IMG/VR virus record: IMGVR_UViG_3300048858_000128
Location: 1-62,635 of that record
Direction: 5' to 3' (one strand)
DNA: 62,635 nucleotides
DNA from: a virus
Lineage: Duplodnaviria; Caudoviricetes
How positions within the stretch are numbered: the first letter of the stretch is position 1; each line of letters opens with the position of its first letter. This document shows positions 1 through 62,635 of the stretch, one piece after another. The notes beneath the pieces are model-generated. The model was not told where the DNA came from and did no database searches. It was given only the letters and a program-made list of their open reading frames with translations. The translations under genes and the position numbers were made by a program.

Positions 1-201
1 TCACGACGCCTTCTTCTCCAAGCTCTCCTGCCAGGCATTTATCGCCGATGTTCGCCAGCGCACACAATTGACGCCGAGCTTGATAGGGGCAGGAAACAGG
101 TTCTTGTCGATCCACCGGTAGATCGTGCTGGGGTTCACTTGTGTGATTGCCTCGATATCCTTCAAGGTCAGGAAGGGATCAACGGCTTGGTTTGAGGACA
201 T
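1..201 (-). CDS. AlpA-family excisionase / recombination directionality factor
   Basis: 66 aa, FLTLKDI...STIYRWI...FPAPIKLG...VRW signature; at the prophage end. Confidence 0.9.
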   Translation of the reverse strand: MSSNQAVDPFLTLKDIEAITQVNPSTIYRWIDKNLFPAPIKLGVNCVRWRTSAINAWQESLEKKAS

Positions 202-466
202 GCGGAAACTCCGAAGGCATGCGCCGGGGCGCGTGTCATAATTTCAAAGGGGAAATGGCGCTGGGCGCCTCGGGTCTGTCCGCTCGCAATACTATGCGAA
301 AACATGCGAAGCCGGTCAAGCTGCCGCGCCATCTATTTTTGAGGAGAACGCCGGGAAAGGCGTTCAGTGCGCCAACGCGCTTGCAACCAGCCACACCACG
401 CTGATCACGATCGCGACGACAATTACGCGGCCCTGTGGCCGCGCCGCCTGGGTGAAATGCCGTGCC

Positions 467-802
467 TTAAGCTTCGTCATGGCGATGCCGTCTCCCGATC
501 TCGGCGCTTCTTATGCGGAATGCCTTCAGGATGATCTCGACGATGATAACGCCGCCTATACCGATGATGAAACCCCCGACGCTGGCAGACTGTTCCCCCG
601 GCACCTCGAGGTGACCCAACGCCCACTGAAACATCGGTATCCCGATCGGCGCCAGAAAGTATGCCGCGACGGCACCGACGAACAAGCGACGGATGCCGGA
701 GCCGATCCCGTTCCATTCCATCGCGACCGACACGGCGCTACCTGCGATGCCTGCCATTGCAGTCTTCACGTCGTCGATGGTGATATAGTCCCAGAAGCTC
801 AT
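467..802 (-). CDS. Probable holin
   Basis: Start re-assigned to MSFWDY (ATGA overlap with the o-spanin stop); about three hydrophobic helices, basic C-terminus, within the lysis cassette. Confidence 0.65.
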   Translation of the reverse strand: MSFWDYITIDDVKTAMAGIAGSAVSVAMEWNGIGSGIRRLFVGAVAAYFLAPIGIPMFQWALGHLEVPGEQSASVGGFIIGIGGVIIVEIILKAFRIRSAEIGRRHRHDEA

Positions 803-1095
803 CGAGGAAGGCCTCCGGTCGCTCGGCGGAATTGCTTGTAGGTCTCGATCGAGACTTTGCAGGATTTCAGGCCGTCGTAGAGGCTGGCGGTATAATTCGC
901 CCACTCCCTATCGGCGGCGCCCTTTGGGGGCAGCTTCGGCATCGCCGGCGTCGGAAGCTGCTGCTCCGGCCGGTCCTGCGACTGGTAGGCTACCGTTGGC
1001 CCCGTCACGGTCACCCTCTCCTTCGAGGAGACGCAAGCCGTCAAAGAGAGCAGTGAAAGGAGCACTATCGCGAACCGCGCTGCTTTCCGGGGCAT
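799..1095 (-). CDS. o-spanin (Rz1-like lipoprotein)
   Basis: MPRKAARFAIVLLSLLSLTAC lipobox, Pro-rich segment, overlaps the i-spanin in another frame. Confidence 0.8.
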   Translation of the reverse strand: MPRKAARFAIVLLSLLSLTACVSSKERVTVTGPTVAYQSQDRPEQQLPTPAMPKLPPKGAADREWANYTASLYDGLKSCKVSIETYKQFRRATGGLPR

Positions 1096-1381
1096 TGTCG
1101 ATATCCTTTTTGATCTCTGCCATCCGAACCGCGAGGGTGCGCTCTGCAAGAGCTCTCGCCAGTTCCGCGGTAAGCAGGGCGTCCTTTTCCTGGACGATGC
1201 GGTTGTGGTTCTTCTCCGACTGTTCGAGGTCGGCGTTCGCCTCGTCGAGCTGCCGCTTGGCGAGCGCTTTTTCAGCGGTCAGCGTTTCGATGGTCTGCCC
1301 GCGCCAATGGAACGCCAGGCCAACTCCGACGAGGGCGAGCAGCAGGACGGCGCAAGCGATGATGAGGCCCTTCTGGATCAT
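908..1381 (-). CDS. i-spanin (Rz-like)
   Basis: N-terminal TM helix followed by a coiled coil; directly downstream of the endolysin. Confidence 0.8.
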   Translation of the reverse strand: MIQKGLIIACAVLLLALVGVGLAFHWRGQTIETLTAEKALAKRQLDEANADLEQSEKNHNRIVQEKDALLTAELARALAERTLAVRMAEIKKDIDNAPESSAVRDSAPFTALFDGLRLLEGEGDRDGANGSLPVAGPAGAAASDAGDAEAAPKGRRR

Positions 1382-1387
1382 CGCGAC

Positions 1388-1918
1388 CTAGAGCAGCTTG
1401 GCGACGGCGGCGCGGAGATTGTCGCCGCAGGCCTGCGCCCCTTTGACACTCGGCGCGAAAGCGAGGCGCGTGAAATCCCACTTGCCGCGCTGCTGGATGC
1501 CAAGGTTCGACTGAACCTCGGCGTGCGAGAGCACCGTCTTCGGGCCGACCGGGATCTTGTATTCCCGGCAGAGGTCGGCAACGACGGCCGCCAGCGTATC
1601 CCACTGCTTTTCAGTCATGGGATGTTTGCCCGGATTGAACGGTGCTTCGACCGCATCGGCCATGCAGCAGAGCGATACGCCGATCGAGCCCGTATTGCAG
1701 TTGAGGGTATGGGCGGCATAGTTCTTGCCAACCGGCGCCTGGTTGGCGTCGATCGTGGGGATGCCGCGGATCAGCTTGCCGTCGGCCTCGATCAGGATGT
1801 GATAGTGCCCGCGGTCAAAATCAGACGCCTTATGGGCGCCTGCCGTCCAATGGCAGATGATCCGCTGCATCTTCGCGGCGGGCTTCCAGTCCTCGGGGAT
1901 GATGTTTGTTGCGCTCAT
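1388..1918 (-). CDS. Endolysin, N-acetylmuramoyl-L-alanine amidase (Amidase_2)
   Basis: RIICHWTAG, YHILI, AAHTLNCNTGSIGVSL, VLSHAE..GKWD motifs; start at MSATN with GGAG upstream. Confidence 0.9.
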   Translation of the reverse strand: MSATNIIPEDWKPAAKMQRIICHWTAGAHKASDFDRGHYHILIEADGKLIRGIPTIDANQAPVGKNYAAHTLNCNTGSIGVSLCCMADAVEAPFNPGKHPMTEKQWDTLAAVVADLCREYKIPVGPKTVLSHAEVQSNLGIQQRGKWDFTRLAFAPSVKGAQACGDNLRAAVAKLL

Positions 1919-1940
1919 TTTGGCAGCTCCATGGATGAAG

Positions 1941-2039
1941 CCGCACGTCCTGCGCAGACGCCTGTTCAATAACACGCGCCTCTTATTGCAACAATCCGCC
2001 ATTTCCAGTAATTAGAACGTGACTGCGCAAGACGTGCTG
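1941..2039. promoter_or_regulatory. Divergent late control region (lysis / capsid) with two GCGC-A(N)4-GTGC hairpins
   Basis: CTGCGCAGGACGTGCGG on - (1941-1957) and CTGCGCAAGACGTGCTG on + (2023-2039) flank an AT-rich core. Confidence 0.65.
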
Positions 2040-2066
2040 ATTGTCCTCAACAGGAGATTGGCACTC

Positions 2067-3167
2067 ATGGCCCCCACGACAGTCCCCTTCGGCTCCCCTC
2101 TCGCCGTCAAAAAGTGGTCCGGCAGCCTCATGGTCGACACCATGCGGAAGAGCTATTGGGACCGCAAGTTCATCGGCGAAAGCGACGAATACGCGATCCA
2201 GCGGCTCACCGACCTCGAATCCGATGCCGGCGACACCATCACCTTCGACCTTTCCGTCCAGCTCCGCGCCAAGCCGACTTATGGTGACCAGCGCCTGCAG
2301 GGCAAGGAAGAGAACCTTCGTTTCTTCTCGGACGAGATCAAAATCGACCAGATGAGGCACGGCGTCTCCGCCGGCGGCAAGATGAGCCGCAAGCGCACCA
2401 CGCACAACATCCGAAAGATCGGCAAGGACCGCCTCTCGGATTACTGGTCCAAGTTCACCGACCAGATGATTTTCATCTACACCGCCGGCGCGCGTGGCAT
2501 GAATGAAAACTTCATCGAGTCGACGGATTGGACCGGCCACGCCACCAACCCGATCCAGGCTCCCGACACCGACCATATCCTCTATGGCGGCGACGCGACC
2601 AGCAAGGGCTCCATCGACGCCGCCGACAAGATGACCAAGGCGACGATCGAGAAGGCCGGCGTCAAGGCGAGCATGATGGCCGCCACCACTCCGGAAAATG
2701 CCCAGATGATGCCGCTGATGATCAATGGCGAGAGCCATTACGTCTGCGTCATGAGCAAGTTCCAGGCTCACGATATGCGCACCGCCGATACCAGCGGCTG
2801 GCTGGAAATCCAGAAGGCGCTCATCACGGCGGAAGGCAAGAACACCCCAATCTTCAAGGGTGGCCTCGGCATGATCAACAACACCGTCCTGCATGAGCAT
2901 GAGGACGTAATCCGCTTCTCGGATTACGGCGCCGGCAACAACGTCGCGGCCGCTCGCGCTCTCTTCATGGGCCGCCAGGCTGCCGTTATTGCCTTCGGCT
3001 CCACGGGGGGCTTCCGCTTCTCTTGGACGGAAGAGATGCAGGACCACGGCAACGAGCCGGTGATCTCGGCCGGCCTGATCGTGGGCGTCAAGAAGACCCG
3101 GTTCAATAGCCGCGACTTCGGCGTCCTCGCTCTGGACACCGCCGCAAAAGATCCCAACGCACCCTAA
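2067..3167 (+). CDS. Major capsid protein, N4-gp56 family
   Basis: LESDAGDTITFDL, GKEENL, IDQMRHGV, IFKGGLGMINNTVLHEH, LFMGRQA motifs; CAGGAG RBS. Confidence 0.92.
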   Translation: MAPTTVPFGSPLAVKKWSGSLMVDTMRKSYWDRKFIGESDEYAIQRLTDLESDAGDTITFDLSVQLRAKPTYGDQRLQGKEENLRFFSDEIKIDQMRHGVSAGGKMSRKRTTHNIRKIGKDRLSDYWSKFTDQMIFIYTAGARGMNENFIESTDWTGHATNPIQAPDTDHILYGGDATSKGSIDAADKMTKATIEKAGVKASMMAATTPENAQMMPLMINGESHYVCVMSKFQAHDMRTADTSGWLEIQKALITAEGKNTPIFKGGLGMINNTVLHEHEDVIRFSDYGAGNNVAAARALFMGRQAAVIAFGSTGGFRFSWTEEMQDHGNEPVISAGLIVGVKKTRFNSRDFGVLALDTAAKDPNAP

Positions 3168-3224
3168 CCGTTTGGCGGGCCTAGCTCGCCAAACTCCCCC
3201 TTTATCACGGCCAGGAGACTTTCG

Positions 3225-3680
3225 ATGGCGCTCATCCAGAGCAAATACTCCAAGGGCATTGTCCTCGCGCCCTTCCCGGCTTTCGCCGGCCACGTCGTTG
3301 CGCATCGCTTCAGCCACATCTTCACGGCTGCGCCGGCACTCAACGACATCCTTGAACTCGCCCCTATCCCGGTCGGTTGCCGCGTCATGGATCTGATCCT
3401 CGATGCCGATGACATGGACAGCGGCACTGTCCTCACCTGCGACGTTGGCGTCATGTCCGGCCTCTTTGGTGTCAACGACAACGCTCGCACCGTCGGCGCC
3501 GAGTTCTTCTCCGCTTCGGCGCTCCTTCAGGGCGGCGGTGTTGCCCGTCCGACCTTGAAAACCGCGTTCCGCGTAACTCCCACCGACACCACCCGCGGGA
3601 TCGGCATCAAGATCACCGGCAGCATCGCGACCTTCACGCCCGGCGAGATTGGCCTCACCGCCTACTACGCGACCACGTAA
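3225..3680 (+). CDS. Virion structural protein (possible capsid decoration)
   Basis: Immediately after the capsid gene; beta-rich 151 aa; AGGAG RBS. Confidence 0.6.
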   Translation: MALIQSKYSKGIVLAPFPAFAGHVVAHRFSHIFTAAPALNDILELAPIPVGCRVMDLILDADDMDSGTVLTCDVGVMSGLFGVNDNARTVGAEFFSASALLQGGGVARPTLKTAFRVTPTDTTRGIGIKITGSIATFTPGEIGLTAYYATT

Positions 3681-3702
3681 CCGAGCCGCCTTTGCACTTC
3701 GA

Positions 3703-3736
3703 TGGGGGGCTCGTGCGCGAGGCCCCCTCTTTTTTG
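3703..3736 (+). terminator. Rho-independent terminator after the capsid genes
   Basis: GGGGGCTCG...CGAGGCCCCC stem followed by TCTTTTTT. Confidence 0.65.
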
Positions 3737-3748
3737 AGAGGAATTGGT

Positions 3749-4027
3749 ATGGCGCTCATTCAATGCAAGCTCGGGCCAGGCGAACGAACGGTTGGAAGCG
3801 ACACATATGCTTTCCGTACCGACGAGCACGGCAGAGCGGTTGCCGAGGTACCTAACCTCGCCCACCAGATCTGCTTTCTTTCGGTCGAGCATTATCTCAT
3901 CGCTCCGGAGCTCCCGGCGTCGACCCCGCTGGACCCCGATGGGCAACCGGCCTCGCCTCTGTCTCCCCCGCAGCCACCCGCCGCTCCGGTAGTGCCGGCA
4001 CGTCGCGGTAAGCGTCGTCAGGGGTAA
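3749..4027 (+). CDS. Hypothetical protein
   Basis: GAGG RBS, ATG at 3749, within the head operon. Confidence 0.65.
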   Translation: MALIQCKLGPGERTVGSDTYAFRTDEHGRAVAEVPNLAHQICFLSVEHYLIAPELPASTPLDPDGQPASPLSPPQPPAAPVVPARRGKRRQG

Positions 4028-4029
4028 CG

Positions 4030-4710
4030 ATGAAGGCGAAGGACATCATGCTTCGCGTCTCGGTCGATCTTCTCGACAGCGATCACGTGCGTTGGCCGCT
4101 CGACGAGCTGGCGCACCACATAGAGGACGCGGTGAAAGCGATCATCGTCGCCAAGCCATCGGCCTCGAGCGGACTCATGGAATTGACGCTGGCGAAAGGC
4201 ACCAAGCAGGCTGTGCCCGACAATGTCGTTCAGCTTCTTGACGTCGTTCGCAACATCGAGGGCGCGAACGGTGCCGCCGGCCGTATGATACGTTCAGTTT
4301 CCCGAGCCGAACTCGATGCGAACGCTCCCAGATGGCACGATCCGGCCTATGTGCCGTTCCGGCGCGAGGTGCGGCATTTCGTGTTCGACGAGCTGCTGCC
4401 CAAAAACTACTTCGTTTTCCCAGGCAATGACGGCACCGGCCGGGTAGAAGCTGCCGTCTCAAAGCTACCGCCGCTGATCACCGAGCTGCAGGACGGAGAC
4501 GTTACGGACATCGAGACGTGGGACGTCGAAGTCGGCATCGATGACCAATATCAGCCCGCGGTGCAGGATTACGTTCTCTATCGCGCCAACAGCAAGGAAG
4601 ACACGGCAGCAGATCCGGGCAAGGCGGTTCGGCATTTTCAGGCCTTCGCCACCGCGATCGGCATCCAGTCACAGGTCGAAAGCTCCACCAGCCCGGGACG
4701 GAGGAAGTAA
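4030..4710 (+). CDS. Head-tail adaptor-like virion protein
   Basis: VRWPLDEL, LAKGTKQ, DYVLYRA.SKE motifs typical of podovirus adaptors; position. Confidence 0.7.
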   Translation: MKAKDIMLRVSVDLLDSDHVRWPLDELAHHIEDAVKAIIVAKPSASSGLMELTLAKGTKQAVPDNVVQLLDVVRNIEGANGAAGRMIRSVSRAELDANAPRWHDPAYVPFRREVRHFVFDELLPKNYFVFPGNDGTGRVEAAVSKLPPLITELQDGDVTDIETWDVEVGIDDQYQPAVQDYVLYRANSKEDTAADPGKAVRHFQAFATAIGIQSQVESSTSPGRRK

Positions 4711-5336
4711 TGCCCCAGATGTTGGACATCGACGACTTTCTGCCGGACGCGCTGCGCTACGCTCCGAATGTGAGCGACCTGGTTGCCCAGCGATGCGTCA
4801 TCGCCGCAGCGCGAGAGTTCTGTGAGCGGCTGAAGCTATGGCGCGAAGACGATACGTTCCCAATCACGGCGCCCGACATGCAGGGTCTTTCTACCTACCG
4901 AGACGCCGACATCGTCAGCATCGAGTCCGCAAGGCTGGACGATCATCCACTAGAACCGAAGCCGATCGCCTGGCTCGATGCCAATTGCCCGGGTTGGTCT
5001 TTCGAGACAGAGAACGTCGGCTCTGCTCGTTACGTCACTCAGCTTGAACCGAATACGGTGACGGTTGTTCCGCGTGCCACCGGCACGATGAAAATTCGCC
5101 TTGTGCTGAAACCGGCCCGGGACGCCTTCTCGCTGCCGGCCTTCCTCCTCAACGATCATGGCGAGACGATCAGCCGCGGCGCCGCTGCCAAGATCCTGAC
5201 CGAGCCCAACTCCGACAATCCTCAGCTGGGCCTCGACCATCGCGCATGGTTCGAAGCGAAGCTCGACAATTTGGCCGTCAAGGCAGTCAGGGGCCAACAA
5301 GGCGCCCCGCTGCGCACGAGAGGAGCATATCTCTGA
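4710..5336 (+). CDS. Second adaptor-like virion protein
   Basis: AAREFCE..KLWR motif; coupled to the previous gene. Confidence 0.6.
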   Translation: MPQMLDIDDFLPDALRYAPNVSDLVAQRCVIAAAREFCERLKLWREDDTFPITAPDMQGLSTYRDADIVSIESARLDDHPLEPKPIAWLDANCPGWSFETENVGSARYVTQLEPNTVTVVPRATGTMKIRLVLKPARDAFSLPAFLLNDHGETISRGAAAKILTEPNSDNPQLGLDHRAWFEAKLDNLAVKAVRGQQGAPLRTRGAYL

Positions 5337-5752
5337 TGCCAGCCACCACTTATGCCGGCAACGCTATCCTCAACCTTTTCCTCCGCGGCGTCGCGCTTGC
5401 CCCTCCGACGCGCGTTTACGTCTCGCTTCACACGGGAGATCCCGGGCTGACAGGCGCGTCCGAGGTTACAACTGCCGAATGGCCTTCCTACGCTCGTCAG
5501 GACGCGGCGCAAGGCGGCGCGGTCGGCACTGGCTTCCACGCCTCGGCGTCGAAGGCATCAGAGAACGCCCTACTCATGTCATTCGGTGACAACAACGGCG
5601 CCGTGCCGGTGATCGTTACGCACTTTGGGATCTGGGACGCACCGACCGCCGGAAATTGTATTTTTGTCGGCGAACTCGATGATCCGAAGACTTATCTTCC
5701 GTCTGACGAGGCTGTCGTGCGGCAGAACGCCATAACGATCACGGTGGAATGA
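5336..5752 (+). CDS. Virion/tail structural protein
   Basis: YVSLHTGDPG, THFGIWDAPTAGN motifs. Confidence 0.7.
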   Translation: MPATTYAGNAILNLFLRGVALAPPTRVYVSLHTGDPGLTGASEVTTAEWPSYARQDAAQGGAVGTGFHASASKASENALLMSFGDNNGAVPVIVTHFGIWDAPTAGNCIFVGELDDPKTYLPSDEAVVRQNAITITVE

Positions 5753-6249
5753 TGATTTCCAACGGATCAGTGAATGGAAATGCGGTCAACGGCTACCCCT
5801 TGAACGGCGGTGGGTTCGTTGCGGAGGTGGCCGGCTCGGCGATCGTTGCCGTCTCTCCCGCGGGTGAGGCTAAGGCCCGTCGCATGGCTGCGGGATCAAC
5901 CGCGGTCGACATCGCTGGCCGGTTGATCACGGCGATCACCGGCATTTCCCCGGTTTCGATCGTGGTGTCCGGGTCGATGACGGCCCGGCGCCTCGCCACG
6001 GGCGCCAGCGGCGTTGCCATTACGTTCACCGGCTTTGCATTGCGGCGCCCCATCGCAAACGGGCGTGCCTTGATCCGCCTAATTCCTTTTGGCCAGGCAG
6101 GGTATTCATATCTCCGCCCGACGATGCGTAACCGCCGCAACGTCATCACTGAAAATCGCCGGACGCTTGTCCGCAGCGAAGATCGATCCTTTCCGATCCA
6201 CGCAGACGCGCGTCGAATCGTTGTCCCGCGCGAGTCGGAGGCCCGATGA
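5749..6249 (+). CDS. Tail-region protein
   Basis: Overlapping start/stop coupling within the tail operon. Confidence 0.55.
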   Translation: MMISNGSVNGNAVNGYPLNGGGFVAEVAGSAIVAVSPAGEAKARRMAAGSTAVDIAGRLITAITGISPVSIVVSGSMTARRLATGASGVAITFTGFALRRPIANGRALIRLIPFGQAGYSYLRPTMRNRRNVITENRRTLVRSEDRSFPIHADARRIVVPRESEAR

Positions 6250-6527
6250 GCACGACCATTCTGACAAAGGCTCCCGCCGACGTCCTTGACTACGATTTCG
6301 ATTTCTCCCGCTGGATGCCGTCTGGCGACCGCATCACAAACGCAATCGCCTCCCTGGCCGGCACCGGCGCGATCGTCACCGACGTCGAGTGGTCAGACCT
6401 CGTGGCGAGGATCTGGCTGTCCGGCGGCGCCAACGACGAAGCAGGAATTCTCGCCATCCTCATCACGACCCATGCCGGTCGTACCAAGGAAGTCACAGCA
6501 AGCGTGCGCATCAGGGAAGACGCTTAA
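6246..6527 (+). CDS. Fibre-tail adaptor-like protein
   Basis: KAPADVLDYDFDFSRW...IWLSGG...TTHAGRT motif. Confidence 0.7.
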   Translation: MSTTILTKAPADVLDYDFDFSRWMPSGDRITNAIASLAGTGAIVTDVEWSDLVARIWLSGGANDEAGILAILITTHAGRTKEVTASVRIREDA

Positions 6528-7784
6528 ATGGTTCTCAAAATTGCAAACAATGCGGTTTCCACTCTCGCCGCTTCAATCAACACCAGCGTAACCAGCCTTG
6601 CGCTGGCATCGGGCGATGCCGGCAAATTTCCAACGCTCGGCGCCGGCGATTGGTTTCCCCTGACCATCGTTGACCCGTCTGGCAATATGGAGATTGTGAG
6701 AGTGACCGCGCGAAGCGGGGCGACCCTCACCATTGTTCGAGCGCAGGAAGGTACCACGGCAAAGGCATTTGCTGCCGGCTCAAAATGTGACCTCCGCCTC
6801 ACGGCCGCTGCTTTGGCCGTGCTCCCGATCGCTGCCTCCGCCGTCACCGGGCTCACGGAACTGGTTGATACCTCCGTCGGGGCTGTCGTCGGTGAACCGC
6901 CGGAAGAGCTCGACACCCTCGAAAAGCTGGCCGGTGCGGTAGGAAATAACCCGACCTTCGCCCAGACCGTTACCACTCAGCTTGGGCAAAAGGCAGCTTC
7001 TGCCGATGTCTACACGAAGGCGCAGGTCGACGCGGCAATCGGTGCTGTTCAAGGCGTTCCATCCGGTATGATGACGCCCGGCGCAATGGCGACCGCTCCT
7101 ACTGGCTGGTTGAAGTGTAACGGTGCTGCGATAAGCAGAACGACTTACGCCGCACTGTTTGCAGCGCTCGTTACGAACGCAGGGTTCACCCAACAGGCGT
7201 TCACCGTCTCGATCGGTTCGCCGGGTCTTTTCACAAAAGCCGCTCACGGCTTTTTTGGCGGCGAGCGCCTTCGCTTAAGCACAAACGGCGCGCTGCCAAC
7301 GGGGTTGAATACAACCACCGACTACTTCGTCATCTTTGTCAGTGTCGACACGTTCTATTTGTCGACCTCTGACATAGCACCTGTCCCTATCAACACTTCA
7401 GGAACGCAGTCGGGGACACACACTTATCTGACGAGTTTGTGGGGACTTGGTGATGGGGCCACGACTTTCAACCTTCCCGATCTTCGCGGTGCATTCATTC
7501 GTGGGATGGAGGGATTTGGTCGAACCCTCGACGGTGGACGATCCATAGGTTCGTTCCAGCGAGATGCCATGCAGCCAATTACCGGTAGTGCGGGTGGCAC
7601 TCTGCCCGGCGCCGCCAACGGGGCATTCTTCTACTTCGGCGCGGCTACGGATTCGTGGAGCCGAGGCGGCGGTAGCGGCACGGCCACCGCATCGCGCGTC
7701 GACTTTGACAGCTCCAGGCAGGTCAGGACAGCGGCTGAAACCCGCCCTGTCAACGTCGCGGCGCACTACTTCATCAAGATCTGA
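6528..7784 (+). CDS. Tail fibre protein with tail-collar domain
   Basis: EIVRVTAR...RAQEGT N-terminus, ELDTLEKLA, GWLKCNGAAISRTTYAALF...FNLPDLRG collar, ETRPVNVA C-terminus. Confidence 0.9.
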   Translation: MVLKIANNAVSTLAASINTSVTSLALASGDAGKFPTLGAGDWFPLTIVDPSGNMEIVRVTARSGATLTIVRAQEGTTAKAFAAGSKCDLRLTAAALAVLPIAASAVTGLTELVDTSVGAVVGEPPEELDTLEKLAGAVGNNPTFAQTVTTQLGQKAASADVYTKAQVDAAIGAVQGVPSGMMTPGAMATAPTGWLKCNGAAISRTTYAALFAALVTNAGFTQQAFTVSIGSPGLFTKAAHGFFGGERLRLSTNGALPTGLNTTTDYFVIFVSVDTFYLSTSDIAPVPINTSGTQSGTHTYLTSLWGLGDGATTFNLPDLRGAFIRGMEGFGRTLDGGRSIGSFQRDAMQPITGSAGGTLPGAANGAFFYFGAATDSWSRGGGSGTATASRVDFDSSRQVRTAAETRPVNVAAHYFIKI

Positions 7785-7795
7785 GGAGGCGGAAG

Positions 7796-8419
7796 ATGGA
7801 TATTTATCACTATCACCCTGTGAGCGGCTTCTTTGTGGCGATCGGACAGGCTGATCCTGACCCTCTCGGAAACCCTGAAGGCGACCTTTCCCTGCCGTTT
7901 CTCATTCCGGCGTATGCGACAACCGTTGCGCCGCCGGAACCGGTCGCAGGTAAAGATAGGGCGTTTCGGGACGGCGCTTGGACCTATCTCGCAATCGCGC
8001 CTCCCGTCGAAGAGCCGGAACCAGAAGTATTTCCACCCTCGTCAGATGATGTAGACGCCGAACGCGATCGGCGCATAGCCGCCGGCTTCACATTTGAGGG
8101 CGTCCTCTACCAGGCCGACGAAGAGGCACGTGAGAACATCATGGGTGCGCACAAGGCCGCATCTGACGCGATGATGCTTTTCGGCGCAGAGGCCGGGAAC
8201 CTTGCGTGGCAGCAGCTCCTCGATCCGCACGCGCCGGCGGAGTTCAAATGGATCGCGGCGGACAATTCGCGGGTCTCCATGGACGCGCCGACCGTCCTGC
8301 GATTTGGCTATGCCGCTTTGGGCCACAAGTCCCGGCATATTTTCGCGGCGAGTGACCTAAAGAGCATGAGCTCGATACCCTCCGATTACGCTAGCAATCC
8401 GGCTTACTGGCCGATCTGA
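7796..8419 (+). CDS. Tail fibre assembly/chaperone-like protein (DUF4376-like)
   Basis: FLIPAYATT..PP, VDAERDRRIAAGF, WIAADN motifs; follows the fibre gene. Confidence 0.75.
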   Translation: MDIYHYHPVSGFFVAIGQADPDPLGNPEGDLSLPFLIPAYATTVAPPEPVAGKDRAFRDGAWTYLAIAPPVEEPEPEVFPPSSDDVDAERDRRIAAGFTFEGVLYQADEEARENIMGAHKAASDAMMLFGAEAGNLAWQQLLDPHAPAEFKWIAADNSRVSMDAPTVLRFGYAALGHKSRHIFAASDLKSMSSIPSDYASNPAYWPI

Positions 8420-8438
8420 CCGTCCGAGGTGAATATTC

Positions 8439-18066: not shown

Positions 18067-18258
18067 TCAATGCCGCACGAGCACCCGCACTTCGTGTTCC
18101 GCGGCGTAGAAGAAGGGCTCCGACCGGTTCATGGACACGCACAGCGGAACCCCGTCCTCGTCGAACAGCACCCAGAACTCCCTCCCCTCCTGCAACTGCG
18201 GGCGGATGTAGCCGATAGTCTCCGGCCACTCACCACCCGGATCATCGCCGTTGATCAA
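18067..18258 (-). CDS. DUF1150-like small protein
   Basis: VLFDEDGVPL...R..FFYAAEHE...VRH C-terminal pattern. Confidence 0.55.
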   Translation of the reverse strand: MINGDDPGGEWPETIGYIRPQLQEGREFWVLFDEDGVPLCVSMNRSEPFFYAAEHEVRVLVRH

Positions 18259-21200
18259 TAAACCCGCTCCGGCAATTGCTTCCTGAGCTGCTGCCCCAGC
18301 GCCTCGTTCTGGATCAGCGCACCGTCCTCACGCTTGACCCTGTTCTTCGCCCGGGTAGAGAGCGATCGCTTCAACGTCTCGCTGGTGATCGCGACCGGCC
18401 TGTGGGCGGGATTGGTATTGAACTTCCTGATTTCCTCAAAGGCGGCGGCCCGTGCCTCCGGATCCTTGTCTTCAACGGCTTTCGCGAACGAATTGATCGC
18501 CGATCGCCTGGCGTCATTGATCTTCGCCTCGGCATTCTTCAGGGCGCTTGCGCGATCGTATGTCTCCGAAATCTTCGCCGGTGTGAACCCAAGGCTCTGG
18601 CTGATCAGATTGCTGGTTGAAAGTTCACCCGGAGCCACGACCTCGTCGCCGGCACGAGTGGTCACGCCATCCCATGCGAAGCGCCATGTTTTCATCAGAT
18701 CGCGAACCGCCTTTGGAGCAGCGATCTCAATCCCGCGAGCGACACTGCTATCGTCCGTGGTGACCTTATAGGCCTCGAACATGCTGCCTATCATGCTCAC
18801 ACCAGCACCCAGGGAGTTGAGGACGTAATATTCCCACTCGGCCTTTCCTTCGAGATCCCTGTCAGGACTTCTAAACCAGAGATCTGGCATTCCGATCCGC
18901 GCCGTCAGGTCGATGCCGAGATAATGGCCAGGAGCTCCGTAAAGGAAAATGCCGCCCAACTCCGGGCCGAGCGTCCTGATCACGCCAGCCTTGAATCGAT
19001 CTTCCATCGACATTGGATCGTCGTCGTCGCCGAAGATGCCGGATAGCAGGCTGGCGGCCGCCATCGCCAGCCCATACCCCACGGTACCTGTTGCCCCTGC
19101 CATCAGTCCCATCATGCCGACGGTGCCGGCGAGCTGCGTCACCGCTTCACGCCTGGCCTGGCGGCTTTCGCCCTTCACCGCCTGATGAACGTCCCGGAAG
19201 AGCCTGTAGAGCATGTTCACCTGGTACGACCTAAACATCAGCGTAAACTTGAACTCGGGGCGCTGCATGATCCGTGGGCGAGAGCTGTTGGTCATGTCAA
19301 AATGCGTAGAATAGGTCCGCTCATGGGCGACGTTGATAGCGTCGAGATGATCATAGCCGGCATCCCGCGCCAGCCGATAAGCAGCCAGGGCTGTAACGGA
19401 CCGGTTAAACACCTCGACGTTATGGAAGCCCCAGCTCGCCGCTCTCATCACCTTGGCCCGTATCGGATCGTAGGTGGTGCCTGTTTCTGAAACGGCAGCG
19501 AGATCGTGGCTCTGGGTCCGATCGATTAAGCCGGATTCGTAGAACGCATCCATCGCTGCCTTCTCTTCGCGCGACAGGCCGCCTTTCTTCAAGTCTCCCC
19601 TGCCCACCGCAAATTCCCGGGAAGCTGTCAGCAACGCTGCAGCCGATTTTCCTATCCCGAACTTCGCGCCGAGCAGTGGCACCCCCATCATCCAGGTCTG
19701 GGAGGCGTTCACGATGGCAGCAGCGGGGCTGAAGCCCATGTACCAGATGAAGGCGGCGCTGTTGGCGTAGTTCACGAAGGCGTTGCCGCCCGGGTTTCTG
19801 ACCCACTTGTCCCGAAGATTCAACTCATTGACCAGAGCCATTTCCCGGGTGTTGTCCTCGAAATCCTTGGCCTGCTCTTCTGCGCGGTTGACGTTCTCCT
19901 GGAGCTCAAGCCCGTATTTCAGACGGCCCATCTGGTGAGCGCCGTGGAACATGGCGCTGCCGAAGGCCCGAAAAGCGTCCTTGTTGAAGCCGGCAATGCC
20001 TTTGCGGTGAATGAAGCGCTTCCGCATGGACAGGTCAGGGAAGGTCGTTAGCCAACGCTGATAAAGAGCGTCGCGCACGTCGTCACCAACTCCTGAATCG
20101 GCGAGGAGCCTCTCGATGTCGCCGACAACACGGGGATCCATCACCTTACGGATCTCGCCGTTCTTCGACATGCGGCCGGTCTCAATTTCGGCACCGTTGA
20201 TCTCTCGAGAGACCTCCTTCAAGACACGATTGGCATCCGCCTTGGTCTCATGTCGGGAAAAATGCAGGACGTCGCTGCCGGTAATCTTTCCGTCGGCGTC
20301 GCGGATCGGTCGCCGGGCGGTGACGTAGTAATCTCCGAAGCGCGATAGGGGGAAATATGGGGGGGCGACACGGTTGCTCTCGAATTGCTGGCGCAGCCGC
20401 GTCATGCGCGCCTTCGATGCCCACTGTCCCTTGGTCCGTTCAGCCTTGTATTTGCTGGCCGCGTTCTCTTCAGCCCGCCGCCGGGCGACAGGATCGATGG
20501 CGCTCGCGGCGATATCAGCCAGTTCCTCTTTGTAACGCCGCTCGGCATGCTGCGCGGCCAGCTCCTGCGCCTTCCGAACATTGTCGAGCAGCAGTTCGTC
20601 GAGCTCGTCGGCCTGCTCGCGATAGGCATCCCGCACGCCTTGGAAAAGCTCGCGGCCAACGGGCGGCAACGCGGTGAATTTTTTCCGGAGCGCCTGATAG
20701 CCAGATTTGGCCTTCTCTTCATCAGTGGTCAACGATGGATCGATCCCAGCCAAGGTGGCTTCGTGCATCAGGTCGGCCAGTTCTGCGGCCCGTGACTTAT
20801 CCACCAGCGCGGCACCGACACCGTAGCCTCGCCGGTAGCCGAGACTGATGTATTTCCGCCAACGGTCGGCGAGCGCCGCTGCAGCGTCATGCTTCTTGCC
20901 GCGGTAGGCATCCATCTTGCGTTTCACGAGGAGGTAATCCGAAATAGCCGGGATCTTGTCGCCGGCGAGTTCGGGGAAGTAATTGAGGGGAACAGCAGCG
21001 AGGAGACCGGGCTGCGCGTCGTGGAACTTGCCAGATAGGGCATCCTTCACCCGACCGACAATATTTTCCTTCGTCGCGGCAGCGGGCGCGAAGTCGCGGT
21101 CTACTTCTTTCCAGAGGCGCTTTTCTGCCTGATCATCTCGCGCGCCTCCTTCAGATAAGCCGTCCTTTCCGGATCCGGCTCCCAGTTGCTGACGGACTTC

Positions 21201-24200
21201 TCCCACTCCTTCCACTGCTCGAGTGGAGCCCACTCCGTCGGTGGATCGACGAACCCGCGCACTTGATTTTCCGCCATCACTGTACTCCTTCGCCAAGCCG
21301 AGCGCGGCGCGATCAATGGCTTCCTTCAGCCCTTTGATCTCGGCAGGATCATATGCCGCATCAGATTTCATGTCGATGATGCCGGCCCGCGCGGCGAGCA
21401 GGCTTGGAATATGCCGAGCCGCAATATCCGCACCCTCCGGATCGATCCGCCGGGCCCGTTCTGCGGCCCTCACAACATCCTTTGGGGACATAGCCGCGGT
21501 CTCAAGAGCGGCCTGCAGTTCACGCGCTGAGGTGCCGGAACCTCCGTCTGTTATCCTGGCACGGGCGACCGGCGTCAGAGCCGCTCGCGCTGATGAGCCG
21601 TTGTGCCCGAATGCCCAGACCGAGTGGACGCCCGGCATGGAGAGAAGGCCGATGTCTGGTGCGCTCAGCGGCCCGTTCCGAGGATGATTGTGGAACATGA
21701 CAAGCCGCCGGTCCGGATTCGACATCGCCGAGAAGAGCCTGTCGTTCATGCCGGTATAGCTGGGATCGCCTGCCGTGCCGTAGCTCACGACGGTACCATC
21801 GGCATCGACAGCCATGAGATACTCGTGACCCTTCTGTTTTCCGGCGGTAACCACGCTGTCCCTCGCCCAATCATTGAGGCGCACGCCTTCTGGCCGTGCC
21901 GGCGGGTCTAGTTCCCTCAGATCGTTGCGCGTCACTCTGATCTTGGGATCAGGCCGGCGCTGATCAGGGCTCGTGGCCGAGGCGTCTTCGTACGGCTCGG
22001 CAAAACCGTTCTCCTCGGCAGGAGGCAGGGCCGGAGCCTTCCGGGATTCGACTTCCGCGGATTGCGGTGCTATCGTTTCTTCTGCTCGTGGCGGGGTTGG
22101 CGCAGCCTGGTCGCCCCACAAGTCGCTGAGACGGCGTGAACTTCTTTCAGTGCGCCGCGAGCCCTTTTCGAAAGCAGTCAGCAGCCAGGTTTTCGCGGTA
22201 CCGTCAAAATCAAGACGAATACCGGCATTGCCGCTTTCGTCACGGAGCTGGATGCGTTTGGTGGTACTGCGATCTTTATCAACGTGAAGCCGATTGATGA
22301 AACCCTGGAGATCGCCAAGCACCTCCGGGTGCCAGGCCAAAAGCTTGGCCAGACCCGCCCCGTTGCTCGCGTTTGTGCCGGCGTTGCCCCAGACGAGATC
22401 AATCGGTCCCACGTCAGGATGGTTGAGAGCGCCGATGGCATCGCCAGTCTGCCTCTTCTCGAGCTCTAACGCTGCCTCTCTCCACCTGCCTTCGAAGCCC
22501 CGAAGAATGGGGCCGAAGGGGCCCGAAGCCACTTCCTCTTCAGACGTCGTTTCAAGAGCGACCGAAGAAGGTTTTATAGGTGAAGCGTCGTTGTCTAGAC
22601 CGTCTGCCGGTTCTTCAAGGCCGCCAGGAGACGAAGATTTCCGGCTATCCTCCGCATCTCCTGAGCGTCCGTTTCGCTCACCGTCTCCGCCCTCTTCAAC
22701 CAGGCCTCTGACCGGCTCTTGAGTTCCTGCGAGCTCGTCGCCGAAGAATGGGATACTGCTTTGTTTTCCATCAACAACGGGCTCCGGTGGACGATCGCTG
22801 AGGCTAGCTTCAAATTTAGCTTCGTCCTCTAGTACGGCACGGTCGAACGCATCTAGCGGCGACAGATCTTCTTCTACCATGTACTCCGCTGCGCGAGCAA
22901 GAACGGCCTCATCGACCGCGAAGTCGCCGCCTAAGTCGCTCAAGGTCGCCGCGATCTCACGCACAAATCGTTGATAGTCTGCTCGGCCGGCCAACTGAGC
23001 CTCGTACTCTTCCGAAGCCCGCAGTAGATCAGAATCGGCTAGTGAATACGCTTTTCCGCCACGGGCTTCTTGATCGATGAGGTCGAGTAGATCTCTCACG
23101 GTGCTTTTCGCGGTCGCATCGTCAGCGGTGCCATAGAGATGATCAAAGTAACCCGCCTGAGCCGCAGCTTCGCGTGCTTTATCCAGCGGTACTCCGCCTG
23201 ACCTGACTAGGGCTCCTCGTCCCGGCACAAACCTCCGCTTGAGGCCCATGTGTGCCAGTTCACCACCGTCGTCCCTCAGTCCGCCCTCTGCGGCAAGGAA
23301 ATCGAAGAGGCTCTGGGGGCGCCGAGCGCGCTTAGCTATTCGGGGTTTCGACGATCGCGTACCAGGACGCTCTCCAGCAAAGCGTGCATTCGTCGTTTTG
23401 TCCCTCGAACCATCGGCCATTTTTGAGAACGGCTCTGTGGTTTTGCCCGACTTCAGCCAGGCCTTGAAATCGCCCATCGTGGTCGGGCTGACATCGCCAA
23501 GCCCCTTCCACCCGGCGGTGTAGTTTTCGAGATATGCCGCCCGCGCAGCAGCTTCCGTGTCGAAGCCTATCATCACCTTGTGCTCGTCAAACCGGCCGTT
23601 GGCGCTGCGTTGATCGACGACGAACACAGGTGCGCTGTCGTCGAGCTCGGGCGTGCCCGGACGGATGAAGGTGTCGATGTGGTCTTTGTCGCGGCCGACG
23701 GTGCCGCGGATGTAGCCGTAGTGGCTGCGCATCTTCACCGACCACGGCTTGCCGCTCGAATCTGTGCCTTTCCGCTCGGAGCCGGCTGGGTTCTCGATCG
23801 AGAGATCGAGACCAGCGAGGCGCATGCGGCCAACCTTGTAGTTTCCAGCCTCCTTCTGCGCCTGCGTCGGCTCCGGCAGATCATTGGTCGGCGACGTCGC
23901 AGCATCGTGGACGGCGAAGTCCGCGCCCACTTCGCTGGTGTCCCGCGCCGGCCGGGTAGCAGCCAGCTTGTTCCGGATCGCCGGCGTGAGGTGCTGCCAC
24001 ATCACGCGCTCGGAGCGCTTCACGCCCGCCTGGTCAAGAACCTGCTTGCGGCCCTGCGCGGTCAGCTCGACGTCCCACCAGTGCGACAGATCGTCGGCCC
24101 TGTCCGTCGCCTCCGGCTGCTGCTTTGCAAGCTCGTTTTGCCACTGGCGGAGACGACGCTCGTTGACCGGGGGCATTTTCACAGGGAGCTTCGACCGGGC

Positions 24201-27200
24201 TTCCTTGCCTGCCCGTTCGACTCGGTACCGGTAATCGTCCGCCATCGCGCCGAGTGCCGTGGTGGTTACGCCGAACTCCCGCGCGAGCCGCTTGAGCTCC
24301 GGGTTATCGACGCTCTCCATATCGAGCTGGGAGGCGCCGAGCGTCTTCTTCGACACGAACCGCTCACGGGCAAGGTCGAACAGCCGAGCGTGCTTCTCGT
24401 CCGGCAGCTCGACGGTCTTGTCGCCAACGCGCCGGCGGGTCGGCGTCATCTCCGCCGCCTCACGCTCTACAGGGGGGGTGCGCTTCAGTTCGTCAGCTTC
24501 GACCTGCTTTTCGGTCTGATTGCTGATGAACAGGCTATCCGCCGGCACCTGGTATTCCCTGCCGGCTTCATCTTTGACGACGGCTTCCTGCCCGCCATCG
24601 GTCCATGTGCTGATCGTGGCCGCGAACCGGCCGCCGTTCTTGTCGTCGACAATGACGCGCTGCCCTGCTTCGGGCGCCGTCGGGAACCGTTCGGTGGCCG
24701 GCTTCTGCTGATCGCGCGGAGGAAGTCCCTCACTGGTGACTTCCGTCCCGATCGGCGCCAACGGTTCAAGCGCCGGATCATTCGAGAACTCGGGCAGGCT
24801 GTCGTCGATCGGCACCGGGCCGACGTCGCGCGGGTTTTCACGCTCGATAGTCTCGGCAGATTTGGCAATCTGGGTCAGATTGCCGATCGGGATCTGGTAG
24901 ATTTCGCCGCTGCCGCTGTCGATCACAACGGCCTCGTCGCCCTCGTAGCCATCGATCCGGCCCATGAAGGGCTCGATACCGTCGGCATCTATGCGCACCG
25001 TCGCGCCCACCTCGGGGCGGCCGTCGGTCGGCGCCGGCGCCGCGGGTGCCACCTGTGGGGTTCTCACGGCGATGGCCTCATCGGCACGCTGGACAGCGCG
25101 GCTGATTGGCCCGGCTGGCTGGGGCGCCGGTGCCGCGGTACCGGGATCAACGCCCGGGATGGATTCGGGGGAGGCTGGACGCGCTGCGCCGCCCGCTCCG
25201 CCCATGGCACCGCCCATCGCGCCGCCTGCTGCGATGCCCGATGCTACTGCCTCCCCCACGCCCTCTGTCAGGGATTGGTTCGGATCAACCCTCTGAACAG
25301 CGGCGTTCTCCGAAATTGCCTGCGCGGCACCTTGGGGCGCCTCTTCCAGGATGCCCTCTGCGACGGCACCGCGGACGCCACCGGCCACAATACGACGCGC
25401 GACGCCACCGCCGACACCTTCGGCGATGATCTTCGCCAGCGCCCGGTCACCCAAGCCGCCGAACATGCCGGTGGCCACGCCCGAGATAAGGAACGCCTGG
25501 CTCGCTGCATCTTCGCTGACGGCCTTGATCGCGTCGCCTTCGGACATGCCGCCTTCGATCATGGACCTGACGGCATCGGACTGCATGAGCTGGTCGCGCG
25601 GCAGAGCAGCGATGCGATCGCGGACGTTCTTCGCCGAATCGCCGGCCGCCATGCCGCCTTCGAGGATCGCGCCGCTGAGTGTGGCGGTGCGGGCAGCCGT
25701 AGCGGCCGCGGCTCTCTGCGTTGCGCCGCCGGCGATCGCCCTGACGTATGCGCCTCGAGCGAGGATGCCGCCGGGCAGCATCGTAACGACGGTACCGGGC
25801 GCGCTCTCGCCGACGGCGCGCAGATAGCTGCGGGGGTCGCGCCAGGCTGGACCAAACCAGCCGCGATCCTCGTCCCACCAGTTTTTGGCGTCCGCATCGG
25901 CCTGTGCTGGCGTGACGGATGCGCGGGCTGCCGTGTCCGCATTCTCCATCTTCTTGTCGAGCGTGTTACCCAACACCCAGCGGTCGATGTCGTCGGAAGC
26001 CTTGAGGAAGGTCTCGCCGCCGGGAAGCCTGCTGAACACGGTATCAGCGATCGAGGAGAGGGACTGGCCGATTCCGATGACACCGGATTTCAGGATGCGG
26101 CCCGTATCGCCGAGCACGCCGGACGAGCGGTTCGCTTCCTCCCACCTCGCTTGCCAGTCTGGCAGCTGGTCCTCGTCGATGGTCTGGTACCGGCCGGGGT
26201 TCTCCGCCTCGAGCACCGCGGCGCGCTGACCGACGTCGTCGTTATGCCGTTCGGTGAAGGCGTTGTTCCGGTTCTCTTCGAACTGGTTGGCAACCGCTTC
26301 CTTGGTGGCTGCGGCCTTCGCGGCCTGCTCGGCGGCCATCGTGGCGAATGGGTTTTCGGCGGTGCCGAAGACACCTAGGCCGTCGGCGGGCTTGAACGTC
26401 TCATCTATAACAATCGAACCGGCGCCTGCCGATCCACTCGATGAAGCCCTTGCACGGGAGTTCGGCGCGGAAACGATCGGGTCAACATAGGCCGTGGCCG
26501 CCGAACTGGGCGTTTCCCCCTGCCGTACAACGCCGCCGACGATCTCCCGCCCTGGTCGGAAGCCCTCAACACGCTCCATCGCGTCAAGGACGGCGACCCG
26601 TTGCCGGGCACTGAGCTCTGCCAGCGGGGTATCGATGCTGACGCCCGCGGCGGTCGCGACGGACGAGGCGTAGGAGTCGGTATTGTTTTCGCTCGGCGGG
26701 GCATACCGCGAAATGGCCTGATAGATCGTCTTGTCCCGATAGCCCTTGCTGTCGAATAACAGGCTCTCCTTCGCGCGCCGGCCTGCCTCATAGGTTGGGA
26801 AGACGGCGAACCGTCCGTCCGTGCCGATAGCGCCCAAGCCCTTTGCAAACTGCCCGTACTCAATGTTGCCGGGGTTGTTGTTGCGCCACGCACGGGTGCC
26901 CTTACGCCTGATAACCTCGCCGTCGGCGCCGACGACTTCGGTCCAGCCTTTTCCAGCCGCGACAACCGTTGAGTACCCAGCGGTGTTTACCTCCGGGGTT
27001 TCCGGCTTCAAGATCGCATCAAAGGGACTTTCCCGGGCCGGCTCTGTGGTGACTTCTGAACTCTGGTCCGCCGGGCGGGTGCGAGGCGCCGCGTCAACCG
27101 AAGGGCTCTCTACGGGCTTTGCCGTCGCCTCCGCTGCATCAGACGCGGCCGAGGACGTGGCTGGATTAATCCCAACAGCCTTTTCGCTCGAAGCCTTGTC

Positions 27201-27263
27201 GCCGAACAGGTTCAGCGGGTCTTTGAGGTCGAAATCTTTGCCGAGGCCGATGATGATGGGCAT
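18255..27263 (-). CDS. Giant polyvalent / DarB-like virion protein (3002 aa): lysozyme-like, inorganic-pyrophosphatase-like, PBECR-type RNase, JAB-like and PLxRFG regions
   Basis: WRNNNPGNI (~26850-26890); GNYK...IENPAGSER..HYGYIRGT.G.DKDHID (~23430-23900); IDLVWG...GLAKL...WLLTAFE (~22165-22520); HE...HNHP...S.PD (~21580-21870); YFPLSRFG (~20340); AAGGAG RBS. Confidence 0.88.
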   Translation of the reverse strand: MPIIIGLGKDFDLKDPLNLFGDKASSEKAVGINPATSSAASDAAEATAKPVESPSVDAAPRTRPADQSSEVTTEPARESPFDAILKPETPEVNTAGYSTVVAAGKGWTEVVGADGEVIRRKGTRAWRNNNPGNIEYGQFAKGLGAIGTDGRFAVFPTYEAGRRAKESLLFDSKGYRDKTIYQAISRYAPPSENNTDSYASSVATAAGVSIDTPLAELSARQRVAVLDAMERVEGFRPGREIVGGVVRQGETPSSAATAYVDPIVSAPNSRARASSSGSAGAGSIVIDETFKPADGLGVFGTAENPFATMAAEQAAKAAATKEAVANQFEENRNNAFTERHNDDVGQRAAVLEAENPGRYQTIDEDQLPDWQARWEEANRSSGVLGDTGRILKSGVIGIGQSLSSIADTVFSRLPGGETFLKASDDIDRWVLGNTLDKKMENADTAARASVTPAQADADAKNWWDEDRGWFGPAWRDPRSYLRAVGESAPGTVVTMLPGGILARGAYVRAIAGGATQRAAAATAARTATLSGAILEGGMAAGDSAKNVRDRIAALPRDQLMQSDAVRSMIEGGMSEGDAIKAVSEDAASQAFLISGVATGMFGGLGDRALAKIIAEGVGGGVARRIVAGGVRGAVAEGILEEAPQGAAQAISENAAVQRVDPNQSLTEGVGEAVASGIAAGGAMGGAMGGAGGAARPASPESIPGVDPGTAAPAPQPAGPISRAVQRADEAIAVRTPQVAPAAPAPTDGRPEVGATVRIDADGIEPFMGRIDGYEGDEAVVIDSGSGEIYQIPIGNLTQIAKSAETIERENPRDVGPVPIDDSLPEFSNDPALEPLAPIGTEVTSEGLPPRDQQKPATERFPTAPEAGQRVIVDDKNGGRFAATISTWTDGGQEAVVKDEAGREYQVPADSLFISNQTEKQVEADELKRTPPVEREAAEMTPTRRRVGDKTVELPDEKHARLFDLARERFVSKKTLGASQLDMESVDNPELKRLAREFGVTTTALGAMADDYRYRVERAGKEARSKLPVKMPPVNERRLRQWQNELAKQQPEATDRADDLSHWWDVELTAQGRKQVLDQAGVKRSERVMWQHLTPAIRNKLAATRPARDTSEVGADFAVHDAATSPTNDLPEPTQAQKEAGNYKVGRMRLAGLDLSIENPAGSERKGTDSSGKPWSVKMRSHYGYIRGTVGRDKDHIDTFIRPGTPELDDSAPVFVVDQRSANGRFDEHKVMIGFDTEAAARAAYLENYTAGWKGLGDVSPTTMGDFKAWLKSGKTTEPFSKMADGSRDKTTNARFAGERPGTRSSKPRIAKRARRPQSLFDFLAAEGGLRDDGGELAHMGLKRRFVPGRGALVRSGGVPLDKAREAAAQAGYFDHLYGTADDATAKSTVRDLLDLIDQEARGGKAYSLADSDLLRASEEYEAQLAGRADYQRFVREIAATLSDLGGDFAVDEAVLARAAEYMVEEDLSPLDAFDRAVLEDEAKFEASLSDRPPEPVVDGKQSSIPFFGDELAGTQEPVRGLVEEGGDGERNGRSGDAEDSRKSSSPGGLEEPADGLDNDASPIKPSSVALETTSEEEVASGPFGPILRGFEGRWREAALELEKRQTGDAIGALNHPDVGPIDLVWGNAGTNASNGAGLAKLLAWHPEVLGDLQGFINRLHVDKDRSTTKRIQLRDESGNAGIRLDFDGTAKTWLLTAFEKGSRRTERSSRRLSDLWGDQAAPTPPRAEETIAPQSAEVESRKAPALPPAEENGFAEPYEDASATSPDQRRPDPKIRVTRNDLRELDPPARPEGVRLNDWARDSVVTAGKQKGHEYLMAVDADGTVVSYGTAGDPSYTGMNDRLFSAMSNPDRRLVMFHNHPRNGPLSAPDIGLLSMPGVHSVWAFGHNGSSARAALTPVARARITDGGSGTSARELQAALETAAMSPKDVVRAAERARRIDPEGADIAARHIPSLLAARAGIIDMKSDAAYDPAEIKGLKEAIDRAALGLAKEYSDGGKSSARVRRSTDGVGSTRAVEGVGEVRQQLGAGSGKDGLSEGGARDDQAEKRLWKEVDRDFAPAAATKENIVGRVKDALSGKFHDAQPGLLAAVPLNYFPELAGDKIPAISDYLLVKRKMDAYRGKKHDAAAALADRWRKYISLGYRRGYGVGAALVDKSRAAELADLMHEATLAGIDPSLTTDEEKAKSGYQALRKKFTALPPVGRELFQGVRDAYREQADELDELLLDNVRKAQELAAQHAERRYKEELADIAASAIDPVARRRAEENAASKYKAERTKGQWASKARMTRLRQQFESNRVAPPYFPLSRFGDYYVTARRPIRDADGKITGSDVLHFSRHETKADANRVLKEVSREINGAEIETGRMSKNGEIRKVMDPRVVGDIERLLADSGVGDDVRDALYQRWLTTFPDLSMRKRFIHRKGIAGFNKDAFRAFGSAMFHGAHQMGRLKYGLELQENVNRAEEQAKDFEDNTREMALVNELNLRDKWVRNPGGNAFVNYANSAAFIWYMGFSPAAAIVNASQTWMMGVPLLGAKFGIGKSAAALLTASREFAVGRGDLKKGGLSREEKAAMDAFYESGLIDRTQSHDLAAVSETGTTYDPIRAKVMRAASWGFHNVEVFNRSVTALAAYRLARDAGYDHLDAINVAHERTYSTHFDMTNSSRPRIMQRPEFKFTLMFRSYQVNMLYRLFRDVHQAVKGESRQARREAVTQLAGTVGMMGLMAGATGTVGYGLAMAAASLLSGIFGDDDDPMSMEDRFKAGVIRTLGPELGGIFLYGAPGHYLGIDLTARIGMPDLWFRSPDRDLEGKAEWEYYVLNSLGAGVSMIGSMFEAYKVTTDDSSVARGIEIAAPKAVRDLMKTWRFAWDGVTTRAGDEVVAPGELSTSNLISQSLGFTPAKISETYDRASALKNAEAKINDARRSAINSFAKAVEDKDPEARAAAFEEIRKFNTNPAHRPVAITSETLKRSLSTRAKNRVKREDGALIQNEALGQQLRKQLPERVY
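21101..21277 (-). CDS. Nested 58-aa gene in the +1 frame of the giant gene (candidate immunity protein for the JAB-like domain)
   Basis: AAGGAG 7 nt before the ATG; globular-looking MAENQVRGFVDPPTEWAPLEQWKEWEK... while the host frame is a low-complexity linker. Confidence 0.7.
   Translation of the reverse strand: MAENQVRGFVDPPTEWAPLEQWKEWEKSVSNWEPDPERTAYLKEAREMIRQKSASGKK
22048..22076 (+). promoter_or_regulatory. Antisense sigma70-type promoter inside the giant gene
   Basis: TCGACT-N17-TATCGT with extended -10 TG (TGCTATCGT). Confidence 0.55.
22084..22168 (+). ncRNA. Predicted four-way-junction (tRNA-sized) antisense RNA
   Basis: 10-bp closing stem GCTCGTGGCG/CGCCGCGAGC, three internal hairpins, then CCTTTT; begins 7 nt after the -10 element. 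Confidence 0.5.
22595..22771 (-). CDS. Nested 58-aa helical gene in the +1 frame of the giant gene
   Basis: GGAG 10 nt before the ATG; amphipathic ELKSRSEAWLKRAE...EMRRIAGNLRLLAAL; host frame is a disordered linker. Confidence 0.55.
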   Translation of the reverse strand: MENKAVSHSSATSSQELKSRSEAWLKRAETVSETDAQEMRRIAGNLRLLAALKNRQTV

Positions 27264-27264
27264 G
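27208..27264. repeat. Direct repeat copy 1 (5' end of the giant gene)
   Basis: About 50/57 nt identical to 28659-28714. Confidence 0.85.
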
Positions 27265-27356
27265 CGTGCGGGCTCCTTTGAAGAGCCGCACTGATGCGCG
27301 GTTAGACACCGGAATTTATAGGCTGACGGCGCGTGAAAGGGAAGCCAGAACCGGCG

Positions 27357-28415
27357 TTAACCCATGGTGTGCTGGGCGTCGTATCGATGGGCTGCCGGTT
27401 TGGGAGCCGAGACGTCAACGCCCGGGGCGTGGAAGGCATACGTGCCATCAGGCTGCATCCCGAAGGCGCGCGCCAGACGACGATTTACCAACACTCGGTT
27501 CCGTCTGAGCCGATTCACGAGCTCCGCTTCGCCGGGGAAACCCTGCGCAACGGGTGCAGGGGGACAACGGGCAAGATCCGCAGCAAGCGCCGATATGTCG
27601 TCCTGAAGCCCATCAAGGAAGCTGGCCGGCCTGAAAGACGAGCGATCGACGTTCGCAACCAGGTCGATCGCCTTCGTCCGATAATTCGCGACGAACGACA
27701 TTAGATCCTGATCGGAGAGCTCGAGCTCCGGGGAAGCCGGGTTGCACGAGATACCCAAAGCCCCGAGATCGCGCATGATCTTCGTTCTGTAAGACTGCGT
27801 GGGGAACTCGGAGAGCTTCTGGCGCAGGCCTTCCAGCCCGAGGAAAGGGATATGAAGCAGACCAAGGCCGCTATCGGTTCTCAACGGCCGGATCTGGACC
27901 AGCAAACTGTCCGCGAGCGGGTACTTGGCGTTGTGGTTGCCCATGACTGGCAGGATGTCCCGGAGATTCCGGAGATTATAGATCAGTTTGCGGGTGCTGC
28001 TGCGCCAGGTGGTGAAGAGGAGCTTCCCCTGCCCGTCCAACGGACCAGCAGATGGGGGGAAGCCATTGCGCCACCTCATGGAGGTGACGGCGGTACCGCG
28101 GTGCTGTTCCATGAATGCAGAGAGGTCTGCCTTGGCCTTGAAAGGCAGGAACTCGTCGGCATCGAGCAGGAACAGGAAGTCAAATTCCCGCTTAAGATCC
28201 AGCTTTTTGAGGAAGTATGCTGCATAGAGCTCTTGAGCAAAGAGGCCGGCAGAAACCCTGAAGACTTCGATACCGTCCCTGGCAAGGCCGCTCAACTGCC
28301 GGTCGCTGTTGTGGTCGATGATGATGATCTTGTCGACGAGCCGCTGGTGGTGAGCAATGAAAGCCGGAAGGTACCCGAATGAGTTCTTCACTTGGACTAC
28401 AACCACCGACCGCAT
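27357..28415 (-). CDS. Glycosyltransferase family 2-like protein (surface-modification moron)
   Basis: FIAHH...VDKIIIIDHNSD, LFLLDADEFL DxD motif, GNH, LLHIP; AT-rich upstream region. Confidence 0.85.
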   Translation of the reverse strand: MRSVVVVQVKNSFGYLPAFIAHHQRLVDKIIIIDHNSDRQLSGLARDGIEVFRVSAGLFAQELYAAYFLKKLDLKREFDFLFLLDADEFLPFKAKADLSAFMEQHRGTAVTSMRWRNGFPPSAGPLDGQGKLLFTTWRSSTRKLIYNLRNLRDILPVMGNHNAKYPLADSLLVQIRPLRTDSGLGLLHIPFLGLEGLRQKLSEFPTQSYRTKIMRDLGALGISCNPASPELELSDQDLMSFVANYRTKAIDLVANVDRSSFRPASFLDGLQDDISALAADLARCPPAPVAQGFPGEAELVNRLRRNRVLVNRRLARAFGMQPDGTYAFHAPGVDVSAPKPAAHRYDAQHTMG

Positions 28416-28658
28416 TTTATCGACCTTCTAAATCAGAAACCGCTGAAATTGCTAATGTATCCGACGTCAAAAAACTGTCAGAAACCACACCATACTGTAG
28501 AATAAGGCACCTCCAAAGCAATAATCGGTTGTACTTACTCACCTACTATTTATTGTAGTTTTCGCTCATCGAATGAGTCTCGGCGGGTGCGCCGGCCGAG
28601 ACCGAGGCCTCGAGGCTATAACTCTCACGCTGCCGTCTGGTTGCAGAGAGTACCGGAT

Positions 28659-28714
28659 AGGTTCAGCGGTTTTTGAGGTCGAAGTCTTTGCCAAGGCCAA
28701 TGATGACAGGCATG
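28659..28714 (-). pseudogene. Frameshifted relic of the giant gene's 5' end (direct repeat copy 2)
   Basis: Encodes MPVIIGLGKDFDLKNR* versus MPIIIGLGKDFDLKDPLNL; mostly synonymous changes plus a 1-nt deletion. Confidence 0.8.
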
Positions 28715-28758
28715 TCCGGTCACTTCTCTCAGGCTAAGAGCGCCCTATCATCATCTCC

Positions 28759-28995
28759 ATGACCGAGATCCCCGCCCCGACCGTCCCGCCCGACGACGAG
28801 AACCGCCACCTGTTCTGCCAGATGGCGATCGAGATCCCGCTGCAGGAGATAATCGCGGCGGCAGTGAATTCAGGATGGGAAGAGACCGAGGTGCTGACGG
28901 CGATCATCGAGGTGGCGGATAACCTCGTGCTGGCGCATGGATCTAACGCGGAGCTGGATGCTCTGATTAAGGCGCTGAGACGTAAACTCGACTAA
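28759..28995 (+). CDS. Hypothetical protein
   Basis: 78-aa helical ORF with normal codon usage. Confidence 0.65.
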   Translation: MTEIPAPTVPPDDENRHLFCQMAIEIPLQEIIAAAVNSGWEETEVLTAIIEVADNLVLAHGSNAELDALIKALRRKLD

Positions 28996-29024
28996 GAGGC
29001 ATGCCGGTAAAGACGGAAAGCGTT

Positions 29025-29390
29025 CTAAATCCATCGACGAGCGAGGCGCACTCCTTGCCTTAACATGCTCCACGTCAGGACCGCCGTTCCGAACACTAGA
29101 ACTGCTATGGGAATAAGCACCATTAGATTTAGCGGGTTCGCCATCAGGGTTGATCCAAAACCCAAAACTATCAAAGTGGCCAACAGCCAGAAATTGGAGA
29201 TCTCAAGAACTTCCCCGTACCAAGTACCTGGGTAACAACGGATGCCAAATTCTTCGTGGGTGCAGCCCGAGAAGTTCAACAATATCACCCACGCCAAAAC
29301 CGACACGACAAAGATGAGCCAGAACCACCCAGCCATTATCGCCGGGACATTCGTGACAATGAACCACGCGTACGCCCTGGCTTCCGACAT
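29025..29390 (-). CDS. Small membrane protein
   Basis: Three TM segments with a Cys-x7-Cys loop; low GC. Confidence 0.65.
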   Translation of the reverse strand: MSEARAYAWFIVTNVPAIMAGWFWLIFVVSVLAWVILLNFSGCTHEEFGIRCYPGTWYGEVLEISNFWLLATLIVLGFGSTLMANPLNLMVLIPIAVLVFGTAVLTWSMLRQGVRLARRWI

Positions 29391-29451
29391 CGCTCTTCCC
29401 TAGCATTGTTCCAGAACAAGTTGAACCACGGACGGGCGGCAGACAATAGCC

Positions 29452-29554
29452 AAAAAGACGCCCGCCGAAGCGGGCCGAGTCGAGGGACAGTCTGGAGTAG
29501 TCTGGAACGCAGCGGAGTGCGAGTGCTGATGGATGGAAGGGCCGCTGCGTCTGT
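29452..29554 (-). ncRNA. Candidate general-stress sRNA 1
   Basis: GGAAC-N17-GTT promoter at 29561-29585; 9-bp hairpin with C-rich loop; GCCCGC-TTCG-GCGGGC plus T5 terminator. Confidence 0.6.
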
Positions 29555-29687
29555 TGTTCGAACTGCGACTGATGACGAACGTTCCCGCGCCGCATGGCGA
29601 TATCCTCTCCGCCCCCTCATTTTTGCGAGGTTTCCTCGTACCCGGATAGGGATATACCTATGCGGGTGATTCTCCGAGGGAGACGGA

Positions 29688-29966
29688 ATGGAATTGGTTG
29701 TATTTGGGTATCAGATCGTACCGGGCCGCGACGAACCCCTGGCCTTCGCGGCTTCCCTTGAGGAATGCCAGCGCGAAGCCCTATACGAGCGTGAAGAGCT
29801 TCGGCGGAATGACCCGGATATCGAACCCCTGGGGGCCATGGCCATATATCGCTTCACTTTGGCTTGGCCCGATACCGACGGGCTACTTGCGGTCTTGAAC
29901 GAGAAGGCTTCGCTGCTCGATGCCATTGTTGTCGACCGTAAGCTTGTGGGTCTGGTGGCCGACTGA
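29688..29966 (+). CDS. Hypothetical protein
   Basis: GAGGGAG RBS; 92 aa. Confidence 0.6.
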   Translation: MELVVFGYQIVPGRDEPLAFAASLEECQREALYEREELRRNDPDIEPLGAMAIYRFTLAWPDTDGLLAVLNEKASLLDAIVVDRKLVGLVAD

Positions 29967-29994
29967 ACGCCGAAAGTTCGTTTTCGCCCCGAGA

Positions 29995-30306
29995 TCACAT
30001 TGGATCAAGCCAGTTCGACAGGAGCACAGGTAGAATTAGTACCATCCCCGCCGGCGACATCATTCCCAGGAGGAGGAAAAAAGCCAGCGACGCAACACCC
30101 CAACACCACCAGAAGATACGAAATCTCCCTGTCGCGAGCCCCCCTGCGCATACCGCCAATGTGAGCAAGAAGAGGGTTAGATTAACTGCAAACCCTTCGA
30201 CCCCCAACACCAGCAGGACATGAGGAATGATGGTCAGAAATATGGCTGTCGCAACAAGAACTGGCGCCTTCGCAGACAATTTCTGCTTCACATTGTCTTC
30301 GGGCAT
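29995..30306 (-). CDS. Small membrane protein
   Basis: Start MPEDN with GAGGA RBS; three to four hydrophobic segments. Confidence 0.6.
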   Translation of the reverse strand: MPEDNVKQKLSAKAPVLVATAIFLTIIPHVLLVLGVEGFAVNLTLFLLTLAVCAGGLATGRFRIFWWCWGVASLAFFLLLGMMSPAGMVLILPVLLSNWLDPM

Positions 30307-30328
30307 GGCCGTGGCGTCATCCTCACTC

Positions 30329-30425
30329 AAAAAGAAGCCCGCCAAAGCGGGCGAGTTTGTTGAACAAAGAAGGCCGACGGGGAACAGGCGGTGGGAACCG
30401 CGCTGCAATCAACCTCCGCGTTCAG
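30329..30425 (-). ncRNA. Candidate general-stress sRNA 2 (or ligD 3' region)
   Basis: GCAAC-N17-GTT at 30432-30456; C-rich body; GCCCGC-TTTG-GCGGGC plus T5 terminator. Confidence 0.45.
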
Positions 30426-30481
30426 TCCTCAAACTACAGCAATTAACGGAAGTTGCGAGTGGCGGGGAATTTTTCCACAAC

Positions 30482-31522
30482 CTAATCAGGCAGTCGGTAG
30501 ATCTCCGAGGTGTCATCGGGATCGCGCAGCCCCTTGAACGACGGATGCCGCAGCTTCCCATCATTCGTCCAAGCCCGATACTCGACCTCGGCAACCAACC
30601 CAGGGGCCGTCAGCACGAGGTTCTTCCCCGGCACCTTCACAGGCGGCACTTTCGTCTTGAGCTTGTCGAGCTGCTTCTTCAGCGACCGGGCCACATCGTG
30701 TTTGAACCCGGTCCCGACACTGCCAACGTATTTGTACCCGTCCCGGTACCGCGCACCGAGGAGGAGGCTCGCGATGGCGCCGGGAAGCGCCGTCGACGGC
30801 TCATAACCGATGATGGCGAAGTTGTCGCTCTGGATGCACTTGATCTTCAGCCAGTCCCCCGTCCGCCCGGAACGGTACGGCCGGTCGCGATGCTTGGCGA
30901 TGATGCCTTCCAGGCCAAGCCGGCAGGCGTGCACGAGGAAATCACCCGGGTCTGCTTCGAGCTCTTCCGAGATCCTGATCGCCCCGCCCTGCTCGTCAAG
31001 TGTATCCTCAAGAAGGTGCCGGCGAGCCTCATATTCCAGCCCGCGCAGATCGTGCCCGTCCAAATAGAGCAGATCGAAGGCGTAGAGGATGGAGTTCCGT
31101 GACGGCAGCTTGCCGCCGGCCTTGCCGGAGGCGCCTAGGGAGTTCTGCAGCAGGCCGAAGTCCGATCGCCCCTGCTCGTCGAGCACCACTGCCTCGCCAT
31201 CGAGGATCATGGTGGTAGGGCCGAGAGCCTTCGCAGCATCGGCGATGGCTGGGAACCGGTGCGTCCAGTCATGGCCGCCGCGGGTGATGATGCGGACGCC
31301 GCCGGGCTCGATATGCACAGCCAGGCGGTAGCCGTCCCACTTGATTTCGTAGGACCATTCATCGCCGTGGGGCGGCTTGCTCTTCAGGAGAGCCAGGCAA
31401 GGCTCGACCCGATCGGGCATGGGATCGAAAGGAAGATGCGGCTGCTTCGGATCGCGCCGCTTGACCGGCCGGCTTTGCAGCGGCGCAGTTCCCCCGTGCA
31501 AAAGCGGCTTGGCTCGCCTCAC
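30482..31522 (-). CDS. ligD: ATP-dependent DNA ligase, LigD ligase domain (NHEJ type)
   Basis: EIKWDGYR, ILDGE, AFDLL, EGIIAK, YRSGR..DWLKIK, LRHPSFKGLR. Confidence 0.92.
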   Translation of the reverse strand: MRRAKPLLHGGTAPLQSRPVKRRDPKQPHLPFDPMPDRVEPCLALLKSKPPHGDEWSYEIKWDGYRLAVHIEPGGVRIITRGGHDWTHRFPAIADAAKALGPTTMILDGEAVVLDEQGRSDFGLLQNSLGASGKAGGKLPSRNSILYAFDLLYLDGHDLRGLEYEARRHLLEDTLDEQGGAIRISEELEADPGDFLVHACRLGLEGIIAKHRDRPYRSGRTGDWLKIKCIQSDNFAIIGYEPSTALPGAIASLLLGARYRDGYKYVGSVGTGFKHDVARSLKKQLDKLKTKVPPVKVPGKNLVLTAPGLVAEVEYRAWTNDGKLRHPSFKGLRDPDDTSEIYRLPD

Positions 31523-31815
31523 GATGACATGCGACGGTGGAAGCCGTCCAGAAGTTCCACGGCCCGATACAGCACTTCACCGGAAGACGGTGAATAGTCC
31601 GCCGCGATTTCCTGATGCTCCCGGTCGATCTTTTCCGCCAAACGTTCAATGTCCTTGGCGGCTTTGTCGTGGACCGCGCGCCAGATCAAGGCCGTGTAAT
31701 GTAGGCTTCCGGCGACCCGGACTAGGACCCGATCGCGCTGTTCGACAGTCAGTTCTGAAAAAGCCGAATCACCTTTCGCGATCAACTCGGCTTTTGTGCT
31801 TATCTCACCAGCCAT
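31519..31815 (-). CDS. Hypothetical protein upstream of ligD
   Basis: Start MAGEIST with GGAG RBS; overlaps the ligD start. Confidence 0.65.
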   Translation of the reverse strand: MAGEISTKAELIAKGDSAFSELTVEQRDRVLVRVAGSLHYTALIWRAVHDKAAKDIERLAEKIDREHQEIAADYSPSSGEVLYRAVELLDGFHRRMSS

Positions 31816-31849
31816 ATGCAAAACTCCTTGATTGAGTGATTCGCGACTC

Positions 31850-31874
31850 AATCGAGAAACGGCGCGATAGTTCC
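31850..31874 (-). promoter_or_regulatory. EcfG/RpoE2-type promoter for the ligD operon
   Basis: GGAAC-N17-ATT. Confidence 0.55.
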
Positions 31875-31896
31875 GAGGGGCGACTGAACAACCCCG

Positions 31897-31930
31897 TTGA
31901 CTCTGCAGCTGACCAGAACATAATTAGAAC
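31897..31930 (+). promoter_or_regulatory. LexA-repressed sigma70 promoter (alphaproteobacterial SOS box)
   Basis: GAAC-ATAATTA-GAAC (31916-31930) overlapping -10 CATAAT; -35 TTGACT at 31897. Confidence 0.85.
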
Positions 31931-32007
31931 GTTGGACCGCGACCAAGGCGGTTTATCCACAATCGATCCGCAGCCTTATGAACACGCTCCGGCGTGAAGG
32001 AGAAGTC

Positions 32008-32352
32008 ATGTCTAAGGGCGACAATGGCCTGAGGCATCTGGGGGAGCCCATCTGCGCCAAGTGCGGCGGCGGGCTGATCTATGAAGGCGACGCGCCGGCC
32101 CCAGACGACATCATCGAGTGCGAGAACGCGAAGTGCGGGCGCAAAGGCACCTATGCCGAGGTGACGGCCGACTGCGAAGCGATCTACGCGCAGTTCCAGG
32201 ATTGGTATCTTCAGCAATCCGCTCTGGGCGGGCCGACAATGAAGGAGATCCGAAGATGGAAGCCCAAGGGCAAGCGCAAGTTCACGATGAAAATCGTGGG
32301 CGCTGGTAAGGCCGGTGACCTCAAGCGGGATTTCAAAGCAATCGAGCTGTGA
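32008..32352 (+). CDS. Zinc-finger hypothetical protein (SOS operon gene 1)
   Basis: AAGGAG RBS; CAKC...CENAKC. Confidence 0.7.
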   Translation: MSKGDNGLRHLGEPICAKCGGGLIYEGDAPAPDDIIECENAKCGRKGTYAEVTADCEAIYAQFQDWYLQQSALGGPTMKEIRRWKPKGKRKFTMKIVGAGKAGDLKRDFKAIEL

Positions 32353-32651
32353 CATCTGCTTGGAAGAGGAAATACCGTTGGGTGCGGACGTGGCCAGGCG
32401 AAACGGGCCTAAATGGTAAGCTTCATGAGGACTATGTCGGCTTTGACGGGAAAACGTATATCGGGAGGATCTATCTCGACCAGCAGACCCTGAAGGCCGG
32501 GAAGTGGCGCTGGGCAGGTGGAATGCCGGAGAAGTGCCGCATGATGATGATGCCGAATAGCGGATGGCTTCCGACGGCTGCCGAGGCGGCGAAACAGGTC
32601 GAGGACTATTGGGATGCTATGCTTGCAAACATCGGGATACACAAGAAATGA
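32349..32651 (+). CDS. Hypothetical protein (SOS operon gene 2)
   Basis: GTGA overlap; Trp-rich YRWVRTWPG...IGRIY...WRW. Confidence 0.75.
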   Translation: MTSAWKRKYRWVRTWPGETGLNGKLHEDYVGFDGKTYIGRIYLDQQTLKAGKWRWAGGMPEKCRMMMMPNSGWLPTAAEAAKQVEDYWDAMLANIGIHKK

Positions 32652-32836
32652 GCGATGAACGCACTGCCACTCACCCCGCTGCGCCGGTGCATTTCGAGCA
32701 TTGGTGCGAGCATCCTGGCTGCAAAGAGTGGGGCGGGTTCGGCTTTGAGCGCGACAAGAGCAAAACGGATTGGTTTTGTTTCGAACATCGGCCGGCCCGC
32801 TACAGGGGTCTTACCTTTGGAGGAACCGACCAATAA
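32648..32836 (+). CDS. Small Cys/His protein (SOS operon gene 3)
   Basis: ATGA overlap; HWCEHPGCKEWG...WFCFEH. Confidence 0.7.
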   Translation: MSDERTATHPAAPVHFEHWCEHPGCKEWGGFGFERDKSKTDWFCFEHRPARYRGLTFGGTDQ

Positions 32837-32991
32837 ATGCAAAAAAGCCCCGCCGCTCTGTTTGGGCCGCGAGGCTTGAGGTCCGCCATCGATTGTGCAG
32901 TGACAAGCTACCACAACCCATCGGTTGGGAAAAGCCAAAAATTACCTGGGCATTCTGGCAAGCAGTCTCGCGATAACGTGGGCCGCTGACG

Positions 32992-33738
32992 TCAGGCGGG
33001 AAACGCCACAACCTTCGAAGGTGAGGAATCGATCCCGCCCATCAGCATGCGGTATTCCGCCTCCGGCCTGCCATACGCGTCATGCGCGAACTCTTCGAGC
33101 GCCGCCCTATCTCGGACGATGACCCTCCCTCGTACGGAGCGGATCAAGCCATTTCCCTCAAGCACGTGAAGTGAACTGGTGACACTTGGCCGACGCACGG
33201 ACAACATGATCGATATGTAGTCGTGAGTGAGCTCGATCTCGTCTCCGTCTATTCGATCGTGGCACATCAGAATCCAGCGCGCCAAGCGTTCGTCCACGTG
33301 GTGGACCGCATTTGACAAGCCGGTAAAGGAAACCTGGGTTGCAAGAGTCTGTGCATACCGCATCATGAGATTGGCGAGCGCCGGATTAGCATCCATCGCG
33401 GCTTCGAACAAAGCGATGCCGATACGGTGGCCGCGGCCGGAGACTTGCATGACGATCTCATGGCCTTGGGTTGACGGGCCGACAAGGGCCTGAACCGGCG
33501 CAAACCCGTCACGGCCAAACAAACCTGCCTCGACCTTGTTACCCTCCGGTGAGACCGCAATCACGGAGCCAATCCCAGACTCAGGAAAGTACACATGCTT
33601 GATCGGAGCGTCCAACCGGGCGAGTGAAAACGTCCTTGGGAGCTCCACGCGCTCCAGTCCGGCGAAGAACTGCAGATCTTCATCTGTCATCAGAGACAGG
33701 AGGCGGTTGTGAAGGGACGACTTATGTGGGGCGGGCAT
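32992..33738 (-). CDS. Crp/Fnr-family transcriptional regulator
   Basis: NRLL, VYFPESG, ERLARWILMCHDR, LTHDYISIMLSVRRPSVT HTH. Confidence 0.92.
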   Translation of the reverse strand: MPAPHKSSLHNRLLSLMTDEDLQFFAGLERVELPRTFSLARLDAPIKHVYFPESGIGSVIAVSPEGNKVEAGLFGRDGFAPVQALVGPSTQGHEIVMQVSGRGHRIGIALFEAAMDANPALANLMMRYAQTLATQVSFTGLSNAVHHVDERLARWILMCHDRIDGDEIELTHDYISIMLSVRRPSVTSSLHVLEGNGLIRSVRGRVIVRDRAALEEFAHDAYGRPEAEYRMLMGGIDSSPSKVVAFPA

Positions 33739-33898
33739 AGCTCTCTCCTCTATGGGGCAAGAGCGATGAATGTTCTCCTAGCCGTCCGCGCCCGAAGAAA
33801 CTGCAAAACGATAATGTACTATAACCGCTGATAGTGGCCTCGATGTGTTCAGGCCCGGTTCAGAAACCGCTTTAACGGGAGCAGGCTTTCCAGGCGCG

Positions 33899-34027
33899 TT
33901 ACCAGCCGATCGCTACCAGGATGAGGGCGAGTGTTTCTTGGTGGCCGAAGACGAGAACGGCCGTGAGCAAGGCGATCGCGACGAGCGCCGCGATCACAGC
34001 GCAGCTGAAGCGGAGCACGTCCGTCAT
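33899..34027 (-). CDS. 42-aa membrane peptide
   Basis: MTDVLRFSCAVIAALVAIALL..., start overlaps the upstream stop. Confidence 0.5.
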   Translation of the reverse strand: MTDVLRFSCAVIAALVAIALLTAVLVFGHQETLALILVAIGW

Positions 34028-34269
34028 CAGTCTTCTTCCTTGCGCTCGTAGTAGCGCATGAAGTCCGTGATCGCATTGAACGGATGCTTGCGCATCCCGC
34101 CGTACTTCGGAGCCATCGCTTTGCCGAATGGCTCAAGATCGATGGTTTCATCCCTCACGTGTTTGGCGAAAGCGAACCAGAATTTGGCAAATTGCTCCGG
34201 ATCTTCAGCGAGAGCCTTCGCCAAGTCATCGGGACTGACATCAAGGTCAATACGGACGGTGGCCTTCAC
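34027..34269 (-). CDS. Hypothetical protein
   Basis: Coupled ORF. Confidence 0.6.
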   Translation of the reverse strand: MKATVRIDLDVSPDDLAKALAEDPEQFAKFWFAFAKHVRDETIDLEPFGKAMAPKYGGMRKHPFNAITDFMRYYERKEED

Positions 34270-34475
34270 GCCTGCGCCTCCGCAACGCCTTCCTTCAGCA
34301 GCTCGTCGGGCTGAACCTCGTGGATCAGGAGATCCTGCCCGCTGTGGACGTAGAAGGTGTTCTCCCGGTTCTTCTCGACGCGATGGACCGTGCCGAGCTC
34401 GCCGGTTACGGGATTGACCGGCGTCACATCGACGGGCCAGCCATGGTTTGCTGCTACTTTGACTGTGGTGGTCAT
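34266..34475 (-). CDS. Hypothetical protein
   Basis: GAGGA RBS; MTTTVKV.ANHGWPV. Confidence 0.7.
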   Translation of the reverse strand: MTTTVKVAANHGWPVDVTPVNPVTGELGTVHRVEKNRENTFYVHSGQDLLIHEVQPDELLKEGVAEAQA

Positions 34476-34492
34476 TTTCAGATCCTCAATGA

Positions 34493-34520
34493 AAAATGCC
34501 CGCCGGACGGATCCAGCGGG
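34493..34520 (-). terminator. Rho-independent terminator
   Basis: GCCCGCTGGA-loop-TCCGGCGGGC followed by ATTTTT on the - strand. Confidence 0.6.
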
Positions 34521-34547
34521 CGCCCTTGGGAGGGGATTATTACCGGC

Positions 34548-34871
34548 TTAGCAGCGCCGCCTGACGTCGATGAAACTGAGGCCGTGGGTGTCGTAGCTCT
34601 CGGCGTATTTCGGGGCAAAGCTGCCGAACGTTCGCGAACTGATCGGCCGCGTGTCGTCCGCCTGGGCGCGGTGAACGATGGCGATGTGCTGTTCGTGACC
34701 GACCGCATCGACGAGGAAGCCGACGTCGATCGGCGAGAGATACGCCGGCTCCATCACCGCATAAGGATTGATCTCGAGGCGGGCGACGGCGGACGCCGGC
34801 ATGATGGTGAAGGCGAGTGTGCAGGCTAGGAAACCTAGACTGAGGCAGAGAATGCGGGGAAATCGGACCAT
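34548..34871 (-). CDS. Hypothetical protein with signal-peptide-like N-terminus
   Basis: Hydrophobic N-terminus ending PASA. Confidence 0.5.
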   Translation of the reverse strand: MVRFPRILCLSLGFLACTLAFTIMPASAVARLEINPYAVMEPAYLSPIDVGFLVDAVGHEQHIAIVHRAQADDTRPISSRTFGSFAPKYAESYDTHGLSFIDVRRRC

Positions 34872-34977
34872 GAACGTGCCTTTTGGATGGGTGGGGCGCC
34901 GTGGCAGTCACGCACTCGACTGCATCTGCTAATTCGCACACGGCGCCCCTTGCTCTCGGGGTGTTATGGGGCTCGAC

Positions 34978-35054
34978 TGGTTGCGCTGGCAGGATTCGAA
35001 CCTGCGACCTTCAGGTTATGAGCCTATCGAGCTACCGGGCTGCTCCACAGCGCT
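34978..35054 (-). tRNA. tRNA-Met(CAT), initiator type
   Basis: 77-nt cloverleaf AGCGCTG...CTCATAA...GGTTCGAATCC...ACCA; 1:72 mismatch and A11-U24 pair typical of fMet. Confidence 0.9.
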
Positions 35055-35198
35055 TCTCAGTCGTCATGGTCGAGGTGATGGGGTCGTAGCGCGTTTGTCA
35101 ACGGGCGCTGCGTTCTTCCACCGCGTGACGCGGCGGGCTGAAAATCCGAGCACTAATGCGCTCGTAGTCTTGGGGAAATAGTTAGGCGCGACGCGAGG

Positions 35199-35390
35199 TC
35201 AAGTGCTGGGGAGCAGCGCCTTCTCGATGTGGCGTTCGCCGTCCCCCGTGAGAGGGACAAGCGTTATCTTCTGGTCCTTCGCGAACTCGAATCCGAGTTT
35301 CACGATACGCCCGCTCTTATGGCCGACGAACAGCCGGCCAACGCCCGGGATCTCGACCCACTGCCCTACTTTCACATCGAGGTGCAGCAT
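35199..35390 (-). CDS. CsrA-like small protein
   Basis: 63 aa, ML.L..KVGQ.V.I...R+.V....G..VKLGFE...DQKI parallels the CsrA beta pattern; adjacent to the scaffold gene. Confidence 0.6.
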   Translation of the reverse strand: MLHLDVKVGQWVEIPGVGRLFVGHKSGRIVKLGFEFAKDQKITLVPLTGDGERHIEKALLPST

Positions 35391-35396
35391 CGGGCC

Positions 35397-36365
35397 TCAC
35401 TGCGCCAGGTAGCGGTCGCGCGCGTCGGGCGACATCTTCGCCAGTTCGCGTTCGAACGATACCGAGTCCTTGGCAGCCAGCCGATCGAGGTGGGCGAACT
35501 CGCCGCCGTCGTCAGCATCGGTTATGTCGGCGGCCGGCACGGTGCCGAGGTTGGGAGGCATCTCGGGCCGGGCCTTGGCGTCGGGCTTTGCGGCTGCCGC
35601 TTTGCCGCCAGTCTTCTTGCCCGCATCCGCATCAGGCTTTGGGGTTGGCGTCTCGATGCCGAACGCCGCCTTCACCTGCTCGGCGATGTTCGCGTGCGCC
35701 TTGGCGAGGATCTTTGGATTGAGCGGGTTGACCGCTTCGACCTGAAGCTTGCGCACCTCGGCATCGAGCATGCTCGCTAGCACTGGCGACTTATACTGCT
35801 GATGCTGGCCGATGAAGCTGGAAACATCATCCTGCCAAGTCTCCAAGGCGGTCTCGCGCGCCACCTCGGCCTTGATCTGCTGCCGCTCAATCGTTCTGAA
35901 CTCGGCGTCCAGCGGCTTGAGCTGCGCGCGAAGCTCTTCGGCGGTGAGCTCGCCCTCGTCGAACTTCTTCGCAATCTCGTCGCGCTTGCTGTCGATCGCC
36001 GCAAGCTTCTCGTCCAGATCGCCCGGGACGATCCATTTGGGCGCTCGCTCCTCTGGCTCCTGGGCGTCGGCAGCGTCGGCGGCCGGCGTCTCCTTCGCGG
36101 CGACCGCGGCTGCAGCTGCGGCGGCATCAGCTGCAGCTTTGGCCGTCGCGTCATCGGCAGCGCCGATGTCGTCGTCGCCGTCATCATCACCCTCGCCGTC
36201 ATCACCGGCGTCGCCATCCTTATCGGTGCCGGCAGCATCGCCGCCGGCAGCGTCATCGTCACCAGCGTCGGCTTCATCGTCGCCGGCGTCTTCCTCCTCG
36301 AGGAGGCCTAGACGCTCCTCTTCGGTCAGCAATGCTAATTCTGCTTCACTAAATTTCGGGTCCAT
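35397..36365 (-). CDS. Capsid scaffolding protein
   Basis: Acidic disordered N-terminus, coiled coil, FAHLDRL...ERELAKMS C-terminus; after the portal gene. Confidence 0.75.
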   Translation of the reverse strand: MDPKFSEAELALLTEEERLGLLEEEDAGDDEADAGDDDAAGGDAAGTDKDGDAGDDGEGDDDGDDDIGAADDATAKAAADAAAAAAAVAAKETPAADAADAQEPEERAPKWIVPGDLDEKLAAIDSKRDEIAKKFDEGELTAEELRAQLKPLDAEFRTIERQQIKAEVARETALETWQDDVSSFIGQHQQYKSPVLASMLDAEVRKLQVEAVNPLNPKILAKAHANIAEQVKAAFGIETPTPKPDADAGKKTGGKAAAAKPDAKARPEMPPNLGTVPAADITDADDGGEFAHLDRLAAKDSVSFERELAKMSPDARDRYLAQ

Positions 36366-36377
36366 GGGGCTTCCTCG

Positions 36378-38633
36378 TTACTGTCCCAGCCCTGGCGAGG
36401 CTTGGGGATTTGCCTCCGGCGCGGGAGCCGCCGGTTGGGCTGGTTGCTGCTGCTGCGCCTGTGCCTGTTCCGCGGCGGCCTGTTGGGCCACTGCGGCAAG
36501 CGTCTCTTCCTGCTCGGTGCGGGACTGGTAGCCCGCCTCGTGCAGCATGTGGTCGGCCACGTCGGCGACGACGGGGATCGCTGCCACGGCTCCGGCTGCT
36601 TCGACTGCCGTTTTCTGGGTCTGCATGTTGACGTTGGAGATGCGGGCCATGAGCTCTTTCGCCTGCGCTTCGCTCTTGGCAGCGTCGGCAATCAGCTTCC
36701 GGAGCTCGGCCATTGCCGTCTCCATCTGCATCTTCTGCTGTGCCGCACTCACTTGCTGGCGCGCGATCTGCTCGGGGTCGTTCTCGTCCGCATCCGGATC
36801 CGTCATGCCGGTGACCTGGCGGATACGCTTCACCAGTTCGTCGCGCTGCGGGATGTCCATGCTCTCGACGACGAGATCGAGCGACACGAGGGCAACCTGC
36901 GGCGCGACCGGCGCCAGCTGGCCGATGAGCTCCATGAGCTCGGACACCTGCGCCTGGCGGACGCTGGCGCGCCAGTCCTCTTCGGTGATGACATAGTCCG
37001 CCTTGGTGCGAACGATGTCGTTGTCAGGCATGCCATCGTTGACCGTGACATACTCCGGCGCGCCGCGGCTGTTGGTGATGCGGAACTTCTTCTCCTCGGT
37101 CATGAACTGCTCCATGATCGAGAGCTTCTTTTCGCCGCGGATCTGGGATGCCAGGCGGTGATTGTCGAACAGGCCGGCGGTCGCCAACGCGCCTTGGCTC
37201 TGGCGGGCCTCGATAGCCTTGCCTGAAACCGCGTTCGTTGTGCGGCCGAGGTTCTCGTCCGTCACCCCTCCGACCTGCTGCACCATCTGGATGTCGCGCG
37301 ACATCAGTTCGAGGTGGTACTGCGATAGCTCGCGGTCGCTGTCGATTTTGAGCTCATAGCCCTTCTTTTTGACGATCACCGCATCGGGGCGGGCCGCCTC
37401 TTCGACGAGATCATTGACGTCCTCGACCGCGCCTTCATCCATGATGATCTTGCTCGTCGACAGGATATGCAGGGCCTTGCTGGCGCGCTTGTTAATGTCG
37501 ATCTGAATATCGCGGATGTTGCGCACCATGCCGTAAGGCATGCCATCACGGCCGCGACGCTTGTTCCAGATCGGTGTGAACGGGAAGCGGTTATGCCGGT
37601 ATGGCGACGGCGACAGCCACAGCAGCCCGGCCGTGGTGAACAGCGCGACATACATGCGCATCATCGGCTTGCTGACGACTTCGGCTTCTTCGGCTTTCAC
37701 CGAATCCTCATGCCCCGGGGAGAACTCGTCATAGATCTCGCCGGAGAACATCCCGCCCTTCAGCTTGTTGACCGTGACGGGCATCTTGAACCACATCTCG
37801 AAGATGCGCAGGCGTTGCCGCCTATAGCCGGTGACATGGTCGCTGACATGGCCGCTGTCGCCCCTGCCCTGGCTCTCGGCCTCGTGCTGATCCATGACTT
37901 CATCGCCATAGGCGTCGGTCATGGTGAAATTGTCGGCGTCATCTACCGAGCGCCGGAGCAGCGCCTTTCGTTTCGGGAAGATGGCGCATGCCACGTCGAT
38001 ATCGACCCATTTGGAGCGGAAGATGTAGCGAGCGTCTTCCAGATCGAGGCGGATGGCGGTGCTGTCCCACAGCATGTTCCGCCAGCTCTCGTACCGGCTG
38101 TAGATCGGCTCGCCTTCGTCGTCGCCCTGATAGCCGTCTTCCATCCATCCGATGCCGACCTTTGCGGCATCTTCGAACGCGCGGCTCACTTCGAACGGGT
38201 CGCGGTTGACGTCGGAGAGGTATTTCAGGAGCTCGCTCTTGCGCTGCGCCGGCTTTCCATCCTCCTTCCGGCGCGGGAGCACCTTGAAATCGGTGCGAGC
38301 GCGCTTTTCGGAGCCGACAACCCAATCGATCGTGGTGGCGGTGACGTTGAAGACAAGCGGGATCTGGCCGCGCTCCTTCAGGGTCTGCGCATCCTCCTCG
38401 GTCCACTGGATGCTGTCGTACATGTCCTCGTCGATCGCCTGCTCGCGGCGATTGGGCGCCTGGCGGTCGATTTCGCGGGTGGCGACGTCAAGGAGACGGT
38501 GGTGCAGCCGCACCATGTTGTTGCTGTCGAGCGAGTTGCCGGCAACCTGACGCCCCGGTACCGGCTTATCCGGTATCGGTGACTTGTATGGCTTCTTGCG
38601 AACAGAGCCGTCGTCAGCGTTGAGGTCAAACAT
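36378..38633 (-). CDS. Portal protein (P22-like)
   Basis: 751 aa, QWTEED..LKERGQ.PL.FN, PYGMVR...Q..INKR.SK, SGKAIEARQ.QG. Confidence 0.92.
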   Translation of the reverse strand: MFDLNADDGSVRKKPYKSPIPDKPVPGRQVAGNSLDSNNMVRLHHRLLDVATREIDRQAPNRREQAIDEDMYDSIQWTEEDAQTLKERGQIPLVFNVTATTIDWVVGSEKRARTDFKVLPRRKEDGKPAQRKSELLKYLSDVNRDPFEVSRAFEDAAKVGIGWMEDGYQGDDEGEPIYSRYESWRNMLWDSTAIRLDLEDARYIFRSKWVDIDVACAIFPKRKALLRRSVDDADNFTMTDAYGDEVMDQHEAESQGRGDSGHVSDHVTGYRRQRLRIFEMWFKMPVTVNKLKGGMFSGEIYDEFSPGHEDSVKAEEAEVVSKPMMRMYVALFTTAGLLWLSPSPYRHNRFPFTPIWNKRRGRDGMPYGMVRNIRDIQIDINKRASKALHILSTSKIIMDEGAVEDVNDLVEEAARPDAVIVKKKGYELKIDSDRELSQYHLELMSRDIQMVQQVGGVTDENLGRTTNAVSGKAIEARQSQGALATAGLFDNHRLASQIRGEKKLSIMEQFMTEEKKFRITNSRGAPEYVTVNDGMPDNDIVRTKADYVITEEDWRASVRQAQVSELMELIGQLAPVAPQVALVSLDLVVESMDIPQRDELVKRIRQVTGMTDPDADENDPEQIARQQVSAAQQKMQMETAMAELRKLIADAAKSEAQAKELMARISNVNMQTQKTAVEAAGAVAAIPVVADVADHMLHEAGYQSRTEQEETLAAVAQQAAAEQAQAQQQQPAQPAAPAPEANPQASPGLGQ

Positions 38634-39054
38634 CCCTTATCTCCGTTTCGACAGTTCGCCCGTGGGTGTGGTCGAAGAGGGTTGCCTCGGCCACGACGGG
38701 TTTCCGGTCGCCCTGGTACGGTGGGATGTGGAGAAGATCGCCGAGCATGTCGTTGATGAACATCGCTAGTCGGATGACGTTGCGAGGCTCATGAACCGAG
38801 AGGCCGAGGATCTCGGCGAACTGAAAAGCGATGGGAGCAGATTGCGCGGGATCGCCGATTTCTTCCGACCATATCCAGGCGCGGTCAGCAGTGACCACGC
38901 ATGGTATCAGCCTCTCGTCGTATTCCCTGCCCGCCGGAATAAGAACCATGCACGGCCGGAAATCCCCATCCAACCGCAACCAGGTGCCGATAGCGGTAAT
39001 GTCGCCTCGCGTTTTTGTCCAATGTCTTCTGTTGAGGTCAAGATCTGGGGTCAC
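38626..39054 (-). CDS. Conserved hypothetical protein between terminase and portal
   Basis: GTG start with GGAG RBS, coupled at both ends. Confidence 0.65.
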   Translation of the reverse strand: MTPDLDLNRRHWTKTRGDITAIGTWLRLDGDFRPCMVLIPAGREYDERLIPCVVTADRAWIWSEEIGDPAQSAPIAFQFAEILGLSVHEPRNVIRLAMFINDMLGDLLHIPPYQGDRKPVVAEATLFDHTHGRTVETEIRDV

Positions 39055-39509
39055 AGCTTTTTCTCCGGGTGGGGATGTTGGATGGTGCGGATGGTTCCGC
39101 ATGCGCCGCTGGCGTGGCAGATGGCGGCCTGAATGGCCGTTTCGGCGTCCGCGTTGGCGAACATGGCGCCGAGCGCAGCGACGGAACCGGCGCCGATCGC
39201 GAAGTACGGTGCGTGATAGACTTCATCGCCGCGGGCGGTGATGACGCGGATCGGGCCGATGACAGGGGCGGCAAGCACGATGTAGGAGCTGTACTGCTCG
39301 GGCAGCGGCTCCGCCTTCGGGTGCTCGCCATGGCATCCATCGCGGACCCACTGAAGGAAGCGCTCAGCCTCTGCGGCGTTGCCTGCCACGCCGTAGAGGG
39401 TGCCGTCTGGCCCGATCGCCAGCTTGTAGGCCCATGGGGTTGCGGCTCCACCGATCCAAGAGCCACTGTCGGCCGCCATGATGCCATCGCGATAGGCTAT
39501 CGTCGTCAT
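39051..39509 (-). CDS. Ntn-hydrolase / HslV-like protein
   Basis: MTTIAY..G.MAADS and AIGAG...ALGAM...A..AI motifs; ATGA overlap with terL. Confidence 0.65.
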   Translation of the reverse strand: MTTIAYRDGIMAADSGSWIGGAATPWAYKLAIGPDGTLYGVAGNAAEAERFLQWVRDGCHGEHPKAEPLPEQYSSYIVLAAPVIGPIRVITARGDEVYHAPYFAIGAGSVAALGAMFANADAETAIQAAICHASGACGTIRTIQHPHPEKKL

Positions 39510-41053
39510 GCTACCATTCCTGATCTGTTGGTACGTCTGGGCCGTGTGTTCGAGCCGCCATGGACGGCGTAGCGTCGAACCACATCGCGAGCCTGCGCCT
39601 TCTGGCGGAGAGCGTCGGCGGCGTGCTGGTGGCCGTTGTTCTTGGGGCTGTCTGACCAGACGCCCATGTTCTCGTTCCACGACTTCCGGTAGTTTTCGAG
39701 ATGGACGATGCCGGCGGCGCACTTCACCTCGTCGAAGTAATAGGTCGAGAAGTCATCGCGCAGCTGCTGGATGCCCACGTTCACGAGGTCGGGCGTTCGG
39801 TCGACGATCTCGATGTTCTTGAGGTGCAGGCCTTCCAGCATGTCCTTTGGGGTCTGGATCATCACCGCGCCCGGGCGGCGCTGGTTGCCGTCGTGCGGCA
39901 GGTAGTGGTGGCCGAACACATAGCCGCGCTTGTCGAACTCGCGGACGATGAAGCTGTAAGGCTCGCTGCTGCACTCGAAATAGTCGATGAAGTGATCGGC
40001 GGCGCCGACGGCCTGATGAAACCAGATCGCGATATCGTCGTTGACGCCCAAGTCCCAGAACGTGTTGACCGGGTAGCTCGGCTGATACGGGACGCGGCAA
40101 ATGCGGCCGTCGAGGCGGCAGCGCTCCAGCTGCTTGGCGAGATACACGCCCTCGGTCGAGACCTTGAACGCCTCCTCGAGCGTCGTCGGGTACTCCGACC
40201 ACATCTTCTCGTCTTCATCGGCGAAGGTGTTGCGCCTGGTGGCGACGTACCAGGCGCGCTTGCGGGCGGACAGCGGCCGGCCAATCTCCCGCTCCATGCG
40301 GTCGAAATAGTCGTGGTCCTTCTTGCTGATGACCGTGCTGTCCGGATCTTCCTCGTATTCCTCCGCGTCCCACCACGACGCGAAATGCAGCCGGTATTCC
40401 TTCTTCGACAGCTTCTTGCGGGAATCGGCGTTGTTCTTCGCCTCGGTGACCATCTTGTAGTAGGCGCCGTCGCGGCCCTTGGCGGTCGACTCGATGAAGA
40501 TGATGCCCTGCTCTGCCGCCGGCAGCGCGCCAGTGACGATCTCGTCGGCCTTCAGCGGCGACTGGTAGCAGATGATGCCGAACTCTGAGACGTGCAACCA
40601 ATTGAGCGTGGTACCGCGGGCGGAGGTGGAAACGGAGATCGATGAGCCATTGGCAAACACCTTCTCCTTCACGTTGTCCGTCTTGATCGGGATGTTCTGG
40701 CGGATCGGCGGCGGCAACCGGTCATATGCGAACTCGATCTTGTCGCGCATGATCTTGGTGGCGGTGTCCTGGTCCTGGGCAATGATGGCGCCGGTCTGGT
40801 TCTCGTTCCAGAGGCAGGCGTCGAGGATCATGAGCTGGATCAGGGTGGAGAACCCGCGCTGGCGGGCCTTTGGCACGATGTTCCGGTACCAGAGGTTCTG
40901 CAGAAGCCGTTCCTGCACCTCATTCGGCACGAATAGGACTGTGTTCTTGTCCTTGTCGAGGATGTAGTAGAGGTTCCGGATGCGCCAGTGCGGATCCTTG
41001 AGCTTTTCTTTAAGCTCTTCCTCCGTCAGACCAGCTAGATGTTTATACAGCAT
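39506..41053 (-). CDS. terL: Terminase large subunit
   Basis: KARQRGFST Walker A, LHVSEFG Walker B, IESTAKG, WDLGVND, H.ADALR nuclease motifs. Confidence 0.95.
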   Translation of the reverse strand: MLYKHLAGLTEEELKEKLKDPHWRIRNLYYILDKDKNTVLFVPNEVQERLLQNLWYRNIVPKARQRGFSTLIQLMILDACLWNENQTGAIIAQDQDTATKIMRDKIEFAYDRLPPPIRQNIPIKTDNVKEKVFANGSSISVSTSARGTTLNWLHVSEFGIICYQSPLKADEIVTGALPAAEQGIIFIESTAKGRDGAYYKMVTEAKNNADSRKKLSKKEYRLHFASWWDAEEYEEDPDSTVISKKDHDYFDRMEREIGRPLSARKRAWYVATRRNTFADEDEKMWSEYPTTLEEAFKVSTEGVYLAKQLERCRLDGRICRVPYQPSYPVNTFWDLGVNDDIAIWFHQAVGAADHFIDYFECSSEPYSFIVREFDKRGYVFGHHYLPHDGNQRRPGAVMIQTPKDMLEGLHLKNIEIVDRTPDLVNVGIQQLRDDFSTYYFDEVKCAAGIVHLENYRKSWNENMGVWSDSPKNNGHQHAADALRQKAQARDVVRRYAVHGGSNTRPRRTNRSGMVA

Positions 41054-42056
41054 CCGATGAGCCCTGCCCGTCGTCGCTCGGTGCGAAGGCTGTGCCTCGC
41101 GGAGCGTCCGAAGATGCAGGACCATCTTGGTCCTTTGGTTGGAAAGAATTGCCGCTGATGTCTTTAAGCCAGGAACCCAGCGCGCTCTCTGGTTCTACAT
41201 CATGTTTGATGTGTTTGGTATCCCGCCAGATGCCCGGCCGGCGGTTCTGAAGCCAGAACATTGCGGCCTTGGTGTCCGGCGGCACGTGCTCGATCGTCTC
41301 GACGCGCTGCAGCTCCTTATCGACGACGACGATCTTCTCAGAATCGAACGTGTAACCGACGGCGCGGCGGTAGAGCGAATCCTCGACCTTCTTGTCTGCC
41401 TCGTCCTTGCCCATCTCCAGCGCTTCCCGAAACTCCGGGTGCTCGATCTTCCACCGGTGGATCGTGCGCAGCGCAACGCCGAAGAACTGCGAAATCTCAA
41501 GGTCAGTGGCGCCGAGCTTAGCGAGCAGCTTCCCCTGATCCGCGAACTTCTCCTCGTAGGGGCTCGGCCTGCCGCCGCTGCTGCCACGCTGGTCGGCATC
41601 GAAAGCCCGATCGAACTTCCAGTGCTCGATGCGCCAGAGCGCGATGGTCTCAAGATCGACGTCGAGGGCGGCCGCAACATCGTCCTCGCCCTTGCCGGCT
41701 CTGATGAGCAGGTAGGCGAGACCGCAATACCGCTCCTGAAACTTCGGCGCTTCCGGCTCATCGGCTGGGGCAGCGACGGCCTTTGGAGCAACCTTTTTCG
41801 CTGCTGGCTTCCTCGCGGATTTCTTCGCCGGCGCCACCGCCATCGGGTCGAAATTATCCGTCGGAGCGGGTGATTTGATCGCCGGAGTGGGTACCTTACC
41901 CGTTTTCCCCGCTTTCGCCTTCCCCTTCAACGGCTTAGCATTCTTGACCGCCTTTTGACTGGCAGCCGGTTTCGCCTTTAGGGGTGACAAAACCTCCTCG
42001 GGCCTCGCAGACGGCTGCGCCTTGGCCGGTGGCTTCTTCGGACTGCGTGGCGCCAT
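41043..42056 (-). CDS. terS: Terminase small subunit with long Lys/Ala/Pro-rich N-terminus
   Basis: GRPSPY...LGATD.EI..FFGV..TI.RWK.EHPEF, SLYRRAVGY, PPDTKAAMFWL.NR. Confidence 0.85.
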   Translation of the reverse strand: MAPRSPKKPPAKAQPSARPEEVLSPLKAKPAASQKAVKNAKPLKGKAKAGKTGKVPTPAIKSPAPTDNFDPMAVAPAKKSARKPAAKKVAPKAVAAPADEPEAPKFQERYCGLAYLLIRAGKGEDDVAAALDVDLETIALWRIEHWKFDRAFDADQRGSSGGRPSPYEEKFADQGKLLAKLGATDLEISQFFGVALRTIHRWKIEHPEFREALEMGKDEADKKVEDSLYRRAVGYTFDSEKIVVVDKELQRVETIEHVPPDTKAAMFWLQNRRPGIWRDTKHIKHDVEPESALGSWLKDISGNSFQPKDQDGPASSDAPRGTAFAPSDDGQGSSDAV

Positions 42057-42679
42057 CAGCGACGCCCTCTCTGCCGAACGCCGGCGACAAGGCTGTGCAT
42101 GGCTGCTCGCCCGCCTCCCTTGCCCTCAAGAGCATCAATCAGCCTCACGTTGCCAGTCAGCTTCTCGATCGGGACCGGCGGAATGCTCGACACCGAACCT
42201 GCTCGCAGCGTCGGCGTATCCTCATACTCCGTACCTATCTTATTATAATCTGGTACTGGTTCTGGTATTACAACGCTATTGCTCGGCATTTGCTGGGTCG
42301 GTTGATTGATTTTATTGCAGAATTTCCTGTCGTCGTCGGTTTTTGGTCGAGGTTTCGACGCGACTTCAGCGCGTTTTCGCGAGATTTTCAGTGAGTTTTC
42401 CAACTCGGCTTCGGCGCGGTGATTGCTGATTTTGCCCTGCAGATTGATGAAAAGCTTCCGCATGGTCAGCAGCGACTCGAGCAGCGCTTTCGCCTTCCGG
42501 AGGGAGCAGTTGAGCTCGCCTGCAAGCCAGCGCTCATTGTTCTCGATCGGGCCGCCCTCATCGTAGATCAGGTCGAGGATCGTCGTGTACGCGCCGCGCT
42601 CCTCCAGGGAGAGCTTGCGGTAGCCCTGCAGAGCGTCCTGATGGTAGCGGCGGTGGTACGGCATTGACCTGCGGCTCAT
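42056..42679 (-). CDS. Replication initiator, DUF1376/YdaU-like
   Basis: PYHRRY..D......LSLEERGAY..ILDLIY, ISNHRAEAE. Confidence 0.8.
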   Translation of the reverse strand: MSRRSMPYHRRYHQDALQGYRKLSLEERGAYTTILDLIYDEGGPIENNERWLAGELNCSLRKAKALLESLLTMRKLFINLQGKISNHRAEAELENSLKISRKRAEVASKPRPKTDDDRKFCNKINQPTQQMPSNSVVIPEPVPDYNKIGTEYEDTPTLRAGSVSSIPPVPIEKLTGNVRLIDALEGKGGGRAAMHSLVAGVRQRGRR

Positions 42680-43401
42680 GACGCAGTCCTTTCCAATGGC
42701 ATTTCCGCCTGCACCTGACGCGTCACAGAGGGGCTGGCGGTAGTTTCGAATATCGGAGGGTCGGCCTCGGCGAACACGCGCCCGCGGAGCTGCCTGCACA
42801 CGGCGTGGCAGATTTCCTTGCCGGTCATCATCCAGACCATGTCGCGGATCATCTCTCCGCGGGTAGATCTCGAATTGCATGAAATCCGGTGCCGATGGCA
42901 CTCCGCCTGTAGCTCAGAAGCCCACAGCATTTCCAACAGGTACAGTGCCCTCGGCTGTGTGAGCACATCCGTGTGCGGATTGAAGCTCGAACCGTATCTG
43001 CGCGGAGGCTGTTTCGGATATTGCAAAGTGTGCTTCTCCATCGACCATTTGCCGAGGAACAGCGGGTGATTGAGGTGAGCGTCGGAAGGCACGTCGTCGC
43101 GCCGACCGTCGTTACGCCAGTCGACGAAATGTTTTTCATGGGCCGCGACAAACACGAAATGGCAGCACTGCCTGAAGGCCTTCCACTGCTCGTCCAGGCG
43201 CTTGAGTGTGTCCTTCTTCGATTTGATCTCGACACCCACAACAGCGGTCGTAGTGACGGCAGCCACATCAATGCGGTTCGTCCCCTGACCGGCGACGTTG
43301 AGTTCGTGAATGATGCGGGCCGACGGCATCAGGGTGCGGAGCCTGCTGACGACATAGGACCGGATTTCGAGCTCATCAGAGGACTTCGTCAAGCGACACA
43401 C
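42676..43401 (-). CDS. PD-(D/E)XK-fold nuclease-like protein
   Basis: HEL...RIDVAAV...GVEIKS..D.L.RL..Q. Confidence 0.7.
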   Translation of the reverse strand: MCRLTKSSDELEIRSYVVSRLRTLMPSARIIHELNVAGQGTNRIDVAAVTTTAVVGVEIKSKKDTLKRLDEQWKAFRQCCHFVFVAAHEKHFVDWRNDGRRDDVPSDAHLNHPLFLGKWSMEKHTLQYPKQPPRRYGSSFNPHTDVLTQPRALYLLEMLWASELQAECHRHRISCNSRSTRGEMIRDMVWMMTGKEICHAVCRQLRGRVFAEADPPIFETTASPSVTRQVQAEMPLERTAS

Positions 43402-44198
43402 TCCTCATTGTCGGCAGCGCCGCAAGGATCTCGCCTGCGGCTCGGGTTCAGTGGTTCGAACATGTCGGACTGGAGGCCGGCGATTTCCCGAATTTCCGAC
43501 CAGGGCTTCTTGAAGAACGTGCCAAAGCCCAGAGCTTCCATCCGCTCTGGGAAGTCGTCATCCGGATCTTCCCGCATCTGGCGGGCGAGCTGTGGAAAGC
43601 CGAGCTGGAAGCAGAGCCGGCAATTGCTGTCGACGCCCTTCGGCAGGTTGAACGGCTGCGAGCGCCAGAATTCGAGAACCATGGGCTTTGTCACGCCAGC
43701 TGCTATCAGCGGCATCCAAATCCTCTCTCGCGGCTGATCCTCCTGGTCGTGGCGGTGAGGTTCGTCGGCCCGGATGCCGAGCGTTTTAGTCCATTGCGTC
43801 CATCCGCATGCGACAAGCAGCCGCCGCGCGGCGCGGACCTTGAGCTGCTCTGTGCAGATGCGCTTGCCGCCGTTCGGAGTGAAGCGCTTATGGAGGATCA
43901 TCGCCTCAAAGGGCTCTCCGTTCCGGGCGGCGCTATTGTGGTTGACGATCTCGAACCAAGGGGCATCTGGTAGGTATTGCACCCAAGTGATAGGCACGGC
44001 CCATCGCTGCCCTACTTGCTGAACGAAATCCAAGGTGCGGGGATCTTCTCGGCCCGTGTTTGCGAACACGACGCGAACGCGATCGGGCAGGTCGCCGTTG
44101 GCCTCCAGCAGTCGGTGCAGCAGATAGGCAGACGTGCGGCCGCCGCTGAGCGTGACGTGAACGTTGCCTTCTGGCAGTAAGAATGGCGTCTGGCTCAC
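43389..44198 (-). CDS. PAPS-reductase-like adenine nucleotide alpha hydrolase
   Basis: LSGGRTSA PP-loop, FANTG.E, CTEQLK, GIRADE, NCRLC. Confidence 0.85.
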   Translation of the reverse strand: MSQTPFLLPEGNVHVTLSGGRTSAYLLHRLLEANGDLPDRVRVVFANTGREDPRTLDFVQQVGQRWAVPITWVQYLPDAPWFEIVNHNSAARNGEPFEAMILHKRFTPNGGKRICTEQLKVRAARRLLVACGWTQWTKTLGIRADEPHRHDQEDQPRERIWMPLIAAGVTKPMVLEFWRSQPFNLPKGVDSNCRLCFQLGFPQLARQMREDPDDDFPERMEALGFGTFFKKPWSEIREIAGLQSDMFEPLNPSRRRDPCGAADNEECVA

Positions 44199-44494
44199 CT
44201 GCCACCCTCCGCAATGGGGACAGACTGCAACCCAGCAGCAGCGAGGAACGCAGCAAACCGCTCCTCGACCTGGTGGCGGGCGTTCTCCTCGCCGACGGCC
44301 GTTCCATCCACCGGATTGATGGACATGGATACCCAGCAGCGCCAGCGGTGGTATTTCCCGCCGGAGGATCTGAAAACGGCCCCTATATCGACTTGGCCGA
44401 TGCTGGCGACGATTCGGTGCGTCTCATTGCGCCACGTGATCATTCCGCTGCCGCCCTCCCCGCTTGGCGCCGTGCTCGCGGATCTCTCCAGCAT
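44195..44494 (-). CDS. Hypothetical protein
   Basis: Coupled ORF in the leftward operon; start may be 44443. Confidence 0.5.
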   Translation of the reverse strand: MLERSASTAPSGEGGSGMITWRNETHRIVASIGQVDIGAVFRSSGGKYHRWRCWVSMSINPVDGTAVGEENARHQVEERFAAFLAAAGLQSVPIAEGGR

Positions 44495-44672
44495 TGCCCG
44501 CCCTCGATGGCTTCACGCGTAAAGCGATCCACCGGGCACTGAACATCAGGCGCCAGGGCGGAACCGAGCTCACGAACAACCCGCGCGTTGATGTGCTTGA
44601 ACGTGGCGCGGATGTTCCGGCCCAGCATCAGGGAGATCGAGAGGTTCAAGCGAGCGCTCATTGGCTCAACCA

Positions 44673-46523
44673 TCACTCGGCCGCCTCCAACGTCACAAGC
44701 TCTCGGCGCCCATTGGATTCGGCCAGCAGCCGAACCATACGTGGCGGCACGCTGTTGCCGACCAAGTGATACTTTTCGGTTTTGGTGAGGCGACGAGGCT
44801 TGCCATCAATGGTGATGACAGACGGCAGCGAACCCTGTCTGAAACCATGCGCCGCGGCGCCTTCTTCCGGCTCAAGCATACGCATGCCGATGTCGGTGAT
44901 GACGAACGTTTCCCGCCCGATCTTCACGGTGACGAGCCCGTGCCGAGCCTTTGCCGTTAAGGCCCCAAGGGGAGCGGCTAGATCGTCCTCTTGCTTCCCG
45001 TTCGAGAAATAGTGCTGAAGGAAGCCGAGGATCAATCCGGCGTGGTTCCCGCCAGCACAAATGGCGGCGGCCGGCTCGGCGATATCACGGCCCGCACGAT
45101 CTGTACCGCGGAGGTTTAACATTGATGCCGCGACAACACCCTGTGTCGACCCCCTTCCCACGATCGTGGACAAAGGAGCGTCTGCCTCCCGCCCCGGCTC
45201 ACCGGTATTATGTTGGGCGAGGAAAGCAGCGACGAGAGCACTCTTGCCCATTCCGCCCGGGGTGACAGTGGGTGCGGGTTCTTCGATGTCGACGGCATCG
45301 CTCTCACCAAACTGCCGCTGCATGTGTGCTGCGATTACAGCATGGCGGGGTTCGGTGACGAACGTTTGCAGCGGCTCCGATACGTCTCCACCACGCCTCA
45401 ACCCTTGCTCCCCTCCATAATAAGCGGTCATGGTGGCAGCGGAAATGCCGAGGGGGATTGCTCCGCCCGGTCGAGTTTCAAAGCTGTTGGCGGTCACGGT
45501 CGGCAGCGGCTCTGAAATGTCACTGCCGGTCGACCCCGTGCGAAACTTCGTGACGTGAGGGACCACGACCGATAGCTCTCCGCGATGTGCTGTGGTCAGC
45601 GTCCGTAGAGGCTCGTCGATCGAGTGGACGCGATCCCCGCCGGTGTGCGTGATCGGCACGATGAACGGCTTGTTGGCGTTGACGACGTATCGCATCACGC
45701 CCCGGGCCGTGCGGCGTAGCGTTGCGTCAGCGAGATCTTTCTTGCGGCCGAAGATGGATTTCACCGGCAGCGACCAGTCAATGATGGTGTTGGCGCCGAC
45801 CCATGGTTTCAGCTTAAGCTTCCTTGCCTGGTGGCGCGGTGCGTGCGTCCTCTCAGGCCATACAATCGGGGAGCCGTCAGCCTGACCGACGCCATAGAGG
45901 CGCTTGCGGATCGTCGGCACTCCGTAATCGGCCGCAACAAGCACTTTGAACTCGAAGGCATAGCCGAGATGCGATCTGAGGTGCCGTAGCCAGGCGCGCC
46001 ACGTGCGGCCCCGCTTCTTTGGGTTGGGCACGAGCCATTGTTCCTGTACTGGAACCCGCTCACCCTTGGCCGCGACCGTCCCATCTAACTTCATAGCCCG
46101 GCCGGTCTGCGGATCTCGCTTCGCCACAAGCGGTCCCCATGTCTGGATCTCGGCAACGTTCTCAAGTGTGATGGTCTCCGGCCGCACCTGCCCCGCCCAA
46201 CGGCAGACAACCCAAGCCAGCGAGCGTCGGCGCTTCGAAACCGGCTTGCCGCCCTTGGCAACAGAGAAATGGGTGCAGTCAGGTGACGCGTGCAGTACGC
46301 GAACGCCCCTGCCCTTGGTGGCCTCCCGAGGATCTACTTCGAACACATCGCAGCGCTCATGGCGCGTGTGGGGGTGCCGGGCTTGATGGACCGCGACGGC
46401 AACTGGATCGTGATTGATCGCCAGATGAACATGAAAACCGGCTTCCTCGAGTCCGTCGCAGCCTCCGCCCATGCCGGCGAAGAGAACGACGGTCATGCGG
46501 TTGTCGAGCATGAAAGCGTTCAT
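44673..46523 (-). CDS. DNA cytosine-5 methyltransferase
   Basis: LFAGMGG, SPDC, ENV, R.R, GNSV motifs; repeated EPLxT segments. Confidence 0.92.
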   Translation of the reverse strand: MNAFMLDNRMTVVLFAGMGGGCDGLEEAGFHVHLAINHDPVAVAVHQARHPHTRHERCDVFEVDPREATKGRGVRVLHASPDCTHFSVAKGGKPVSKRRRSLAWVVCRWAGQVRPETITLENVAEIQTWGPLVAKRDPQTGRAMKLDGTVAAKGERVPVQEQWLVPNPKKRGRTWRAWLRHLRSHLGYAFEFKVLVAADYGVPTIRKRLYGVGQADGSPIVWPERTHAPRHQARKLKLKPWVGANTIIDWSLPVKSIFGRKKDLADATLRRTARGVMRYVVNANKPFIVPITHTGGDRVHSIDEPLRTLTTAHRGELSVVVPHVTKFRTGSTGSDISEPLPTVTANSFETRPGGAIPLGISAATMTAYYGGEQGLRRGGDVSEPLQTFVTEPRHAVIAAHMQRQFGESDAVDIEEPAPTVTPGGMGKSALVAAFLAQHNTGEPGREADAPLSTIVGRGSTQGVVAASMLNLRGTDRAGRDIAEPAAAICAGGNHAGLILGFLQHYFSNGKQEDDLAAPLGALTAKARHGLVTVKIGRETFVITDIGMRMLEPEEGAAAHGFRQGSLPSVITIDGKPRRLTKTEKYHLVGNSVPPRMVRLLAESNGRRELVTLEAAE

Positions 46524-46524
46524 T

Positions 46525-46929
46525 TCAGTCCTCCGCCTGAGGCGCTTCGATCATCCCCAGCGCCTGCAGGTAGGTGTCGAGGATCAAATCCTCTTCCATG
46601 CGCTCCTGATCGTCCTTCTTCCGGAGGGCGATGACCTTTTTCATGATCTTGGTGTCGTAGCCCATGCCCTTGGCTTCGCCGTAGACGTCCTTGATGTCAT
46701 CGACGAGGGTCTTTTTCTCCTCCTCGAGGCGTTCAATCCGCTCGATGAAAGAGCGCAGCTGATCTCGCGCCACGGCATGGATATGAGACGAGCCAGTTTC
46801 CCGGTCGGAAAACGCCTCGGTCTGGCGGCTATCTTTGGGACTGGTCGCGCGGCCCACGGCTTCCTGTGTGACGGCGCGAGCGGCCACCCTCACGGCACCG
46901 GCGGCACCGCGACTATCTGTGCTAAGCAT
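46525..46929 (-). CDS. GapR-like nucleoid-associated protein (DUF2312)
   Basis: [17 protein letters not shown]...[13 protein letters not shown]. Confidence 0.9.
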
Positions 46930-47386
46930 GTTCAAAGCCCTCTTCGGCTGCGAAAACCTTCAGCACGGGGGCCTTCGGCTTTCGTTTTTCCTTTCGGTGG
47001 ATCTTCTTTGCGCCGCGCGCGAGCTCACGACTGGACAGGATCTTCAGCCGACCGTGCTCTCTCGACCACGGTTCCATGACGGTGATGATCACGCCTTTCG
47101 CCGGCTCGATCTCCACATGGAAGTCGCCGTTGCAGGCGCGCGGCATCCCCATCTTGACCGCCAGGGCAATGCCCGGGGTCCAGATCAGCTTGCGAACAGC
47201 GCGGGTAGACAGCCCCGCGGCGCGGCAATGGAACCGGGCGCGGGTCTTTTCATCGTTGAATTCACCGGGAACGGTGATTTTCAGAATACGCTGCACATAG
47301 CGGGTAACAGCGTGATAGCTGACCCTGAGTTCGGGCGCGGCGACGACGGCCGGCCCGGCTTTGTCACGTGGGGGGTCTGACGGCAC
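46922..47386 (-). CDS. Hypothetical protein
   Basis: [12 protein letters not shown]...VIITV pattern (possible RelE-like fold). Confidence 0.55.
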
Positions 47387-47654
47387 CGGCGCCCTCCGAA
47401 ATCAGTCGATCGCGAGATTGAACCAGAACGGCCAACTCATGCCGGCGCGACGTAATTTCGGAGTCGGGGCGCTTCTTGGGACCGGGAACGCTGTACGTAC
47501 CGATCCACCACACCTTTGAGGTAATCTGTGCCTTCAGCCCTTCGATAAGCTCTGGGACCGATAGAACCGGCCTCCGAACTTCCTCCATGGCTTCCAGCAC
47601 CCTCTGCTCTTCTGCCTGCTTGACGAACTTATTGACGGACGTGAATGTCCTCAT
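47364..47654 (-). CDS. Hypothetical protein
   Basis: ATGA coupling with the upstream gene. Confidence 0.55.
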   Translation of the reverse strand: MRTFTSVNKFVKQAEEQRVLEAMEEVRRPVLSVPELIEGLKAQITSKVWWIGTYSVPGPKKRPDSEITSRRHELAVLVQSRDRLISEGAGAVRPPT

Positions 47655-48055
47655 GCCTGCGCTTCCCCCAAACCCAGACCGGTGGAGGAGCCGTCCCGCT
47701 CCATCATCAGCCTGGCGATCTGCTCATCGATCTCCCGCTTGCGTTCTTGCCGGGCCGCCTGCTCGACCCATACCGGCGGCTGCCGGAGACAGGCTTGGAG
47801 AAGCGCGGGGCCAAAAGCTGCAATGAGGAGCGTGAAATGCTCCACCGACGGCTGTGATCGCCGGTGAAGCCAGTTCTCGACACTGGCGGCGGCAATCCCG
47901 GTTTTCGCTTCGACGTGATGAGGCGTCGATCGCGGAAACTGGCTGCGCAACCAATCGACCAGGCCCGCGACGTCGAACAGAAGTGCGGGCGAGTGACCGT
48001 AAACCTGCGGTCTTTTTCTGGCAGAGCCGCGCCAGCCCCTCGTGCTGTTATCCAT
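47651..48055 (-). CDS. CII-like HTH regulator
   Basis: VEAKTGIAAASVENWL...P HTH; downstream of cro. Confidence 0.6.
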   Translation of the reverse strand: MDNSTRGWRGSARKRPQVYGHSPALLFDVAGLVDWLRSQFPRSTPHHVEAKTGIAAASVENWLHRRSQPSVEHFTLLIAAFGPALLQACLRQPPVWVEQAARQERKREIDEQIARLMMERDGSSTGLGLGEAQA

Positions 48056-48348
48056 GGCACGGGGTTCTTCTTCGAAAAGGCCGTTGCTACCGGCTTGGAG
48101 CCCGTCACGGTGATGGGCATGCGAAGAAGAGCGGGCAATCAGGGCAATCAAGTGCTGTATGCGGACAGGGGACACGATCATGGCCTGATGCCCCATCCGC
48201 GGAGATGCGGATGGTTTGAACCGATCGGCGAAATAGCTGCGGAGCTGGTCGATCGGGCTTGGCGAGGGAATGGTGACAAGGCTGGTCTGGCGACCAGCGT
48301 TCAGACGGCAGAGCCGCCAGAATTCATGGGGAGCAACGGATGACGCGC

Positions 48349-48606
48349 TCATTGGACCGTGACCCTGGGGCCGAACAGGTCGGGACGGAGATCGTGCTTG
48401 GAGATGACGCCGCCGGTGGCCGCGTCGCAAGCGGCAGCGACTTCGGCAGTGATTTGTTCGGCATCGTTCAAGAGCCAGGAGATGAATTGCTGGCTGTAAC
48501 CCATCTCGCTCGCGAGAGCGGCTTGCGAACCCTTGATCTTGACGGCCCGTCGGATCAGCGGCCTGTGAGGCGGTTCGATGGCGTTGGCGGCGGCAGCGTG
48601 CGGCAA
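48349..48606 (-). CDS. Cro-like repressor (YdaS family)
   Basis: GSQAALA..MG.SQQ.IS.L...ATGG.I..HDLRPDLF. Confidence 0.85.
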   Translation of the reverse strand: MPHAAAANAIEPPHRPLIRRAVKIKGSQAALASEMGYSQQFISWLLNDAEQITAEVAAACDAATGGVISKHDLRPDLFGPRVTVQ

Positions 48607-48642
48607 GAGATAGTCCCCGTAGCGGATGGTTCGTCCAATTCC

Positions 48643-48714
48643 ACAAGGAAACTAGTAGCCGAGCCCCGTCATGTCAACAAGGAAACTTGTGTATCGCTTC
48701 ACAAGCGAACTGGT
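48643..48714. promoter_or_regulatory. OR-like operator triplet with the cro promoter
   Basis: ACAAGGAAACTAGT (48643), ACAAGGAAACTTGT (48677), ACAAGCGAACTGGT (48701); TTGACA-N17-TAGTTT on the - strand. Confidence 0.85.
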
Positions 48715-48726
48715 AAATTGCCGCGC

Positions 48727-49326
48727 ATGGGGATTGCGGAAAATCTAAAACGTCTGCGAACGGAAGCCGGGCTGTCGCAGACGCGGCTGGCGAAGCTTGC
48801 GAAAGTGACGCAGCAGTTGATTTCGCAGCTCGAGTCCGGAACGAACTCGTCGACCAAGAACCTACCGGAGATCGCGGCCGCGCTCGGCCGCCAGGTCTGG
48901 GAGATAGATCCGAGCTATACCGCTGTCCCGGTCAGCGCGGATCGCGTCCCTCTCCTCGCCTGGGAGCAGGTAGCGCAGCTGGCGCAATCCGGGTCCAACC
49001 CTTCCTCTCAATCGACAGATACCACCGTCACGGTCGGCGATCTGCCGCCTGGCGTGTACTTCGCGGTCCAAGCGGTTGACGAGGCGCTGGATCGGGTAGT
49101 GCAGCCAGGCGCCACGATGATCGCAAACATGCAGGACACGGATCTGCAGAGCGGACGGTTCTATGTGTTCTACGATGAAGAGCATCGGAATGCCTTCGTG
49201 CGCAGGTTTCACGATGATCCGCCGATGCTGGAACCTGTCTCGACGCAGTCCCTCTATCGGCCCCACTCGCTTCGGCCGACGCTTCGACCGATCGCCCGCG
49301 TGCAAATGATGATCGCGCGGCTTTAG
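48727..49326 (+). CDS. CI-like repressor with a degenerate S24 peptidase domain
   Basis: N-terminal XRE HTH (LKRLR..AGLSQ..LA..AKVTQQLISQLESG); S24-like C-terminal domain lacking the Ser/Lys dyad. Confidence 0.88.
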   Translation: MGIAENLKRLRTEAGLSQTRLAKLAKVTQQLISQLESGTNSSTKNLPEIAAALGRQVWEIDPSYTAVPVSADRVPLLAWEQVAQLAQSGSNPSSQSTDTTVTVGDLPPGVYFAVQAVDEALDRVVQPGATMIANMQDTDLQSGRFYVFYDEEHRNAFVRRFHDDPPMLEPVSTQSLYRPHSLRPTLRPIARVQMMIARL

Positions 49327-49610
49327 ACCGGCGAAATCTGGGCTAGGCGCGAGATGCGGTCAAGCATGTCCGTCGCATCAAAAAGCAGCTTCGCCGTGTC
49401 CCGTCCTGCTTCTAGCGTTCTGCCGTCGAGCCGGCTAACCCCGAGCAACCTTTCGACGTTTTCCATCTCCAGCCAAAGGAAAGCGTAATACTCTTCCATC
49501 TTCATTGGAGGGGTCTGCGATGCGGCTGACACGTAGGGAGCGAAGTCTGCAACGAGCGTTGCCATCGCTGCACCATTCGCCATTGTCAAAAATTGTCTGC
49601 GGCTTACCAT
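49323..49610 (-). CDS. Small protein with twin-arginine signal (paralogue of 14211-14531)
   Basis: SRRQFL motif; YYAFLWLEME. Confidence 0.7.
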   Translation of the reverse strand: MVSRRQFLTMANGAAMATLVADFAPYVSAASQTPPMKMEEYYAFLWLEMENVERLLGVSRLDGRTLEAGRDTAKLLFDATDMLDRISRLAQISPV

Positions 49611-49856
49611 GCCTAATCTCCCGTTACGCAATACAATAAACGAGAGGTTAACAACCTCAGATTTCCACAGGCAATCCGAACTTCTAAATGGGGGAATATG
49701 ATGAAAACGCGACTAGCGCTCGGGATAAAGCCGCTTAACGGCCGAAAAAGTGAGGCCTGAGCTCATGTTTCCGGCACATTATACCATAGTCTAATAGGGC
49801 CTCTCGCCTCGTCTTGGGACACTGTTGCCCCTCCTCATCGGCCTGGGCGGTCATCT

Positions 49857-49898
49857 ACAAGTTTCCTTGTTGACGATCGACAAGTTTCCTTGTAGCTT
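49857..49898 (+). promoter_or_regulatory. OL-like operator pair with early promoter
   Basis: ACAAGTTTCCTTGT at 49857 and 49880; TTGACG-N17-TAGCTT. Confidence 0.85.
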
Positions 49899-50068
49899 CC
49901 TCTGAGTGTAAGGGCACACTCGGAGCACATCATGAAACCGCTGATGATCTTGGCGAGCATCGTCTCGCTAGGCTGGATTTCTGCATCCATCGATACCGGC
50001 ATGGACGGCTGCCTTTCCCGGCACAGCTTCGCCACGTGTCACCACACGCTGAACCGGTGAGGTGCATC

Positions 50069-50635
50069 ATGGCTGGGATTTCTCGACAGAAAATACGTGC
50101 TGAATTGGATCGGCTGTTATTGCGGGTCCCCCTCGGCGCTGACCGGCATACGCTTGAAGCGTGCAGCCAGGAGCTTCGTGCCGAGGCACGTTGGGAGCGC
50201 GGCATGTGCGACAATCAAGCTACTGCCGATCATCTCCATGAAGAGGCCGATATCTACGAACTGGCTGCGCAGGAACGCTTTCCCCGCGAGGGCGACGGCA
50301 TGGCGCAGGCCATCAGCGCCAGGCTGTCTCATAAATTGAACGCGAAGCATTGGACCTGCACCAATTGCGGCAACGTCGAGGAGCTGACGTTCTACCCCGA
50401 CTGCTGCTCGTTCTGCGGTGGGAGCATGGAGACGCAGGATGGCCGCTCAACCGTGTCGAGCGATTTCCACTGCAACAACGATGTCCTGGCCGCGGCCTAC
50501 GAAGGTGACGCCTCTGCAGTCGTGACCCTCTGGTTCGAAGACGAGCTTCCCTCGTCGATGCGGCCGACGATTGACGAAATGCTGGCCGCCAACCGGCTCC
50601 ACATGCTGGAGACGATCTACGGAGTGGCCGCATGA
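50069..50635 (+). CDS. Hypothetical early protein with zinc ribbon
   Basis: CTNC...CSFC. Confidence 0.55.
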   Translation: MAGISRQKIRAELDRLLLRVPLGADRHTLEACSQELRAEARWERGMCDNQATADHLHEEADIYELAAQERFPREGDGMAQAISARLSHKLNAKHWTCTNCGNVEELTFYPDCCSFCGGSMETQDGRSTVSSDFHCNNDVLAAAYEGDASAVVTLWFEDELPSSMRPTIDEMLAANRLHMLETIYGVAA

Positions 50636-50928
50636 CGCTCGCCATCGCCGATCGCCCCTCCCCTGAAATCATCGAGCGCGCCCTCGCGGCAGCGAAGGAA
50701 ACGCAACAAAACGAACAGCGGTGCCGATATGTGGCGCTGGACGCACTGCTTGTCGTGTTTCCGAGCATGACGGCCACGAGGCTCGCGCTACACCTGGCCT
50801 ACGATCGCCCGGCATCGGCTTCCGCGCTGATCGCCACGGCCAAGGGCCGCGAATGGTGGGATGAAAGCCATGTCGACCACGTCATTGGCACCCTTGTCGC
50901 CGACCAATACGGCGAGAGGGCGCTCTGA
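50632..50928 (+). CDS. Hypothetical early protein
   Basis: GGAG RBS, ATGA overlap. Confidence 0.6.
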   Translation: MTLAIADRPSPEIIERALAAAKETQQNEQRCRYVALDALLVVFPSMTATRLALHLAYDRPASASALIATAKGREWWDESHVDHVIGTLVADQYGERAL

Positions 50929-51483
50929 GTGGGAAAGTATTCTGCCTTCAAGCGCCGGGCGCACGACGAATATCTGACGCCGTATCGCCCGGTCCTGCCG
51001 CTCGTGCCCCATCTGACGGGTATTCGGACGTTCATCGAGCCTTGTTGCGGCGACGGGCGGCTGATCAGGCACATCGAGAGCTTTGGCCCGCTGTGCATCT
51101 ATCACGGTGACATCCAGACCGGCACCGACGCGCTGACAGACCGGGTTCTGCCGCGCACCATTGCCGACGCGATCATCACCAACCCGCCTTACACGTGGGA
51201 AGTCCTTGAGCCGATGATTGTCCGCTTCTCCGAGATCGCGCCGACCTGGCTGCTGCTCGAGGCGGATTTCAAGCACAACCTCAACGCCGCGCCGTACATC
51301 CCCATGTGCAGCGACGTGGTCAGCATCGGCCGGATCCGCTGGTTCGACGACACCGAGCACGAGGGCAAGACGAATTACGCCTGGTACCGGTTCCACGCGC
51401 AGCACACCCGCGGGCCGGTGTTTCACCCCCGCCAGAAGCTTCCGCCGACACCTCGGCAGAAAACCGCCCCAGAGGCGGCCTGA
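50929..51483 (+). CDS. Amino-(N6A/N4C) DNA methyltransferase-like protein
   Basis: D.Y.TP, EPCCGDG motif I, IITNPPY motif IV. Confidence 0.8.
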   Translation: MGKYSAFKRRAHDEYLTPYRPVLPLVPHLTGIRTFIEPCCGDGRLIRHIESFGPLCIYHGDIQTGTDALTDRVLPRTIADAIITNPPYTWEVLEPMIVRFSEIAPTWLLLEADFKHNLNAAPYIPMCSDVVSIGRIRWFDDTEHEGKTNYAWYRFHAQHTRGPVFHPRQKLPPTPRQKTAPEAA

Positions 51484-51514
51484 GTTCTACCCCAAGCAAA
51501 CCAAGGAGATCCTT

Positions 51515-51937
51515 ATGCTTGATCGCGTATCCGAATCCACCATTGCCACCCCGAAACAGCCGAGCGCGGTGGACGTTCATGTTGGCACCCGCATCCGGCT
51601 CCGCCGCAATGTCCTGGGTGTCTCGCAGACGACGCTGGCCGAGAAGATCGGCGTCACGTTCCAGCAGGTCCAGAAATACGAGAAGGGCACCAACCGCGTC
51701 GGCGCGAGCCGCATTCAGGCTATCGCGACGTTTCTGACCGTCCCTGTCTCGTACTTCTTCGACGAAGCGCCTGGCGCCTCTGACGATCCGGCAGCGGAAA
51801 ACGAGATGGCGAAGTTCATCAGCAGCCCCGAGGGTCGCTCGCTCAACCGCACCTTCGCATCGATCAAAGATCCCCTCGCCCGCCGCCAGCTCGCCGCGCT
51901 GGTGAAAACTGTCGCCGAGCTCGGCACCGCCCACTGA
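51515..51937 (+). CDS. XRE-family HTH regulator
   Basis: VDVHVG.RIRLRR...SQ..LA..IGVTFQQVQKYEKG.NR; AAGGAG RBS. Confidence 0.9.
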   Translation: MLDRVSESTIATPKQPSAVDVHVGTRIRLRRNVLGVSQTTLAEKIGVTFQQVQKYEKGTNRVGASRIQAIATFLTVPVSYFFDEAPGASDDPAAENEMAKFISSPEGRSLNRTFASIKDPLARRQLAALVKTVAELGTAH

Positions 51938-52013
51938 TCCCTTCCGGTTTCCGCCGGCGGGTCCGGCGGTTTCCGGAACGGATGGTTCCGCAATCCCACA
52001 ATTGGAGTTTTTG

Positions 52014-52442
52014 ATGTTTGCAGCACTGAAGTCGAAGCTGACCGGCAGCGTGAACAAGTTCTCGGGCCGGAAAGATTTCTTGGAGGCCGTTTGCGCTGCC
52101 TCCGCACTCGTGGCCGCGTCCGACGGCGACATTTCCGATCAGGAAGTAGAGCAGACCGTGAAGGCCGTTTCCTCGAACGCATCCCTTTCCGCCGCCTTCA
52201 AGGCTTCGGAGATCGAACGCACGGCCGATGCGATGCTGAAACGGGCACAGGGCGGTCGGGTCGGGCGCGCCGGGCTCTACAAGGAGCTTGAGGACATCGC
52301 CAACGACCACGAGATGGCGGAAACGGTCCTGCTGTCCGCGCTTGACGTGGCAGACAAGGGCGGCATCAGCGCCGAGGAAAAAGGCGTGCTCGCTAAGATC
52401 GCCCAGACCCTCGGCCTCAACCTCGCGAACTACGATGTCTGA
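52014..52442 (+). CDS. TerB-family protein
   Basis: LEAVCAASALVAASDG.I...E and DVADKGGI..EE..VL.KIA..LGL. Confidence 0.85.
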   Translation: MFAALKSKLTGSVNKFSGRKDFLEAVCAASALVAASDGDISDQEVEQTVKAVSSNASLSAAFKASEIERTADAMLKRAQGGRVGRAGLYKELEDIANDHEMAETVLLSALDVADKGGISAEEKGVLAKIAQTLGLNLANYDV

Positions 52443-52593
52443 TTTCCTGAAATCCTCGAAGGCAATCGCGTTCGCCAGCGTCGCAGGGGTGCTGGTCCTC
52501 CTGCAGTTCACGCTTCTGGCGGCCGCTTTGGATTTCATGACCAGCATCATGCTCGTCGGCATCGGATTTGCCGCAGGGCGCTCTTCGAAGTGA
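52435..52593 (+). CDS. Small membrane protein
   Basis: Two hydrophobic helices; overlaps the TerB gene end. Confidence 0.55.
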   Translation: MSDFLKSSKAIAFASVAGVLVLLQFTLLAAALDFMTSIMLVGIGFAAGRSSK

Positions 52594-52659
52594 ACCGCTT
52601 CGGTGACCGCCCGGTGGAAACAACGGGCGGCATCCTAAACGGATCGAGAGGGGATCAGG

Positions 52660-53055
52660 ATGACATTTCCAGGGCCGGCACCGGCAATGACCTTCGAACA
52701 GGCGGTCGATATCTGCAAGCGGATCAACGCCCGGGCCTTCCTCGCCATGGGCGTCACCGATAACCCGGTACTGCCGAGCCTCGCGGGCGTATCGCTGCGC
52801 GACATGCTGACGGCGGCCGAGATGCTGACCCAGCACAACGCCAGCCAGCGGCGCGGCACCGGCGGCCGGGAATTCTACGTGGTCCCGGTCGATCGGCTGA
52901 TCGCGGCCGTGTTCGTCGGCATCCACTACGCCCCGAGCGACACGGTGATCGCGATCGAGCCACAGCAGCGGCTTGGTGAGTGGGTTCTCAACTCTGTCGC
53001 CGTCGTCGATCTGTCGGAACAGGTCGAGCTTCAGGACAAGGGTGTCGCGGCATGA
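52660..53055 (+). CDS. Hypothetical early protein
   Basis: GAGG RBS; phage-like codon usage. Confidence 0.6.
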   Translation: MTFPGPAPAMTFEQAVDICKRINARAFLAMGVTDNPVLPSLAGVSLRDMLTAAEMLTQHNASQRRGTGGREFYVVPVDRLIAAVFVGIHYAPSDTVIAIEPQQRLGEWVLNSVAVVDLSEQVELQDKGVAA

Positions 53056-53186
53056 CGTACAATGTCCTCGATATGGCTTTGGGCGCCTCCTTGATGATCG
53101 GCCTTCAGCTTGGCGCCGGCTTCTTCCTCCTTTGGCTCGGTCTTTCCGGCCGGCGCCGCTGCGACGAAAGCGAGGAGCGATGAGCG

Positions 53187-53384
53187 ATGAGCCTTCATTT
53201 GCAGCAGGTCATGGAAGAGGTCCAGGATCGAATGGACGCGATCGTCGCGTATTTCAAACCTGGCGCGAAGATAACCGTGCTCGTCCGCCATCCGGGCAAG
53301 CCAACCGCCGACTTCTGCTTGACGGATGACGATCTCGACGAGGTTGCCGCCATGGTCCAGCGGCGGAAGGATGCGACCGCTTAA
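53187..53384 (+). CDS. Hypothetical early protein
   Basis: FKPGAKITVLVR.P. Confidence 0.6.
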   Translation: MSLHLQQVMEEVQDRMDAIVAYFKPGAKITVLVRHPGKPTADFCLTDDDLDEVAAMVQRRKDATA

Positions 53385-53590
53385 TGTTCGTGACGTCCGA
53401 ACAGCTTCGCCACGTCATTGCGGCTATGCGGTCGATCGACCGTGACGAGCTCGTGATAGCGGGCTGGCGGCCGACAGACATCGAGTGGTCGAACTTCCGC
53501 GACAACCCCTACCAGTTTTACCTCCGCGCCCCGAGCGGGCAGCGCGGCATCATCACCGACATCATCAATTCGAGGATCGCCCGTGGCTGA
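53384..53590 (+). CDS. Hypothetical early protein
   Basis: TAATG coupling. Confidence 0.6.
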   Translation: MFVTSEQLRHVIAAMRSIDRDELVIAGWRPTDIEWSNFRDNPYQFYLRAPSGQRGIITDIINSRIARG

Positions 53591-54488
53591 AATTTCCGCC
53601 ATCGAATGGACCGACGCCACCGTGAACTTCTGGTGGGGCTGCACCAACGTGTCACCGGGCTGCGACAATTGCTACGCCGAGACGTGGAACGCCTTCCGCG
53701 GCACCGGCGAATGGGGACCAGGTGCCGCGCGCCGCCCGATCAAGGGTTCGGCCGCGCTGCTGCGCAAGCTGCAGAACTCGGCACCGGCGTTCGAAGCTCT
53801 CCACGGTCGCCCGCGCCGCGTTTTCATGCAGTCCATGTCCGACACCTTCGATAACGAGGTGGAAGACGTTTGGCGCATGGCCGTCTTCTCAGGAATCGAG
53901 GCGGCGGATCGGCTCCGCGTCCAGCTGCTCACCAAGCGCATCGGCAACGTCGAGAAGATGGTTCTCGATACTTGGCGCAATGGTGGCTGGCCCCGCCACG
54001 TCGGCCTGATGATCACCGTCGTGAACCAGCGCGAGGCCAACCGGGATATCCCGAAGCTGATCGCCCTGAAAAAACGGCTCGGCATTCCTTGGATCGGTCT
54101 CAGCATCGAGCCCATGCTCGAACCGATGGATATCAGCAAATGGGCGGCCGATCTGGATTGGATCATCGTCGGCGGCGAGAGCGGCAAGAATGCCCGGCCG
54201 ATGCACCCGGCTTGGGTAGCGCAGGTGCAGCAGGCCTGCCAGCGCGCCGGCACCGCCTTCTTTTTCAAGCAGTGGGGCGAATGGCTGCCCGAGGGCGAAG
54301 CGCCGTTCGAGATCTTTGCCGAGCTCCGCCGCAAGCGTGCCGAGCGTGTTGAGCTCCATGCCGATCCGAATCCGTTCGCGTCGGTCCGCTTCGACACCCG
54401 CAGGATGTATCGCGCCGGCAAGAAGACGTCCGGCAAGCTGCTTAACGGCAGCGTGAGCCAGGCTTTCCCGAAGGAGCTTGCCGCGTGA
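53583..54488 (+). CDS. Phage Gp37/Gp68 (DUF5131) protein
   Basis: IEWTDAT.N.W.GC..VSPGCDNCYA, LLTKR, S.EP.L, WIIVGGESG, FFFKQWG. Confidence 0.92.
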   Translation: MAEISAIEWTDATVNFWWGCTNVSPGCDNCYAETWNAFRGTGEWGPGAARRPIKGSAALLRKLQNSAPAFEALHGRPRRVFMQSMSDTFDNEVEDVWRMAVFSGIEAADRLRVQLLTKRIGNVEKMVLDTWRNGGWPRHVGLMITVVNQREANRDIPKLIALKKRLGIPWIGLSIEPMLEPMDISKWAADLDWIIVGGESGKNARPMHPAWVAQVQQACQRAGTAFFFKQWGEWLPEGEAPFEIFAELRRKRAERVELHADPNPFASVRFDTRRMYRAGKKTSGKLLNGSVSQAFPKELAA

Positions 54489-55183
54489 ACCTCGTCACCA
54501 AGCCTCTCCGAGCCTACGCCGTCACAGAACACGACGAGAACACCGGCGGCATCATTTTCGCCCGCCATGACATCGCGGCCCGCAAGGCCGGTGCCAACGA
54601 ATACGGCGACGGCGAGCTCACCTACGTCAGCTGCCGCCGCGCACCTTGGGCAGACCACTGCGCCGAAACAGGCATCGTGCCGGCGAAGCTGATGATCGAC
54701 TTCGGATGGCATTTCGAGTGCCACGGCTGCGGCGCGCGAATCGACGTGGATTGGCTTCGCGAAAATCGTCTCCCCCTCGACGGGGTCTGCGGCTCCCAGA
54801 ATGGTTGGGTGTTTTGCTGCGCGCGCTGCAAGTGGCGCCACAAAAAGTACCTTGGCCGGGAGCGCGCGGCGAAAGACGATGCGATCGAGGCATTCAAGGC
54901 CATCATCCGCGCTAGATTCGGCGACGTCGAGTTCGTCGAGCGGGGAGAGACCGGAGGTCATCACGTCTATGTCGTCGAAGGCGAGCGCGGCGGCTGGCAT
55001 TGGAGCCAGGTACACGTGGCGTTCAAATTTCCGGGCATGCAGATCGGGCCTGCCCACCTAGTCAGGGATGAGCCCCACGGCAGGGGCCGCAACGGCTTCA
55101 TCGGCCCGACCAAACCCCACTACACCTGCTGCGGTGGCGACAGGGAAGCATTCGAGAAATTCGCCGCGGAGACGAAGCCATGA
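54485..55183 (+). CDS. Cys-rich hypothetical protein
   Basis: CRRAPWAD, GWHFECHGC, FCCARC. Confidence 0.7.
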   Translation: MNLVTKPLRAYAVTEHDENTGGIIFARHDIAARKAGANEYGDGELTYVSCRRAPWADHCAETGIVPAKLMIDFGWHFECHGCGARIDVDWLRENRLPLDGVCGSQNGWVFCCARCKWRHKKYLGRERAAKDDAIEAFKAIIRARFGDVEFVERGETGGHHVYVVEGERGGWHWSQVHVAFKFPGMQIGPAHLVRDEPHGRGRNGFIGPTKPHYTCCGGDREAFEKFAAETKP

Positions 55184-55458
55184 CCGGCCCGATTTCCGCA
55201 GCCTCCTGCACCCTTCCCAGCGCGCAGTTGCGGACCGACGTGGAGCGTGAACCCAGCTCCGACGTCACTGACGCGCTGGGGAGGCTCAAGCTCGCCCTGC
55301 AGCCTTTGCAGCTCATGCACGACTGCATCACGCGCGAGCGCCAGGGCTGGGCCCACGGCACGTTCATCATTTTCGAAAGCAGCTTTGACAACCGGGTTCG
55401 GTTCACCTTGGGCGAGCTCGACGCAGTCGTTTCTGCCCTTCAGGAGCTCGATCAATGA
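55180..55458 (+). CDS. Hypothetical protein
   Basis: ATGA coupling. Confidence 0.5.
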   Translation: MTGPISAASCTLPSAQLRTDVEREPSSDVTDALGRLKLALQPLQLMHDCITRERQGWAHGTFIIFESSFDNRVRFTLGELDAVVSALQELDQ

Positions 55459-55796
55459 GCGCCCGCATCCCCTGCCTCAACCCCAACTGCCGGCGCACCG
55501 CCGCGCAGGAGAAGTATCCCAACTCGTCGAACATCATCTGCGGCAAGTGCTGGAAGGCCATGCCGGCGGATTTCCGGCGCCGTTGGAAGACGCTGAAATC
55601 ACGCGATCGCCGCCTCGGCCGGATCCACAACAAGACTGCCTTCCGGCGCCAGGAACGTGAAGACCAGTGGAGCCGCATTGCGACCCGCTTCGATCGGGCG
55701 TGGGAAGCGCTCGACCTATCCATCATTCACTATTTCACCGCGTCCGAGGCGCCGATCGGCATCGAAGACTTCTTGAAGGAGAACGGCATTGTCTGA
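55455..55796 (+). CDS. Zinc-finger hypothetical protein
   Basis: CLNPNCRRT...ICGKCW. Confidence 0.65.
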   Translation: MSARIPCLNPNCRRTAAQEKYPNSSNIICGKCWKAMPADFRRRWKTLKSRDRRLGRIHNKTAFRRQEREDQWSRIATRFDRAWEALDLSIIHYFTASEAPIGIEDFLKENGIV

Positions 55797-55980
55797 AGCC
55801 GACCCGACCGGCTGGGCGAATTTCGAGGAGCCGGCGCCCGCTGCCAAAAAACCGATCTCGCTTCGCCTGGACCAAGACGTCGTCGAGTTCTTCCGTGACG
55901 GTGGGCCGGGCTGGCAGACCCGAATGAACGCCGTGCTGCGGCATTTTATGACCTCAAAAAAGGAGAACAGCATTGTCTGA
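55789..55980 (+). CDS. BrnA-antitoxin-family (RHH) protein
   Basis: KKPISLRLDQDVVEFFR..GPGWQTRMNAVLR. Confidence 0.85.
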   Translation: MSEADPTGWANFEEPAPAAKKPISLRLDQDVVEFFRDGGPGWQTRMNAVLRHFMTSKKENSIV

Positions 55981-56288
55981 TCCCAACGAGACGACGCCAA
56001 AGCCACAAGCCTTCGCTGTCGCCTACAAACCCACACCCGTCGAGAGGCTATGGCGCTGGCTCGGATTTCGCCGAGCCTTCGTGCCGGCACCGGACACCGA
56101 TGACTATCAGGGCCGCATGGTCGTTACGACGGTGACGCACTGGTTCACTGGCCGACCGCCTTCGCATCCTGATCAGCGGCCGCACCTATGTGTTCATCTC
56201 GTCGATCACAGAGCCCACTGTCGATCGCGCAGCTACCACGGTCGCGGTGAGCGTGCTGCCTCCTTCCTTGAAGAGGATGCAGCAATGA
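55973..56288 (+). pseudogene. Frameshifted hypothetical gene
   Basis: Apparent extra T at 56144-56145; the +1 frame continues SLADRLRILISGR...VSVLPP to a TGA overlapping the next ATG. Confidence 0.6.
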
Positions 56289-56539
56289 GCAAGCTCGTCG
56301 AGTTCGCCAAGGAAGTTATCCAGGTCGCGTTCGAGGGCGGCGCCCTCGACGGGGGCGACATTCAGGAACTGGCGCTGAAGCACGGCCTGATCGCCGAAGA
56401 GCGCTTTGATCCGAAGATCCACAAAGACACCTACGGCAATGATGCGGCGCCAGGCGACCAGTGGTTCGTTTTCGCGGGGCCCCTTGCTAGCGACTTCCCG
56501 AATCCCCTCGCCCACATGGAGCCGGCCGATGGACGGTAA
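56285..56539 (+). CDS. Hypothetical protein
   Basis: GAGGA RBS; DGGDIQELALKHGL. Confidence 0.65.
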   Translation: MSKLVEFAKEVIQVAFEGGALDGGDIQELALKHGLIAEERFDPKIHKDTYGNDAAPGDQWFVFAGPLASDFPNPLAHMEPADGR

Positions 56540-56894
56540 GCAACTCCACATCCTGCAGCACTCGCTCGGCTTGGATCAGCACGGACGCGGCACCTTCTAT
56601 CGGAACCGCTTCGTCACCGGCGAAGGTAGCAAGGACCACGCCGACTGCATGGCTCTAGTCGAGCAAGGGTTCATGACCCGCATCGCGAACGTCAAAATGT
56701 ACGGAGGCGATGATTTTTTCACCGTCACCGAGGAAGGGAAGCGGGCGGCAGTCGAGTACAGCCCACCGCCGCCGAAACTCACCCGCAGCCAGCAGAATTA
56801 CCAGGACTGGCTAAATTACGACAGCGACCTGTCTTTCATCGAATACGTGAAAATGAAAACTCACCTTCGCGCGAAGGAGGCCGGACGAGCATGA
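56529..56894 (+). CDS. Hypothetical protein
   Basis: LHILQHSLG.D...YRN.FV....D...C..LV..G.M. Confidence 0.7.
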   Translation: MDGKQLHILQHSLGLDQHGRGTFYRNRFVTGEGSKDHADCMALVEQGFMTRIANVKMYGGDDFFTVTEEGKRAAVEYSPPPPKLTRSQQNYQDWLNYDSDLSFIEYVKMKTHLRAKEAGRA

Positions 56895-56949
56895 CAAATT
56901 CTGTCACCCAATCCCCAGCGGCTCAGACGAATGTTCGGGAGGGCGCGAA

Positions 56950-57492
56950 GTGAAGATCGCCTCTCATCATGCATGGAAGGACAAGGAATATCAGCCGCGC
57001 CACGAGTGGCCCGGAGATACGCTCGTGCAGTGGGGCGGGCATGGCCTCGTCCTCTCGAAGTCCTCATACACCACCGCGTTTTTCGAGGCGTTCCCCGACA
57101 AGAAAATCACCGACCGTGGCGGGTTCATCCGCGGCGAAGGAAAGACAATCGAGGAAGCGGAAGACGATGCTTTCGCCAAATTCACGAAGGAATCGTCCTG
57201 CCAACACCTTTGGGGCCGAGAGCACTATCGGAACAGCGGGCAGTTGTGCCGACATTGCCGCGCCTTTCGATGCAAAACGCTCAAAGAAGTCGTGATCCTG
57301 GGCAGACACCGCAAGCCATTGGAGTGGTATCATGTGCACGATCTAGAGATGGATAGCGACAGCAAGTACATTCGCATCCTGCGCCTCCGAGCCAAACTGT
57401 TCGGCATCACGGAAAGCCCGCCCAAAGCGACTGCTACGGACGCATTCATTGCCTCCATCCTTCCAGACAATGAGACGGAGAGACAGCCATGA
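56950..57492 (+). CDS. Hypothetical protein
   Basis: FFEAFP...FIRGEG.TIEEAE; C.H...C..C. Confidence 0.7.
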   Translation: MKIASHHAWKDKEYQPRHEWPGDTLVQWGGHGLVLSKSSYTTAFFEAFPDKKITDRGGFIRGEGKTIEEAEDDAFAKFTKESSCQHLWGREHYRNSGQLCRHCRAFRCKTLKEVVILGRHRKPLEWYHVHDLEMDSDSKYIRILRLRAKLFGITESPPKATATDAFIASILPDNETERQP

Positions 57493-57800
57493 GCGAAGCA
57501 CTCAAGTTGTGGTTCTTCCGCGACCTGACTGATGATCAGCGCCTGAAGCTTTTCGGCCTCTTTGGTTTGCCAGTCGGTGAGATCGGCAAAGTTTATGGCC
57601 GGCAATCGATCGCCGCTCGTCACATCGGTGACAAACTCGTTCAGTTAGTCTGGAACGAAGCCAACGTATTCGCCGCCGAGCCAACGCAGCAGGATGTCGC
57701 CGACAAGACGCACCCGCGCTTCATCGCTGGCTACACCGCCGGTCTCAATGATGCACGGCTTGAAGCTGGGGACACCCCACCGCCCCAGACACATTCGGAG
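57489..57800 (+). pseudogene. 5' part of an early gene interrupted by a moron island
   Basis: Phage-like coding to about 57790, then the frame runs antisense into the stress mini-genes; a similar phage-like frame resumes near 59250. Confidence 0.4.
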
Positions 57801-57838
57801 GTGGCAACCAGATCTGCGCACGCCCATTGCTGCAAGCT

Positions 57839-57982
57839 TCACTTCTTATCCGAAGGGATCTTTCTCGCAGCATTCCGTAGACCTTCTTCAGCCTGCTTTT
57901 TCAGGTCCTCACGTGCGGTGTCTGCGGAATCTGGGTTCGTGCGAGCCTCGTCGCTCGTCGGGTCTTGCTTCTCAGCCATCAT
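57839..57982 (-). CDS. 47-aa hydrophilic stress-type peptide
   Basis: MMAEKQDPTSDEART...; GGAGG RBS; GGAAC-N17-GTT promoter at 58010-58034. Confidence 0.65.
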   Translation of the reverse strand: MMAEKQDPTSDEARTNPDSADTAREDLKKQAEEGLRNAARKIPSDKK

Positions 57983-58196
57983 CAAGGCCTCCGTGGGTGT
58001 CGAAAAGCGAACCTGCCAGAAGTTGAATGGTTCCCCAGTGACGCTGCCAGCAGCGCCGCAAACAAAAAAGAAGGGCCTACCGAAGCAGACCCTTCCTCAA
58101 TGGGAAGCCGACTCTTCATGGGCAATGGAGTTGCCGACTTCCGCGCTCAAACAAGGATCGGAGAAATCCGTTCCCCTACCACCCGAAAATCACCCA

Positions 58197-58352
58197 TTAG
58201 GCCTTGAAGGAATCAAACCCGCCCATCCAGATGTAAATGCGCTCCGGCGTCTCGTCGTCGAGATAAGGGCAGGATCGCCTGCTTTTTCCGAGGGCGGCCG
58301 CCTGCTTCCCTTCCTCGAATATCTTCTTTCGCTGCTCGTCCGTCATAACCAT
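58197..58352 (-). CDS. Rmf/CrpP-like 51-aa protein, copy 1
   Basis: FEEGKQAAALGKSRRSCPY...WMGGF; GGAAC-N17-GTT promoter at 58360-58384; missed by the ORF track. Confidence 0.75.
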   Translation of the reverse strand: MVMTDEQRKKIFEEGKQAAALGKSRRSCPYLDDETPERIYIWMGGFDSFKA

Positions 58353-58405
58353 GCCGCAGAACTAGAATCGGCAGCTCGCGTTCCAACCCCGCCGCCCGCA
58401 AATAT
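58210..58405. repeat. ~190-bp diverged direct repeat (partner at about 58893-59088)
   Basis: Shared blocks such as CCTCGAATATCTTCTTTCGCTGCTCGTC and CCGCCCGCAAATATT. Confidence 0.9.
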
Positions 58406-58641
58406 TAGGGGCGATAACGCTTGTCCCGTTTCCGTCGAGAAGACCTGACCCGTAAATAGGCCGCTATCCCGACGAGGGTTCCAAGAGCAGTCCAGTAGAT
58501 TGTTGGTGTGTTCGTTCCCGCAGCCGCAAACGAGCCGACAATCAGTCCCAGGCCAACGTAAAAAACCAAAGAAAGCCTGCTGCATAGCAAGACTTCGAGG
58601 AAAATCCGGATGAATGTCCTGACAAACTCCACCAAGGTCAA
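58405..58641 (-). CDS. Small membrane protein
   Basis: Two TM segments and a basic tail. Confidence 0.5.
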   Translation of the reverse strand: MTLVEFVRTFIRIFLEVLLCSRLSLVFYVGLGLIVGSFAAAGTNTPTIYWTALGTLVGIAAYLRVRSSRRKRDKRYRP

Positions 58642-58879
58642 AATCTCCGACGTGGGTTTAACCGCTCAACGCAATGACGTTATCGGTGAAACCTTTGCAA
58701 AGGATTTCGGCACCCCATCACCCCAACTGAAATTGCATGAAGCGCACGCGGGTCCGCCTTCGCGTGCGCTCCATGGCCTAAGCAAAACATCCGGCTCCGA
58801 TGGTGTGGGCGTCTCCGAGTATATTAGCAATTCACGAATGATATCCGGTGATGGCGGCACGCCGCCCGAGCTGTACACG

Positions 58880-59035
58880 TTAGGGACGGAAGGCGTCGAA
58901 CCCCGCGATCCAGAGGTAGATGCGCTCCGGGGTCTCATCACTGAGATACGGGCAGGATCGCCTGCTCTGACCGCGCATCGCCGCCTGCTTCCCCTCCTCG
59001 AATATCTTCTTTCGCTGCTCGTCAGTCAGATCCAT
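58880..59035 (-). CDS. Rmf/CrpP-like 51-aa protein, copy 2
   Basis: MDLTDEQRKKIFEEGKQAAMRGQSRRSCPYLSDETPERIYLWIAGFDAFRP; GGAAT-N17-GTT promoter at 59043-59067. Confidence 0.75.
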   Translation of the reverse strand: MDLTDEQRKKIFEEGKQAAMRGQSRRSCPYLSDETPERIYLWIAGFDAFRP

Positions 59036-59486
59036 GCCGCAGAACTAGAGTCGGCGGCACGTATTCCAACCTCTCCGCCCGCAAATATTCAGCCTGCATC
59101 CCTTGGGAGCGAAGATCGTGATCGATACGCCCAGAGCACTGCGGCTGAGACGATTACGACACAAATTATGAAAAGCAGTATGTATGTACCCATAATTGAC
59201 ACTCCTAACGTGACACAACCAAAAGGCGGCCATTGGGTTCCACCCCTATTGAATTCGGCGGAAGGTCATCTCCGCGCCCAGGGCATCGGCCGCGATCCCC
59301 AAAACGACCGCGTCGTCTTCCTTTCGCTCAATCGCTCTCCGAAAGATGATGAGCTGCGGGCAATCCATGACGCCATCCGTCGCACGCCGGCCACCTGCCC
59401 CTTCTGCTCAAAGCCGACCTACGTGCTGCCGTGCTCGCATTGCGGCGAGCCGGACGTCCCCGACAACGATTTCTGAGGTAATCACA

Positions 59487-59927
59487 ATGAGCCGCATCTA
59501 TCTCGCCTCCTCATGGCGAAACAAGTACCAGCCCGACGCGGTCACCATGCTGCGCGCCGCGGGGCATGAGGTCTATGACTTCCGCAATCCGCCGAACGGC
59601 GTGAAGGGCTTCGCCTGGTCGGAGATCGATCCGGACTGGATGGGCTGGCAGGCCAAGCAGTATCGCGACCTTTTGACGACGCACCCGATTGCCTCGCGCG
59701 GCTACCTCAACGACTTCCGCGGCATGGAGTGGGCTGACACCTGCGTTCTGCTGCTCCCCTGCGGGCGATCTGCTCACCTTGAGGGCGGATGGTTCGCCGG
59801 CCGTGGCAAGCGCCTGATCATCTGGACGCACGACGGCGAAGAGCCGGAACTGATGGCGCTAATGGCGAACCACATTGTTACCAGCGGCGACGAGCTGCTC
59901 GAAGCGCTGGGGCAGGTCTATGCTTAG
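59487..59927 (+). CDS. Nucleoside 2-deoxyribosyltransferase-like protein
   Basis: IYLASSWRN, GHEVYDF, D......AD..VLLLPCG.SAHLE.G. Confidence 0.75.
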   Translation: MSRIYLASSWRNKYQPDAVTMLRAAGHEVYDFRNPPNGVKGFAWSEIDPDWMGWQAKQYRDLLTTHPIASRGYLNDFRGMEWADTCVLLLPCGRSAHLEGGWFAGRGKRLIIWTHDGEEPELMALMANHIVTSGDELLEALGQVYA

Positions 59928-60096
59928 GTTCTTGATCTTCCCCGCCATCCCAGTTGTCGTCTACCTGCTGTTTGTGTTCGTTTCCCTGGAATGGAACATC
60001 TTAGCTTGGGATGCGCAAGGTCGTTTCCTCTTTGCACTCCTGTCCATCGCTGGTTGCGGTGCCTTGGCCATAGCTGCCTTCGGAGAAGAGCCATAA
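59920..60096 (+). CDS. Small membrane protein
   Basis: Two TM segments; coupled. Confidence 0.55.
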   Translation: MLRFLIFPAIPVVVYLLFVFVSLEWNILAWDAQGRFLFALLSIAGCGALAIAAFGEEP

Positions 60097-60497
60097 TGAC
60101 TAAGCTCACCCAAGCCCGGTTTTCCATGCAATGCTCATACATCGCGAAGAACGCGGCGGGATGGGCCGGCGATCTCCTGACGCTGCCAGAAACCTACGGC
60201 GACGCCGTGGATGCAAAGACTGTATCGCGCTTCACTGATGAGATGAGAGGCAAGCTGGATCGCCTGGATGAACTGGCGGGGCGAACTACGCCGCCCCAGC
60301 GTCCCGAGTTGAGCGATGAGGCCGTTGAGAAAGCGGCCCGGGGGCTCTCTGCTGGTCACTATGCCGGGCGTTTCAATCTTCCCGAGACTGATCCCACGGT
60401 CTTGATGAACGTCGATGCCAATTGGCACGTGTACGCACGTGAGGTGCGGATAGTGATGGCTGCCCTTGCCGCGACCGCGACGGAAAGCAGCCGATGA
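60096..60497 (+). CDS. Hypothetical protein
   Basis: TAATG coupling. Confidence 0.6.
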   Translation: MTKLTQARFSMQCSYIAKNAAGWAGDLLTLPETYGDAVDAKTVSRFTDEMRGKLDRLDELAGRTTPPQRPELSDEAVEKAARGLSAGHYAGRFNLPETDPTVLMNVDANWHVYAREVRIVMAALAATATESSR

Positions 60498-60760
60498 ACC
60501 CTTTGCGGAGAATGCGGATCACCTACCATGCTTGGCACAACCCGCCTGTGTGGGCATCCTATTACGAACCTCCTGGCCGAACTGCCTGTTACTGCCATGC
60601 GTCCAGCCTCGAAGAGATGTGGGGCAAGATGAAGGATTACTTTGCCGGGAACGGCGAAGTGCAGCCGTTACGTGTCGACGACCGCTTGATGAAGTACCTG
60701 CGACCTAACGAAAGGTACGTTGGGCTAACGCGCTACGCACCGGTGAAGGGCAGATCATGA
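60494..60760 (+). CDS. Hypothetical protein
   Basis: ATGA coupling. Confidence 0.55.
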   Translation: MNPLRRMRITYHAWHNPPVWASYYEPPGRTACYCHASSLEEMWGKMKDYFAGNGEVQPLRVDDRLMKYLRPNERYVGLTRYAPVKGRS

Positions 60761-60936
60761 CCGCAAACTCCCTCAACGGAAAGTGCGGCAGCTGCGCCCA
60801 CGTCTTTGTCGTGGCTCACCTCCCGATGCCACTGAGCAAGGCCGCCTCGCTGGCTAAACGGGCGGCATGCCCATCTTGCGCATCAACCTCGATCTTCGTC
60901 TCGACGGAGACCCCAACCTTAGCCGAGCGTCCCTAG
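60757..60936 (+). CDS. Small zinc-ribbon protein
   Basis: CGSCAH...CPSC; coupled; below the ORF-track length cut-off. Confidence 0.55.
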   Translation: MTANSLNGKCGSCAHVFVVAHLPMPLSKAASLAKRAACPSCASTSIFVSTETPTLAERP

Positions 60937-61338
60937 ATGGCTGAAAATTTCGCTGAAACCAAACGAATGGTCCGCGAGCCAGAGGCCATTTATCAGGCGG
61001 CGCTTTCCTTGCGTCGGCAATTTGCAACGATCGACGCAGATCCAGGCAAGGCAACGCTGTTGATGGACATGTGGACGAGGGAAAACTTCATGCGTGCTCG
61101 GGACCTGAGATTCGGGGTGAACTTTGATCACCACGGTCGGCCCCACTGGCACAACCTACAGATCGAGGTCCGGTTTATGGCGGAGCGATTAGCACCGTAC
61201 GTGACCGATGCCATCCCCGCCGGCAAGTTGATTTCCCGGGATGATGACCCTTTCCTTCTTTCGATCAGATACGAGAAAGAACGAAGTGGGCGCATCGCCT
61301 ACCTCGATCATCCCGATGTCCATTCCGACTGGAAATGA
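60937..61338 (+). CDS. Hypothetical protein
   Basis: Last rightward ORF, convergent with the integrase. Confidence 0.55.
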   Translation: MAENFAETKRMVREPEAIYQAALSLRRQFATIDADPGKATLLMDMWTRENFMRARDLRFGVNFDHHGRPHWHNLQIEVRFMAERLAPYVTDAIPAGKLISRDDDPFLLSIRYEKERSGRIAYLDHPDVHSDWK

Positions 61339-61345
61339 GCGCCTG

Positions 61346-62635
61346 CTACGCGGCTTTCAACCTTCTGTAGTTTTCCGGGTTGAGAATTTTTCGTGGTCCG
61401 AGCAGGAGTTCGGCAGCGGAAGGCGCGTCCTTCAAGATCAGGTCCGCCCATTCCTGCGCGAGCTCCTTTCGGCGGGCCAGGTATAGCCCCCGGTTATAGG
61501 CGGCCTCGATCTTATCCTTCGGAACGTGCGCCAGCATAAAATCAATCACCGCTCGGTCCCCCGGGAACTGCTCGTTCATGACCGTGCTGAAGGTTGAGCG
61601 GAAGCCGTGCGGCACGTGCCGCTGGAAATATCCCGCCCTGTTGATCAGGTAGCCCATGGCGTTCTCGGACATCGGCCGGTGTGCATGTCGCTGGTTCGGG
61701 AACACGAACGGCCCCTTGCCGGTCAGATCGCGCAGCGCGGCGATAGCCTCCATCGCCTGCTTCGAAAGCGGAATGAAGTGATCCCTCGCCTCGTCGTCCT
61801 TGAACTGTTTTTTGAGCTTCATCCGAGCGGCCGGGATCGTCCAAACCGGATCGTCCGGATCAACTTCGTCGAACTCCGCCCATGGCGTGCAGGCAAGCGG
61901 GCCAGGCCGAGCGGCGGTTAGCGCCAAGAGGCGGAGAGCCAGCTTTGTAACGGGATGCGCCGGCGTGCCTTCGATCTTCCGAAGCATCTCCCGCGCGGCG
62001 TCGAGAGACGTAACGGCAGGCTGCCGCCCCTTCTGCAGGGGCGCCATTGCACCCTTTACGATCGCGGCTGGATCTGATGAGGCTCGACGAGACGCTATGG
62101 CATAAACAAACACCGCCGACATCCGTTGCCGGAGCCGCCGGGCCGTCTCTTTCGCGCCGCGCCGCTCGACGATACGCAAAGTCGCCAGGACAAGCGCCTC
62201 ATCAATTTCGCGGATTGGGAGGTGCCCGACCGAGGGGAAGACGTCCCGCTCCAGCGACGTCAGCACGTCCGAAGCGTGAACCTCCGCCCATTGCGGCTGT
62301 TGGAGCTCGTGCCACTCGCGGGCAATGGCTTCGAACGTTTCTGCGGTTCGCTGCTGACCAACGAGCTTATCGATCTTTTTTACCATGCCCGGGTCGCGAC
62401 CGGACTTCAGCACCAAGCGGGCATCTTCACGAGCTTTGCGGGCATCGTTCAGTGTGACATCCGGATAGGCACCAAGCGACAGGGTTTGTTCTTTTCCGTT
62501 GAACCGAAATCGGTAACGCCAAAGTTTGGCTCCGGCGGGCGTGACGAAAAGAAAGAGCCCTTTTTCATCAGCGATTCGGTATGGTTTTTCTTCGGCTTTC
62601 GCCTTGCGCACCTGTAGATCGGTTAGCCCTGCCAT
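61346..62635 (-). CDS. int: Tyrosine integrase, P4-like with arm-DNA-binding domain
   Basis: LTD..V..AK...PY...D..GL, LG.YP.VTL..AR, TAAR, MK, HGFRST, LAH, AYNR. Confidence 0.95.
   Translation of the reverse strand: MAGLTDLQVRKAKAEEKPYRIADEKGLFLFVTPAGAKLWRYRFRFNGKEQTLSLGAYPDVTLNDARKAREDARLVLKSGRDPGMVKKIDKLVGQQRTAETFEAIAREWHELQQPQWAEVHASDVLTSLERDVFPSVGHLPIREIDEALVLATLRIVERRGAKETARRLRQRMSAVFVYAIASRRASSDPAAIVKGAMAPLQKGRQPAVTSLDAAREMLRKIEGTPAHPVTKLALRLLALTAARPGPLACTPWAEFDEVDPDDPVWTIPAARMKLKKQFKDDEARDHFIPLSKQAMEAIAALRDLTGKGPFVFPNQRHAHRPMSENAMGYLINRAGYFQRHVPHGFRSTFSTVMNEQFPGDRAVIDFMLAHVPKDKIEAAYNRGLYLARRKELAQEWADLILKDAPSAAELLLGPRKILNPENYRRLKAA

Follow-up and report, generated by a model that had tools for sequence, protein, structure and literature searches.

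The window, by which we mean the whole 62,635-nucleotide stretch of viral DNA analysed here, carries five copies of a short hairpin, GCGC-A-N3-4-GUGC with one G.U pair, whose positions, strands and sequences are exactly those given in an earlier note on this DNA (Table 1). The phage of the window is described as temperate. Four of the hairpins (s1 to s4) precede the genes of the endolysin, the major capsid protein, an ejection-type virion protein and a giant protein that can now be identified as a DarB-like polyvalent virion protein. The element is common to virion and lysis units on both strands, in agreement with the dispersed late region that had been proposed. The fifth hairpin (s5) does lie before a tRNA gene, as had been described, but 93 nt away from it, and only 35 nt past the stop codon of a 63-aa gene.

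Table 1. Hairpins and associated features of the window, in order of position
Feature	Position	Strand	Remarks
s1 leader remainder: anti-SD, SD (GGAG), pre-start, ATG	1916..1940	-	Pairs with the hairpin 3' arm in the predicted ground state
Hairpin 1, s1, CTGCGC-AGGAC-GTGCGG	1941..1957	-	Core end to endolysin ATG (1918), 24 nt; 26.0 bits
TTGCAA-17 nt-TAATTA block 5' of s2, possible promoter	1986..2014	+	Kept in relatives; no call in consensus scan
Hairpin 1, s2, CTGCGC-AAGAC-GTGCTG	2023..2039	+	One T.T mismatch; core end 29 nt 5' of major capsid ATG (2067)
s2 leader remainder: anti-SD GTCCTC, SD AGGAG, pre-start GGCACTC, ATG	2040..2069	+	Complementary to loop and 3' arm
AT-rich patch TATATTATAA 5' of s3	10863..10872	+	No promoter call in consensus scan
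Hairpin 1, s3, GTCGCGC-ACGAA-GTGCGAC	10884..10902	+	7 bp; core end 24 nt 5' of ATG 10924
s3 alternative helix GTGCGACCTC / GAGGTTGCAC	10896..10926	+	10 bp; encloses SD, abuts ATG; z-score rank 1/86
Gene behind s3, 376-aa virion (ejection-type) protein	ATG 10924	+	Orthologous leaders in relatives
s4 alternative helix, GTGCGGCTC with GAGCCCGCAC, CAT with ATG	27261..27290	-	z-score rank 2/86
Gene behind s4, 3002-aa DarB-like polyvalent protein	ATG 27263	-	Orthologues in relatives
Hairpin 1, s4, CCGCGC-ATCA-GTGCGG	27286..27301	-	Core end 24 nt 5' of ATG 27263
AT-rich patch CTATAAATT	27313..27321	-	11 nt 5' of s4; TATAAC/TATAAA kept in relatives
tRNA-Met	34978..35054	-	Downstream of s5
Hairpin 1, s5, GAGCGC-ATTA-GTGCTC	35148..35163	-	Between csrA-like stop (35 nt) and tRNA-Met (93 nt)
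Divergent CsrA-like protein (predicted), 63 aa (P0001)	35199..35390	-	Last gene of terminase-portal-322 aa run; unannotated

Compared with a shuffled background, a check proposed in the earlier note, the number of hairpins does not stand out, and their placement does. The bare core (GCGCA-N3-4-GTGC) matches seven times in the window versus 3.48 ± 1.96 times in 100 shuffles of it, 11 of which reach seven. Five of the seven matches are intergenic, the intergenic share of the window being 14% by gene map (binomial P 9.5e-4), and at four sites a same-strand start codon follows 24, 24, 24 and 29 nt past the core end (expected 0.03, Poisson P 4e-8). The flanking bases are complementary in 9 of 10 cases (P 0.001), the exception being the T.T mismatch already pointed out at the capsid site. 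When one core mismatch is allowed, the window gives 11 hits, the five sites and six in coding sequence, and no extra intergenic copy. A covariance model whose training set included the five sites or near-identical copies ranks them first (26.0, 25.6, 22.8, 22.4 and, for s5, 16.5 bits; next best 13.3). The hairpin is very probably a real RNA element, and the claim of sense orientation holds: the element acts one way round, as RNA.

Seventeen other phage genomes, those of Rhizobiales relatives, Bcep22-like phages and the F116-like phage LKA5, keep the element at their orthologous leaders. The motif is present in 35 of 35 capsid leaders examined, that of the window and those of 34 loci with capsid identities from 99% to 48% (L040, whose upstream sequence is cut off, is omitted). 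The 12-mer GCGCATGAGTGC occurs in three to five copies per ~60-kb genome in 7 of 10 complete or near-complete relatives (listed carriers G003–G007 and G010; mixed loops in G001 and G002), each at the leader of an endolysin, capsid, ejection or giant-gene orthologue. LKA5 has three copies of GCGCAGGAGTGC, two of which lie 25–26 nt ahead of the ATGs of gp48 and gp53, one of these two falling within the 3'-terminal part of gp47, the csrA-like gene. We found no description of this hairpin or leader switch in the published literature.

The core GCGC/GUGC and the loop residues A, G and A are constant in 64 of 66 distinct hairpins, and the remaining loop positions vary. Each of the two pairs outside the core is formed in 46 of the 66, with 5–6 pair types, and none of 500 shuffles reaches the covariation score; the extended stem is not universal, a mismatch adjoining the 4-bp core in 20 hairpins. 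The G.U pair is found in 63, and the two halves are unequal (GCGC versus GCAC).

The AT-rich patches that had been placed 10–20 nt upstream of the sites are indeed there, at a measured distance of 8–15 nt. A promoter scan with an E. coli-type consensus called none at the five sites. Where the window has its patch 5' of s3, relatives have (C)TATAA(C/A) 9–16 nt ahead of the core; the TTGCAA found 5' of s2 is palindromic and common to the divergent endolysin side. A hairpin that lies just 3' of conserved AT-rich patches, and that is an imperfect inverted repeat, could work at the DNA level, either by serving a late transcription activator as operator or promoter-proximal element, or as a hairpin in the non-template strand that is read during early elongation. 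We give this reading only an outside chance, considering the strict sense orientation and unequal halves of the element, its covariation with the start region, and the fact that the distance to the AUG is held (23–30 nt in most leaders) while the AT patch may be anywhere between 8 and 16 nt away. Moreover, some copies lie directly past a stop codon (G001, LKA5) or within coding sequence (LKA5 gp47), with no AT-rich patch. The copies past stop codons also make it less certain that every hairpin stands at the head of a transcription unit, as had been proposed.

In its loop and 3' arm, the hairpin is complementary to the Shine–Dalgarno (SD)/AUG region of the gene that follows. The predictions do not support the hairpin (fold A) as the stable structure; it is a minor conformer in the predicted folds, being part of the minimum free energy structure (MFE) in only 5 of 68 leaders, whereas for 63 of them the ground state is predicted to be the competing helix (fold B). 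Forcing hairpin 1 has a median cost of 6.9 kcal/mol, and leaves 7.0 instead of 12.7 of the 17 bases in −14..+3 paired. Pairing between the hairpin segment and the start region of the same leader has a mean energy of −11.45 kcal/mol over the 68 distinct leaders, versus −9.20 ± 0.27 for permuted hairpin/start pairings (0 of 5000 match the observed mean); against 82 other start regions of the window the value is −5.9 kcal/mol. By fold z-score the four leaders of the window rank 1, 2, 5 and 8 among 86 genes, and the capsid start region (s2) is the least accessible of the 86. The s1 leader has an MFE between −14.9 and −20.6 kcal/mol, according to which stretch is folded, and −11.9 when hairpin 1 is forced.

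Fold B also covaries. In capsid leaders, the loops AGGAC, AGGAT, AGGAA, ATGA and ATGAC are tracked by the pre-ATG sequences GTCC, ATCC, TTCC, TC and GTC. The same co-change of loop and pre-start sequence is seen between four paralogous leaders of G009, and in two s3-type leaders (L045/L046) a C-to-T change in the arm is compensated by G-to-A ahead of the ATG. There are hairpins without fold B: s5 has no competing helix and is itself the MFE, and the helix is feeble (−2.5 to −6.3 kcal/mol) in two classes of leader, MALPSVHI and MARAIPNV. In PEp14 and SJM3 it stops short of the SD and leaves the AUG uncovered.

Of the three functions suggested earlier, the translational switch is the one that fits, since the AUG spacing is held and changes in the loop and 3' arm go together with changes in the pre-start sequence. 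Because the long helix covaries and is the predicted ground state, we favor a two-state translational switch over an antiterminator, and occlusion of the start site is probably what the element does. Antitermination, another of the three, finds no support, the scan having shown no terminator-like site between the hairpins and their genes. The nut sites of phage lambda, read by N at boxB, act on transcription elongation through terminators. The resemblance lies in a short purine-rich-loop hairpin in a phage leader RNA (here a 4–7 bp stem and a 4–5 nt loop, superficially boxB-like) with a small phage protein as its reader, a putative one in our case. The idea of a nut-like hairpin for N-type processive antitermination, or of a terminator or attenuator, is the least credible that we considered: the element keeps a fixed place relative to the ribosome-binding site and start codon, none of the five hairpins is called terminator-like, and a non-exhaustive search recognised no N-like protein.

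Occlusion of the start site by long-range pairing is known from the maturation gene of MS2 and from early transcripts of T4 gene e; in MS2, a kinetic trap gives ribosomes a brief window. There, as proposed here, translation depends on whether the SD and AUG are masked by an alternative fold, but no conserved motif is common to several genes and many phages. It may be that the leader is self-contained and acts in cis with no dedicated protein, the long helix throttling or timing translation or stabilising the mRNA. The 5' hairpin would then be a co-transcriptional kinetic trap, leaving ribosomes a brief window, or a temperature-sensitive element. The predominance of fold B in the predictions speaks for this, as does hairpin 1, the first part to be transcribed, whose weakness (−4.3 to −8.7 kcal/mol) is that expected of a transient structure; the covariation of fold B requires no protein. 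Both versions nevertheless appear unlikely to us, as a purely structural element should drift, whereas the core and the loop residues A, G and A are constant in 64 of the 66 hairpins, which come from phages of Rhizobiales, Burkholderia, Erwinia, Klebsiella and Pseudomonas. Hairpins with no competing helix or gene start (s5, and those past stop codons in G001 and LKA5) would also be left unexplained.

Regarding a possible reader, the 63-aa protein encoded next to s5 is CsrA-like by homology and by predicted fold. This link rests on iterated profiles, an alignment-derived model and synteny, since a single-sequence Pfam scan gave no match and, with a first small profile, RsmE came up no better than E 0.68, in the midst of noise. 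Once the profile comprises 74 relatives, RsmE (2jpp) is matched with E 6.4e-14 and CsrA structures with about 1e-10, colinearly from residue 1, and 57 of these 74 relatives match Pfam CsrA. When the window's group is compared by hhalign with five phage proteins annotated as "CsrA-like regulators", the probability is 96.8% (E 3e-10). When the AlphaFold model (pLDDT 85.8) is submitted to Foldseek, CsrA/RsmE chains occupy every listed rank among the best 15 (TM 0.43–0.80), with probabilities of 0.98–1.00 for 12 of them and 0.35 for the NMR entry 1y00. L4 is retained; a Leu stands where the critical R44 aligns, and the family consensus has its Arg one position ahead of it.

The gene order (portal, ~300-aa gene, csrA-like) is shared with BcepMigl, PEp14, Itty13, Cimandef and SJM3, Cimandef having an additional 125-aa gene ahead of csrA-like. 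The hairpin-bearing capsid leader comes directly after csrA-like in four of these five phages; in Cimandef a 99-aa gene (gp31) intervenes. The "CsrA-like regulators" of Bcep22-like phages (BcepMigl, PEp14, JC1, DC1) and the csrA homologue of PTXU04 are homologous proteins in the same slot as the gene of the window; in the window's group (PBC5, Atu_ph08) the gene is annotated as no more than hypothetical. In print, such regulators are treated as host-acting morons, with one peptide found in virions of JC1 (PMC9144972), and knockdown of the PTXU04 homologue, whose role that paper calls untested, leads to smaller plaques (PMC11879866); the available text of these papers describes no cis target.

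All 18 genomes that have either the hairpin or the csrA-like gene have both (the window, G001–G010, Atu_ph08, BcepMigl, PEp14, Itty13, Cimandef, SJM3 and LKA5), the gene of G008, missed by the profile search, having been recognised by eye in the syntenic slot. Phages 933W and Vibrio phage K248, which have the same portal-scaffold-capsid order, give no csrA-like match and no motif; the space ahead of their capsid gene is 23 and 20 nt, respectively. This co-distribution is statistically weak, because very few evolutionary events lie behind it. The reader could be another one: a host factor, for example a ribonuclease acting in processing or in protection of the 5' end, or some other RNA-binding protein; or else a different, unrecognised phage protein. 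The CsrA-like protein lacks the canonical Arg, most loops have no GGA, many genes of this phage have no assigned function, and a hairpin near the likely 5' end could guard against 5'-end-dependent decay. We find this rather unlikely: csrA-like is the one small RNA-binding-type gene seen in all 18 motif genomes, and it is missing from the two motif-less relatives, and the competing stems, with 10–17 interrupted pairs, are short for RNase III. The motif sequence is kept across hosts of different classes, therefore its reader probably travels with the phage. S. meliloti is reported to have no chromosomal csrA (PMC7366521), which favors phage-internal targets.

According to PMC7652899, the SELEX site of CsrA is RUACARGGAUGU, with ACA, GGA and GU conserved and stems of at most 4 pairs, and one dimer can bridge two sites 10–63 nt apart. 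The phage hairpin motif C-A-N-G-A-N-G-U, on a short stem, is close to this site minus one G: the 5' C-A, central G-A and 3' G-U agree, the loop A-N-G-A is one G short, and the closing A-U is replaced by G.U. GGA occurs in only one of the five window loops and 13 of the 66 distinct hairpins; others have a single G, and the loops of s4 (ATCA) and s5 (ATTA) lack even that. A second GGA is found in the SD of the phage leader, 12–18 nt from the hairpin. The likeness to CsrA/RsmA leaders (ymdA, flhDC, glgC-type repression) is that of a small dimeric RNA-binding protein, putative here, reading a short hairpin; the differences are that R44 is missing from the protein of the window, that regulator and targets are both phage-encoded, and that no antagonist sRNA is known.

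We propose, with a probability of roughly 0.55, a leader switch with two folds that is read by the phage's own CsrA-like protein. Each site would be the 5' part of a leader module of ~45–55 nt that sets the translation level of a late gene (endolysin, major capsid protein, ejection/virion protein or DarB-like giant protein). The two folds would be mutually exclusive. In fold B, the loop, the 3' arm and the adjacent anti-SD would pair with the SD, the pre-start bases and often the AUG, so as to close the ribosome-binding site. Formation of fold A (the invariant core with its G.U pair, 0–3 more covarying pairs and the loop A-N-G-A-(N)) would strip the base of the long helix and free the AUG. The CsrA-like protein, made from a long leftward operon without hairpin, would bind to fold A. 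The same working principle is found in mom of phage Mu, where the start site is masked by an inhibitory stem-loop until the small protein Com, bound just 5', opens it; Com is a zinc-finger protein that acts on one gene, whereas a CsrA-fold protein is proposed here for four or five leaders.

With 12–18 nt between the hairpin and the GGAG in the SD, the leaders also have the arrangement typical of repression by CsrA, and the protein might instead repress by bridging the two. Should binding occur, activation is somewhat easier to accept than repression. CsrA activates ymdA by binding next to and within an SD-sequestering hairpin, which opens, and it protects the 5' end of flhDC (PMC7652899). In the activating version of the switch, the bound protein may additionally protect the transcript, and its binding would lock fold A, so that the dispersed late genes of the phage would be translated together.

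The genome is complete (62.6 kb, about 60% G+C) and carries a provirus flag. Its closest named relative is Agrobacterium phage Atu_ph08, and its capsid protein is 59–63% identical to those of Bcep22-like phages (BcepMigl, PEp14, Itty13, Ralstonia phages, SJM3), about 32% to those of 933W-like and Vibrio phages and about 26% to those of F116-like phages. Internal virion and ejection-type proteins, a portal, a terminase and one tRNA-Met are encoded as well as the features collected in the table.

The five hairpins with a GCGC/GUGC core that the earlier note described are all present where it placed them. The bare core is not enriched over a shuffled background (7 matches, 3.5 expected), but its placement is not random: five of the seven matches are intergenic, and four cores end 24, 24, 24 and 29 nt upstream of a start codon on the sense strand (Poisson P 4e-8). 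Since the count alone is not significant, the case has to rely on placement and conservation. The flanking bases, said to stay complementary, pair at nine positions out of ten. When the core is relaxed by one mismatch, the extra matches in the window all fall in coding regions. The site contexts were aligned by anchoring on the core, MAFFT having misaligned the five 110-nt contexts; with a covariance model of 66 distinct hairpins, the five sites take the top five ranks in the window, with a gap to the next match, a ranking to which overlap with the training set applies.

Features of the window considered in the analysis
Feature	Position	Strand	Remark
Amidase-type endolysin	1388-1918	-	
Hairpin before endolysin	1941-1957	-	
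Conserved intergenic block	1986-1996		TTGCAACAATCC
Hairpin before capsid gene	2023-2039	+	
Major head protein	2067-3167	+	
Hairpin before ejection protein	10884-10902	+	
Possible degenerate sixth copy	15150-15171	-	CCGCGC-CGAA-GTGCGG
DarB-like polyvalent virion protein	18255-27263	-	3002 aa, hairpin-led; transglycosylase, peptidase-like, methyltransferase, DarB-like helicase regions
Hairpin before DarB-like giant gene	27286-27301	-	
Glycosyltransferase-like gene	27357-28415		
Exact core match	27541-27561	+	CCCTGCGC-AACGG-GTGCAGGG
ATP-dependent DNA ligase	30482-31501		accessory gene
Crp-type HTH regulator	32992-33738		accessory gene
Strong terminator	34521-34498		after 107-aa gene
107-aa protein	34548-34871	-	signal/lipobox-like N-terminus (..LGFLAC..)
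Hairpin–tRNA interval	35055-35110	-	
Hairpin between csrA-like stop and tRNA-Met	35148-35163	-	
CsrA-like 63-aa protein	35199-35390	-	
Small terminase subunit	41043-42056	-	PHROG E 1e-51
ORF picked by codon-usage gene caller	41127-41873	+	
PAPS-reductase-like protein	43389-44198		accessory gene
DNA methyltransferase	44673-46523		accessory gene
Tellurite-resistance-like protein	52014-52442		accessory gene
SD-sequestering hairpin	56240-56290	+	GTGCTGC.CTCCTT / GAGGA.TGCAGCA
84-aa early-region gene	56285-56539		

Two further places resemble the motif. The possible degenerate sixth copy (12.8 bits, E 0.59) retains the arms and the G.U pair, with a loop that lacks the leading A, in a region where gene calls are uncertain. 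The exact core match with a perfect 8-bp stem lies antisense within the glycosyltransferase-like gene, scores poorly with the covariance model (9.6 bits), has neither an AT patch nor a start codon nearby, and is probably due to chance.

The minimum-energy fold of the endolysin, capsid, ejection-protein and giant-gene leaders is a long helix (-17.6 to -23.1 kcal/mol), and not the hairpin of the earlier note. In this helix, the hairpin loop, its 3' arm and an anti-Shine–Dalgarno segment pair with the Shine–Dalgarno (SD) sequence, the bases that precede the start codon and often the AUG. By fold z-score the four leaders rank 1, 2, 5 and 8 among the 86 genes of the window, and none of the 86 start regions is less accessible than that of the capsid gene. 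The pairing is maintained when the sequence changes: in capsid leaders, the loops AGGAC, AGGAT, AGGAA, ATGA and ATGAC face GTCC, ATCC, TTCC, TC and GTC, respectively, directly before the ATG; the same covariation is seen between four paralogous leaders of a single relative (G009); and in two orthologues of the ejection-protein leader (L045, L046), a C in the arm has become T and, to match it, a G before the ATG has become A. An automatic rule gave 75 distinct leaders, from which seven were removed (coding sequence or unrelated loci); in the remaining 68, the duplex that each leader forms with its own start region averages -11.45 kcal/mol, compared with -9.20 +/- 0.27 for permuted pairs, and none of 5000 permutations reaches the observed value. 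Paired with 82 other start regions of the window, the hairpin segments give -5.9 kcal/mol. Another SD-sequestering hairpin, just 5' of the ATG of the 84-aa early-region gene, is formed without the GCGC/GUGC motif.

The short hairpin is, with moderately good support, real as well. Beyond the 4-bp core, two pairs are each formed in 46 of the 66 distinct hairpins, by five or six types of pairs, and their covariation exceeds that of all 500 shuffles; a third pair further out is without support. The G.U pair is retained in 63 hairpins, replaced by A-U in two, and shifted to the neighbouring pair in one. In 64 of the 66, loop positions 1, 3 and 4 are A, G and A, with free variation at positions 2 and 5, a pattern in the sequences which points to sequence-specific recognition rather than to pairing alone. 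The site beside the tRNA and two classes of leaders (MALPSVHI and MARAIPNV) have the hairpin without the competing helix. In predicted folds, forcing the short hairpin frees the AUG at a median cost of 6.9 kcal/mol, hence something would have to stabilise it.

The element is widely conserved. Each of the 35 sequences examined has the motif ahead of the capsid gene, even where capsid identity is as low as 48%, and in ten complete or near-complete relatives it is found at the orthologous leaders of the endolysin, capsid, ejection and giant genes. Most of the ten use one identical 12-mer, GCGCATGAGTGC, three to five times per genome; one relative (G008) has the variant GCAC-AGGAY-GTGY. The capsid leaders of BcepMigl, PEp14, Itty13 and SJM3 carry the hairpin, that of Cimandef has the version ACGC-AGGA-GTGT, and in PEp14, Itty13 and SJM3 the hairpin also precedes muramidase-type endolysins, which are unrelated. 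In two relatives (G003:961-972 and G004:285-296, loci L131 and L127), the start codon of the integrase (ATG AGT GCT TTG ACG GAC, for M S A L T D K Q I K) lies inside the loop of GCGCATGAGTGC, preceded by three tgtgggtatc repeats, so that a protein bound to this loop would mask the integrase start. The corresponding region of the window is not visible because the record ends exactly at the integrase ATG.

Could these sites be signals of transcription? The AT-rich patches of the earlier note exist, but at 8 nt upstream of the hairpin in two cases (TATTGA and TAATTA) and at 11–15 nt in three (TATATTATAA, CTATAAATT, TAACTATTTC), where it gave 10–20 nt; an E. coli-type scan calls no promoter at any of them, and the promoters are a visual reading. 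A search for RNA sequencing runs that contain window 1500-11400 listed none. The same type of scan calls no intrinsic terminator (GC-rich stem and U tract) at the five sites, and the hairpin beside the tRNA is trailed only by GGAUUUUC. Antitermination of the lambda nut/boxB type is not supported, there being no terminator-like site between hairpin and gene; PHROG and Pfam scans covering part of the gene set recognised no N-like arginine-rich partner. A hairpin promoter of the N4 type was discarded, the 3002-aa protein not being an RNA polymerase: it matches DarB-like, transglycosylase and methyltransferase families, and its match to a vRNAP family (E 3.7e-15) involves only the N-terminal, non-polymerase part. 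A mini-ORF starting at the AUG of ATGA loops was dismissed, as AUG is missing from the loops of the window and the frames lack conservation. With Rfam, only the tRNA passes the gathering score in the window, and a permissive scan of 1880-2100 gave chance-level matches only.

Other elements lie close to the sites. Halfway between the divergent endolysin and capsid genes lies a block that is kept in relatives; its palindromic TTGCAA could be a shared -35 element or a regulator site. Between the last hairpin and the tRNA, a TTGACA that is kept in relatives is followed 12 nt later by CCCCATCA, and the interval also holds a GCCGCG-tca-CGCGGT hairpin; the tRNA-Met may have its own promoter (TTGACA/CCCCATCA). 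Downstream of the hairpin and the tRNA, the 107-aa protein looks like a lysogenic-conversion moron.

The candidate reader is a 63-aa protein, CsrA-like by eye, whose gene ends the terminase–portal–322-aa run with its stop 35 nt before the hairpin beside the tRNA. A Pfam scan of the single sequence finds nothing, and a profile of seven sequences reaches RsmE at E 0.68. A word-index protein search recovered two relatives only, compared with 80 by exhaustive HMM search; a profile of 74 sequences matches RsmE (6.4e-14) and CsrA (about 1e-10), colinearly from residue 1, and 57 of the 74 members match Pfam CsrA (PF02599). The hhalign comparison with five phage proteins annotated as "CsrA-like regulator" gives a probability of 96.8%. 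Membership in the CsrA/RsmA family is thus apparent in the sequence at the level of profiles only. The alignment behind the AF2 model (pLDDT 85.8) contains CsrA-like sequences; among the Foldseek matches listed in the PDB, to rank 15, all are CsrA, RsmE or RsmA, 12 of them at a probability of 0.98–1.00 and 1y00 at 0.35, with an RMSD of 1.1–1.2 A over 44 columns for three matches. The E values are only 0.04–0.93 because the protein is small. The predicted structure has the CsrA fold, with a five-strand beta core and a C-terminal helix.

Since the small terminase subunit is encoded by the minus strand, where it adjoins replication-side genes, the csrA-like gene lies in a long leftward run without a hairpin of its own. 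As drawn, the small terminase ORF, for which the codon-usage caller had picked one on the plus strand, shares 83 nt with the large-subunit gene, and its true start may be further in. BcepMigl, PEp14, Itty13, Cimandef and SJM3 have an annotated CsrA-like gene in the same slot (portal, a gene of about 300 aa, csrA-like). In all of these except Cimandef, a hairpin-bearing capsid leader of about 100 nt follows directly; Cimandef has an additional 125-aa gene ahead of the csrA-like gene, and the 99-aa gp31 between it and the capsid leader. The arrangement suggests that the hairpin beside the tRNA was left next to the csrA-like gene when the capsid gene moved in the lineage of the window.

How close is the hairpin to a CsrA site? 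According to a paper on CsrA (PMC7652899), the SELEX site is RUACARGGAUGU, with conserved ACA, GGA and GU; most stems have no more than four pairs, loops of high affinity read ANGGAN, L4 and R44 are the critical residues, and one dimer can bridge sites 10–63 nt apart. The phage motif, GC-A-N-G-A-(N)-GU, fits this frame minus one G, with G.U in place of the A-U of the SELEX site. Its shape agrees, with an invariant 4-bp core extended by 0–3 pairs, C-A on the 5' side of the loop in 65 of 66 hairpins and G-U on the 3' side in 65 of 66. An unpaired GGA is found in one of the five loops of the window and in 13 of the 66 hairpins, whereas A-N-G-A occurs in 64. A possible second site is present at the sequence level, the SD (GGAG or GAGG) lying 12–18 nt 3' of the hairpin in the four leaders. 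The protein differs as well: L4 is kept, but the residue aligned with R44 is Leu (..QKITLVPL..), unlike in canonical CsrA; many relatives have an Arg one position before it. A by-eye comparison of loop type with the beta-5 sequence across lineages gave no pattern.

The hairpin and the gene occur together. All 18 hairpin-bearing genomes have a csrA-like gene, that of G008 being recognised by eye only. LKA5, from the distant F116-like group, has a csrA-like gene (gp47) within the structural operon and contains GCGCAGGAGTGC three times: one copy, located in the end of gp47, lies 26 nt ahead of the ATG of gp48, another follows the stop of gp48 directly, and the third is 25 nt ahead of the ATG of gp53. 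A second CsrA-like gene of LKA5, outside this operon (17084-17233, minus strand, locus L242; E 8e-14), may be the rsmM-type allele to which PMC7366521 refers. In 933W and Vibrio phage K248, which have the order portal–scaffold–capsid, neither a csrA-like match nor the motif was found, and the capsid gene is preceded by only 23 and 20 nt, respectively. The co-distribution is without exception but rests on few independent evolutionary events.

We propose that the free leader RNA would be the closed state, and that binding of the CsrA-like protein to the hairpin would open the start site. There is a precedent in ymdA, where CsrA opens an SD-sequestering hairpin, and CsrA also protects the 5' end of flhDC (PMC7652899). 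Alternatively, the protein might clamp the hairpin and the SD together, resulting in repression. We favour activation because the capsid protein, although needed in large amounts, has the most tightly closed leader of the genome, and because the gene for the regulator lies apart from the units headed by the hairpin. The proposal of the earlier note is partly right, as regards a translational switch that acts on RNA and coordinates late genes, with two corrections: the hairpin competes with a second fold, and a specific, phage-encoded CsrA-like protein is the likely reader. We give slightly less than even odds (about 0.45) to the full proposition that, in Bcep22-like, PBC5/Atu_ph08-like and F116-like podophages, CsrA-like proteins are not host-directed "morons" but are dedicated to regulating late proteins of the phage itself, acting through a private site that is one G short (GCGC-A-N-G-A-GUGC) and competes with a start-occluding helix in capsid, lysis, ejection and polyvalent-protein leaders.

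Homologues of csrA have been catalogued in 30 phages, Bcep22-likes included, and S. meliloti is reported to have no chromosomal csrA (PMC7366521); PBC5 and Atu_ph08 are absent from the main text of that paper, whose full list is in supplementary tables. The phage homologues are usually dismissed as host-directed morons, the term used for the csrA-like gene of phage JC1 in a paper where "hairpin", "stem-loop" and "promoter" do not occur (PMC9144972). Knockdown of the PTXU04 homologue gives smaller plaques, and the role of phage csrA in the life cycle is said there to be untested (PMC11879866). Our literature search, which stopped short of the 2011 Bcep22 paper and of supplementary tables, found no account of this hairpin or of a cis target of a phage CsrA.

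Many podophages, among them phages of Burkholderia, Pseudomonas, Klebsiella and Ralstonia, have conserved csrA homologues. A defined and conserved candidate RNA target and a testable mechanism are now on offer for these. The leaders should also help annotate late genes and the csrA-like genes now labelled hypothetical in PBC5 and Atu_ph08. Even if the link to CsrA fails, there remains a widespread, covariation-supported two-state RNA element, absent from Rfam, that would gate the lysis enzyme and the virion proteins made in greatest abundance. If the link is true, a protein-operated RNA switch would synchronise dispersed late genes, even in hosts without a Csr system.

Follow-up and report, generated by a model that had tools for sequence, protein, structure and literature searches.

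Can a giant phage gene that encodes a series of effector domains also contain, within its linkers, separate genes whose products act on those domains? We ask this of one locus in the window, a 62,635-nt stretch of viral DNA (IMG/VR record IMGVR_UViG_3300048858_000128, positions 1 to 62,635). A sequence-only reading had proposed that three consecutive domains of a 3002-aa ORF each have a second layer of information behind them, namely two small +1-frame ORFs with ribosome-binding sites and an antisense promoter with a structured RNA. From this it had argued that whole effector-plus-antidote cassettes were captured in frame. The giant ORF and both small ORFs, which we call n1 and n2, are present in the frames described (Table 1); the strong ribosome-binding signal attributed to n2 is there too, and that of n1 consists of GGAG only. 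We consider it reasonably probable that the host gene is dual-coding at these two linkers, that n2 is a likely immunity-like inhibitor of a JAB-like domain, and that the arrangement originated by readthrough.

Table 1. Features of the locus in window coordinates; residues are those of the 3002-aa protein.
Feature	Position	Strand	Basis
Host gene, encoding a polyvalent, DarB-like virion protein of 3002 aa	18255..27263	minus	ORF listing, Pfam, PHROG
Domain without known family, residues about 1314-1500, 5' of n1	22764..23324	minus	alignment A7
GGAG, 10 nt 5' of n1 ATG	22782..22785	minus	sequence
n1, plausible 58-aa nested gene, +1 frame of host gene, stop codon included	22595..22771	minus	frame check, three relatives
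PBECR1-like domain and conserved tail, residues 1577-1745	22029..22535	minus	Pfam, host-frame selection
Antisense promoter and structured RNA as claimed, not supported	22048..22168	plus	promoter scan, folding, Rfam
Putative JAB/JAMM-like "HNHP" domain, residues 1780-1995, partner of n2	21279..21926	minus	alignment, AlphaFold2, Foldseek
Promoter-like motif TCGACA-N17-TATGAT, about 70 nt 5' of n2 ATG	21348..21376	minus (sense)	promoter scan
GAAGGAG, Shine-Dalgarno-like, 7 nt 5' of n2 ATG	21285..21291	minus	sequence
n2, 58-aa nested gene, +1 frame of host gene, stop codon included	21101..21277	minus	frame check, selection, relatives

PHROG places the host protein in the DarB-like family, and Pfam recognizes InPase (residues 1134-1271, E 1e-55) and LPD39 (residues 2070-2261, E 1.7e-54) within it. 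It thus joins several conflict-related domains, LPD modules included, in one phage polypeptide, as polyvalent proteins do. The match to PBECR1 (PF18809; E 8.1e-5) reaches 23.5 bits, under the Pfam gathering cut-off of 27.6 bits, and we therefore call this domain PBECR1-like only; together with its tail, it is under purifying selection in the host frame across 12 sequences (the window and 11 relatives). Three soil sequencing runs contain the stretch in full and may be where it came from. Two metatranscriptome runs contain contigs of 207 nt (22101-22307) and 174 nt (22409-22582), which give neither strand, start nor level and are therefore uninformative on expression.

The antisense layer did not withstand analysis. 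The scan for promoters came up empty on the antisense strand there, and the best candidate picked by eye, TCGACT-17-TATCGT, scores 8/12, under the scan threshold. Compared with shuffled sequence, the 121 nt show no gain in folding (plus strand, z +0.14; minus strand, z +0.38) and have no Rfam match; in relatives, they encode a conserved host-frame peptide. With this layer unsupported, the three consecutive domains are reduced to two. The related description of the main frame as a disordered linker holds over n1 and n2, in both composition and relaxed host-frame evolution, but fails over the claimed RNA, where the peptide is conserved.

n2 is consistently found in the same company. At 22 loci chosen by the HNHP domain alone, n2 lies directly behind that domain in every case, as a separate gene in 14, nested in the +1 frame in 7 and fused in frame in 1; all 7 free-standing copies, in turn, are preceded by a protein with a C-terminal HNHP domain. 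The co-segregation of nested element and upstream domain that had been put forward as a check is therefore seen for n2. Elsewhere, proteins of the MuF type and portal-fused proteins end in the JAB-like domain and are followed by the n2-like gene in a conventional two-gene cassette, with the small gene right after the C-terminal effector domain and the two traveling together. The proposal that effector and partner were captured in frame accordingly stands for n2, is plausible for n1, which has counterparts on three other contigs, and lacks support for the antisense RNA.

A profile search with n2 returned 55 relatives at E ≤ 1e-3, mostly separate proteins of 50-80 aa; tandem n2-like repeats also occur within single proteins. 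Pfam and PHROGs gave nothing usable for n2, and no Pfam family was found for 10 of its relatives. Its structure model has two helices (pLDDT 77.6), with no fold match in the PDB at E ≤ 0.001 and no usable match in the ESM Atlas.

For the HNHP domain, E35, H79, N80, H81, P82, S88 and D91 are invariant in 17/17 aligned sequences. The JAB/JAMM (MPN+) motif reads Glu ... His-x-His-x7-Ser-x2-Asp; here, the interval between the second His and the Ser is six residues, one short of the textbook spacing. Pfam gives neither a RadC nor a JAB match for the window's domain; among the 17 sequences, 3 match RadC (best E 0.015), and there is no PDB sequence match. The AlphaFold2 model (pLDDT 95.8) has AMSH-LP, Sst2, PfJAMM1, CSN5, Rpn11 and RadC as its top Foldseek matches in the PDB, mostly JAMM deubiquitinases, at probabilities up to 0.99, a best E of only 7.7e-3 and TM-scores of 0.3-0.6. 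From residues and modeled fold together, we provisionally class the domain as JAB/JAMM-like.

Modeled as a complex, n2 and this domain score 0.84 (runs 0.84, 0.84 and 0.87), against 0.05 for the best of three controls. The score is the model's own confidence; the mark applied to it was passed by 58/80 solved complexes and 2/110 mismatched pairs, in a calibration with alignments of another kind than those used here. The runs have at least 89% of contacts in common, with a partner pLDDT of at least 83. In the model, n2 residues 5-12 contact E35, H79, H81, S88 and D91, and the invariant N-terminal n2 segment, G-F-x-D-P-P, lies over these catalytic residues. The model suggests that n2 blocks the enzyme domain that precedes it, like a plug; an occluded active site would also fit a substrate or cofactor role.

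The best-surviving alternative is that n2 is a genuine separate partner of the JAB-like domain without being its inhibitor. It could serve as the enzyme's substrate or as a subunit that activates it, act as a chaperone in folding or packaging, or deliver the domain to its target. Co-segregation and the complex model establish a partnership, not its sign, and an in-frame fusion at one locus (L086) is odd for an antidote that needs to be shed. The HNHP domain also adjoins an anti-CBASS Acb1 domain in one portal fusion, which suggests a counter-defense enzyme that is not necessarily toxic to its producer, and the tandem repeats point the same way. We nonetheless hold a non-inhibitory partner to be rather unlikely. 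The modeled contacts are centered on the catalytic residues, and a small gene right behind a MuF C-terminal effector domain is the toxin-immunity order in the available text of PMC5576092. An "immunity" function for n2 is suggested by the modeled interface and by analogy.

The n2 ATG is kept in 19/19 distinct relatives, with purine-rich runs of the GGAG, GAGG or AGGGA type 7-12 nt upstream, and the whole ORF, start and stop included, is retained in all 19. A promoter-like motif 5' of n2 (Table 1) is the sole such site in the host gene (1 found vs 1.8 expected). It stays in place in 19/19 relatives with a variable spacer, and conserved I-D and Y-D residues account for part of its conservation; this positional constancy is only suggestive of a sense-strand promoter. 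If instead ribosomes shifted into the +1 frame on the giant mRNA, n1 and n2 would be the ends of truncated isoforms with no independent start. Every nested copy found is indeed in the +1 frame, and a third nested family, TnpV-like, which is found at equivalent sites of eight other phages, has in phage PBC5 a member that forms an in-frame tail to the preceding 2000-residue protein. This tail and the fused L086 copy show, from their reading frames, that such modules can also belong to a long polypeptide. Frameshifting is nevertheless very unlikely, given the constancy of ATG and ribosome-binding-like run. In addition, one relative (L028) has a +1-frame stop immediately 5' of the ATG, the first 5-10 codons, the sole possible shift site, lack conservation, and n2 relatives mostly stand as genes apart, each starting independently.

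Selection separates the two frames. Over the same alignment columns in 19 distinct relatives, pN/pS is 0.50 in the n2 frame versus 1.37 in the host frame, and pN is below pS in 28/28 pairs of clade representatives in the n2 frame versus 1/28 in the host frame; the regions flanking n2 show the reverse pattern. Host-frame pS falls to 0.29 within the overlap, against approximately 0.7 in the flanks, which is the suppression of synonymous variation in the main frame that the sequence-only reading had named as a further check. These comparisons mark n2 as a conserved overlapping gene.

Fewer sequences are available for n1. Counterparts in the +1 frame occur on contigs L059, L062 and L063, with ATG and stop positions coinciding in 4/4 sequences and GAGGGA or GGGA 8-13 nt upstream of the ATG in the three relatives. 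Across the window and these contigs, effectively three lineages, pN/pS is 0.69 in the n1 frame versus 1.06 in the host frame. In the close pair L062-L063, synonymous change in the host frame is again suppressed (pS 0.05 over n1 vs 0.69 upstream); between the window and L063, pN roughly equals pS. The domain 5' of n1 has no Pfam or PDB sequence match. n1 is present where this domain is 57-61% identical and absent where it is 41-49% identical, and the relatives surfaced only through searches with the domain. Searches with n1 itself found no relative among predicted proteins, a viral scan with the n1 alignment returned the same contig only, Pfam and PHROGs gave nothing usable, and the ESM Atlas offered leads at 0.83 only. 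We regard n1 as a plausible nested gene kept with its upstream domain, on a weaker footing than n2.

Might both simply be chance ORFs of a G+C-rich gene, conserved only via the host frame? On its sense strand, the host gene contains 45 alternative-frame ORFs that reach 40 aa or more (22 in +1, 23 in +2), and the length of n1 and n2 by itself is not beyond chance. Many of these ORFs obtain tblastn matches in relatives; such matches are uninformative alone because the DNA is conserved through the host frame, which they mostly mirror, and we discarded them as evidence. GC content by codon position is ambiguous for the nested ORFs. What distinguishes n1 and n2 is conservation: among the 25 alternative-frame ORFs matched in relatives, they alone combine pN/pS below 1 in their own frame with pN/pS above 1 in the host frame. 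The small n1 sample leaves chance its best opening, against which stand the coinciding starts and stops and the suppressed host-frame synonymous change. Over n2, the host frame evolves like a non-coding frame and free-standing homologues exist, so that frame-specific selection and these homologues together refute chance for n2; for the pair, we rate it as highly improbable. Least probable of all is that the long ORF is untranslated through the overlaps and is in truth several genes with small genes between them, as free-standing arrangements in other phages and the annotation of the PBC5 region as two genes might suggest, since no stop interrupts the host frame across n2 in 19/19 relatives (a freedom from stops seen in approximately 15% of synonymous resamplings), nor across the TnpV-like ORF in 8/8 phages, nor, scored over whole translated stretches, in the n1 relatives. 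Free-standing n2 copies, read in the frame that corresponds to the host frame, contain 1-6 stops in 6/6 evaluable cases.

Dual coding of the host gene thus remains the preferred reading, in which n1 and n2 would be translated in the +1 frame from their own ATG and ribosome-binding site, and the host frame above them would need only to stay open, acting as a spacer. In the prediction, the G-F-x-D-P-P segment of n2 covers the JAB-like domain's catalytic Glu, His, His, Ser and Asp, and the most likely role of n2 would be to keep this enzyme switched off in the cell that produces it. Readthrough is the probable origin of the arrangement: a cassette of C-terminal effector domain and downstream partner gene would have lost its stop, so that translation continued into the following domain.

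The three nested families, n1, n2 and TnpV-like, are unrelated to each other and occur in phages of Alphaproteobacteria, Gammaproteobacteria and cyanobacteria. Agrobacterium phage Atu_ph08 has both n2 and a TnpV-like gene; in the window, no TnpV-like gene was found. Since n1 and n2 are joined by a TnpV-like family in eight other phages, nesting appears to be a general feature of such genes. It is possible, though doubtful, that polyvalent effector genes are generally two-layered, with out-of-frame genes nested behind many domains that encode cognate inhibitors or regulators, each with its own ribosome-binding site and some with their own promoter. If so, and if expressed from a prophage, the nested genes would also shield a lysogen when related phages inject their effectors, and superinfection immunity would be encoded inside the weapon itself.

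Polyvalent giant genes are annotated as single genes, and none of the nine phage records inspected has a nested CDS annotated. If their linkers hide genes, gene callers systematically miss small phage proteins, which would likely be inhibitors of injected effectors. A nested gene also points to the domain it regulates, and so offers a handle on the JAB-like domain and on the unnamed domain before n1. Isolated phages, Atu_ph08 for example, allow the arrangement to be tested directly.

Among known systems, the closest is that of the MuF polymorphic toxins, whose immunity genes lie downstream (Jamet et al. 2017, PMC5576092). In the free-standing n2 relatives the layout is the same, an extra domain at the C-terminus of a MuF-domain head protein and then a small ORF overlapping the stop; in the window, unlike in the systems covered by the available text, n2 lies out of frame inside the effector gene and the host ORF continues for another 1000 residues. 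That text does not name the JAB-like domain and includes an unnamed "Ct_MAD" domain. With its conflict domains assembled into a mosaic that includes LPD39, InPase and PBECR1-like modules, the host gene belongs with the polyvalent proteins of phages and conjugative elements, which count RadC-type JAB domains among their components (Iyer et al. 2017, PMC5512222). The accessible text of PMC5512222 treats linkers only as spacers, and "overlapping", "frameshift" and "TnpV" do not appear in it. The sequence-only reading knew of no description of this arrangement; our search, which covered the main text of largely open-access papers, likewise turned up no published account of genes nested within polyvalent or DarB-like ones.

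In phage lambda, the small spanin gene Rz1 sits entirely within the larger Rz gene, in its +1 frame, and the Rz and Rz1 proteins cooperate, as we propose for n2 and its domain. Rz1 overlaps a structured part of a small gene, whereas here the overlapped host sequence serves as spacer within a gene of 9 kb, one host gene contains several unrelated nested genes, and the partner is the adjacent domain. In the overprinting of small viruses, the new frame arises de novo. Both frames code and synonymous change is suppressed there as here, but since free-standing relatives exist, the nested frame in our case is probably the older gene and the host-frame spacer the newcomer. Readthrough of an older gene seems to have created this spacer, whereas classical overprinting runs the opposite way.

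The window has a G+C content of ~60% and contains phage genes for portal, terminase, internal virion and tail-fibre proteins. Its giant host gene, assigned to a DarB-like family by PHROG, includes 45 ORFs of at least 40 aa in the alternative frames of its own strand, so ORF length by itself is uninformative for n1 and n2, the two short ORFs that a sequence-only reading had proposed as antidotes nested behind domains of the polyvalent protein. Both exist as described there. As a gene-wide control, we compared pN/pS in the own frame and the host frame for the 25 sense alternative-frame ORFs with matches in relatives. Only n2 (0.47 versus 1.59 in the host frame; 39 loci, several sharing a contig) and n1 (0.62 versus 1.16; two loci, which are one contig counted twice) combine own-frame ratios below 1 with host-frame ratios above 1. 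The opposite pattern is seen in 22 of the 25, and a 51-aa ORF inside LPD39 is ambiguous (0.85 versus 0.88; 2 loci only). On the other strand, a 932-aa ORF has matches in relatives that merely mirror host-frame conservation; it is most likely a G+C-rich artefact.

Coordinates of the features discussed (positions in the window unless another record is named)
Feature	Position	Strand and frame	Remarks
Host ORF, polyvalent protein	18255-27263	minus	3002 residues
InPase	host residues 1134-1271		Pfam match
Domain upstream of n1	host residues ~1314-1500		without known family
PBECR1	host residues 1614-1701		Pfam match, sub-threshold
Domain preceding n2	host residues 1784-1988		JAB/JAMM-like
LPD39	host residues 2070-2261		Pfam match
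n1	22595-22771	minus, +1 frame of host gene	GGAG 10 nt upstream of ATG
n2	21101-21277	minus, +1 frame of host gene	GAAGGAG 7 nt upstream of ATG
Promoter-like site before n2	21348-21376	sense strand	TCGACA-N17-TATGAT
Claimed antisense promoter and RNA	22048-22168		rejected
51-aa ORF inside LPD39	~20770-20923	minus, +1 frame	ambiguous
932-aa ORF	23580-26378	plus, antisense to host gene
TnpV-like ORF	L003 3041-3343
TnpV-like ORF	L033 (Atu_ph08) 2392-2697
TnpV-like ORF	also in L035, L036, L037, L068, L070, L071
Portal-Acb1-JAB-like fusion	L047 1303-4008
JAB-like protein with n2-like module	L086 1501-2250

In a relative with 51% identity, a translated search recovered a +1-frame match to n2 at 55% identity, in a region of poor host-frame alignment; one predicted protein of 61 aa is 72% identical to n2. 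Searching with the n2 alignment yielded 18 viral and 5 bacterial-genome loci (Rhizobium, Agrobacterium), and all 23 have an n2-like ORF that starts with an ATG at the shared position, in the +1 frame relative to a very long open frame. In pairwise comparisons based on 19 distinct DNA sequences (28 pairs of clade representatives), pN/pS over the n2 columns is 0.50 in the n2 frame (pN < pS in 28/28 pairs) versus 1.37 in the host frame (1/28). In the flanks, the host-frame ratio is 0.57 upstream and 0.36 downstream (28/28 pairs each) and the alternative frames exceed 1. Diversity at n2 codon positions 1, 2 and 3 is 0.24, 0.20 and 0.36, which makes the first position of the host frame its most variable. 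Host-frame synonymous divergence is 0.29 over n2 versus ~0.7 in the flanks, a suppression that the sequence-only reading had suggested looking for. Across n2, the host frame is free of stops in 19/19 sequences, an outcome reached in only ~15% (2-29%) of synonymous resamplings encoding the same peptides, and all six evaluable free-standing copies of n2 carry 1-6 stops in the equivalent frame (one further copy was not parseable). On this comparative evidence, n2 is a real gene.

The n2 product belongs to a wider family. Profile searching against 1.84 billion representative proteins returned 55 matches at E <=1e-3, mostly separate proteins of 50-80 aa, sharing the motif G-[FL]-I-D-P-P-S-P-F-D-T-L-E-x-W-E-x-F-L and a C-terminal A-[RK]-E-x-I-x-x-K helix. 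None of these proteins is covered by a Pfam family, and a fold search with the n2 model (two helices, pLDDT 77.6) returned no match. Two or three n2-like modules occur in tandem per protein among P0006, P0007, P0010, P0029, P0031 and P0034, and another n2-like protein, P0012, has a hydrophobic segment at its N-terminus. Among 21 loci in viral contigs, 13 are nested in the +1 frame of ORFs >2250 aa and eight, representing seven distinct cases, are free-standing. The distinct free-standing genes overlap the stop of a MuF-type head protein (6) or a portal-Acb1 fusion (1), and in 7/7 the C-terminal domain of the overlapped protein is homologous to the domain preceding n2. The fusion, on contig L047, joins portal, anti-CBASS Acb1 and JAB-like domains in one protein followed by the free-standing n2-like gene, which hints at a role for the JAB-like domain as a counter-defence effector. 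Contig L086 carries an n2-like module in-frame at the C-terminus of a protein with the JAB-like domain; the two partners may be naturally fused here, or the metagenome contig may contain a frameshift.

The domain before n2 has a confidently predicted fold (pLDDT 95.8), and its G-x-E, H-N-H-P and S-x-x-D motifs and two glycines are invariant in 17/17 sequences. JAMM deubiquitinases and RadC are its top matches among PDB folds, at E 7.7e-3 at best, and sequence models do not recognise it; we therefore label it JAB/JAMM-like rather than a member of that family. When 22 loci were chosen by the HHNHP core of the domain alone, 13 of them on contigs new to the analysis, an n2-like sequence lay directly 3' of the domain in every one (HMM E <=3.6e-9), as a separate gene in 14, nested in the +1 frame of a continuing ORF in seven and as an in-frame fusion in one. 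The co-segregation with the upstream domain proposed as a check on the nested antidotes is thus borne out for n2. Modelling the domain with n2 gave a complex score of 0.84 (0.84, 0.84 and 0.87 in three runs, with at least 89% of contacts in common and partner pLDDT of at least 83) versus 0.05 for the best of three controls. In a benchmark, the mark for this score was reached by 58/80 solved complexes and 2/110 mismatched pairs, a calibration that applies only roughly here because custom alignments were used. The model is unlikely to reproduce an already known complex, since there is no solved relative by sequence. In the model, n2 residues 5-12 and 14-17 contact E35, H79, H81, S88 and D91 of the domain, and the favoured reading of the n2 product is an inhibitor that would occlude the active site. 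A partner of the opposite sign, namely a substrate, cofactor or chaperone, is a less likely alternative, and both the in-frame fusion in L086 and the presence of Acb1 beside the JAB-like domain in the portal fusion speak for it.

Under either role, n2 would be initiated separately and encode a partner of the domain directly before it, and the same would hold for the other nested genes. Purine-rich, ribosome-binding-like runs lie 7-12 nt 5' of the n2 ATG in all clades. Ribosomal frameshifting into the nested ORFs is disfavoured by the conserved ATG, the variable first codons and, in L028, one of the compared contigs, a +1-frame stop directly 5' of the ATG. About 70 nt before n2 lies the sole promoter-like site that a promoter scan found in the host gene; with 1.8 expected, it is not significant by itself. 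Its position is retained in 19/19 relatives, with both hexamers at 4/6 matches or better in 18 and the spacer free to vary. Conservation of I-D and Y-D residues accounts for part of this retention (in these genes, TAT and GAT represent 55% and 44%, respectively, of the codons in their families). Evidence for a promoter here is suggestive only.

Initial searches with n1 itself found no relatives; these surfaced through a search with its upstream domain. The closest, L059, L062 and L063 (57-61% domain identity), each have a 57-aa +1 ORF with ATG and stop aligned to those of n1. Five contigs at 41-49% domain identity (L060, L064, L065, L066, L067; L060 and L064 have identical translations) lack a counterpart, and their ORFs terminate shortly past the domain. 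Over n1, its own frame has a pN/pS of 0.69 (pN < pS in 5/6 pairs), compared with 1.06 for the host frame and 1.04 for the third frame. Between the closely related L062 and L063, host-frame synonymous divergence falls from 0.69 upstream to 0.05 in the overlap, again the predicted suppression. We consider n1 probably a real gene as well. The host ORFs of the three relatives have 744-801 aa, with the n1 counterpart flanked by the unnamed domain on one side and a short tail at the C-terminus on the other; nesting is thus not limited to polyvalent giants.

The third proposed element, an antisense promoter with a structured RNA, is rejected. The promoter scan found no antisense promoter there, the stability of the RNA does not exceed that of shuffled sequence, no Rfam family matches, and the segment encodes a conserved host-frame peptide in 12 sequences (the window and 11 relatives), with third-position variation dominant over most of it.

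In other phages, a different +1 ORF occupies the place of n1, just 5' of a PBECR1-like domain. It is unrelated to n1 and matches PF14198 (TnpV) weakly (E 2e-4) and the end of phrog_938 strongly. This family of ~100 aa, with the N-terminus MNL[NQ]NW, is present in 21 phage records; no copy was found in the window. The giant DarB-like genes that contain it come from phages infecting Agrobacterium, Klebsiella, Vibrio, Erwinia, Pseudomonas and Microcystis. It lies in the +1 frame of an annotated giant CDS in Atu_ph08, SopranoGao, VvAW1, PEp14, POI1126 and Mwe-JY07 and of a giant open frame in the unannotated contig L003, and it is annotated as a separate CDS in none of the records inspected. In the eight phages compared, its start codon is ATG or GTG behind a GGAG-like run, the host frame is open in 8/8, and pN/pS is 0.62 (pN < pS in 28/28 pairs) versus 1.22 in the host frame (2/28), indicating purifying selection on the frame of the nested gene. 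In PBC5 (L034/L071), the giant gene is split, the TnpV-like module closes orf33 in frame, and the PBECR1-like stretch beyond is unannotated; the frame corresponding to the host frame of other phages is likewise open over the module, and the split could be a true variant or an old sequencing frameshift. The Pseudomonas phage Itty13 record (L037) has an annotated 1153-aa CDS on the strand opposite the conserved ORF, and the strand called for this G+C-rich giant gene may be the wrong one.

Taken together, two of the three proposed elements are confirmed, the interpretation of effector domains with nested antidotes is partly supported, and the nesting of small genes in such proteins appears general. 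The largely open-access literature that we searched yielded no account of genes nested in those for polyvalent or DarB-like proteins. The accessible part of PMC5512222, on polyvalent proteins, lists RadC-type JAB domains among their components and contains no occurrence of 'overlapping', 'frameshift' or 'TnpV'; that of PMC5576092 describes MuF toxins with small immunity ORFs downstream, and an unnamed 'Ct_MAD' domain. The nested genes extend known kinds of arrangement: overlapping phage genes, effector-immunity cassettes and polyvalent proteins.

Follow-up and report, generated by a model that had tools for sequence, protein, structure and literature searches.

In type III toxin-antitoxin systems of the ToxI/ToxN kind the antitoxin is a structured RNA, encoded as a repeat array upstream of the RNase gene and on the same strand, while type I systems rely on cis-encoded antisense RNAs overlapping the toxin message in its 3' part. 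Phages P1/P7 (c4) and P4 (CI) encode compact antisense RNAs in their immunity regions; these measure ~80 nt, have paired ends and present two recognition loops. The Rickettsia palindromic elements are in-frame structured inserts in protein genes, translated as a tolerated peptide. Finally, antisense transcripts from within structural regions have been described for three Pseudomonas phages, LUZ100, LIT1 and LUZ7, for which the source text proposes a role in the regulation of structural genes (PMC10134795).

Here we describe a locus in a phage genome sequence of 62,635 nt (the window, by which we mean the whole stretch of DNA analysed). The reading that we favour, with a probability of roughly 0.55, is that of a small RNA gene of ~80–85 nt on the + strand (about 22083–22168), most likely self-transcribed and nested antisense in the linker that follows a PBECR1 domain, with an antidote as the leading guess at its function.

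As in type III systems, a structured small RNA would be genetically tied to a predicted endoribonuclease, its invariant loops could be protein-recognition elements, and some relatives (L071; group B) carry two tandem units behind a single promoter. Unlike in those systems, the RNA lies antisense inside the giant gene of the toxin itself, the window holds a single unit and no direct-repeat array, the predicted RNase forms one BECR-fold domain within a protein of 3002 aa, and no Rfam family matches. The antisense overlapping geometry, the host-type promoter and the stem-loop anatomy recall type I systems; here, however, the 'toxin' is one domain of a multidomain polyvalent virion protein and not a small hydrophobic membrane peptide, the loop sequences are conserved across phyla, and free-standing copies exist. 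With c4 and CI the element shares its compact size (~80 nt), its paired ends and its two recognition loops, but it sits in a virion polyvalent gene and has no Rfam match, although the C4 family was included in the scans. Like the Rickettsia elements it is a structured unit of ~90–100 nt lying in frame inside ORFs and translated; the family unit differs in its conserved promoter, strand-specific wobble pairs and invariant loops, suggesting that it acts as a selected RNA gene and not as a selfish repeat. The likeness to the LUZ100, LIT1 and LUZ7 transcripts is that of non-coding antisense transcription inside late genes (in podoviruses there, as a predicted RNA here), and is one of description, the passages on those transcripts giving no conserved structure, family or promoter.

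A giant polyvalent gene encloses the element

The whole finding lies within a gene for a polyvalent ('DarB-like') protein of 3002 aa (18255–27263, − strand; from the ORF list and its translation); in phages PBC5 and Atu_ph08 the relatives of this protein carry a DarB-like antirestriction annotation. Pfam places InPase at residues 1134–1271, PBECR1 at 1614–1701 and LPD39 at 2070–2261. The PBECR1 coding region (PF18809; 22161–22424, − strand) specifies a predicted BECR-fold RNase, and although the domain scores 23.5 bits when the whole protein is searched, against a curated cut-off of 27.6, it reaches 30.2 bits in isolation, and PF18809 is matched by 10/10 aligned relatives of the domain. The PBECR-type domain named in an earlier note on this DNA is upheld, its RNase activity being predicted. 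The 3002-aa protein departs from its relatives' sequence immediately left of the RNA element.

The window sequence taken alone is unremarkable

The earlier note had been made from the letters alone, and those letters are as it described them. The promoter-like site (22048–22076, + strand) consists of TCGACT at 22048–22053, 17 nt, and TATCGT at 22071–22076, with a TG at 22068–22069, one base ahead of the −10 hexamer. The 10-bp closing stem, here called P1, pairs 22084–22093 with 22153–22162 on the + strand through nine Watson-Crick pairs and one G.U (22089/22157); its 3' arm overlaps the G-S-R-R codons immediately after the PBECR1 domain, the − strand codons for WLLTAFEK adjoin it, and CCTTTT follows.

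Taken alone, neither the fold nor the promoter of the window exceeds chance. The 79-nt fold has a minimum free energy of −36.1 kcal/mol (z = −1.26), which 25 of 200 shuffles equalled or bettered, and 63 of the 1786 79-nt windows in the same gene fold as well or better; single-sequence thermodynamics is uninformative for this element. Rfam 15, searched at E<=10 over 21500–22700, returned no tRNA and no other relevant match, and at E<=1 Rfam had no match in seven loci holding the A-type and C-type units described below. The one tRNA that ARAGORN reports in the window is a tRNA-Met at 34978–35054, with none at the element. Two soil metatranscriptome contigs are identical to the window over 22101–22307 and 22409–22582; they are unstranded, come without ends and do not fit an RNA of ~85 nt, and since they carry neither strand nor ends they count neither for nor against the RNA.

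Relatives support a three-way junction on the + strand

The proposed RNA, which we call the A-type unit, would span 22083–22168 (+ strand, ~85 nt), both ends being predicted. Covariance model R2 scores 97.6 bits over 22078–22168, which is its sole match in the window and lies mid-range for the family.

In the A-type alignment, which holds few independent lineages (effective sequence number 2.06), P1 is paired in 93.3% of the cells of 15 relatives, against 31–56% with a slid partner, the partner arm in L051–53 and L058 having been picked as the best of 60 offsets. Both sides have changed in 6 of its 10 pairs, and none of 500 shuffles reached its covariation score. Moreover, a stem of at least 7 bp is kept at this place in 15/15 relatives, which ranks first among 268 control zones at every threshold. 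Behind PBECR1 homologues, where the earlier note had suggested looking, the closing stem is therefore conserved and covaries beyond controls. As for the breadth of the search, a metagenome scan gave 14 loci, among which L109 was the only new A-type lineage, and among 401 genomes belonging to the family of G001 there were 3 matches.

The inner arms read by eye in the single sequence did not survive this comparison. On the 15 relatives GTCG/CGGC is paired in 56.7%, TGAA/TTCA in 78.3% and GGG/CCC in 75.0% of cells, with zero compensatory changes, and two of the three fail; the string likened to a tRNA-Pro D-arm is not conserved. The two 3' arms are replaced by P3, a hairpin at 22126–22150 (+ strand) in which 22126–22131 pair with 22145–22150 and 22133–22134 with 22141–22142 (CUGAGA/UYUCAG and two further pairs); 97.5% of its cells are paired, and its loop region is invariant in relatives. 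RNAalifold on alignment A4 adds P2, a short hairpin at 22099–22112 (+ strand; GGC 22099–22101 with GUC 22110–22112), the middle pair of which is AU in 6, GC in 6 and GU in 3 sequences, and which appears to be the weakest of the three helices. For the three-helix structure as a whole both sides have changed in 8 of 19 pairs, and again 0/500 shuffles reach the score. Neither tRNA mimicry nor a cloverleaf is supported: ARAGORN and Rfam give no tRNA match at the element, two inner arms fail, and it is the three-way junction that has 97.9% of its cells paired. On the pairing seen in relatives, then, the A-type fold is a three-way junction (P1, P2 and P3) and not a tRNA cloverleaf.

The protein-coding strand carries the counterpart of this pattern. 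Pairwise synonymous difference among the 15 relatives falls to 0.10–0.14 over the RRTERSSRRLSDLW codons, against 0.44 overall, and is at least 0.39 in all but one of the other well-aligned 8-codon windows (170 windows). Rare codons are invariant over the constrained stretch in A-type relatives, and the coding-strand core beneath P3, A[GA]A AGT TCA CGC CGT CTC AG, is invariant at synonymous sites. The strand can also be told. The sense-strand mirror of the three helices is paired in 85.6% of cells, less than the + strand structure; wobbles of the G.U kind outnumber A.C by 36 to 1 in A4 and by 70 to 8 in A6, the G.U pairs of P3 becoming A.C mismatches if read on the sense strand; and RNAalifold gives −23.8 kcal/mol for the + strand versus −17.9 for the sense strand. 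At the level of these alignments we see nucleotide-level constraint beyond the protein code, covarying helices and strand asymmetry. An RNA under such selection would set the codon choice of the linker encoded on the opposite strand and, in part, its amino acid sequence.

Promoter elements appear conserved and host-adapted

At the homologous place the relatives carry TGGACA-17-TATATT or TACATT on the RNA's strand, with a 9–10/12 match. The antisense site of the earlier note is a putative promoter that is conserved and better matched in the relatives; the window's own copy has an 8/12 match plus the TG and, falling below the scan threshold of 9/12, is not listed. The window is the only A-type member with neither TATATT nor TGGACA, and no other A-type promoter is as degraded.

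Across the wider family, 41 of 52 members have a −10-like TAnnnT no more than 16 nt upstream of the RNA, compared with 10.3% of control windows, and the codons of differing dipeptides (AAT ATA, ATT GTA, AGT ATA, ACT ATA) all yield TAyAnT. The nine members of a subgroup that includes Bacteroidales MAG loci have TAnnTTTG, which corresponds to the Bacteroidetes −7 motif as given in PMC7366714. The alignments thus show promoter elements that look both conserved and adapted to the host. Together with P1, this lends comparative support to the core of the earlier proposal, an antisense promoter followed by a compact RNA of ~80 nt, with a long-range stem closing it where PBECR1 ends.

The 3' end is less clearly marked. 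CCTTTT (22163–22168, + strand), directly after P1, may be a weak 3' end signal: of 49 family members, 23 have a U-rich tract behind P1, versus 6.0% of control windows, a figure drawn mostly from C-type members and confounded by conserved F-E-K-K codons. As an intrinsic terminator of the A-type variant CCTTTT is unsupported, the U-tract being weak in A-type members, and a terminator scan listed none at the window site. An antisense protein gene downstream of the RNA was also discarded: no open frame is conserved there in five lower-G+C relatives, and the window's + strand ORF at 21973–22287 is interrupted by TAA in L038, L039 and L044 in the alignment.

A wider family travels with PBECR1

Units of a second form, the C-type, occupy the same place in polyvalent genes of phages with very different hosts, BPP-1, Itty13 and Atu_ph08 among them. 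Compensatory changes were found in 21 of 23 pairs over 20 C-type sequences (118 double-change cells), with 90.3% of cells paired against 40–52% for slid partners. The codons beneath the two loops are invariant at synonymous sites (for instance AGG 12/12, GAC 19/19), as opposed to a synonymous difference of 0.55 overall, and between Proteobacteria-type and Bacteroidales-type members the stems have drifted without change in the loops. A loop-loop pseudoknot, paired in 76.3% of cells with only 2 double-change cells and present in L165 as a CUAG/CUAG variant, is at best tentative.

The A-type and C-type models do not cross-match, R1 missing the window element and R2 the C-type units, so that we infer homology from place, strand, promoter and topology; by these the window element would be the Rhizobiaceae-phage (A-type) variant of the wider C-type family. 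Weak R1 matches elsewhere in the window (3393–3507, 36219–36294, 36090–36186 and 19111–19175) were set aside as chance, having large inserts or non-pairs, and when the Itty13 unit was compared by blastn with the phage collection, Itty13 itself was the sole match. That a structured antisense RNA family exists we regard as very probable, and the window's own copy is probably functional.

With R1 and R2 together the RNA is found antisense and directly after PBECR1 in 68 of 99 PBECR1 loci, all of which had been gathered via PBECR1 homology. When loci were found through the RNA first, PBECR1 was adjacent in 26 of 36; in the other 10 the RNA follows GGDEF, InPase or unknown domains, or is free-standing, and one provirus, 94% complete, has the RNA and no PBECR1 detectable by profile. 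All RNA-bearing loci but two have the RNA antisense within a giant ORF. The free-standing copies, in L137 and L165, each come with a promoter-like site and face no long ORF on the other strand, and in one phage the whole PBECR1-plus-RNA unit is duplicated in tandem. On the promoter side the protein domain varies: only 9 of 31 cases have HExxH at a distance of 170 aa or less, for which reason we rejected a coupling to a downstream metallopeptidase. As the RNA is mostly found with PBECR1, yet also after other domains or on its own, the link appears strong but not exclusive, and not obligatory.

What the RNA may do

In the reading that we favour, the A-type RNA would start a few bases downstream of a host-type promoter, as in other members, would be transcribed by the host's RNA polymerase, either in lysogens or at an early stage of infection, and would serve the PBECR1 cassette with which it travels. 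As a leading guess at how it does so, its invariant loops would contact the RNase domain and neutralise it, much as a type III antitoxin does. As a mechanism, an antidote to PBECR1 is for now a tentative idea with well under an even chance; the 10/36 RNA-first loci without an adjacent PBECR1, and the near-complete provirus that lacks a detectable one, count against it. The more general proposal, that polyvalent genes carry RNA 'domains', antisense RNAs made by the host polymerase that span host phyla and are shuffled as a cassette with the BECR-fold RNase they neutralise, is somewhat more doubtful again.

A close second to neutralisation would be a duplex with the polyvalent mRNA. The RNA would then be a cis-antisense regulator in the manner of type I antitoxins, pairing with the overlapping message through a loop-loop contact that extends into a duplex and ends in cleavage or a translation block, thereby keeping a harmful giant late gene from leaky expression in the lysogen or during early infection. 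Much of the geometry speaks for this: the RNA overlaps the PBECR1-bearing message, it lies antisense inside the giant ORF in all but two loci, a host-type promoter points into a late gene, and antisense RNAs are typically built of two stem-loops. The antisense transcripts reported from structural regions of LUZ100, LIT1 and LUZ7 (PMC10134795) would offer a parallel, as far as they are described there. Complementarity, however, holds whatever the sequence, which leaves loops that are invariant between Proteobacteria-type and Bacteroidales-type members unexplained, and in L137 and L165 there is no overlapping gene with which the RNA could pair. We consider this account unlikely.

The same loops could instead point to a target in the host. 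PBECR1 is only 40–55% identical while the RNA loops are conserved across host phyla, the promoter is host-adapted, and the RNA is kept where PBECR1 is absent and where it is free-standing, all of which would suit a trans-acting RNA effector, a 'module' of the counter-defence arsenal produced straight away from a host promoter, that binds or decoys a conserved host or defence factor, its linkage to PBECR1 being merely historical. Polyvalent proteins have themselves been proposed as early counter-defence effectors, in the account given in PMC5512222. The candidate targets that we looked at do not favour such an effector: the RNA has no likeness to tRNA, the 18-nt A-type P3 loop region has no second site in the window at up to 3 mismatches, and the loop motifs, compared at up to 2 mismatches with the 16S and 23S rRNA of one Rhizobium genome, gave chance-level matches only. 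PBECR1 adjacency in 26/36 loci would also be left unexplained, and we judge the effector improbable.

It is also conceivable, though a little less probable still, that the family is real and the window copy is a relic, in which the downstream domain was swapped for a region with an HNHP motif, the promoter decayed and transcription was lost or weakened. The degraded promoter, which the scan does not list, and the divergence of the protein from its relatives just left of the element would fit such a history. The three helices of the window are nevertheless intact, its R2 score falls mid-range for the family, and in its −10 element the T-A...T positions are retained and a TG extension has been added.

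That the element is no RNA gene at all, but a DNA-level or single-stranded-DNA structure, a selfish in-frame palindromic element or a structure of the sense mRNA (for example one that pauses ribosomes at a domain boundary), is very improbable: the unit does resemble a mobile module in turning up in different linker contexts, in tandem and, once, as a duplicate, and hairpins form on both strands, with G.T pairs tolerated in single-stranded DNA, but a promoter element at a fixed distance, of Bacteroidetes type in the subgroup with Bacteroidales MAG loci, the wobble asymmetry that disfavours the sense strand, and stems that covary while loops stay invariant all stand against it.

Implications for polyvalent genes and their phages

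The analysis points to a well-supported and apparently undescribed RNA family; a literature search outside supplementary files, which may hold transcript maps, returned no description of it. If the family is what it appears to be, it lies inside giant phage genes, where RNA-motif surveys restricted to intergenic regions cannot see it. It would be a case of dual coding, in which an RNA on one strand fixes the linker codons and peptide motifs on the other (TRTDT and DDTAR in the wider family), and would call for caution in annotating 'conserved linker motifs' and long antisense ORFs in polyvalent genes. The long-standing question of how a phage withstands the nucleases that it injects, and of how cassettes of a domain plus its antidote shuffle, would become testable, and since four cultured phages (PBC5, Atu_ph08, Itty13 and BPP-1) carry the element, experiments are straightforward. 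In PBC5 the unit occupies about 25698–25794 of the 57,416-nt genome, in Atu_ph08 (NC_070876.1) about 20276–20363 on the − strand, in Itty13 (NC_070969.1) about 8255–8342 on the + strand and in BPP-1 (NC_005357.1) about 10075–10162 on the + strand. Should the antidote reading in particular be true, the element would represent a new class of toxin and antidote, with an RNA antidote nested antisense in the coding sequence of its own toxin, and would give injected effector domains a general means of carrying their own off-switch.

Location of the element and its appearance in the window

Positions 22048-22168 of the 62,635-base provirus record, which has genes for portal, terminase, internal-virion and tail-fibre proteins as well as a tRNA-Met gene (34978-35054, - strand), are not intergenic; they lie within a single ORF of 3002 aa (18255-27263, - strand). 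Pfam places InPase at residues 1134-1271 of its product, PBECR1 at 1614-1701 and LPD39 at 2070-2261, the PBECR1 stretch taken alone reaching 30.2 bits (cut-off 27.6; PF18809), a profile also matched by 10/10 aligned relatives. The linker after WLLTAFEK, encoded by the flagged bases, reads GSRRTERSSRRLSDLWGDQAAPTPPRAEE. The nearest named relatives are giants of Sinorhizobium phage PBC5 and Agrobacterium phage Atu_ph08, annotated as 'DarB-like antirestriction'. In PBC5 (loci L011 3001-3516 / L045) the RefSeq PBECR1 match falls between two 'DarB-like' CDS, gp22 and gp21, and the 460-codon translation of this stretch contains 6 stops, so the giant gene is split, whether by frameshifts or sequence errors.

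The post-linker domain of the window protein (about 21600-21750, - strand; residues about 1840-1890), whose place is taken by a methyltransferase in relatives, contains MFHNHPRNGPLSAPD, which we take to resemble a JAB/MPN (RadC-like) metal site; the Pfam scan of the 3002-aa protein did not report such a site there. A 932-aa ORF antisense in the same gene (23580-26378, + strand), where the gene is most G+C-rich (0.674), is probably a spurious frame.

The earlier note had described a + strand promoter sequence (TCGACT, 17 nt, TATCGT, TG extension) and a 10-bp stem followed by CCTTTT (22084-93 with 22153-62), and both are indeed present to the letter, the stem including one G.U pair. The promoter is an 8/12 match absent from the promoter scan's list, the fold has z = -1.26 with 25/200 shuffles equal or better, and 63/1786 same-length windows of the polyvalent gene fold as stably. 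Judged from the window alone, the element is no more than chance.

Synonymous constraint and a conserved closing stem

Relatives' loci were fetched via the PBECR1 protein and not via the RNA: 9 came from IMG/VR, a profile search added 23 on genome contigs and another 68 in IMG/VR, and 14 came from metagenomes, plus PBC5 and Atu_ph08, leaving 81 distinct sequences once identical 210-nt stretches were removed. Searching 401 genomes in the family of one source genome (G001) gave no new relatives. When 15 relatives from Rhizobiaceae phages were aligned by codon, the synonymous difference between pairs was 0.44 overall and 0.10-0.14 over the RRTERSSRRLSDLW codons, whose invariant core includes the rare codons AGA, AGT and TCA; all other well-aligned 8-codon windows (170 windows) were at or above 0.39, except one patch in another linker. 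Protein selection alone leaves this suppression unexplained. A second such patch (0.066) lies in the linker that precedes PBECR1, some 150-190 codons upstream of WLLTAF in relatives L036-L053; it has rare codons (GGA CGA GGC GTG GCA GAT and onwards) and may be another nucleotide-level element; the window's equivalent, about 22600-22680, differs in sequence.

RNAalifold folded the + strand of this A-type variant, the Rhizobiaceae-phage kind, into a three-way junction (-23.8 kcal/mol) with a closing stem P1 (22086-93 with 22153-60; 10 bp in the window) and two inner hairpins, P2 (22099-101 with 22110-12) and P3 (22126-31 and 22133-34 with 22141-42 and 22145-50). The junction was paired in 97.9% of cells vs 85.6% for its sense-strand mirror (-17.9), and the one-sided changes were all G.U pairs on the + strand (36 G.U vs 1 A.C). 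The inner arms proposed earlier did not hold up in relatives: GTCG/CGGC was paired in 56.7% of cells, GGG/CCC in 75.0% and TGAA/TTCA in 78.3%, with the inner pair of the last broken in 11/15 sequences, while the supposed D-arm-like string is found in the window and absent from relatives. The RNA is thus Y-shaped rather than cloverleaf, and the idea of a tRNA mimic is not supported; neither ARAGORN nor Rfam gave a match at the element.

P1 is retained despite differing arms (GYUCGYGGCG/CGCCGCGARC, CAGCGGCG/CGCCGCUG and UCCCGACG/CGUCGGGG). As a control we scored each of 268 aligned zones in these genes for the number of sequences, out of 15, that could form a stem of 7 bp or more with a partner 50-100 nt distant. 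Stems of this kind are frequent, a zone typically having them in 2 to 9 of 15 sequences; the element's zone alone reached 15/15 and ranked first at thresholds of 7, 8, 9 and 10 bp, and the runner-up's partners were inconsistent. The 10 pairs of P1 were formed in 93.3% of cells vs 31-56% with slid partners, 6 pairs had both-sided changes, and 0/500 shuffles reached the covariation score, in an alignment whose effective sequence number is 2.06, that is, few independent lineages. The partner arm in L051-53 and L058 was picked as the best among 60 offsets, although the loops that result, 58-59 nt, agree with the 59 nt of the others.

A wider RNA family

The linkers of distant PBECR1 homologues have two peptides in common, T[RT]TDT and (D/G)DTAR, with synonymously invariant codons (for example AGG 12/12, GAC 18/18 and 19/19, GCT 16/16, CGC 14/14, GTA 11/11) beside a domain with a synonymous difference of 0.55. 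An antisense-strand alignment of 20 such homologues likewise gave a Y-shaped RNA, the C-type, with P1 arms wholly different among members and invariant P2 and P3 loops (GAGCUGUGUCA and AGUGUCYGUC). Compensatory changes were found in 21/23 pairs (118 double-change cells), 90.3% of cells were paired vs 40-52% with slid partners, 0/500 shuffles matched any measure, and wobbles numbered 70 G.U vs 8 A.C. Loop-loop pairing is possible, on thin support. Rfam 15 had no match for the family.

Covariance models placed the C-type unit (model R1) antisense directly after PBECR1 in 52/99 loci and the A-type unit (model R2) in 20/99, including L109 from outside the training set; jointly they covered 68/99 loci, not de-duplicated. 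R2 matched the window once (22078-22168, 97.6 bits) and R1 did not match this A-type unit; homology between A-type and C-type is proposed from their place, strand, promoter and topology and from their tandem occurrence. Four weak C-type matches on the window's + strand (3393-3507, 36219-36294, 36090-36186 and 19111-19175; 22.7 to 13.3 bits) have large inserts or non-standard pairs and were judged chance.

Four cultured phages carry units, all antisense in a giant virion or polyvalent gene: BPP-1 (L138 4411-4498; NC_005357.1 about 10075-10162, +; 89.4 bits), Itty13 (L166 1923-2010; NC_070969.1 about 8255-8342, +; 79.4 bits), Atu_ph08 (L012 3429-3516; NC_070876.1 about 20276-20363, -; 40.7 bits, filters off) and PBC5 (A-type, L045 1775-1871; 87.8 bits). 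No RNA is annotated at the unit in the records opened. In Itty13 (L166 1-3420) the record annotates two CDS opposite a frame that is open over the whole 3420-nt locus and contains PBECR1; both annotations probably represent spurious frames antisense to a gene rich in G+C.

A predicted promoter that follows the host

At the homologous place relatives have TGGACA-17-TATATT, a 10/12 match and better than the window's site, with both hexamers invariant at synonymous sites (GTC CAA; AAT ATA, including the rare ATA codon) and with variation in the spacer and in the codon position directly outside the -35 hexamer. In L044 and L051-54 the promoter lies about 84 nt further upstream of the A-type unit, since a second RNA unit is inserted between them. 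Across the family, TAnnnT ending at most 16 nt from the RNA occurred in 41/52 distinct members vs 10.3% of control windows; of the 11 members without it, the majority had been truncated by the extraction. Differing dipeptides all produce TAyAnT. A subgroup including Paludibacteraceae, Bacteroidales and Tidjanibacter MAG loci has TAnnTTTG in 9/9 distinct sequences, with TTTG about 20 nt upstream in the four inspected; these are the motifs that PMC7366714 gives at -7 and -33 for the primary sigma factor of Bacteroidetes. Such switching of promoter type with host is hard to explain unless the promoter is used.

At the other end, a U-rich tract follows P1 in 23/49 members vs 6.0% of controls. This tract overlaps F-E-K-K codons and has little strength in the A-type. 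No conserved antisense ORF was found downstream of the RNA in relatives. Two RNA-library contigs are identical to the window and carry no strand or end information.

Coupling to PBECR1

When IMG/VR was searched for the RNA itself, a strict pattern found 17 loci, 15 of them with PBECR1 adjacent on the other strand, and a looser one found 41, with PBECR1 adjacent in 26 (pattern matches, not all re-scored with R1). The other 15 comprised 10 true R1 matches and 5 that were not. Seven of the true matches lie in giant ORFs, after GGDEF (L142), after InPase (L156) or after unidentified domains (L130, L148, L149, L151, L154), one is in a 394-aa frame (L145), and the last two, L137 and L165, are free-standing units that have a promoter-like site. 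The PBECR1 profile had no match in L130's provirus, which is 94% complete. The promoter-side domain is variable (HExxH in 9/31), and in L081 the PBECR1-plus-RNA cassette is tandemly duplicated (units 1260-1347 and 1773-1860; 92% amino-acid identity over 138 residues). The RNA thus behaves like a module moving mostly, though not invariably, with PBECR1.

Both free-standing copies sit amid small genes. The L165 copy (5710-5797) is flanked by a DUF29 gene on one side and by a DUF4160 plus DUF2442 pair on the other; after the L137 copy (2040-2127) come first an unknown ORF of 111 aa and then a DUF4258 plus HTH pair, the DUF4258 gene being about 520 nt downstream. A 2026 preprint assigns DUF4258 to the colicin-like BECR branch; as a single case, this neighbourhood is only a lead.

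Interpretation

Comparison of the relatives establishes, with a probability of about 0.9, a structured antisense RNA family with its own promoter, of which the window's unit is probably an intact member. Literature searches, supplements excluded, returned no account of such a family: PMC5512222, which defines polyvalent proteins and PBECR, has zero occurrences of 'linker' and 'antisense', and the antisense transcription reported for structural regions of LUZ100, LIT1 and LUZ7 is described with neither family nor structure.

The RNA could silence the giant gene by cis-antisense action, a close rival to the reading we prefer; loops that stay invariant while the stems drift favour a conserved partner over simple antisense pairing. 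A host-directed RNA effector is another close rival; rRNA mimicry or complementarity was looked for in the 16S and 23S genes of one Rhizobium genome and none was found beyond chance, and the A-type loop has no second site in the window. Enrichment beside a predicted RNase and cassette-like behaviour make neutralisation of PBECR1 the leading mechanism, tentatively.

Follow-up and report, generated by a model that had tools for sequence, protein, structure and literature searches.

CsrA-family regulators and their phage relatives

CsrA, RsmA and RsmE (PF02599) are among the described proteins closest to the phage protein presented here. CsrA binds hairpin loops bearing GGA, as in the CsrB repeat CAGGA(U/A/C)G, and R44 of its strand β5 is particularly critical for RNA binding, with L4 also important (PMC7652899). 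CsrA can act as an activator: on ymdA it opens a hairpin in which the SD is sequestered, and on flhDC it binds near the extreme 5′ end and protects it (PMC7652899). Phage csrA genes are listed in Table S7 of PMC7366521 and have so far been labelled either morons, as is Lessievirus csrA in PMC9144972, or 'CsrA-like regulators'; the available portions of PMC9144972, PMC7366521 and PMC12989515 contain neither a functional test nor a proposed target for a phage csrA. Judging from synteny, the gene described below instead belongs to the fixed core of a large group of phages, and it is physically linked to a conserved hairpin that heads late mRNAs.

A diverged CsrA-like protein in a rhizobial phage

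The window, meaning the whole stretch of 62,635 nucleotides analysed (IMG/VR record IMGVR_UViG_3300048858_000128, Caudoviricetes), encodes a small CsrA-like protein next to its portal and scaffold-like genes:

35199-35390, minus strand: CsrA-like open reading frame with an ATG start, 63 aa
35397-36365, minus strand: gene for a 322-aa acidic, coiled-coil-like protein, phrog_8246 (PHROG 8246, E=1.8e-74)
36378-38633, minus strand: portal gene (DNA matches to annotated portals of PBC5, Atu_ph08, Itty13, Bcep22 and others)

The CsrA-like ORF begins 6 nt past the stop codon of the upstream 322-aa gene and has GAGG placed 4 nt 5′ of its ATG. It differs from its orthologue in L005 by 10 nucleotides, and because all 10 are third-position and synonymous changes the ORF is, on this comparison, a real coding gene under purifying selection. 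Like CsrA, RsmA and RsmE its product falls into the same length class, aligns to them without gaps and shares their predicted fold, but it differs from them in lying under every curated family threshold, in carrying L in place of R44, in being encoded by a phage within a morphogenesis operon and in having candidate targets that are mostly devoid of GGA.

The protein has no match at E<=10 in Pfam or in the NCBIfam models searched (TIGR00202/NF002469), with which a genuine Rhizobiaceae CsrA scores 90.7 bits in the same scan, and its match to the PHROG 8397 'CsrA-like regulator' (E=0.011, 16.7 bits) covers residues 1-39 only. Remote CsrA homology is detectable with sequence profiles. Profile A2 has RsmE as its top PDB match (E=0.002), profile A3 matches RsmE at E=1.1e-8 and E. 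coli CsrA at E=2.3e-4, and hhalign of A2 against the genuine Rhizobiaceae CsrA gives a probability of 74.7% (E=2.6e-5). A Pfam scan of 15 syntenic small ORFs returns CsrA as the top match in 12 (E<=0.012), and five of the 15 exceed the PF02599 cut-off of 27 bits, namely those of DC1 (39), Parlo (30.4), Itty13 (29.8), Gervaise (29.8) and UAM5 (29.1); matches below the cut-off are present in seven of eight database relatives. Some of the ORFs also show weak N-terminal similarity to FlbT (PF07378), a flagellin translation regulator of alphaproteobacteria that is about twice as long as the CsrA-like ORF product (E=0.0021 for Skulduggery, 0.17 for UAM5 and 0.24 for Gervaise), whereas the Pfam scan has no FlbT match for the window protein.

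The AlphaFold2 model of the window protein has a pLDDT of 78.4, with three strands and a helix at residues 50-59 as the only elements assigned by DSSP, against the five β strands and C-terminal helix, extended as in the swapped dimer, that make up the CsrA fold. Foldseek searches with this model place CsrA/RsmA/RsmE chains at ranks 1-15 (TM 0.45-0.79), CsrA-CesT and CsrA-FliW complexes being among the PDB matches. VIA-align gives Z values of 4.7-6.0 for seven CsrA-family entries against 2.4 for the first unrelated entry, with an rmsd of 1.3 Å over 46 residues for RsmE. For the interdigitated homodimer that CsrA forms, the complex prediction (0.30, mark 0.42) carries no weight for or against. 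Together the profile searches and the model point to a diverged CsrA fold, which agrees with the CsrA-like β pattern claimed for this ORF in the original prediction.

Over residues 1-47 the profile aligns with E. coli CsrA and with RsmE without a single gap, so that the window protein and CsrA share a common numbering. L2, L4, G9 and G27 are common to both, as is a basic residue at position 7. R6 is replaced by V, V40 by Q, R44 by L and E45/E46 by V/P, so that the CsrA segment V40-S-V-H-R44-E-E-I47 reads Q-K-I-T-L-V-P-L and the H-R-E-E motif is absent from the window protein; the lack of the canonical R.E motif had been correctly recognised. A basic residue at 43/44 is found in DC1, Gervaise, UAM5, Skulduggery, PEp14, Parlo, Itty13 (K), PBC5 and POI1126, and among the aligned orthologues it is missing in the window protein, Atu_ph08 and P0003. 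The RNA-binding residue L4 is retained, and is L in 9 of the 11 rows of profile A2. The β1 edge formed by L2, L4 and the basic residue 7 belongs to the best-conserved parts across the phage group.

A syntenic core gene of a podovirus group

The phrog_8246 protein, judging from its position and composition probably the scaffold, serves as a marker for the phage group and is found in 66 phage records (tblastn); the scaffold-like proteins of group members share 28-45% identity. Both the window and each of the 12 annotated relatives that were inspected keep the order portal, phrog_8246, CsrA-like ORF, and in the ancestral arrangement the CsrA-like ORF is flanked by the scaffold-like gene on one side and the capsid gene on the other. 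By its synteny the CsrA-like gene is a core gene of the 66-record group, and the window ORF, which carries no annotation, is a diverged rhizobial counterpart of the 'CsrA-like regulator' annotated in Bcep22-like (Lessievirus) and related podoviruses. The latter are represented by Bcep22 gp54, DC1 gp46, JC1 gp47, Itty13 gp22 and Parlo gp62 as well as the proteins of PEp14, LASTA and Skulduggery. They are orthologous by synteny, share 21-31% identity in alignments and likewise have a family hairpin 3′ of their CsrA-like gene. Unlike these, the proteins of the rhizobial clade (the window, PBC5, Atu_ph08 and the Root1203 prophage) are more diverged and are annotated as 'hypothetical', and the clade has relocated its capsid gene and left the post-gene hairpin orphaned. 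A phage-specific Csr-like switch had been proposed; the protein belongs to a phage lineage, but it is not novel in view of the relatives already annotated as 'CsrA-like regulator'. The accompanying assumption that rhizobia generally lack CsrA agrees with the finding that, in the family to which Rhizobium sp. Root1203 belongs, only one of 121 sampled genomes carries a CsrA above the Pfam cut-off.

A hairpin family at the 5′ ends of late transcripts

Exact and near-exact repeat searches with the hairpin that follows the CsrA-like gene reveal no second copy, and the hairpin family emerged from the comparison of relatives. Its members share the core GCGC-N4/5-GUGC and an invariant G.U pair, and without exception they lie on the sense strand. 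The six copies in the window are given below with the genes that they precede and their scores with covariance model R1:

1388-1918, minus strand: endolysin gene (phrog_5867, E=2.4e-47)
1941-1957, minus strand: endolysin-leader hairpin CUGCGC AGGAC GUGCGG (24.9 bits)
2023-2039, plus strand: capsid-leader hairpin CUGCGC AAGAC GUGCUG with one U.U mismatch (16.5 bits)
2067-3167, plus strand: major capsid gene (phrog_334, E=1.1e-130)
10884-10902, plus strand: virion-protein-leader hairpin GUCGCGC ACGAA GUGCGAC (23.5 bits)
10924-12054, plus strand: virion structural protein gene (phrog_8003, E=3.7e-149)
15153-15168, minus strand: orphan hairpin CCGCGC CGAA GUGCGG with no SD/ATG close downstream (20.5 bits)
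18255-27263, minus strand: DarB-like gene, 3002 aa
27286-27301, minus strand: DarB-like-leader hairpin CCGCGC AUCA GUGCGG (25.4 bits)
35147-35164, minus strand: post-gene hairpin CGAGCGC AUUA GUGCUCG followed by GAUUUUC (19.4 bits)

All six lie on the strand of their flanking genes and within the late half; R1 has no match of at least 13 bits in the 39-62.6 kb part of the window. The original prediction had counted five late hairpins, one with an AGGAC loop and all with loops that start with A. The late hairpins are real and the AGGAC loop is that of the endolysin leader, but the count rises to six and the initial A holds for five of them, the exception being the CGAA loop of the orphan copy.

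Occurrences of the bare hairpin pattern in the window are not above chance (10 against 8.15 expected; 8 against 6.0 +/- 2.5), so that the reality of the family rests on orthologous conservation in relatives. Against a reversed-pattern control the rhizobial phages are enriched (19 v 9, 15 v 4, 20 v 5 and 18 v 5), while DC1 shows no enrichment (25 v 52). In 20 aligned hairpins the upper stem GCGC/GUGC, the G.U pair and the last loop base A12 are all invariant, and the lower-stem pairs covary (CG, UA, GC, UG, AU); every lower-stem cell pairs, which is partly by construction because the hairpins were chosen with a filter demanding the two lower pairs. That loop length is either 4 or 5 nt, and that only one of the strands has the wobble pair, speaks for an RNA rather than a double-stranded DNA site. 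Applied to phages that contributed no leader to its training set, R1 yields 14.9 bits for Mwe-JY07, 13.8 for DC1, 12.5 for POI1126 and 11.5 for Gervaise, each about 60 nt or less upstream of the capsid start; the highest-scoring match outside the training set, at 23.2 bits, lies antisense within a structural gene of DC1. By their conservation and covariation the late hairpins are real, conserved RNA elements.

Phages that infect alpha-, beta- and gammaproteobacteria and a cyanobacterium have a family hairpin at the head of the capsid leader, and in most of the 66-record group the hairpin stands immediately 3′ of the CsrA-like gene as the major-capsid leader. Copies precede the DarB-like gene in G001, G002, PBC5, Atu_ph08 and L009. 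The capsid, endolysin, virion-protein and DarB-like mRNAs carry their hairpins at the 5′ end, just 3′ of -10-like boxes that lie ~9-19 nt upstream, and in the orthologous capsid leaders of G002, PBC5 and Atu_ph08 the hairpin stands behind TTGCAA-17 nt-TATTTA. The 5-nt loops closed by C-G (CAGGACG, CAAGACG and CAUGACG) resemble the CsrB repeat, and GGA is missing from most loops (AUUA, AUCA, AAGAC, ACGAA, AUGA). An Rfam 15 scan of the whole window matches only tRNA at gathering score, assigning the hairpin to no known RNA family, and the literature searches likewise found no description of it. Lambdoid N-boxB and HK022 put are promoter-proximal RNA hairpins acting on transcription elongation. 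Like them, the family hairpin is a conserved small stem-loop with which a phage transcript begins and which would be read in the nascent RNA, but the window data do not indicate antitermination.

Alternative folding of the leaders

In the minimum-free-energy fold the small hairpin is omitted and its 3′ arm paired downstream in all 17 leaders. The SD is then paired at at least three of its four nucleotides in 12 of the 17 leaders, and the AUG at at least two of its three in the same number. Forcing the small hairpin mainly frees the AUG, which has two or more paired nucleotides in 5 of 17 leaders as opposed to 12 without forcing, whereas the SD is still paired at three or more nucleotides in 11. 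The 3′ arm of the hairpin at 10884-10902 also forms a 10-bp helix with GAGGUUGCAC adjoining the AUG, and loops are complementary to the SD/AUG region, for instance in Skulduggery (UGGAU vs AUCUGG) and in POI1126 (AUGACGUG vs CACGUCAU). Hence the hairpin loop and 3′ arm have the SD/AUG region as an alternative pairing partner, in what is predicted to be the more stable fold, and on sequence grounds the loop sequences are already explained by this complementarity. The SD regions of the leaders carry GGAG or AGGA.

Proposed function and alternative explanations

With a diverged CsrA gene and a shared late-gene hairpin in one phage group, the idea of a translation switch that belongs to the phage itself can be tested. 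It is proposed, tentatively and at somewhat less than an even chance, that the diverged CsrA-like protein controls the phage's own late mRNAs post-transcriptionally via the candidate leader hairpin. The protein would be made from the packaging/portal/scaffold operon as a small β-rich CsrA-fold protein, presumably a strand-swapped dimer, and its likeliest function would be RNA binding and post-transcriptional control of phage late mRNAs. Its best candidate target would be the 5′-leader hairpin GCGC-ANNA(N)-GUGC with the invariant G.U pair, with which the capsid, endolysin, virion-protein and DarB-like transcripts start and of which one copy lies 3′ of the CsrA-like gene. By binding this hairpin the protein may capture the small 5′ structure and thereby keep the start region open and/or shield the 5′ end, which would lead to more late protein and thus to activation rather than repression, in parallel with the CsrA activation of ymdA and flhDC. 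The phage leaders display the anatomies of both E. coli leaders, but the ymdA and flhDC sites contain GGA and have a canonical CsrA with R44 as their binding protein (PMC7652899), whereas binding of the phage hairpin is putative and the hairpin, unlike those sites, consists of a 6-7 bp stem and a 4-5 nt loop.

A wider form of this proposal is possible but rather doubtful, namely that the podovirus supergroup owns a two-part Csr-like system composed of the core CsrA-like protein and a universal 5′-leader RNA switch, whose hairpin the protein would read with relaxed, non-GGA specificity. On capsid, lysis, virion and DarB-like mRNAs the switch would have the hairpin GCGC-ANGA(C)-GUGC compete with a helix that sequesters the SD/AUG, and with the CsrA-like protein made together with portal and scaffold, late translation would be timed or boosted independently of host CsrA. 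In the rhizobial clade specificity would have drifted further, R44 being lost and the loops reading AUGA, AUCA and AUUA. If true, this would amount to a virus-owned Csr circuit working in hosts without CsrA, to CsrA-fold specificity evolving away from GGA, and to post-transcriptional late-gene control in podoviruses with ordinary-looking sigma-70 capsid promoters. If the link to the protein fails, the leader switch would still be a conserved RNA element without a description in the literature searched or in Rfam.

A rival explanation, plausible at well under an even chance, makes the hairpins cis elements that suffice by themselves or that some other factor reads. A 5′-terminal stem-loop would slow decay and act as a kinetic translation switch, the small hairpin forming first during transcription and later refolding into the SD/AUG-sequestering helix, while the CsrA-like protein would act elsewhere in a moron-like manner, for example on GGA-containing SD regions or host mRNAs. 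The alternative pairing in every leader needs no protein and the loops track the SD/AUG complement; moreover, in a comparison by eye across 14 phages, no covariation of the loop sequence with the β5 residues (R, K, T, H or V at 43/44) is seen. The GGAG or AGGA in the SD regions, the loss of R44 from the window protein and the moron status given to Lessievirus csrA (PMC9144972) fit the same explanation. The original prediction is partly supported, in respect of fold, motif loss, hosts and hairpins; its switch with altered specificity is a hypothesis. Co-occurrence of gene and motif is perfect among the members inspected; since these form a single clade and every one has both, it provides no independent evidence and no contrast. 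On the other hand, the upper stem and G.U pair are identical across four host classes, beyond the needs of a generic stabiliser, and stay constant despite the divergence of the scaffold-like proteins. The hairpin and its covarying stems are also retained in the copies at 35147-35164 and 15153-15168, which have no SD/AUG partner, and the CsrA-like gene is not moron-like because it is a core gene whose synteny is fixed in all the relatives inspected.

It is unlikely that the protein has retained the CsrA fold but lost RNA binding in favour of capsid assembly, a role as a minor virion or ejected component, or partner binding as in CsrA-FliW/CesT. The β1 edge, which contacts RNA in CsrA, is well conserved, and several orthologues both keep R at 43/44 and pass the CsrA Pfam cut-off, even though the window protein has lost R44 together with the E45/E46 pair. 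The location of the gene between the scaffold-like and ancestral capsid genes would suit a structural role, as would one CsrA peptide detected in CsCl-purified JC1 virions, but the authors of that study call a single peptide inconclusive (PMC9144972); the CsrA-CesT and CsrA-FliW complexes among the fold matches would suit partner binding. Action of the 16-19 nt element as double-stranded DNA, either as an operator or as a promoter-proximal repressor or late-activator site, is very improbable. Its position just 3′ of the -10-like boxes overlaps the expected transcription start, and the sigma-70-like capsid promoters would need silencing in a lysogen; however, complementarity of the arms depends on G.U pairs and is always that of the sense strand, the arms stand either 4 or 5 nt apart, pairing of the lower stem is kept as its bases covary, and two copies lie at transcription-unit 3′ ends rather than at promoters. 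Binding of the candidate hairpin by the window protein is put forward as an inference.

The hairpin downstream of the CsrA-like gene

The post-gene hairpin starts 34 nt past the TGA of the CsrA-like ORF, matching the distance of about 35 nt given originally, and occupies the position of the ancestral capsid-leader hairpin, from which it was orphaned when the capsid gene moved away. It has covarying orthologues in L005 (loop ACGA), L006/L007 (GGGCGC AAGA GUGCCC) and L008 (CGGCGC AUGA GUGCCG). A plain intrinsic terminator was considered and rejected, as the hairpin is followed by a run of only 4 U and is missed by the terminator scan; it may have a 3′-end role. Further downstream the locus continues with:

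35118-35136, minus strand: second, unrelated hairpin CCGCCGCG UCA CGCGGUGG, 5′ of a TTGACA box and of tRNA-Met
34978-35054, minus strand: tRNA-Met (CAU), the first gene of a variable island (ARAGORN; Rfam tRNA 56.7 bits)

Genomic setting of the csrA-like gene

The window is the whole of an IMG/VR provirus record, 62,635 bp long, and the phage groups with the Bcep22/PBC5-like podoviruses. The 63-aa ORF and the genes around it are laid out as follows.

Features around the 63-aa ORF, in minus-strand order
36378-38633, minus strand: portal gene, first in the order
35397-36365, minus strand: 322-aa acidic protein, PHROG 8246
35199-35390, minus strand: 63-aa csrA-like ORF, 6 nt after the PHROG 8246 gene
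Between the 63-aa ORF and tRNA-Met, minus strand: two hairpins
34978-35054, minus strand: tRNA-Met, 3' of the two hairpins
32992-33738, minus strand: Crp-type HTH regulator (Pfam match), accessory island
30482-31522, minus strand: ATP-dependent DNA ligase (Pfam match), accessory island
27357-28415, minus strand: family-2 glycosyltransferase (Pfam match), accessory island
18255-27263, minus strand: DarB-like gene, 3002 aa, named after its PBC5 and Atu_ph08 counterparts

The island between the csrA-like and DarB-like genes (27357-35054), which holds the tRNA-Met, small ORFs, the regulator, the ligase and the glycosyltransferase, is variable, and other genes occupy its site in PBC5 and Atu_ph08. 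A 47-nt copy, 87% identical to the 5' end of the DarB-like gene (27218-27264), lies at 28665-28714 on the minus strand and begins a 16-codon stub (MPVIIGLGKDFDLKNR) upstream of the glycosyltransferase gene; this duplication looks like a scar left by insertion. The early region carries a 228-nt direct repeat (58179-58406 and 58862-59089) with 80% identity and a spacing of 683 nt.

A diverged CsrA-like protein

Judged by its codons, the 63-aa ORF is a genuine gene, because all ten nucleotide differences from its orthologue in locus L005 are third-codon changes and all ten are synonymous. Taken alone, the protein has no match in Pfam at E<=10 and none in NCBIfam, and it matches PHROG 8397 ("CsrA-like regulator") weakly (E=0.011). 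The order of portal, PHROG 8246 protein and small ORF (56-79 aa) is the same in all 12 annotated relatives inspected (DC1, PBC5, Atu_ph08, Itty13, Gervaise, Mwe-JY07, POI1126, Parlo, PEp14, LASTA, Skulduggery and UAM5), whose records name the small ORF "CsrA-like regulator" in six cases and "carbon storage regulator" in one. When 15 syntenic ORFs were scanned against Pfam, CsrA was the top match at E<=0.012 for 12, with five of the 15 passing the 27-bit CsrA cut-off, and nothing was returned for the window, the Root1203 prophage and Mwe-JY07. Within the window's own clade, seven of eight database representatives have sub-threshold CsrA matches. A profile of this clade finds RsmE as its best match among PDB sequences (E=0.002), and one built from the broader group of syntenic ORFs matches RsmE (E=1.1e-8) and E. 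coli CsrA (E=2.3e-4) over residues 1-47 with no gaps. Comparison by hhalign with a genuine CsrA of a Rhizobiaceae genome gave a probability of 74.7%.

The CsrA fold that had been proposed is supported by an AlphaFold2 model (pLDDT 78.4), for which Foldseek ranks 1-15 are exclusively CsrA, RsmA and RsmE chains. VIA-align gives Z scores of 4.7-6.0 for seven CsrA-family entries, with an rmsd of 1.3 Å over 46 residues for RsmE, and a Z score of 2.4 for the first unrelated entry. Since the profile alignment is gapless, the protein can be compared with CsrA residue by residue: L2, L4, G9 and G27 are common to both, R7 is replaced by K, R6 by V and V40 by Q, and H43-R44-E45-E46 reads T-L-V-P, so that the predicted combination of a CsrA pattern with a missing R.E motif is borne out. 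L4 and R44 have been singled out as particularly critical for RNA binding by CsrA (PMC7652899). Judged together with its relatives the protein is clearly CsrA-like, and the most suitable classification is with a known phage lineage of CsrA-like proteins, in which it is a diverged member, and not with canonical CsrA. The ORFs of Skulduggery (E=0.0021), UAM5 (0.17) and Gervaise (0.24) also weakly match the N-terminus of FlbT, the flagellin translation regulator of alphaproteobacteria, which hints at an N-terminal module common to FlbT and CsrA.

Phage csrA genes (DC1, GP4 and others), also in hosts without csrA, have already been published (PMC7366521), and that of JC1 has been termed a moron (PMC9144972). 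In the text available, a 2026 Klebsiella phage paper lists a "CsrA-like regulator" and nothing further (PMC12989515), and a term search of the Atu_ph08 paper gave no mention of CsrA or of hairpins (PMC6630229). In the main texts searched for a phage CsrA function or for the hairpin, the founding Bcep22 paper apart, no description was found of the core status of the gene, of the leader element or of their link.

A hairpin family in late gene leaders

A hairpin, CGAGCGC AUUA GUGCUCG, lies 34 nt past the stop of the ORF, close to the predicted 35 nt, and a repeat search with its sequence found no second copy in the window. The orthologous spots read CGAGCGC ACGA GUGCUCG in L005, GGGCGC AAGA GUGCCC in the Root1203 prophage and CGGCGC AUGA GUGCCG in a Shinella MAG, with a constant upper stem, A-N-N-A loops and covarying lower pairs. 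A search for the core GCGC-N4/5-GUGC plus two more pairs, followed by a covariance model, found six copies in the window.

Family hairpins in the window
2023-2039, plus strand: loop AAGAC, leader of the major capsid gene (2067-3167, phrog_334)
1941-1957, minus strand: loop AGGAC, leader of the endolysin gene (1388-1918)
10884-10902, plus strand: loop ACGAA, leader of a virion structural protein gene
27286-27301, minus strand: loop AUCA, leader of the DarB-like gene
35147-35164, minus strand: loop AUUA, 3' of the csrA-like gene
15153-15168, minus strand: loop CGAA, orphan copy

The original prediction had five late hairpins with loops that all start with A, one of them AGGAC; the late copies and the AGGAC loop were recovered, but there are six hairpins and the orphan copy starts with C. 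All six share the strand of their neighbouring genes, and the early half (39-62.6 kb) has no covariance-model match of at least 13 bits. The bare motif pattern is not enriched in the window; the rhizobial phages show an excess of the motif over the reversed pattern (19 v 9, 15 v 4, 20 v 5 and 18 v 5), and DC1 does not (25 v 52).

The hairpin family long predates the rhizobial clade. Between the csrA-like and capsid genes, Parlo, LASTA and Itty13 have C[CU]GCGC AAGAC GUGCGG, PEp14 has CUGCGC AUGAC GUGCGG and Skulduggery CUGCGC UGGAU GUGCGG. GCGC AUGAC GUGC stands right before the capsid gene in two further phages, POI1126 of Ochrobactrum and Mwe-JY07 of Microcystis, and variants occur in DC1 (GGCGC AGGAG GUGCC) and in Gervaise and UAM5 (ACGC AGGA GUGU). 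In Parlo, LASTA, Itty13, PEp14 and Skulduggery the spacer between the csrA-like and capsid genes carries GATAAT or AATAAT 11-17 nt before the hairpin. Rhizobial members have a relocated capsid gene, with the hairpin retained in its leader behind a sigma-70-like TTGCAA-17 nt-TATTTA promoter, and the hairpin after the csrA-like gene therefore occupies the former capsid-leader site.

In the window, some 150 bp of intergenic DNA (1900-2070) with two family hairpins facing outwards separate the divergently transcribed capsid and endolysin genes, and the promoter-like pair on the capsid side is kept in the related genome G002, PBC5 and Atu_ph08. A TTGACAAA box at 35060-35110 (minus strand), after the post-gene hairpins, is kept in the window and the related genomes G001 and G002 and probably serves as the -35 element of the tRNA/island transcript that follows.

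In an alignment of 20 copies all four upper pairs are invariant, the G.U pair included; 18 copies have A as first base of the loop, and all 20 end the loop in A. Every cell pairs, with five pair types among the two lower pairs, a result to be read with the caveat that the copies were picked with a filter requiring these pairs. An RNA, or at least single-stranded, structure is argued for over a double-stranded DNA site because the wobble pair exists on the sense strand only, the arm spacing is 4 or 5 nt and the lower pairs covary. An Rfam scan of the window matched the tRNA solely and no known family for the hairpin. The best covariance-model match outside the training set (23.2 bits), CCGCGC AGCA GUGCGG, lies antisense within a structural gene of DC1 (12229-12248 of locus L054, about 32128-32147 of the record, minus strand) and may be a chance match or else an element not recognised so far.

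A candidate leader switch

The hairpin loop and 3' arm in the leaders are complementary to a segment adjoining or covering the Shine-Dalgarno (SD) sequence and start codon, for example GUGCGACCUC against GAGGUUGCAC at 10896-10922. Seventeen leaders from 11 phages were folded, with transcription start points inferred from -10-like boxes only. In all 17 the minimum-free-energy fold lacks the small hairpin and beats the best hairpin-forced fold by 0.2-13.3 kcal/mol. In 12 leaders these folds pair at least 3 of the 4 SD nucleotides, in 12 they pair at least 2 of the 3 AUG nucleotides, and 11 of the 17 reach z <= -2 against 100 mononucleotide shuffles. Forcing the small hairpin mainly releases the AUG, which stays paired in 5/17; the SD stays paired in 11/17 via a short local helix. 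The hairpins are genuine and conserved, and make up a predicted leader switch that is seemingly undescribed.

Does the CsrA-like protein read the hairpin?

Binding of the family hairpin by the csrA-like protein is plausible, if somewhat doubtful, and is something we infer from several lines of evidence. CsrA-fold proteins are readers of hairpin loops. Gene and hairpin both belong to the core of the group and are immediate neighbours in most members, and the C-G-closed 5-nt loops CAGGACG, CAAGACG, CAUGACG and CAGGAGG are one base off the CsrB repeat CAGGA(U/A/C)G (PMC7652899). CsrA activates ymdA by opening an SD-sequestering hairpin and flhDC by guarding the 5' end (PMC7652899), and the leader anatomy fits both modes. 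As predicted for rhizobia, hosts of the window's clade (the family of Rhizobium sp. Root1203) mostly lack a CsrA of their own, which is present in 1 of 121 genomes; PF02599-like matches in three host genomes are prophage genes alone in two and absent from the third.

Against the pairing stand the loss of R44, the absence of GGA from most loops, and the complementarity to the start region, which already accounts for the loop sequences. A comparison of residues on beta5, the strand carrying residue 44, with loop sequences across relatives found no correspondence. The suggested check on co-occurrence found gene and motif in every member inspected and thus offers no contrast, there being none with the gene or the hairpin alone. 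The unexplained antisense DC1 site, as the top non-training match, also weighs against it, as does one CsrA peptide from JC1 virions (PMC9144972), given which the protein may have a structural or ejected role.

Leader hairpins, those of the capsid gene included, were compared across loci L001, L010, L011 and L062-L066 and the window. Loops with GGA (AGGAG, AGGA and AGGAC) are found where the host is Burkholderia, Ralstonia or a rhizobium, hosts mostly without CsrA, and AAGAC or AUGAC where it is Klebsiella, Serratia, Erwinia or P. aeruginosa; Skulduggery (UGGAU), which infects P. fluorescens, is an exception. This pattern, in a sample too small for a test, could mean avoidance of host CsrA.
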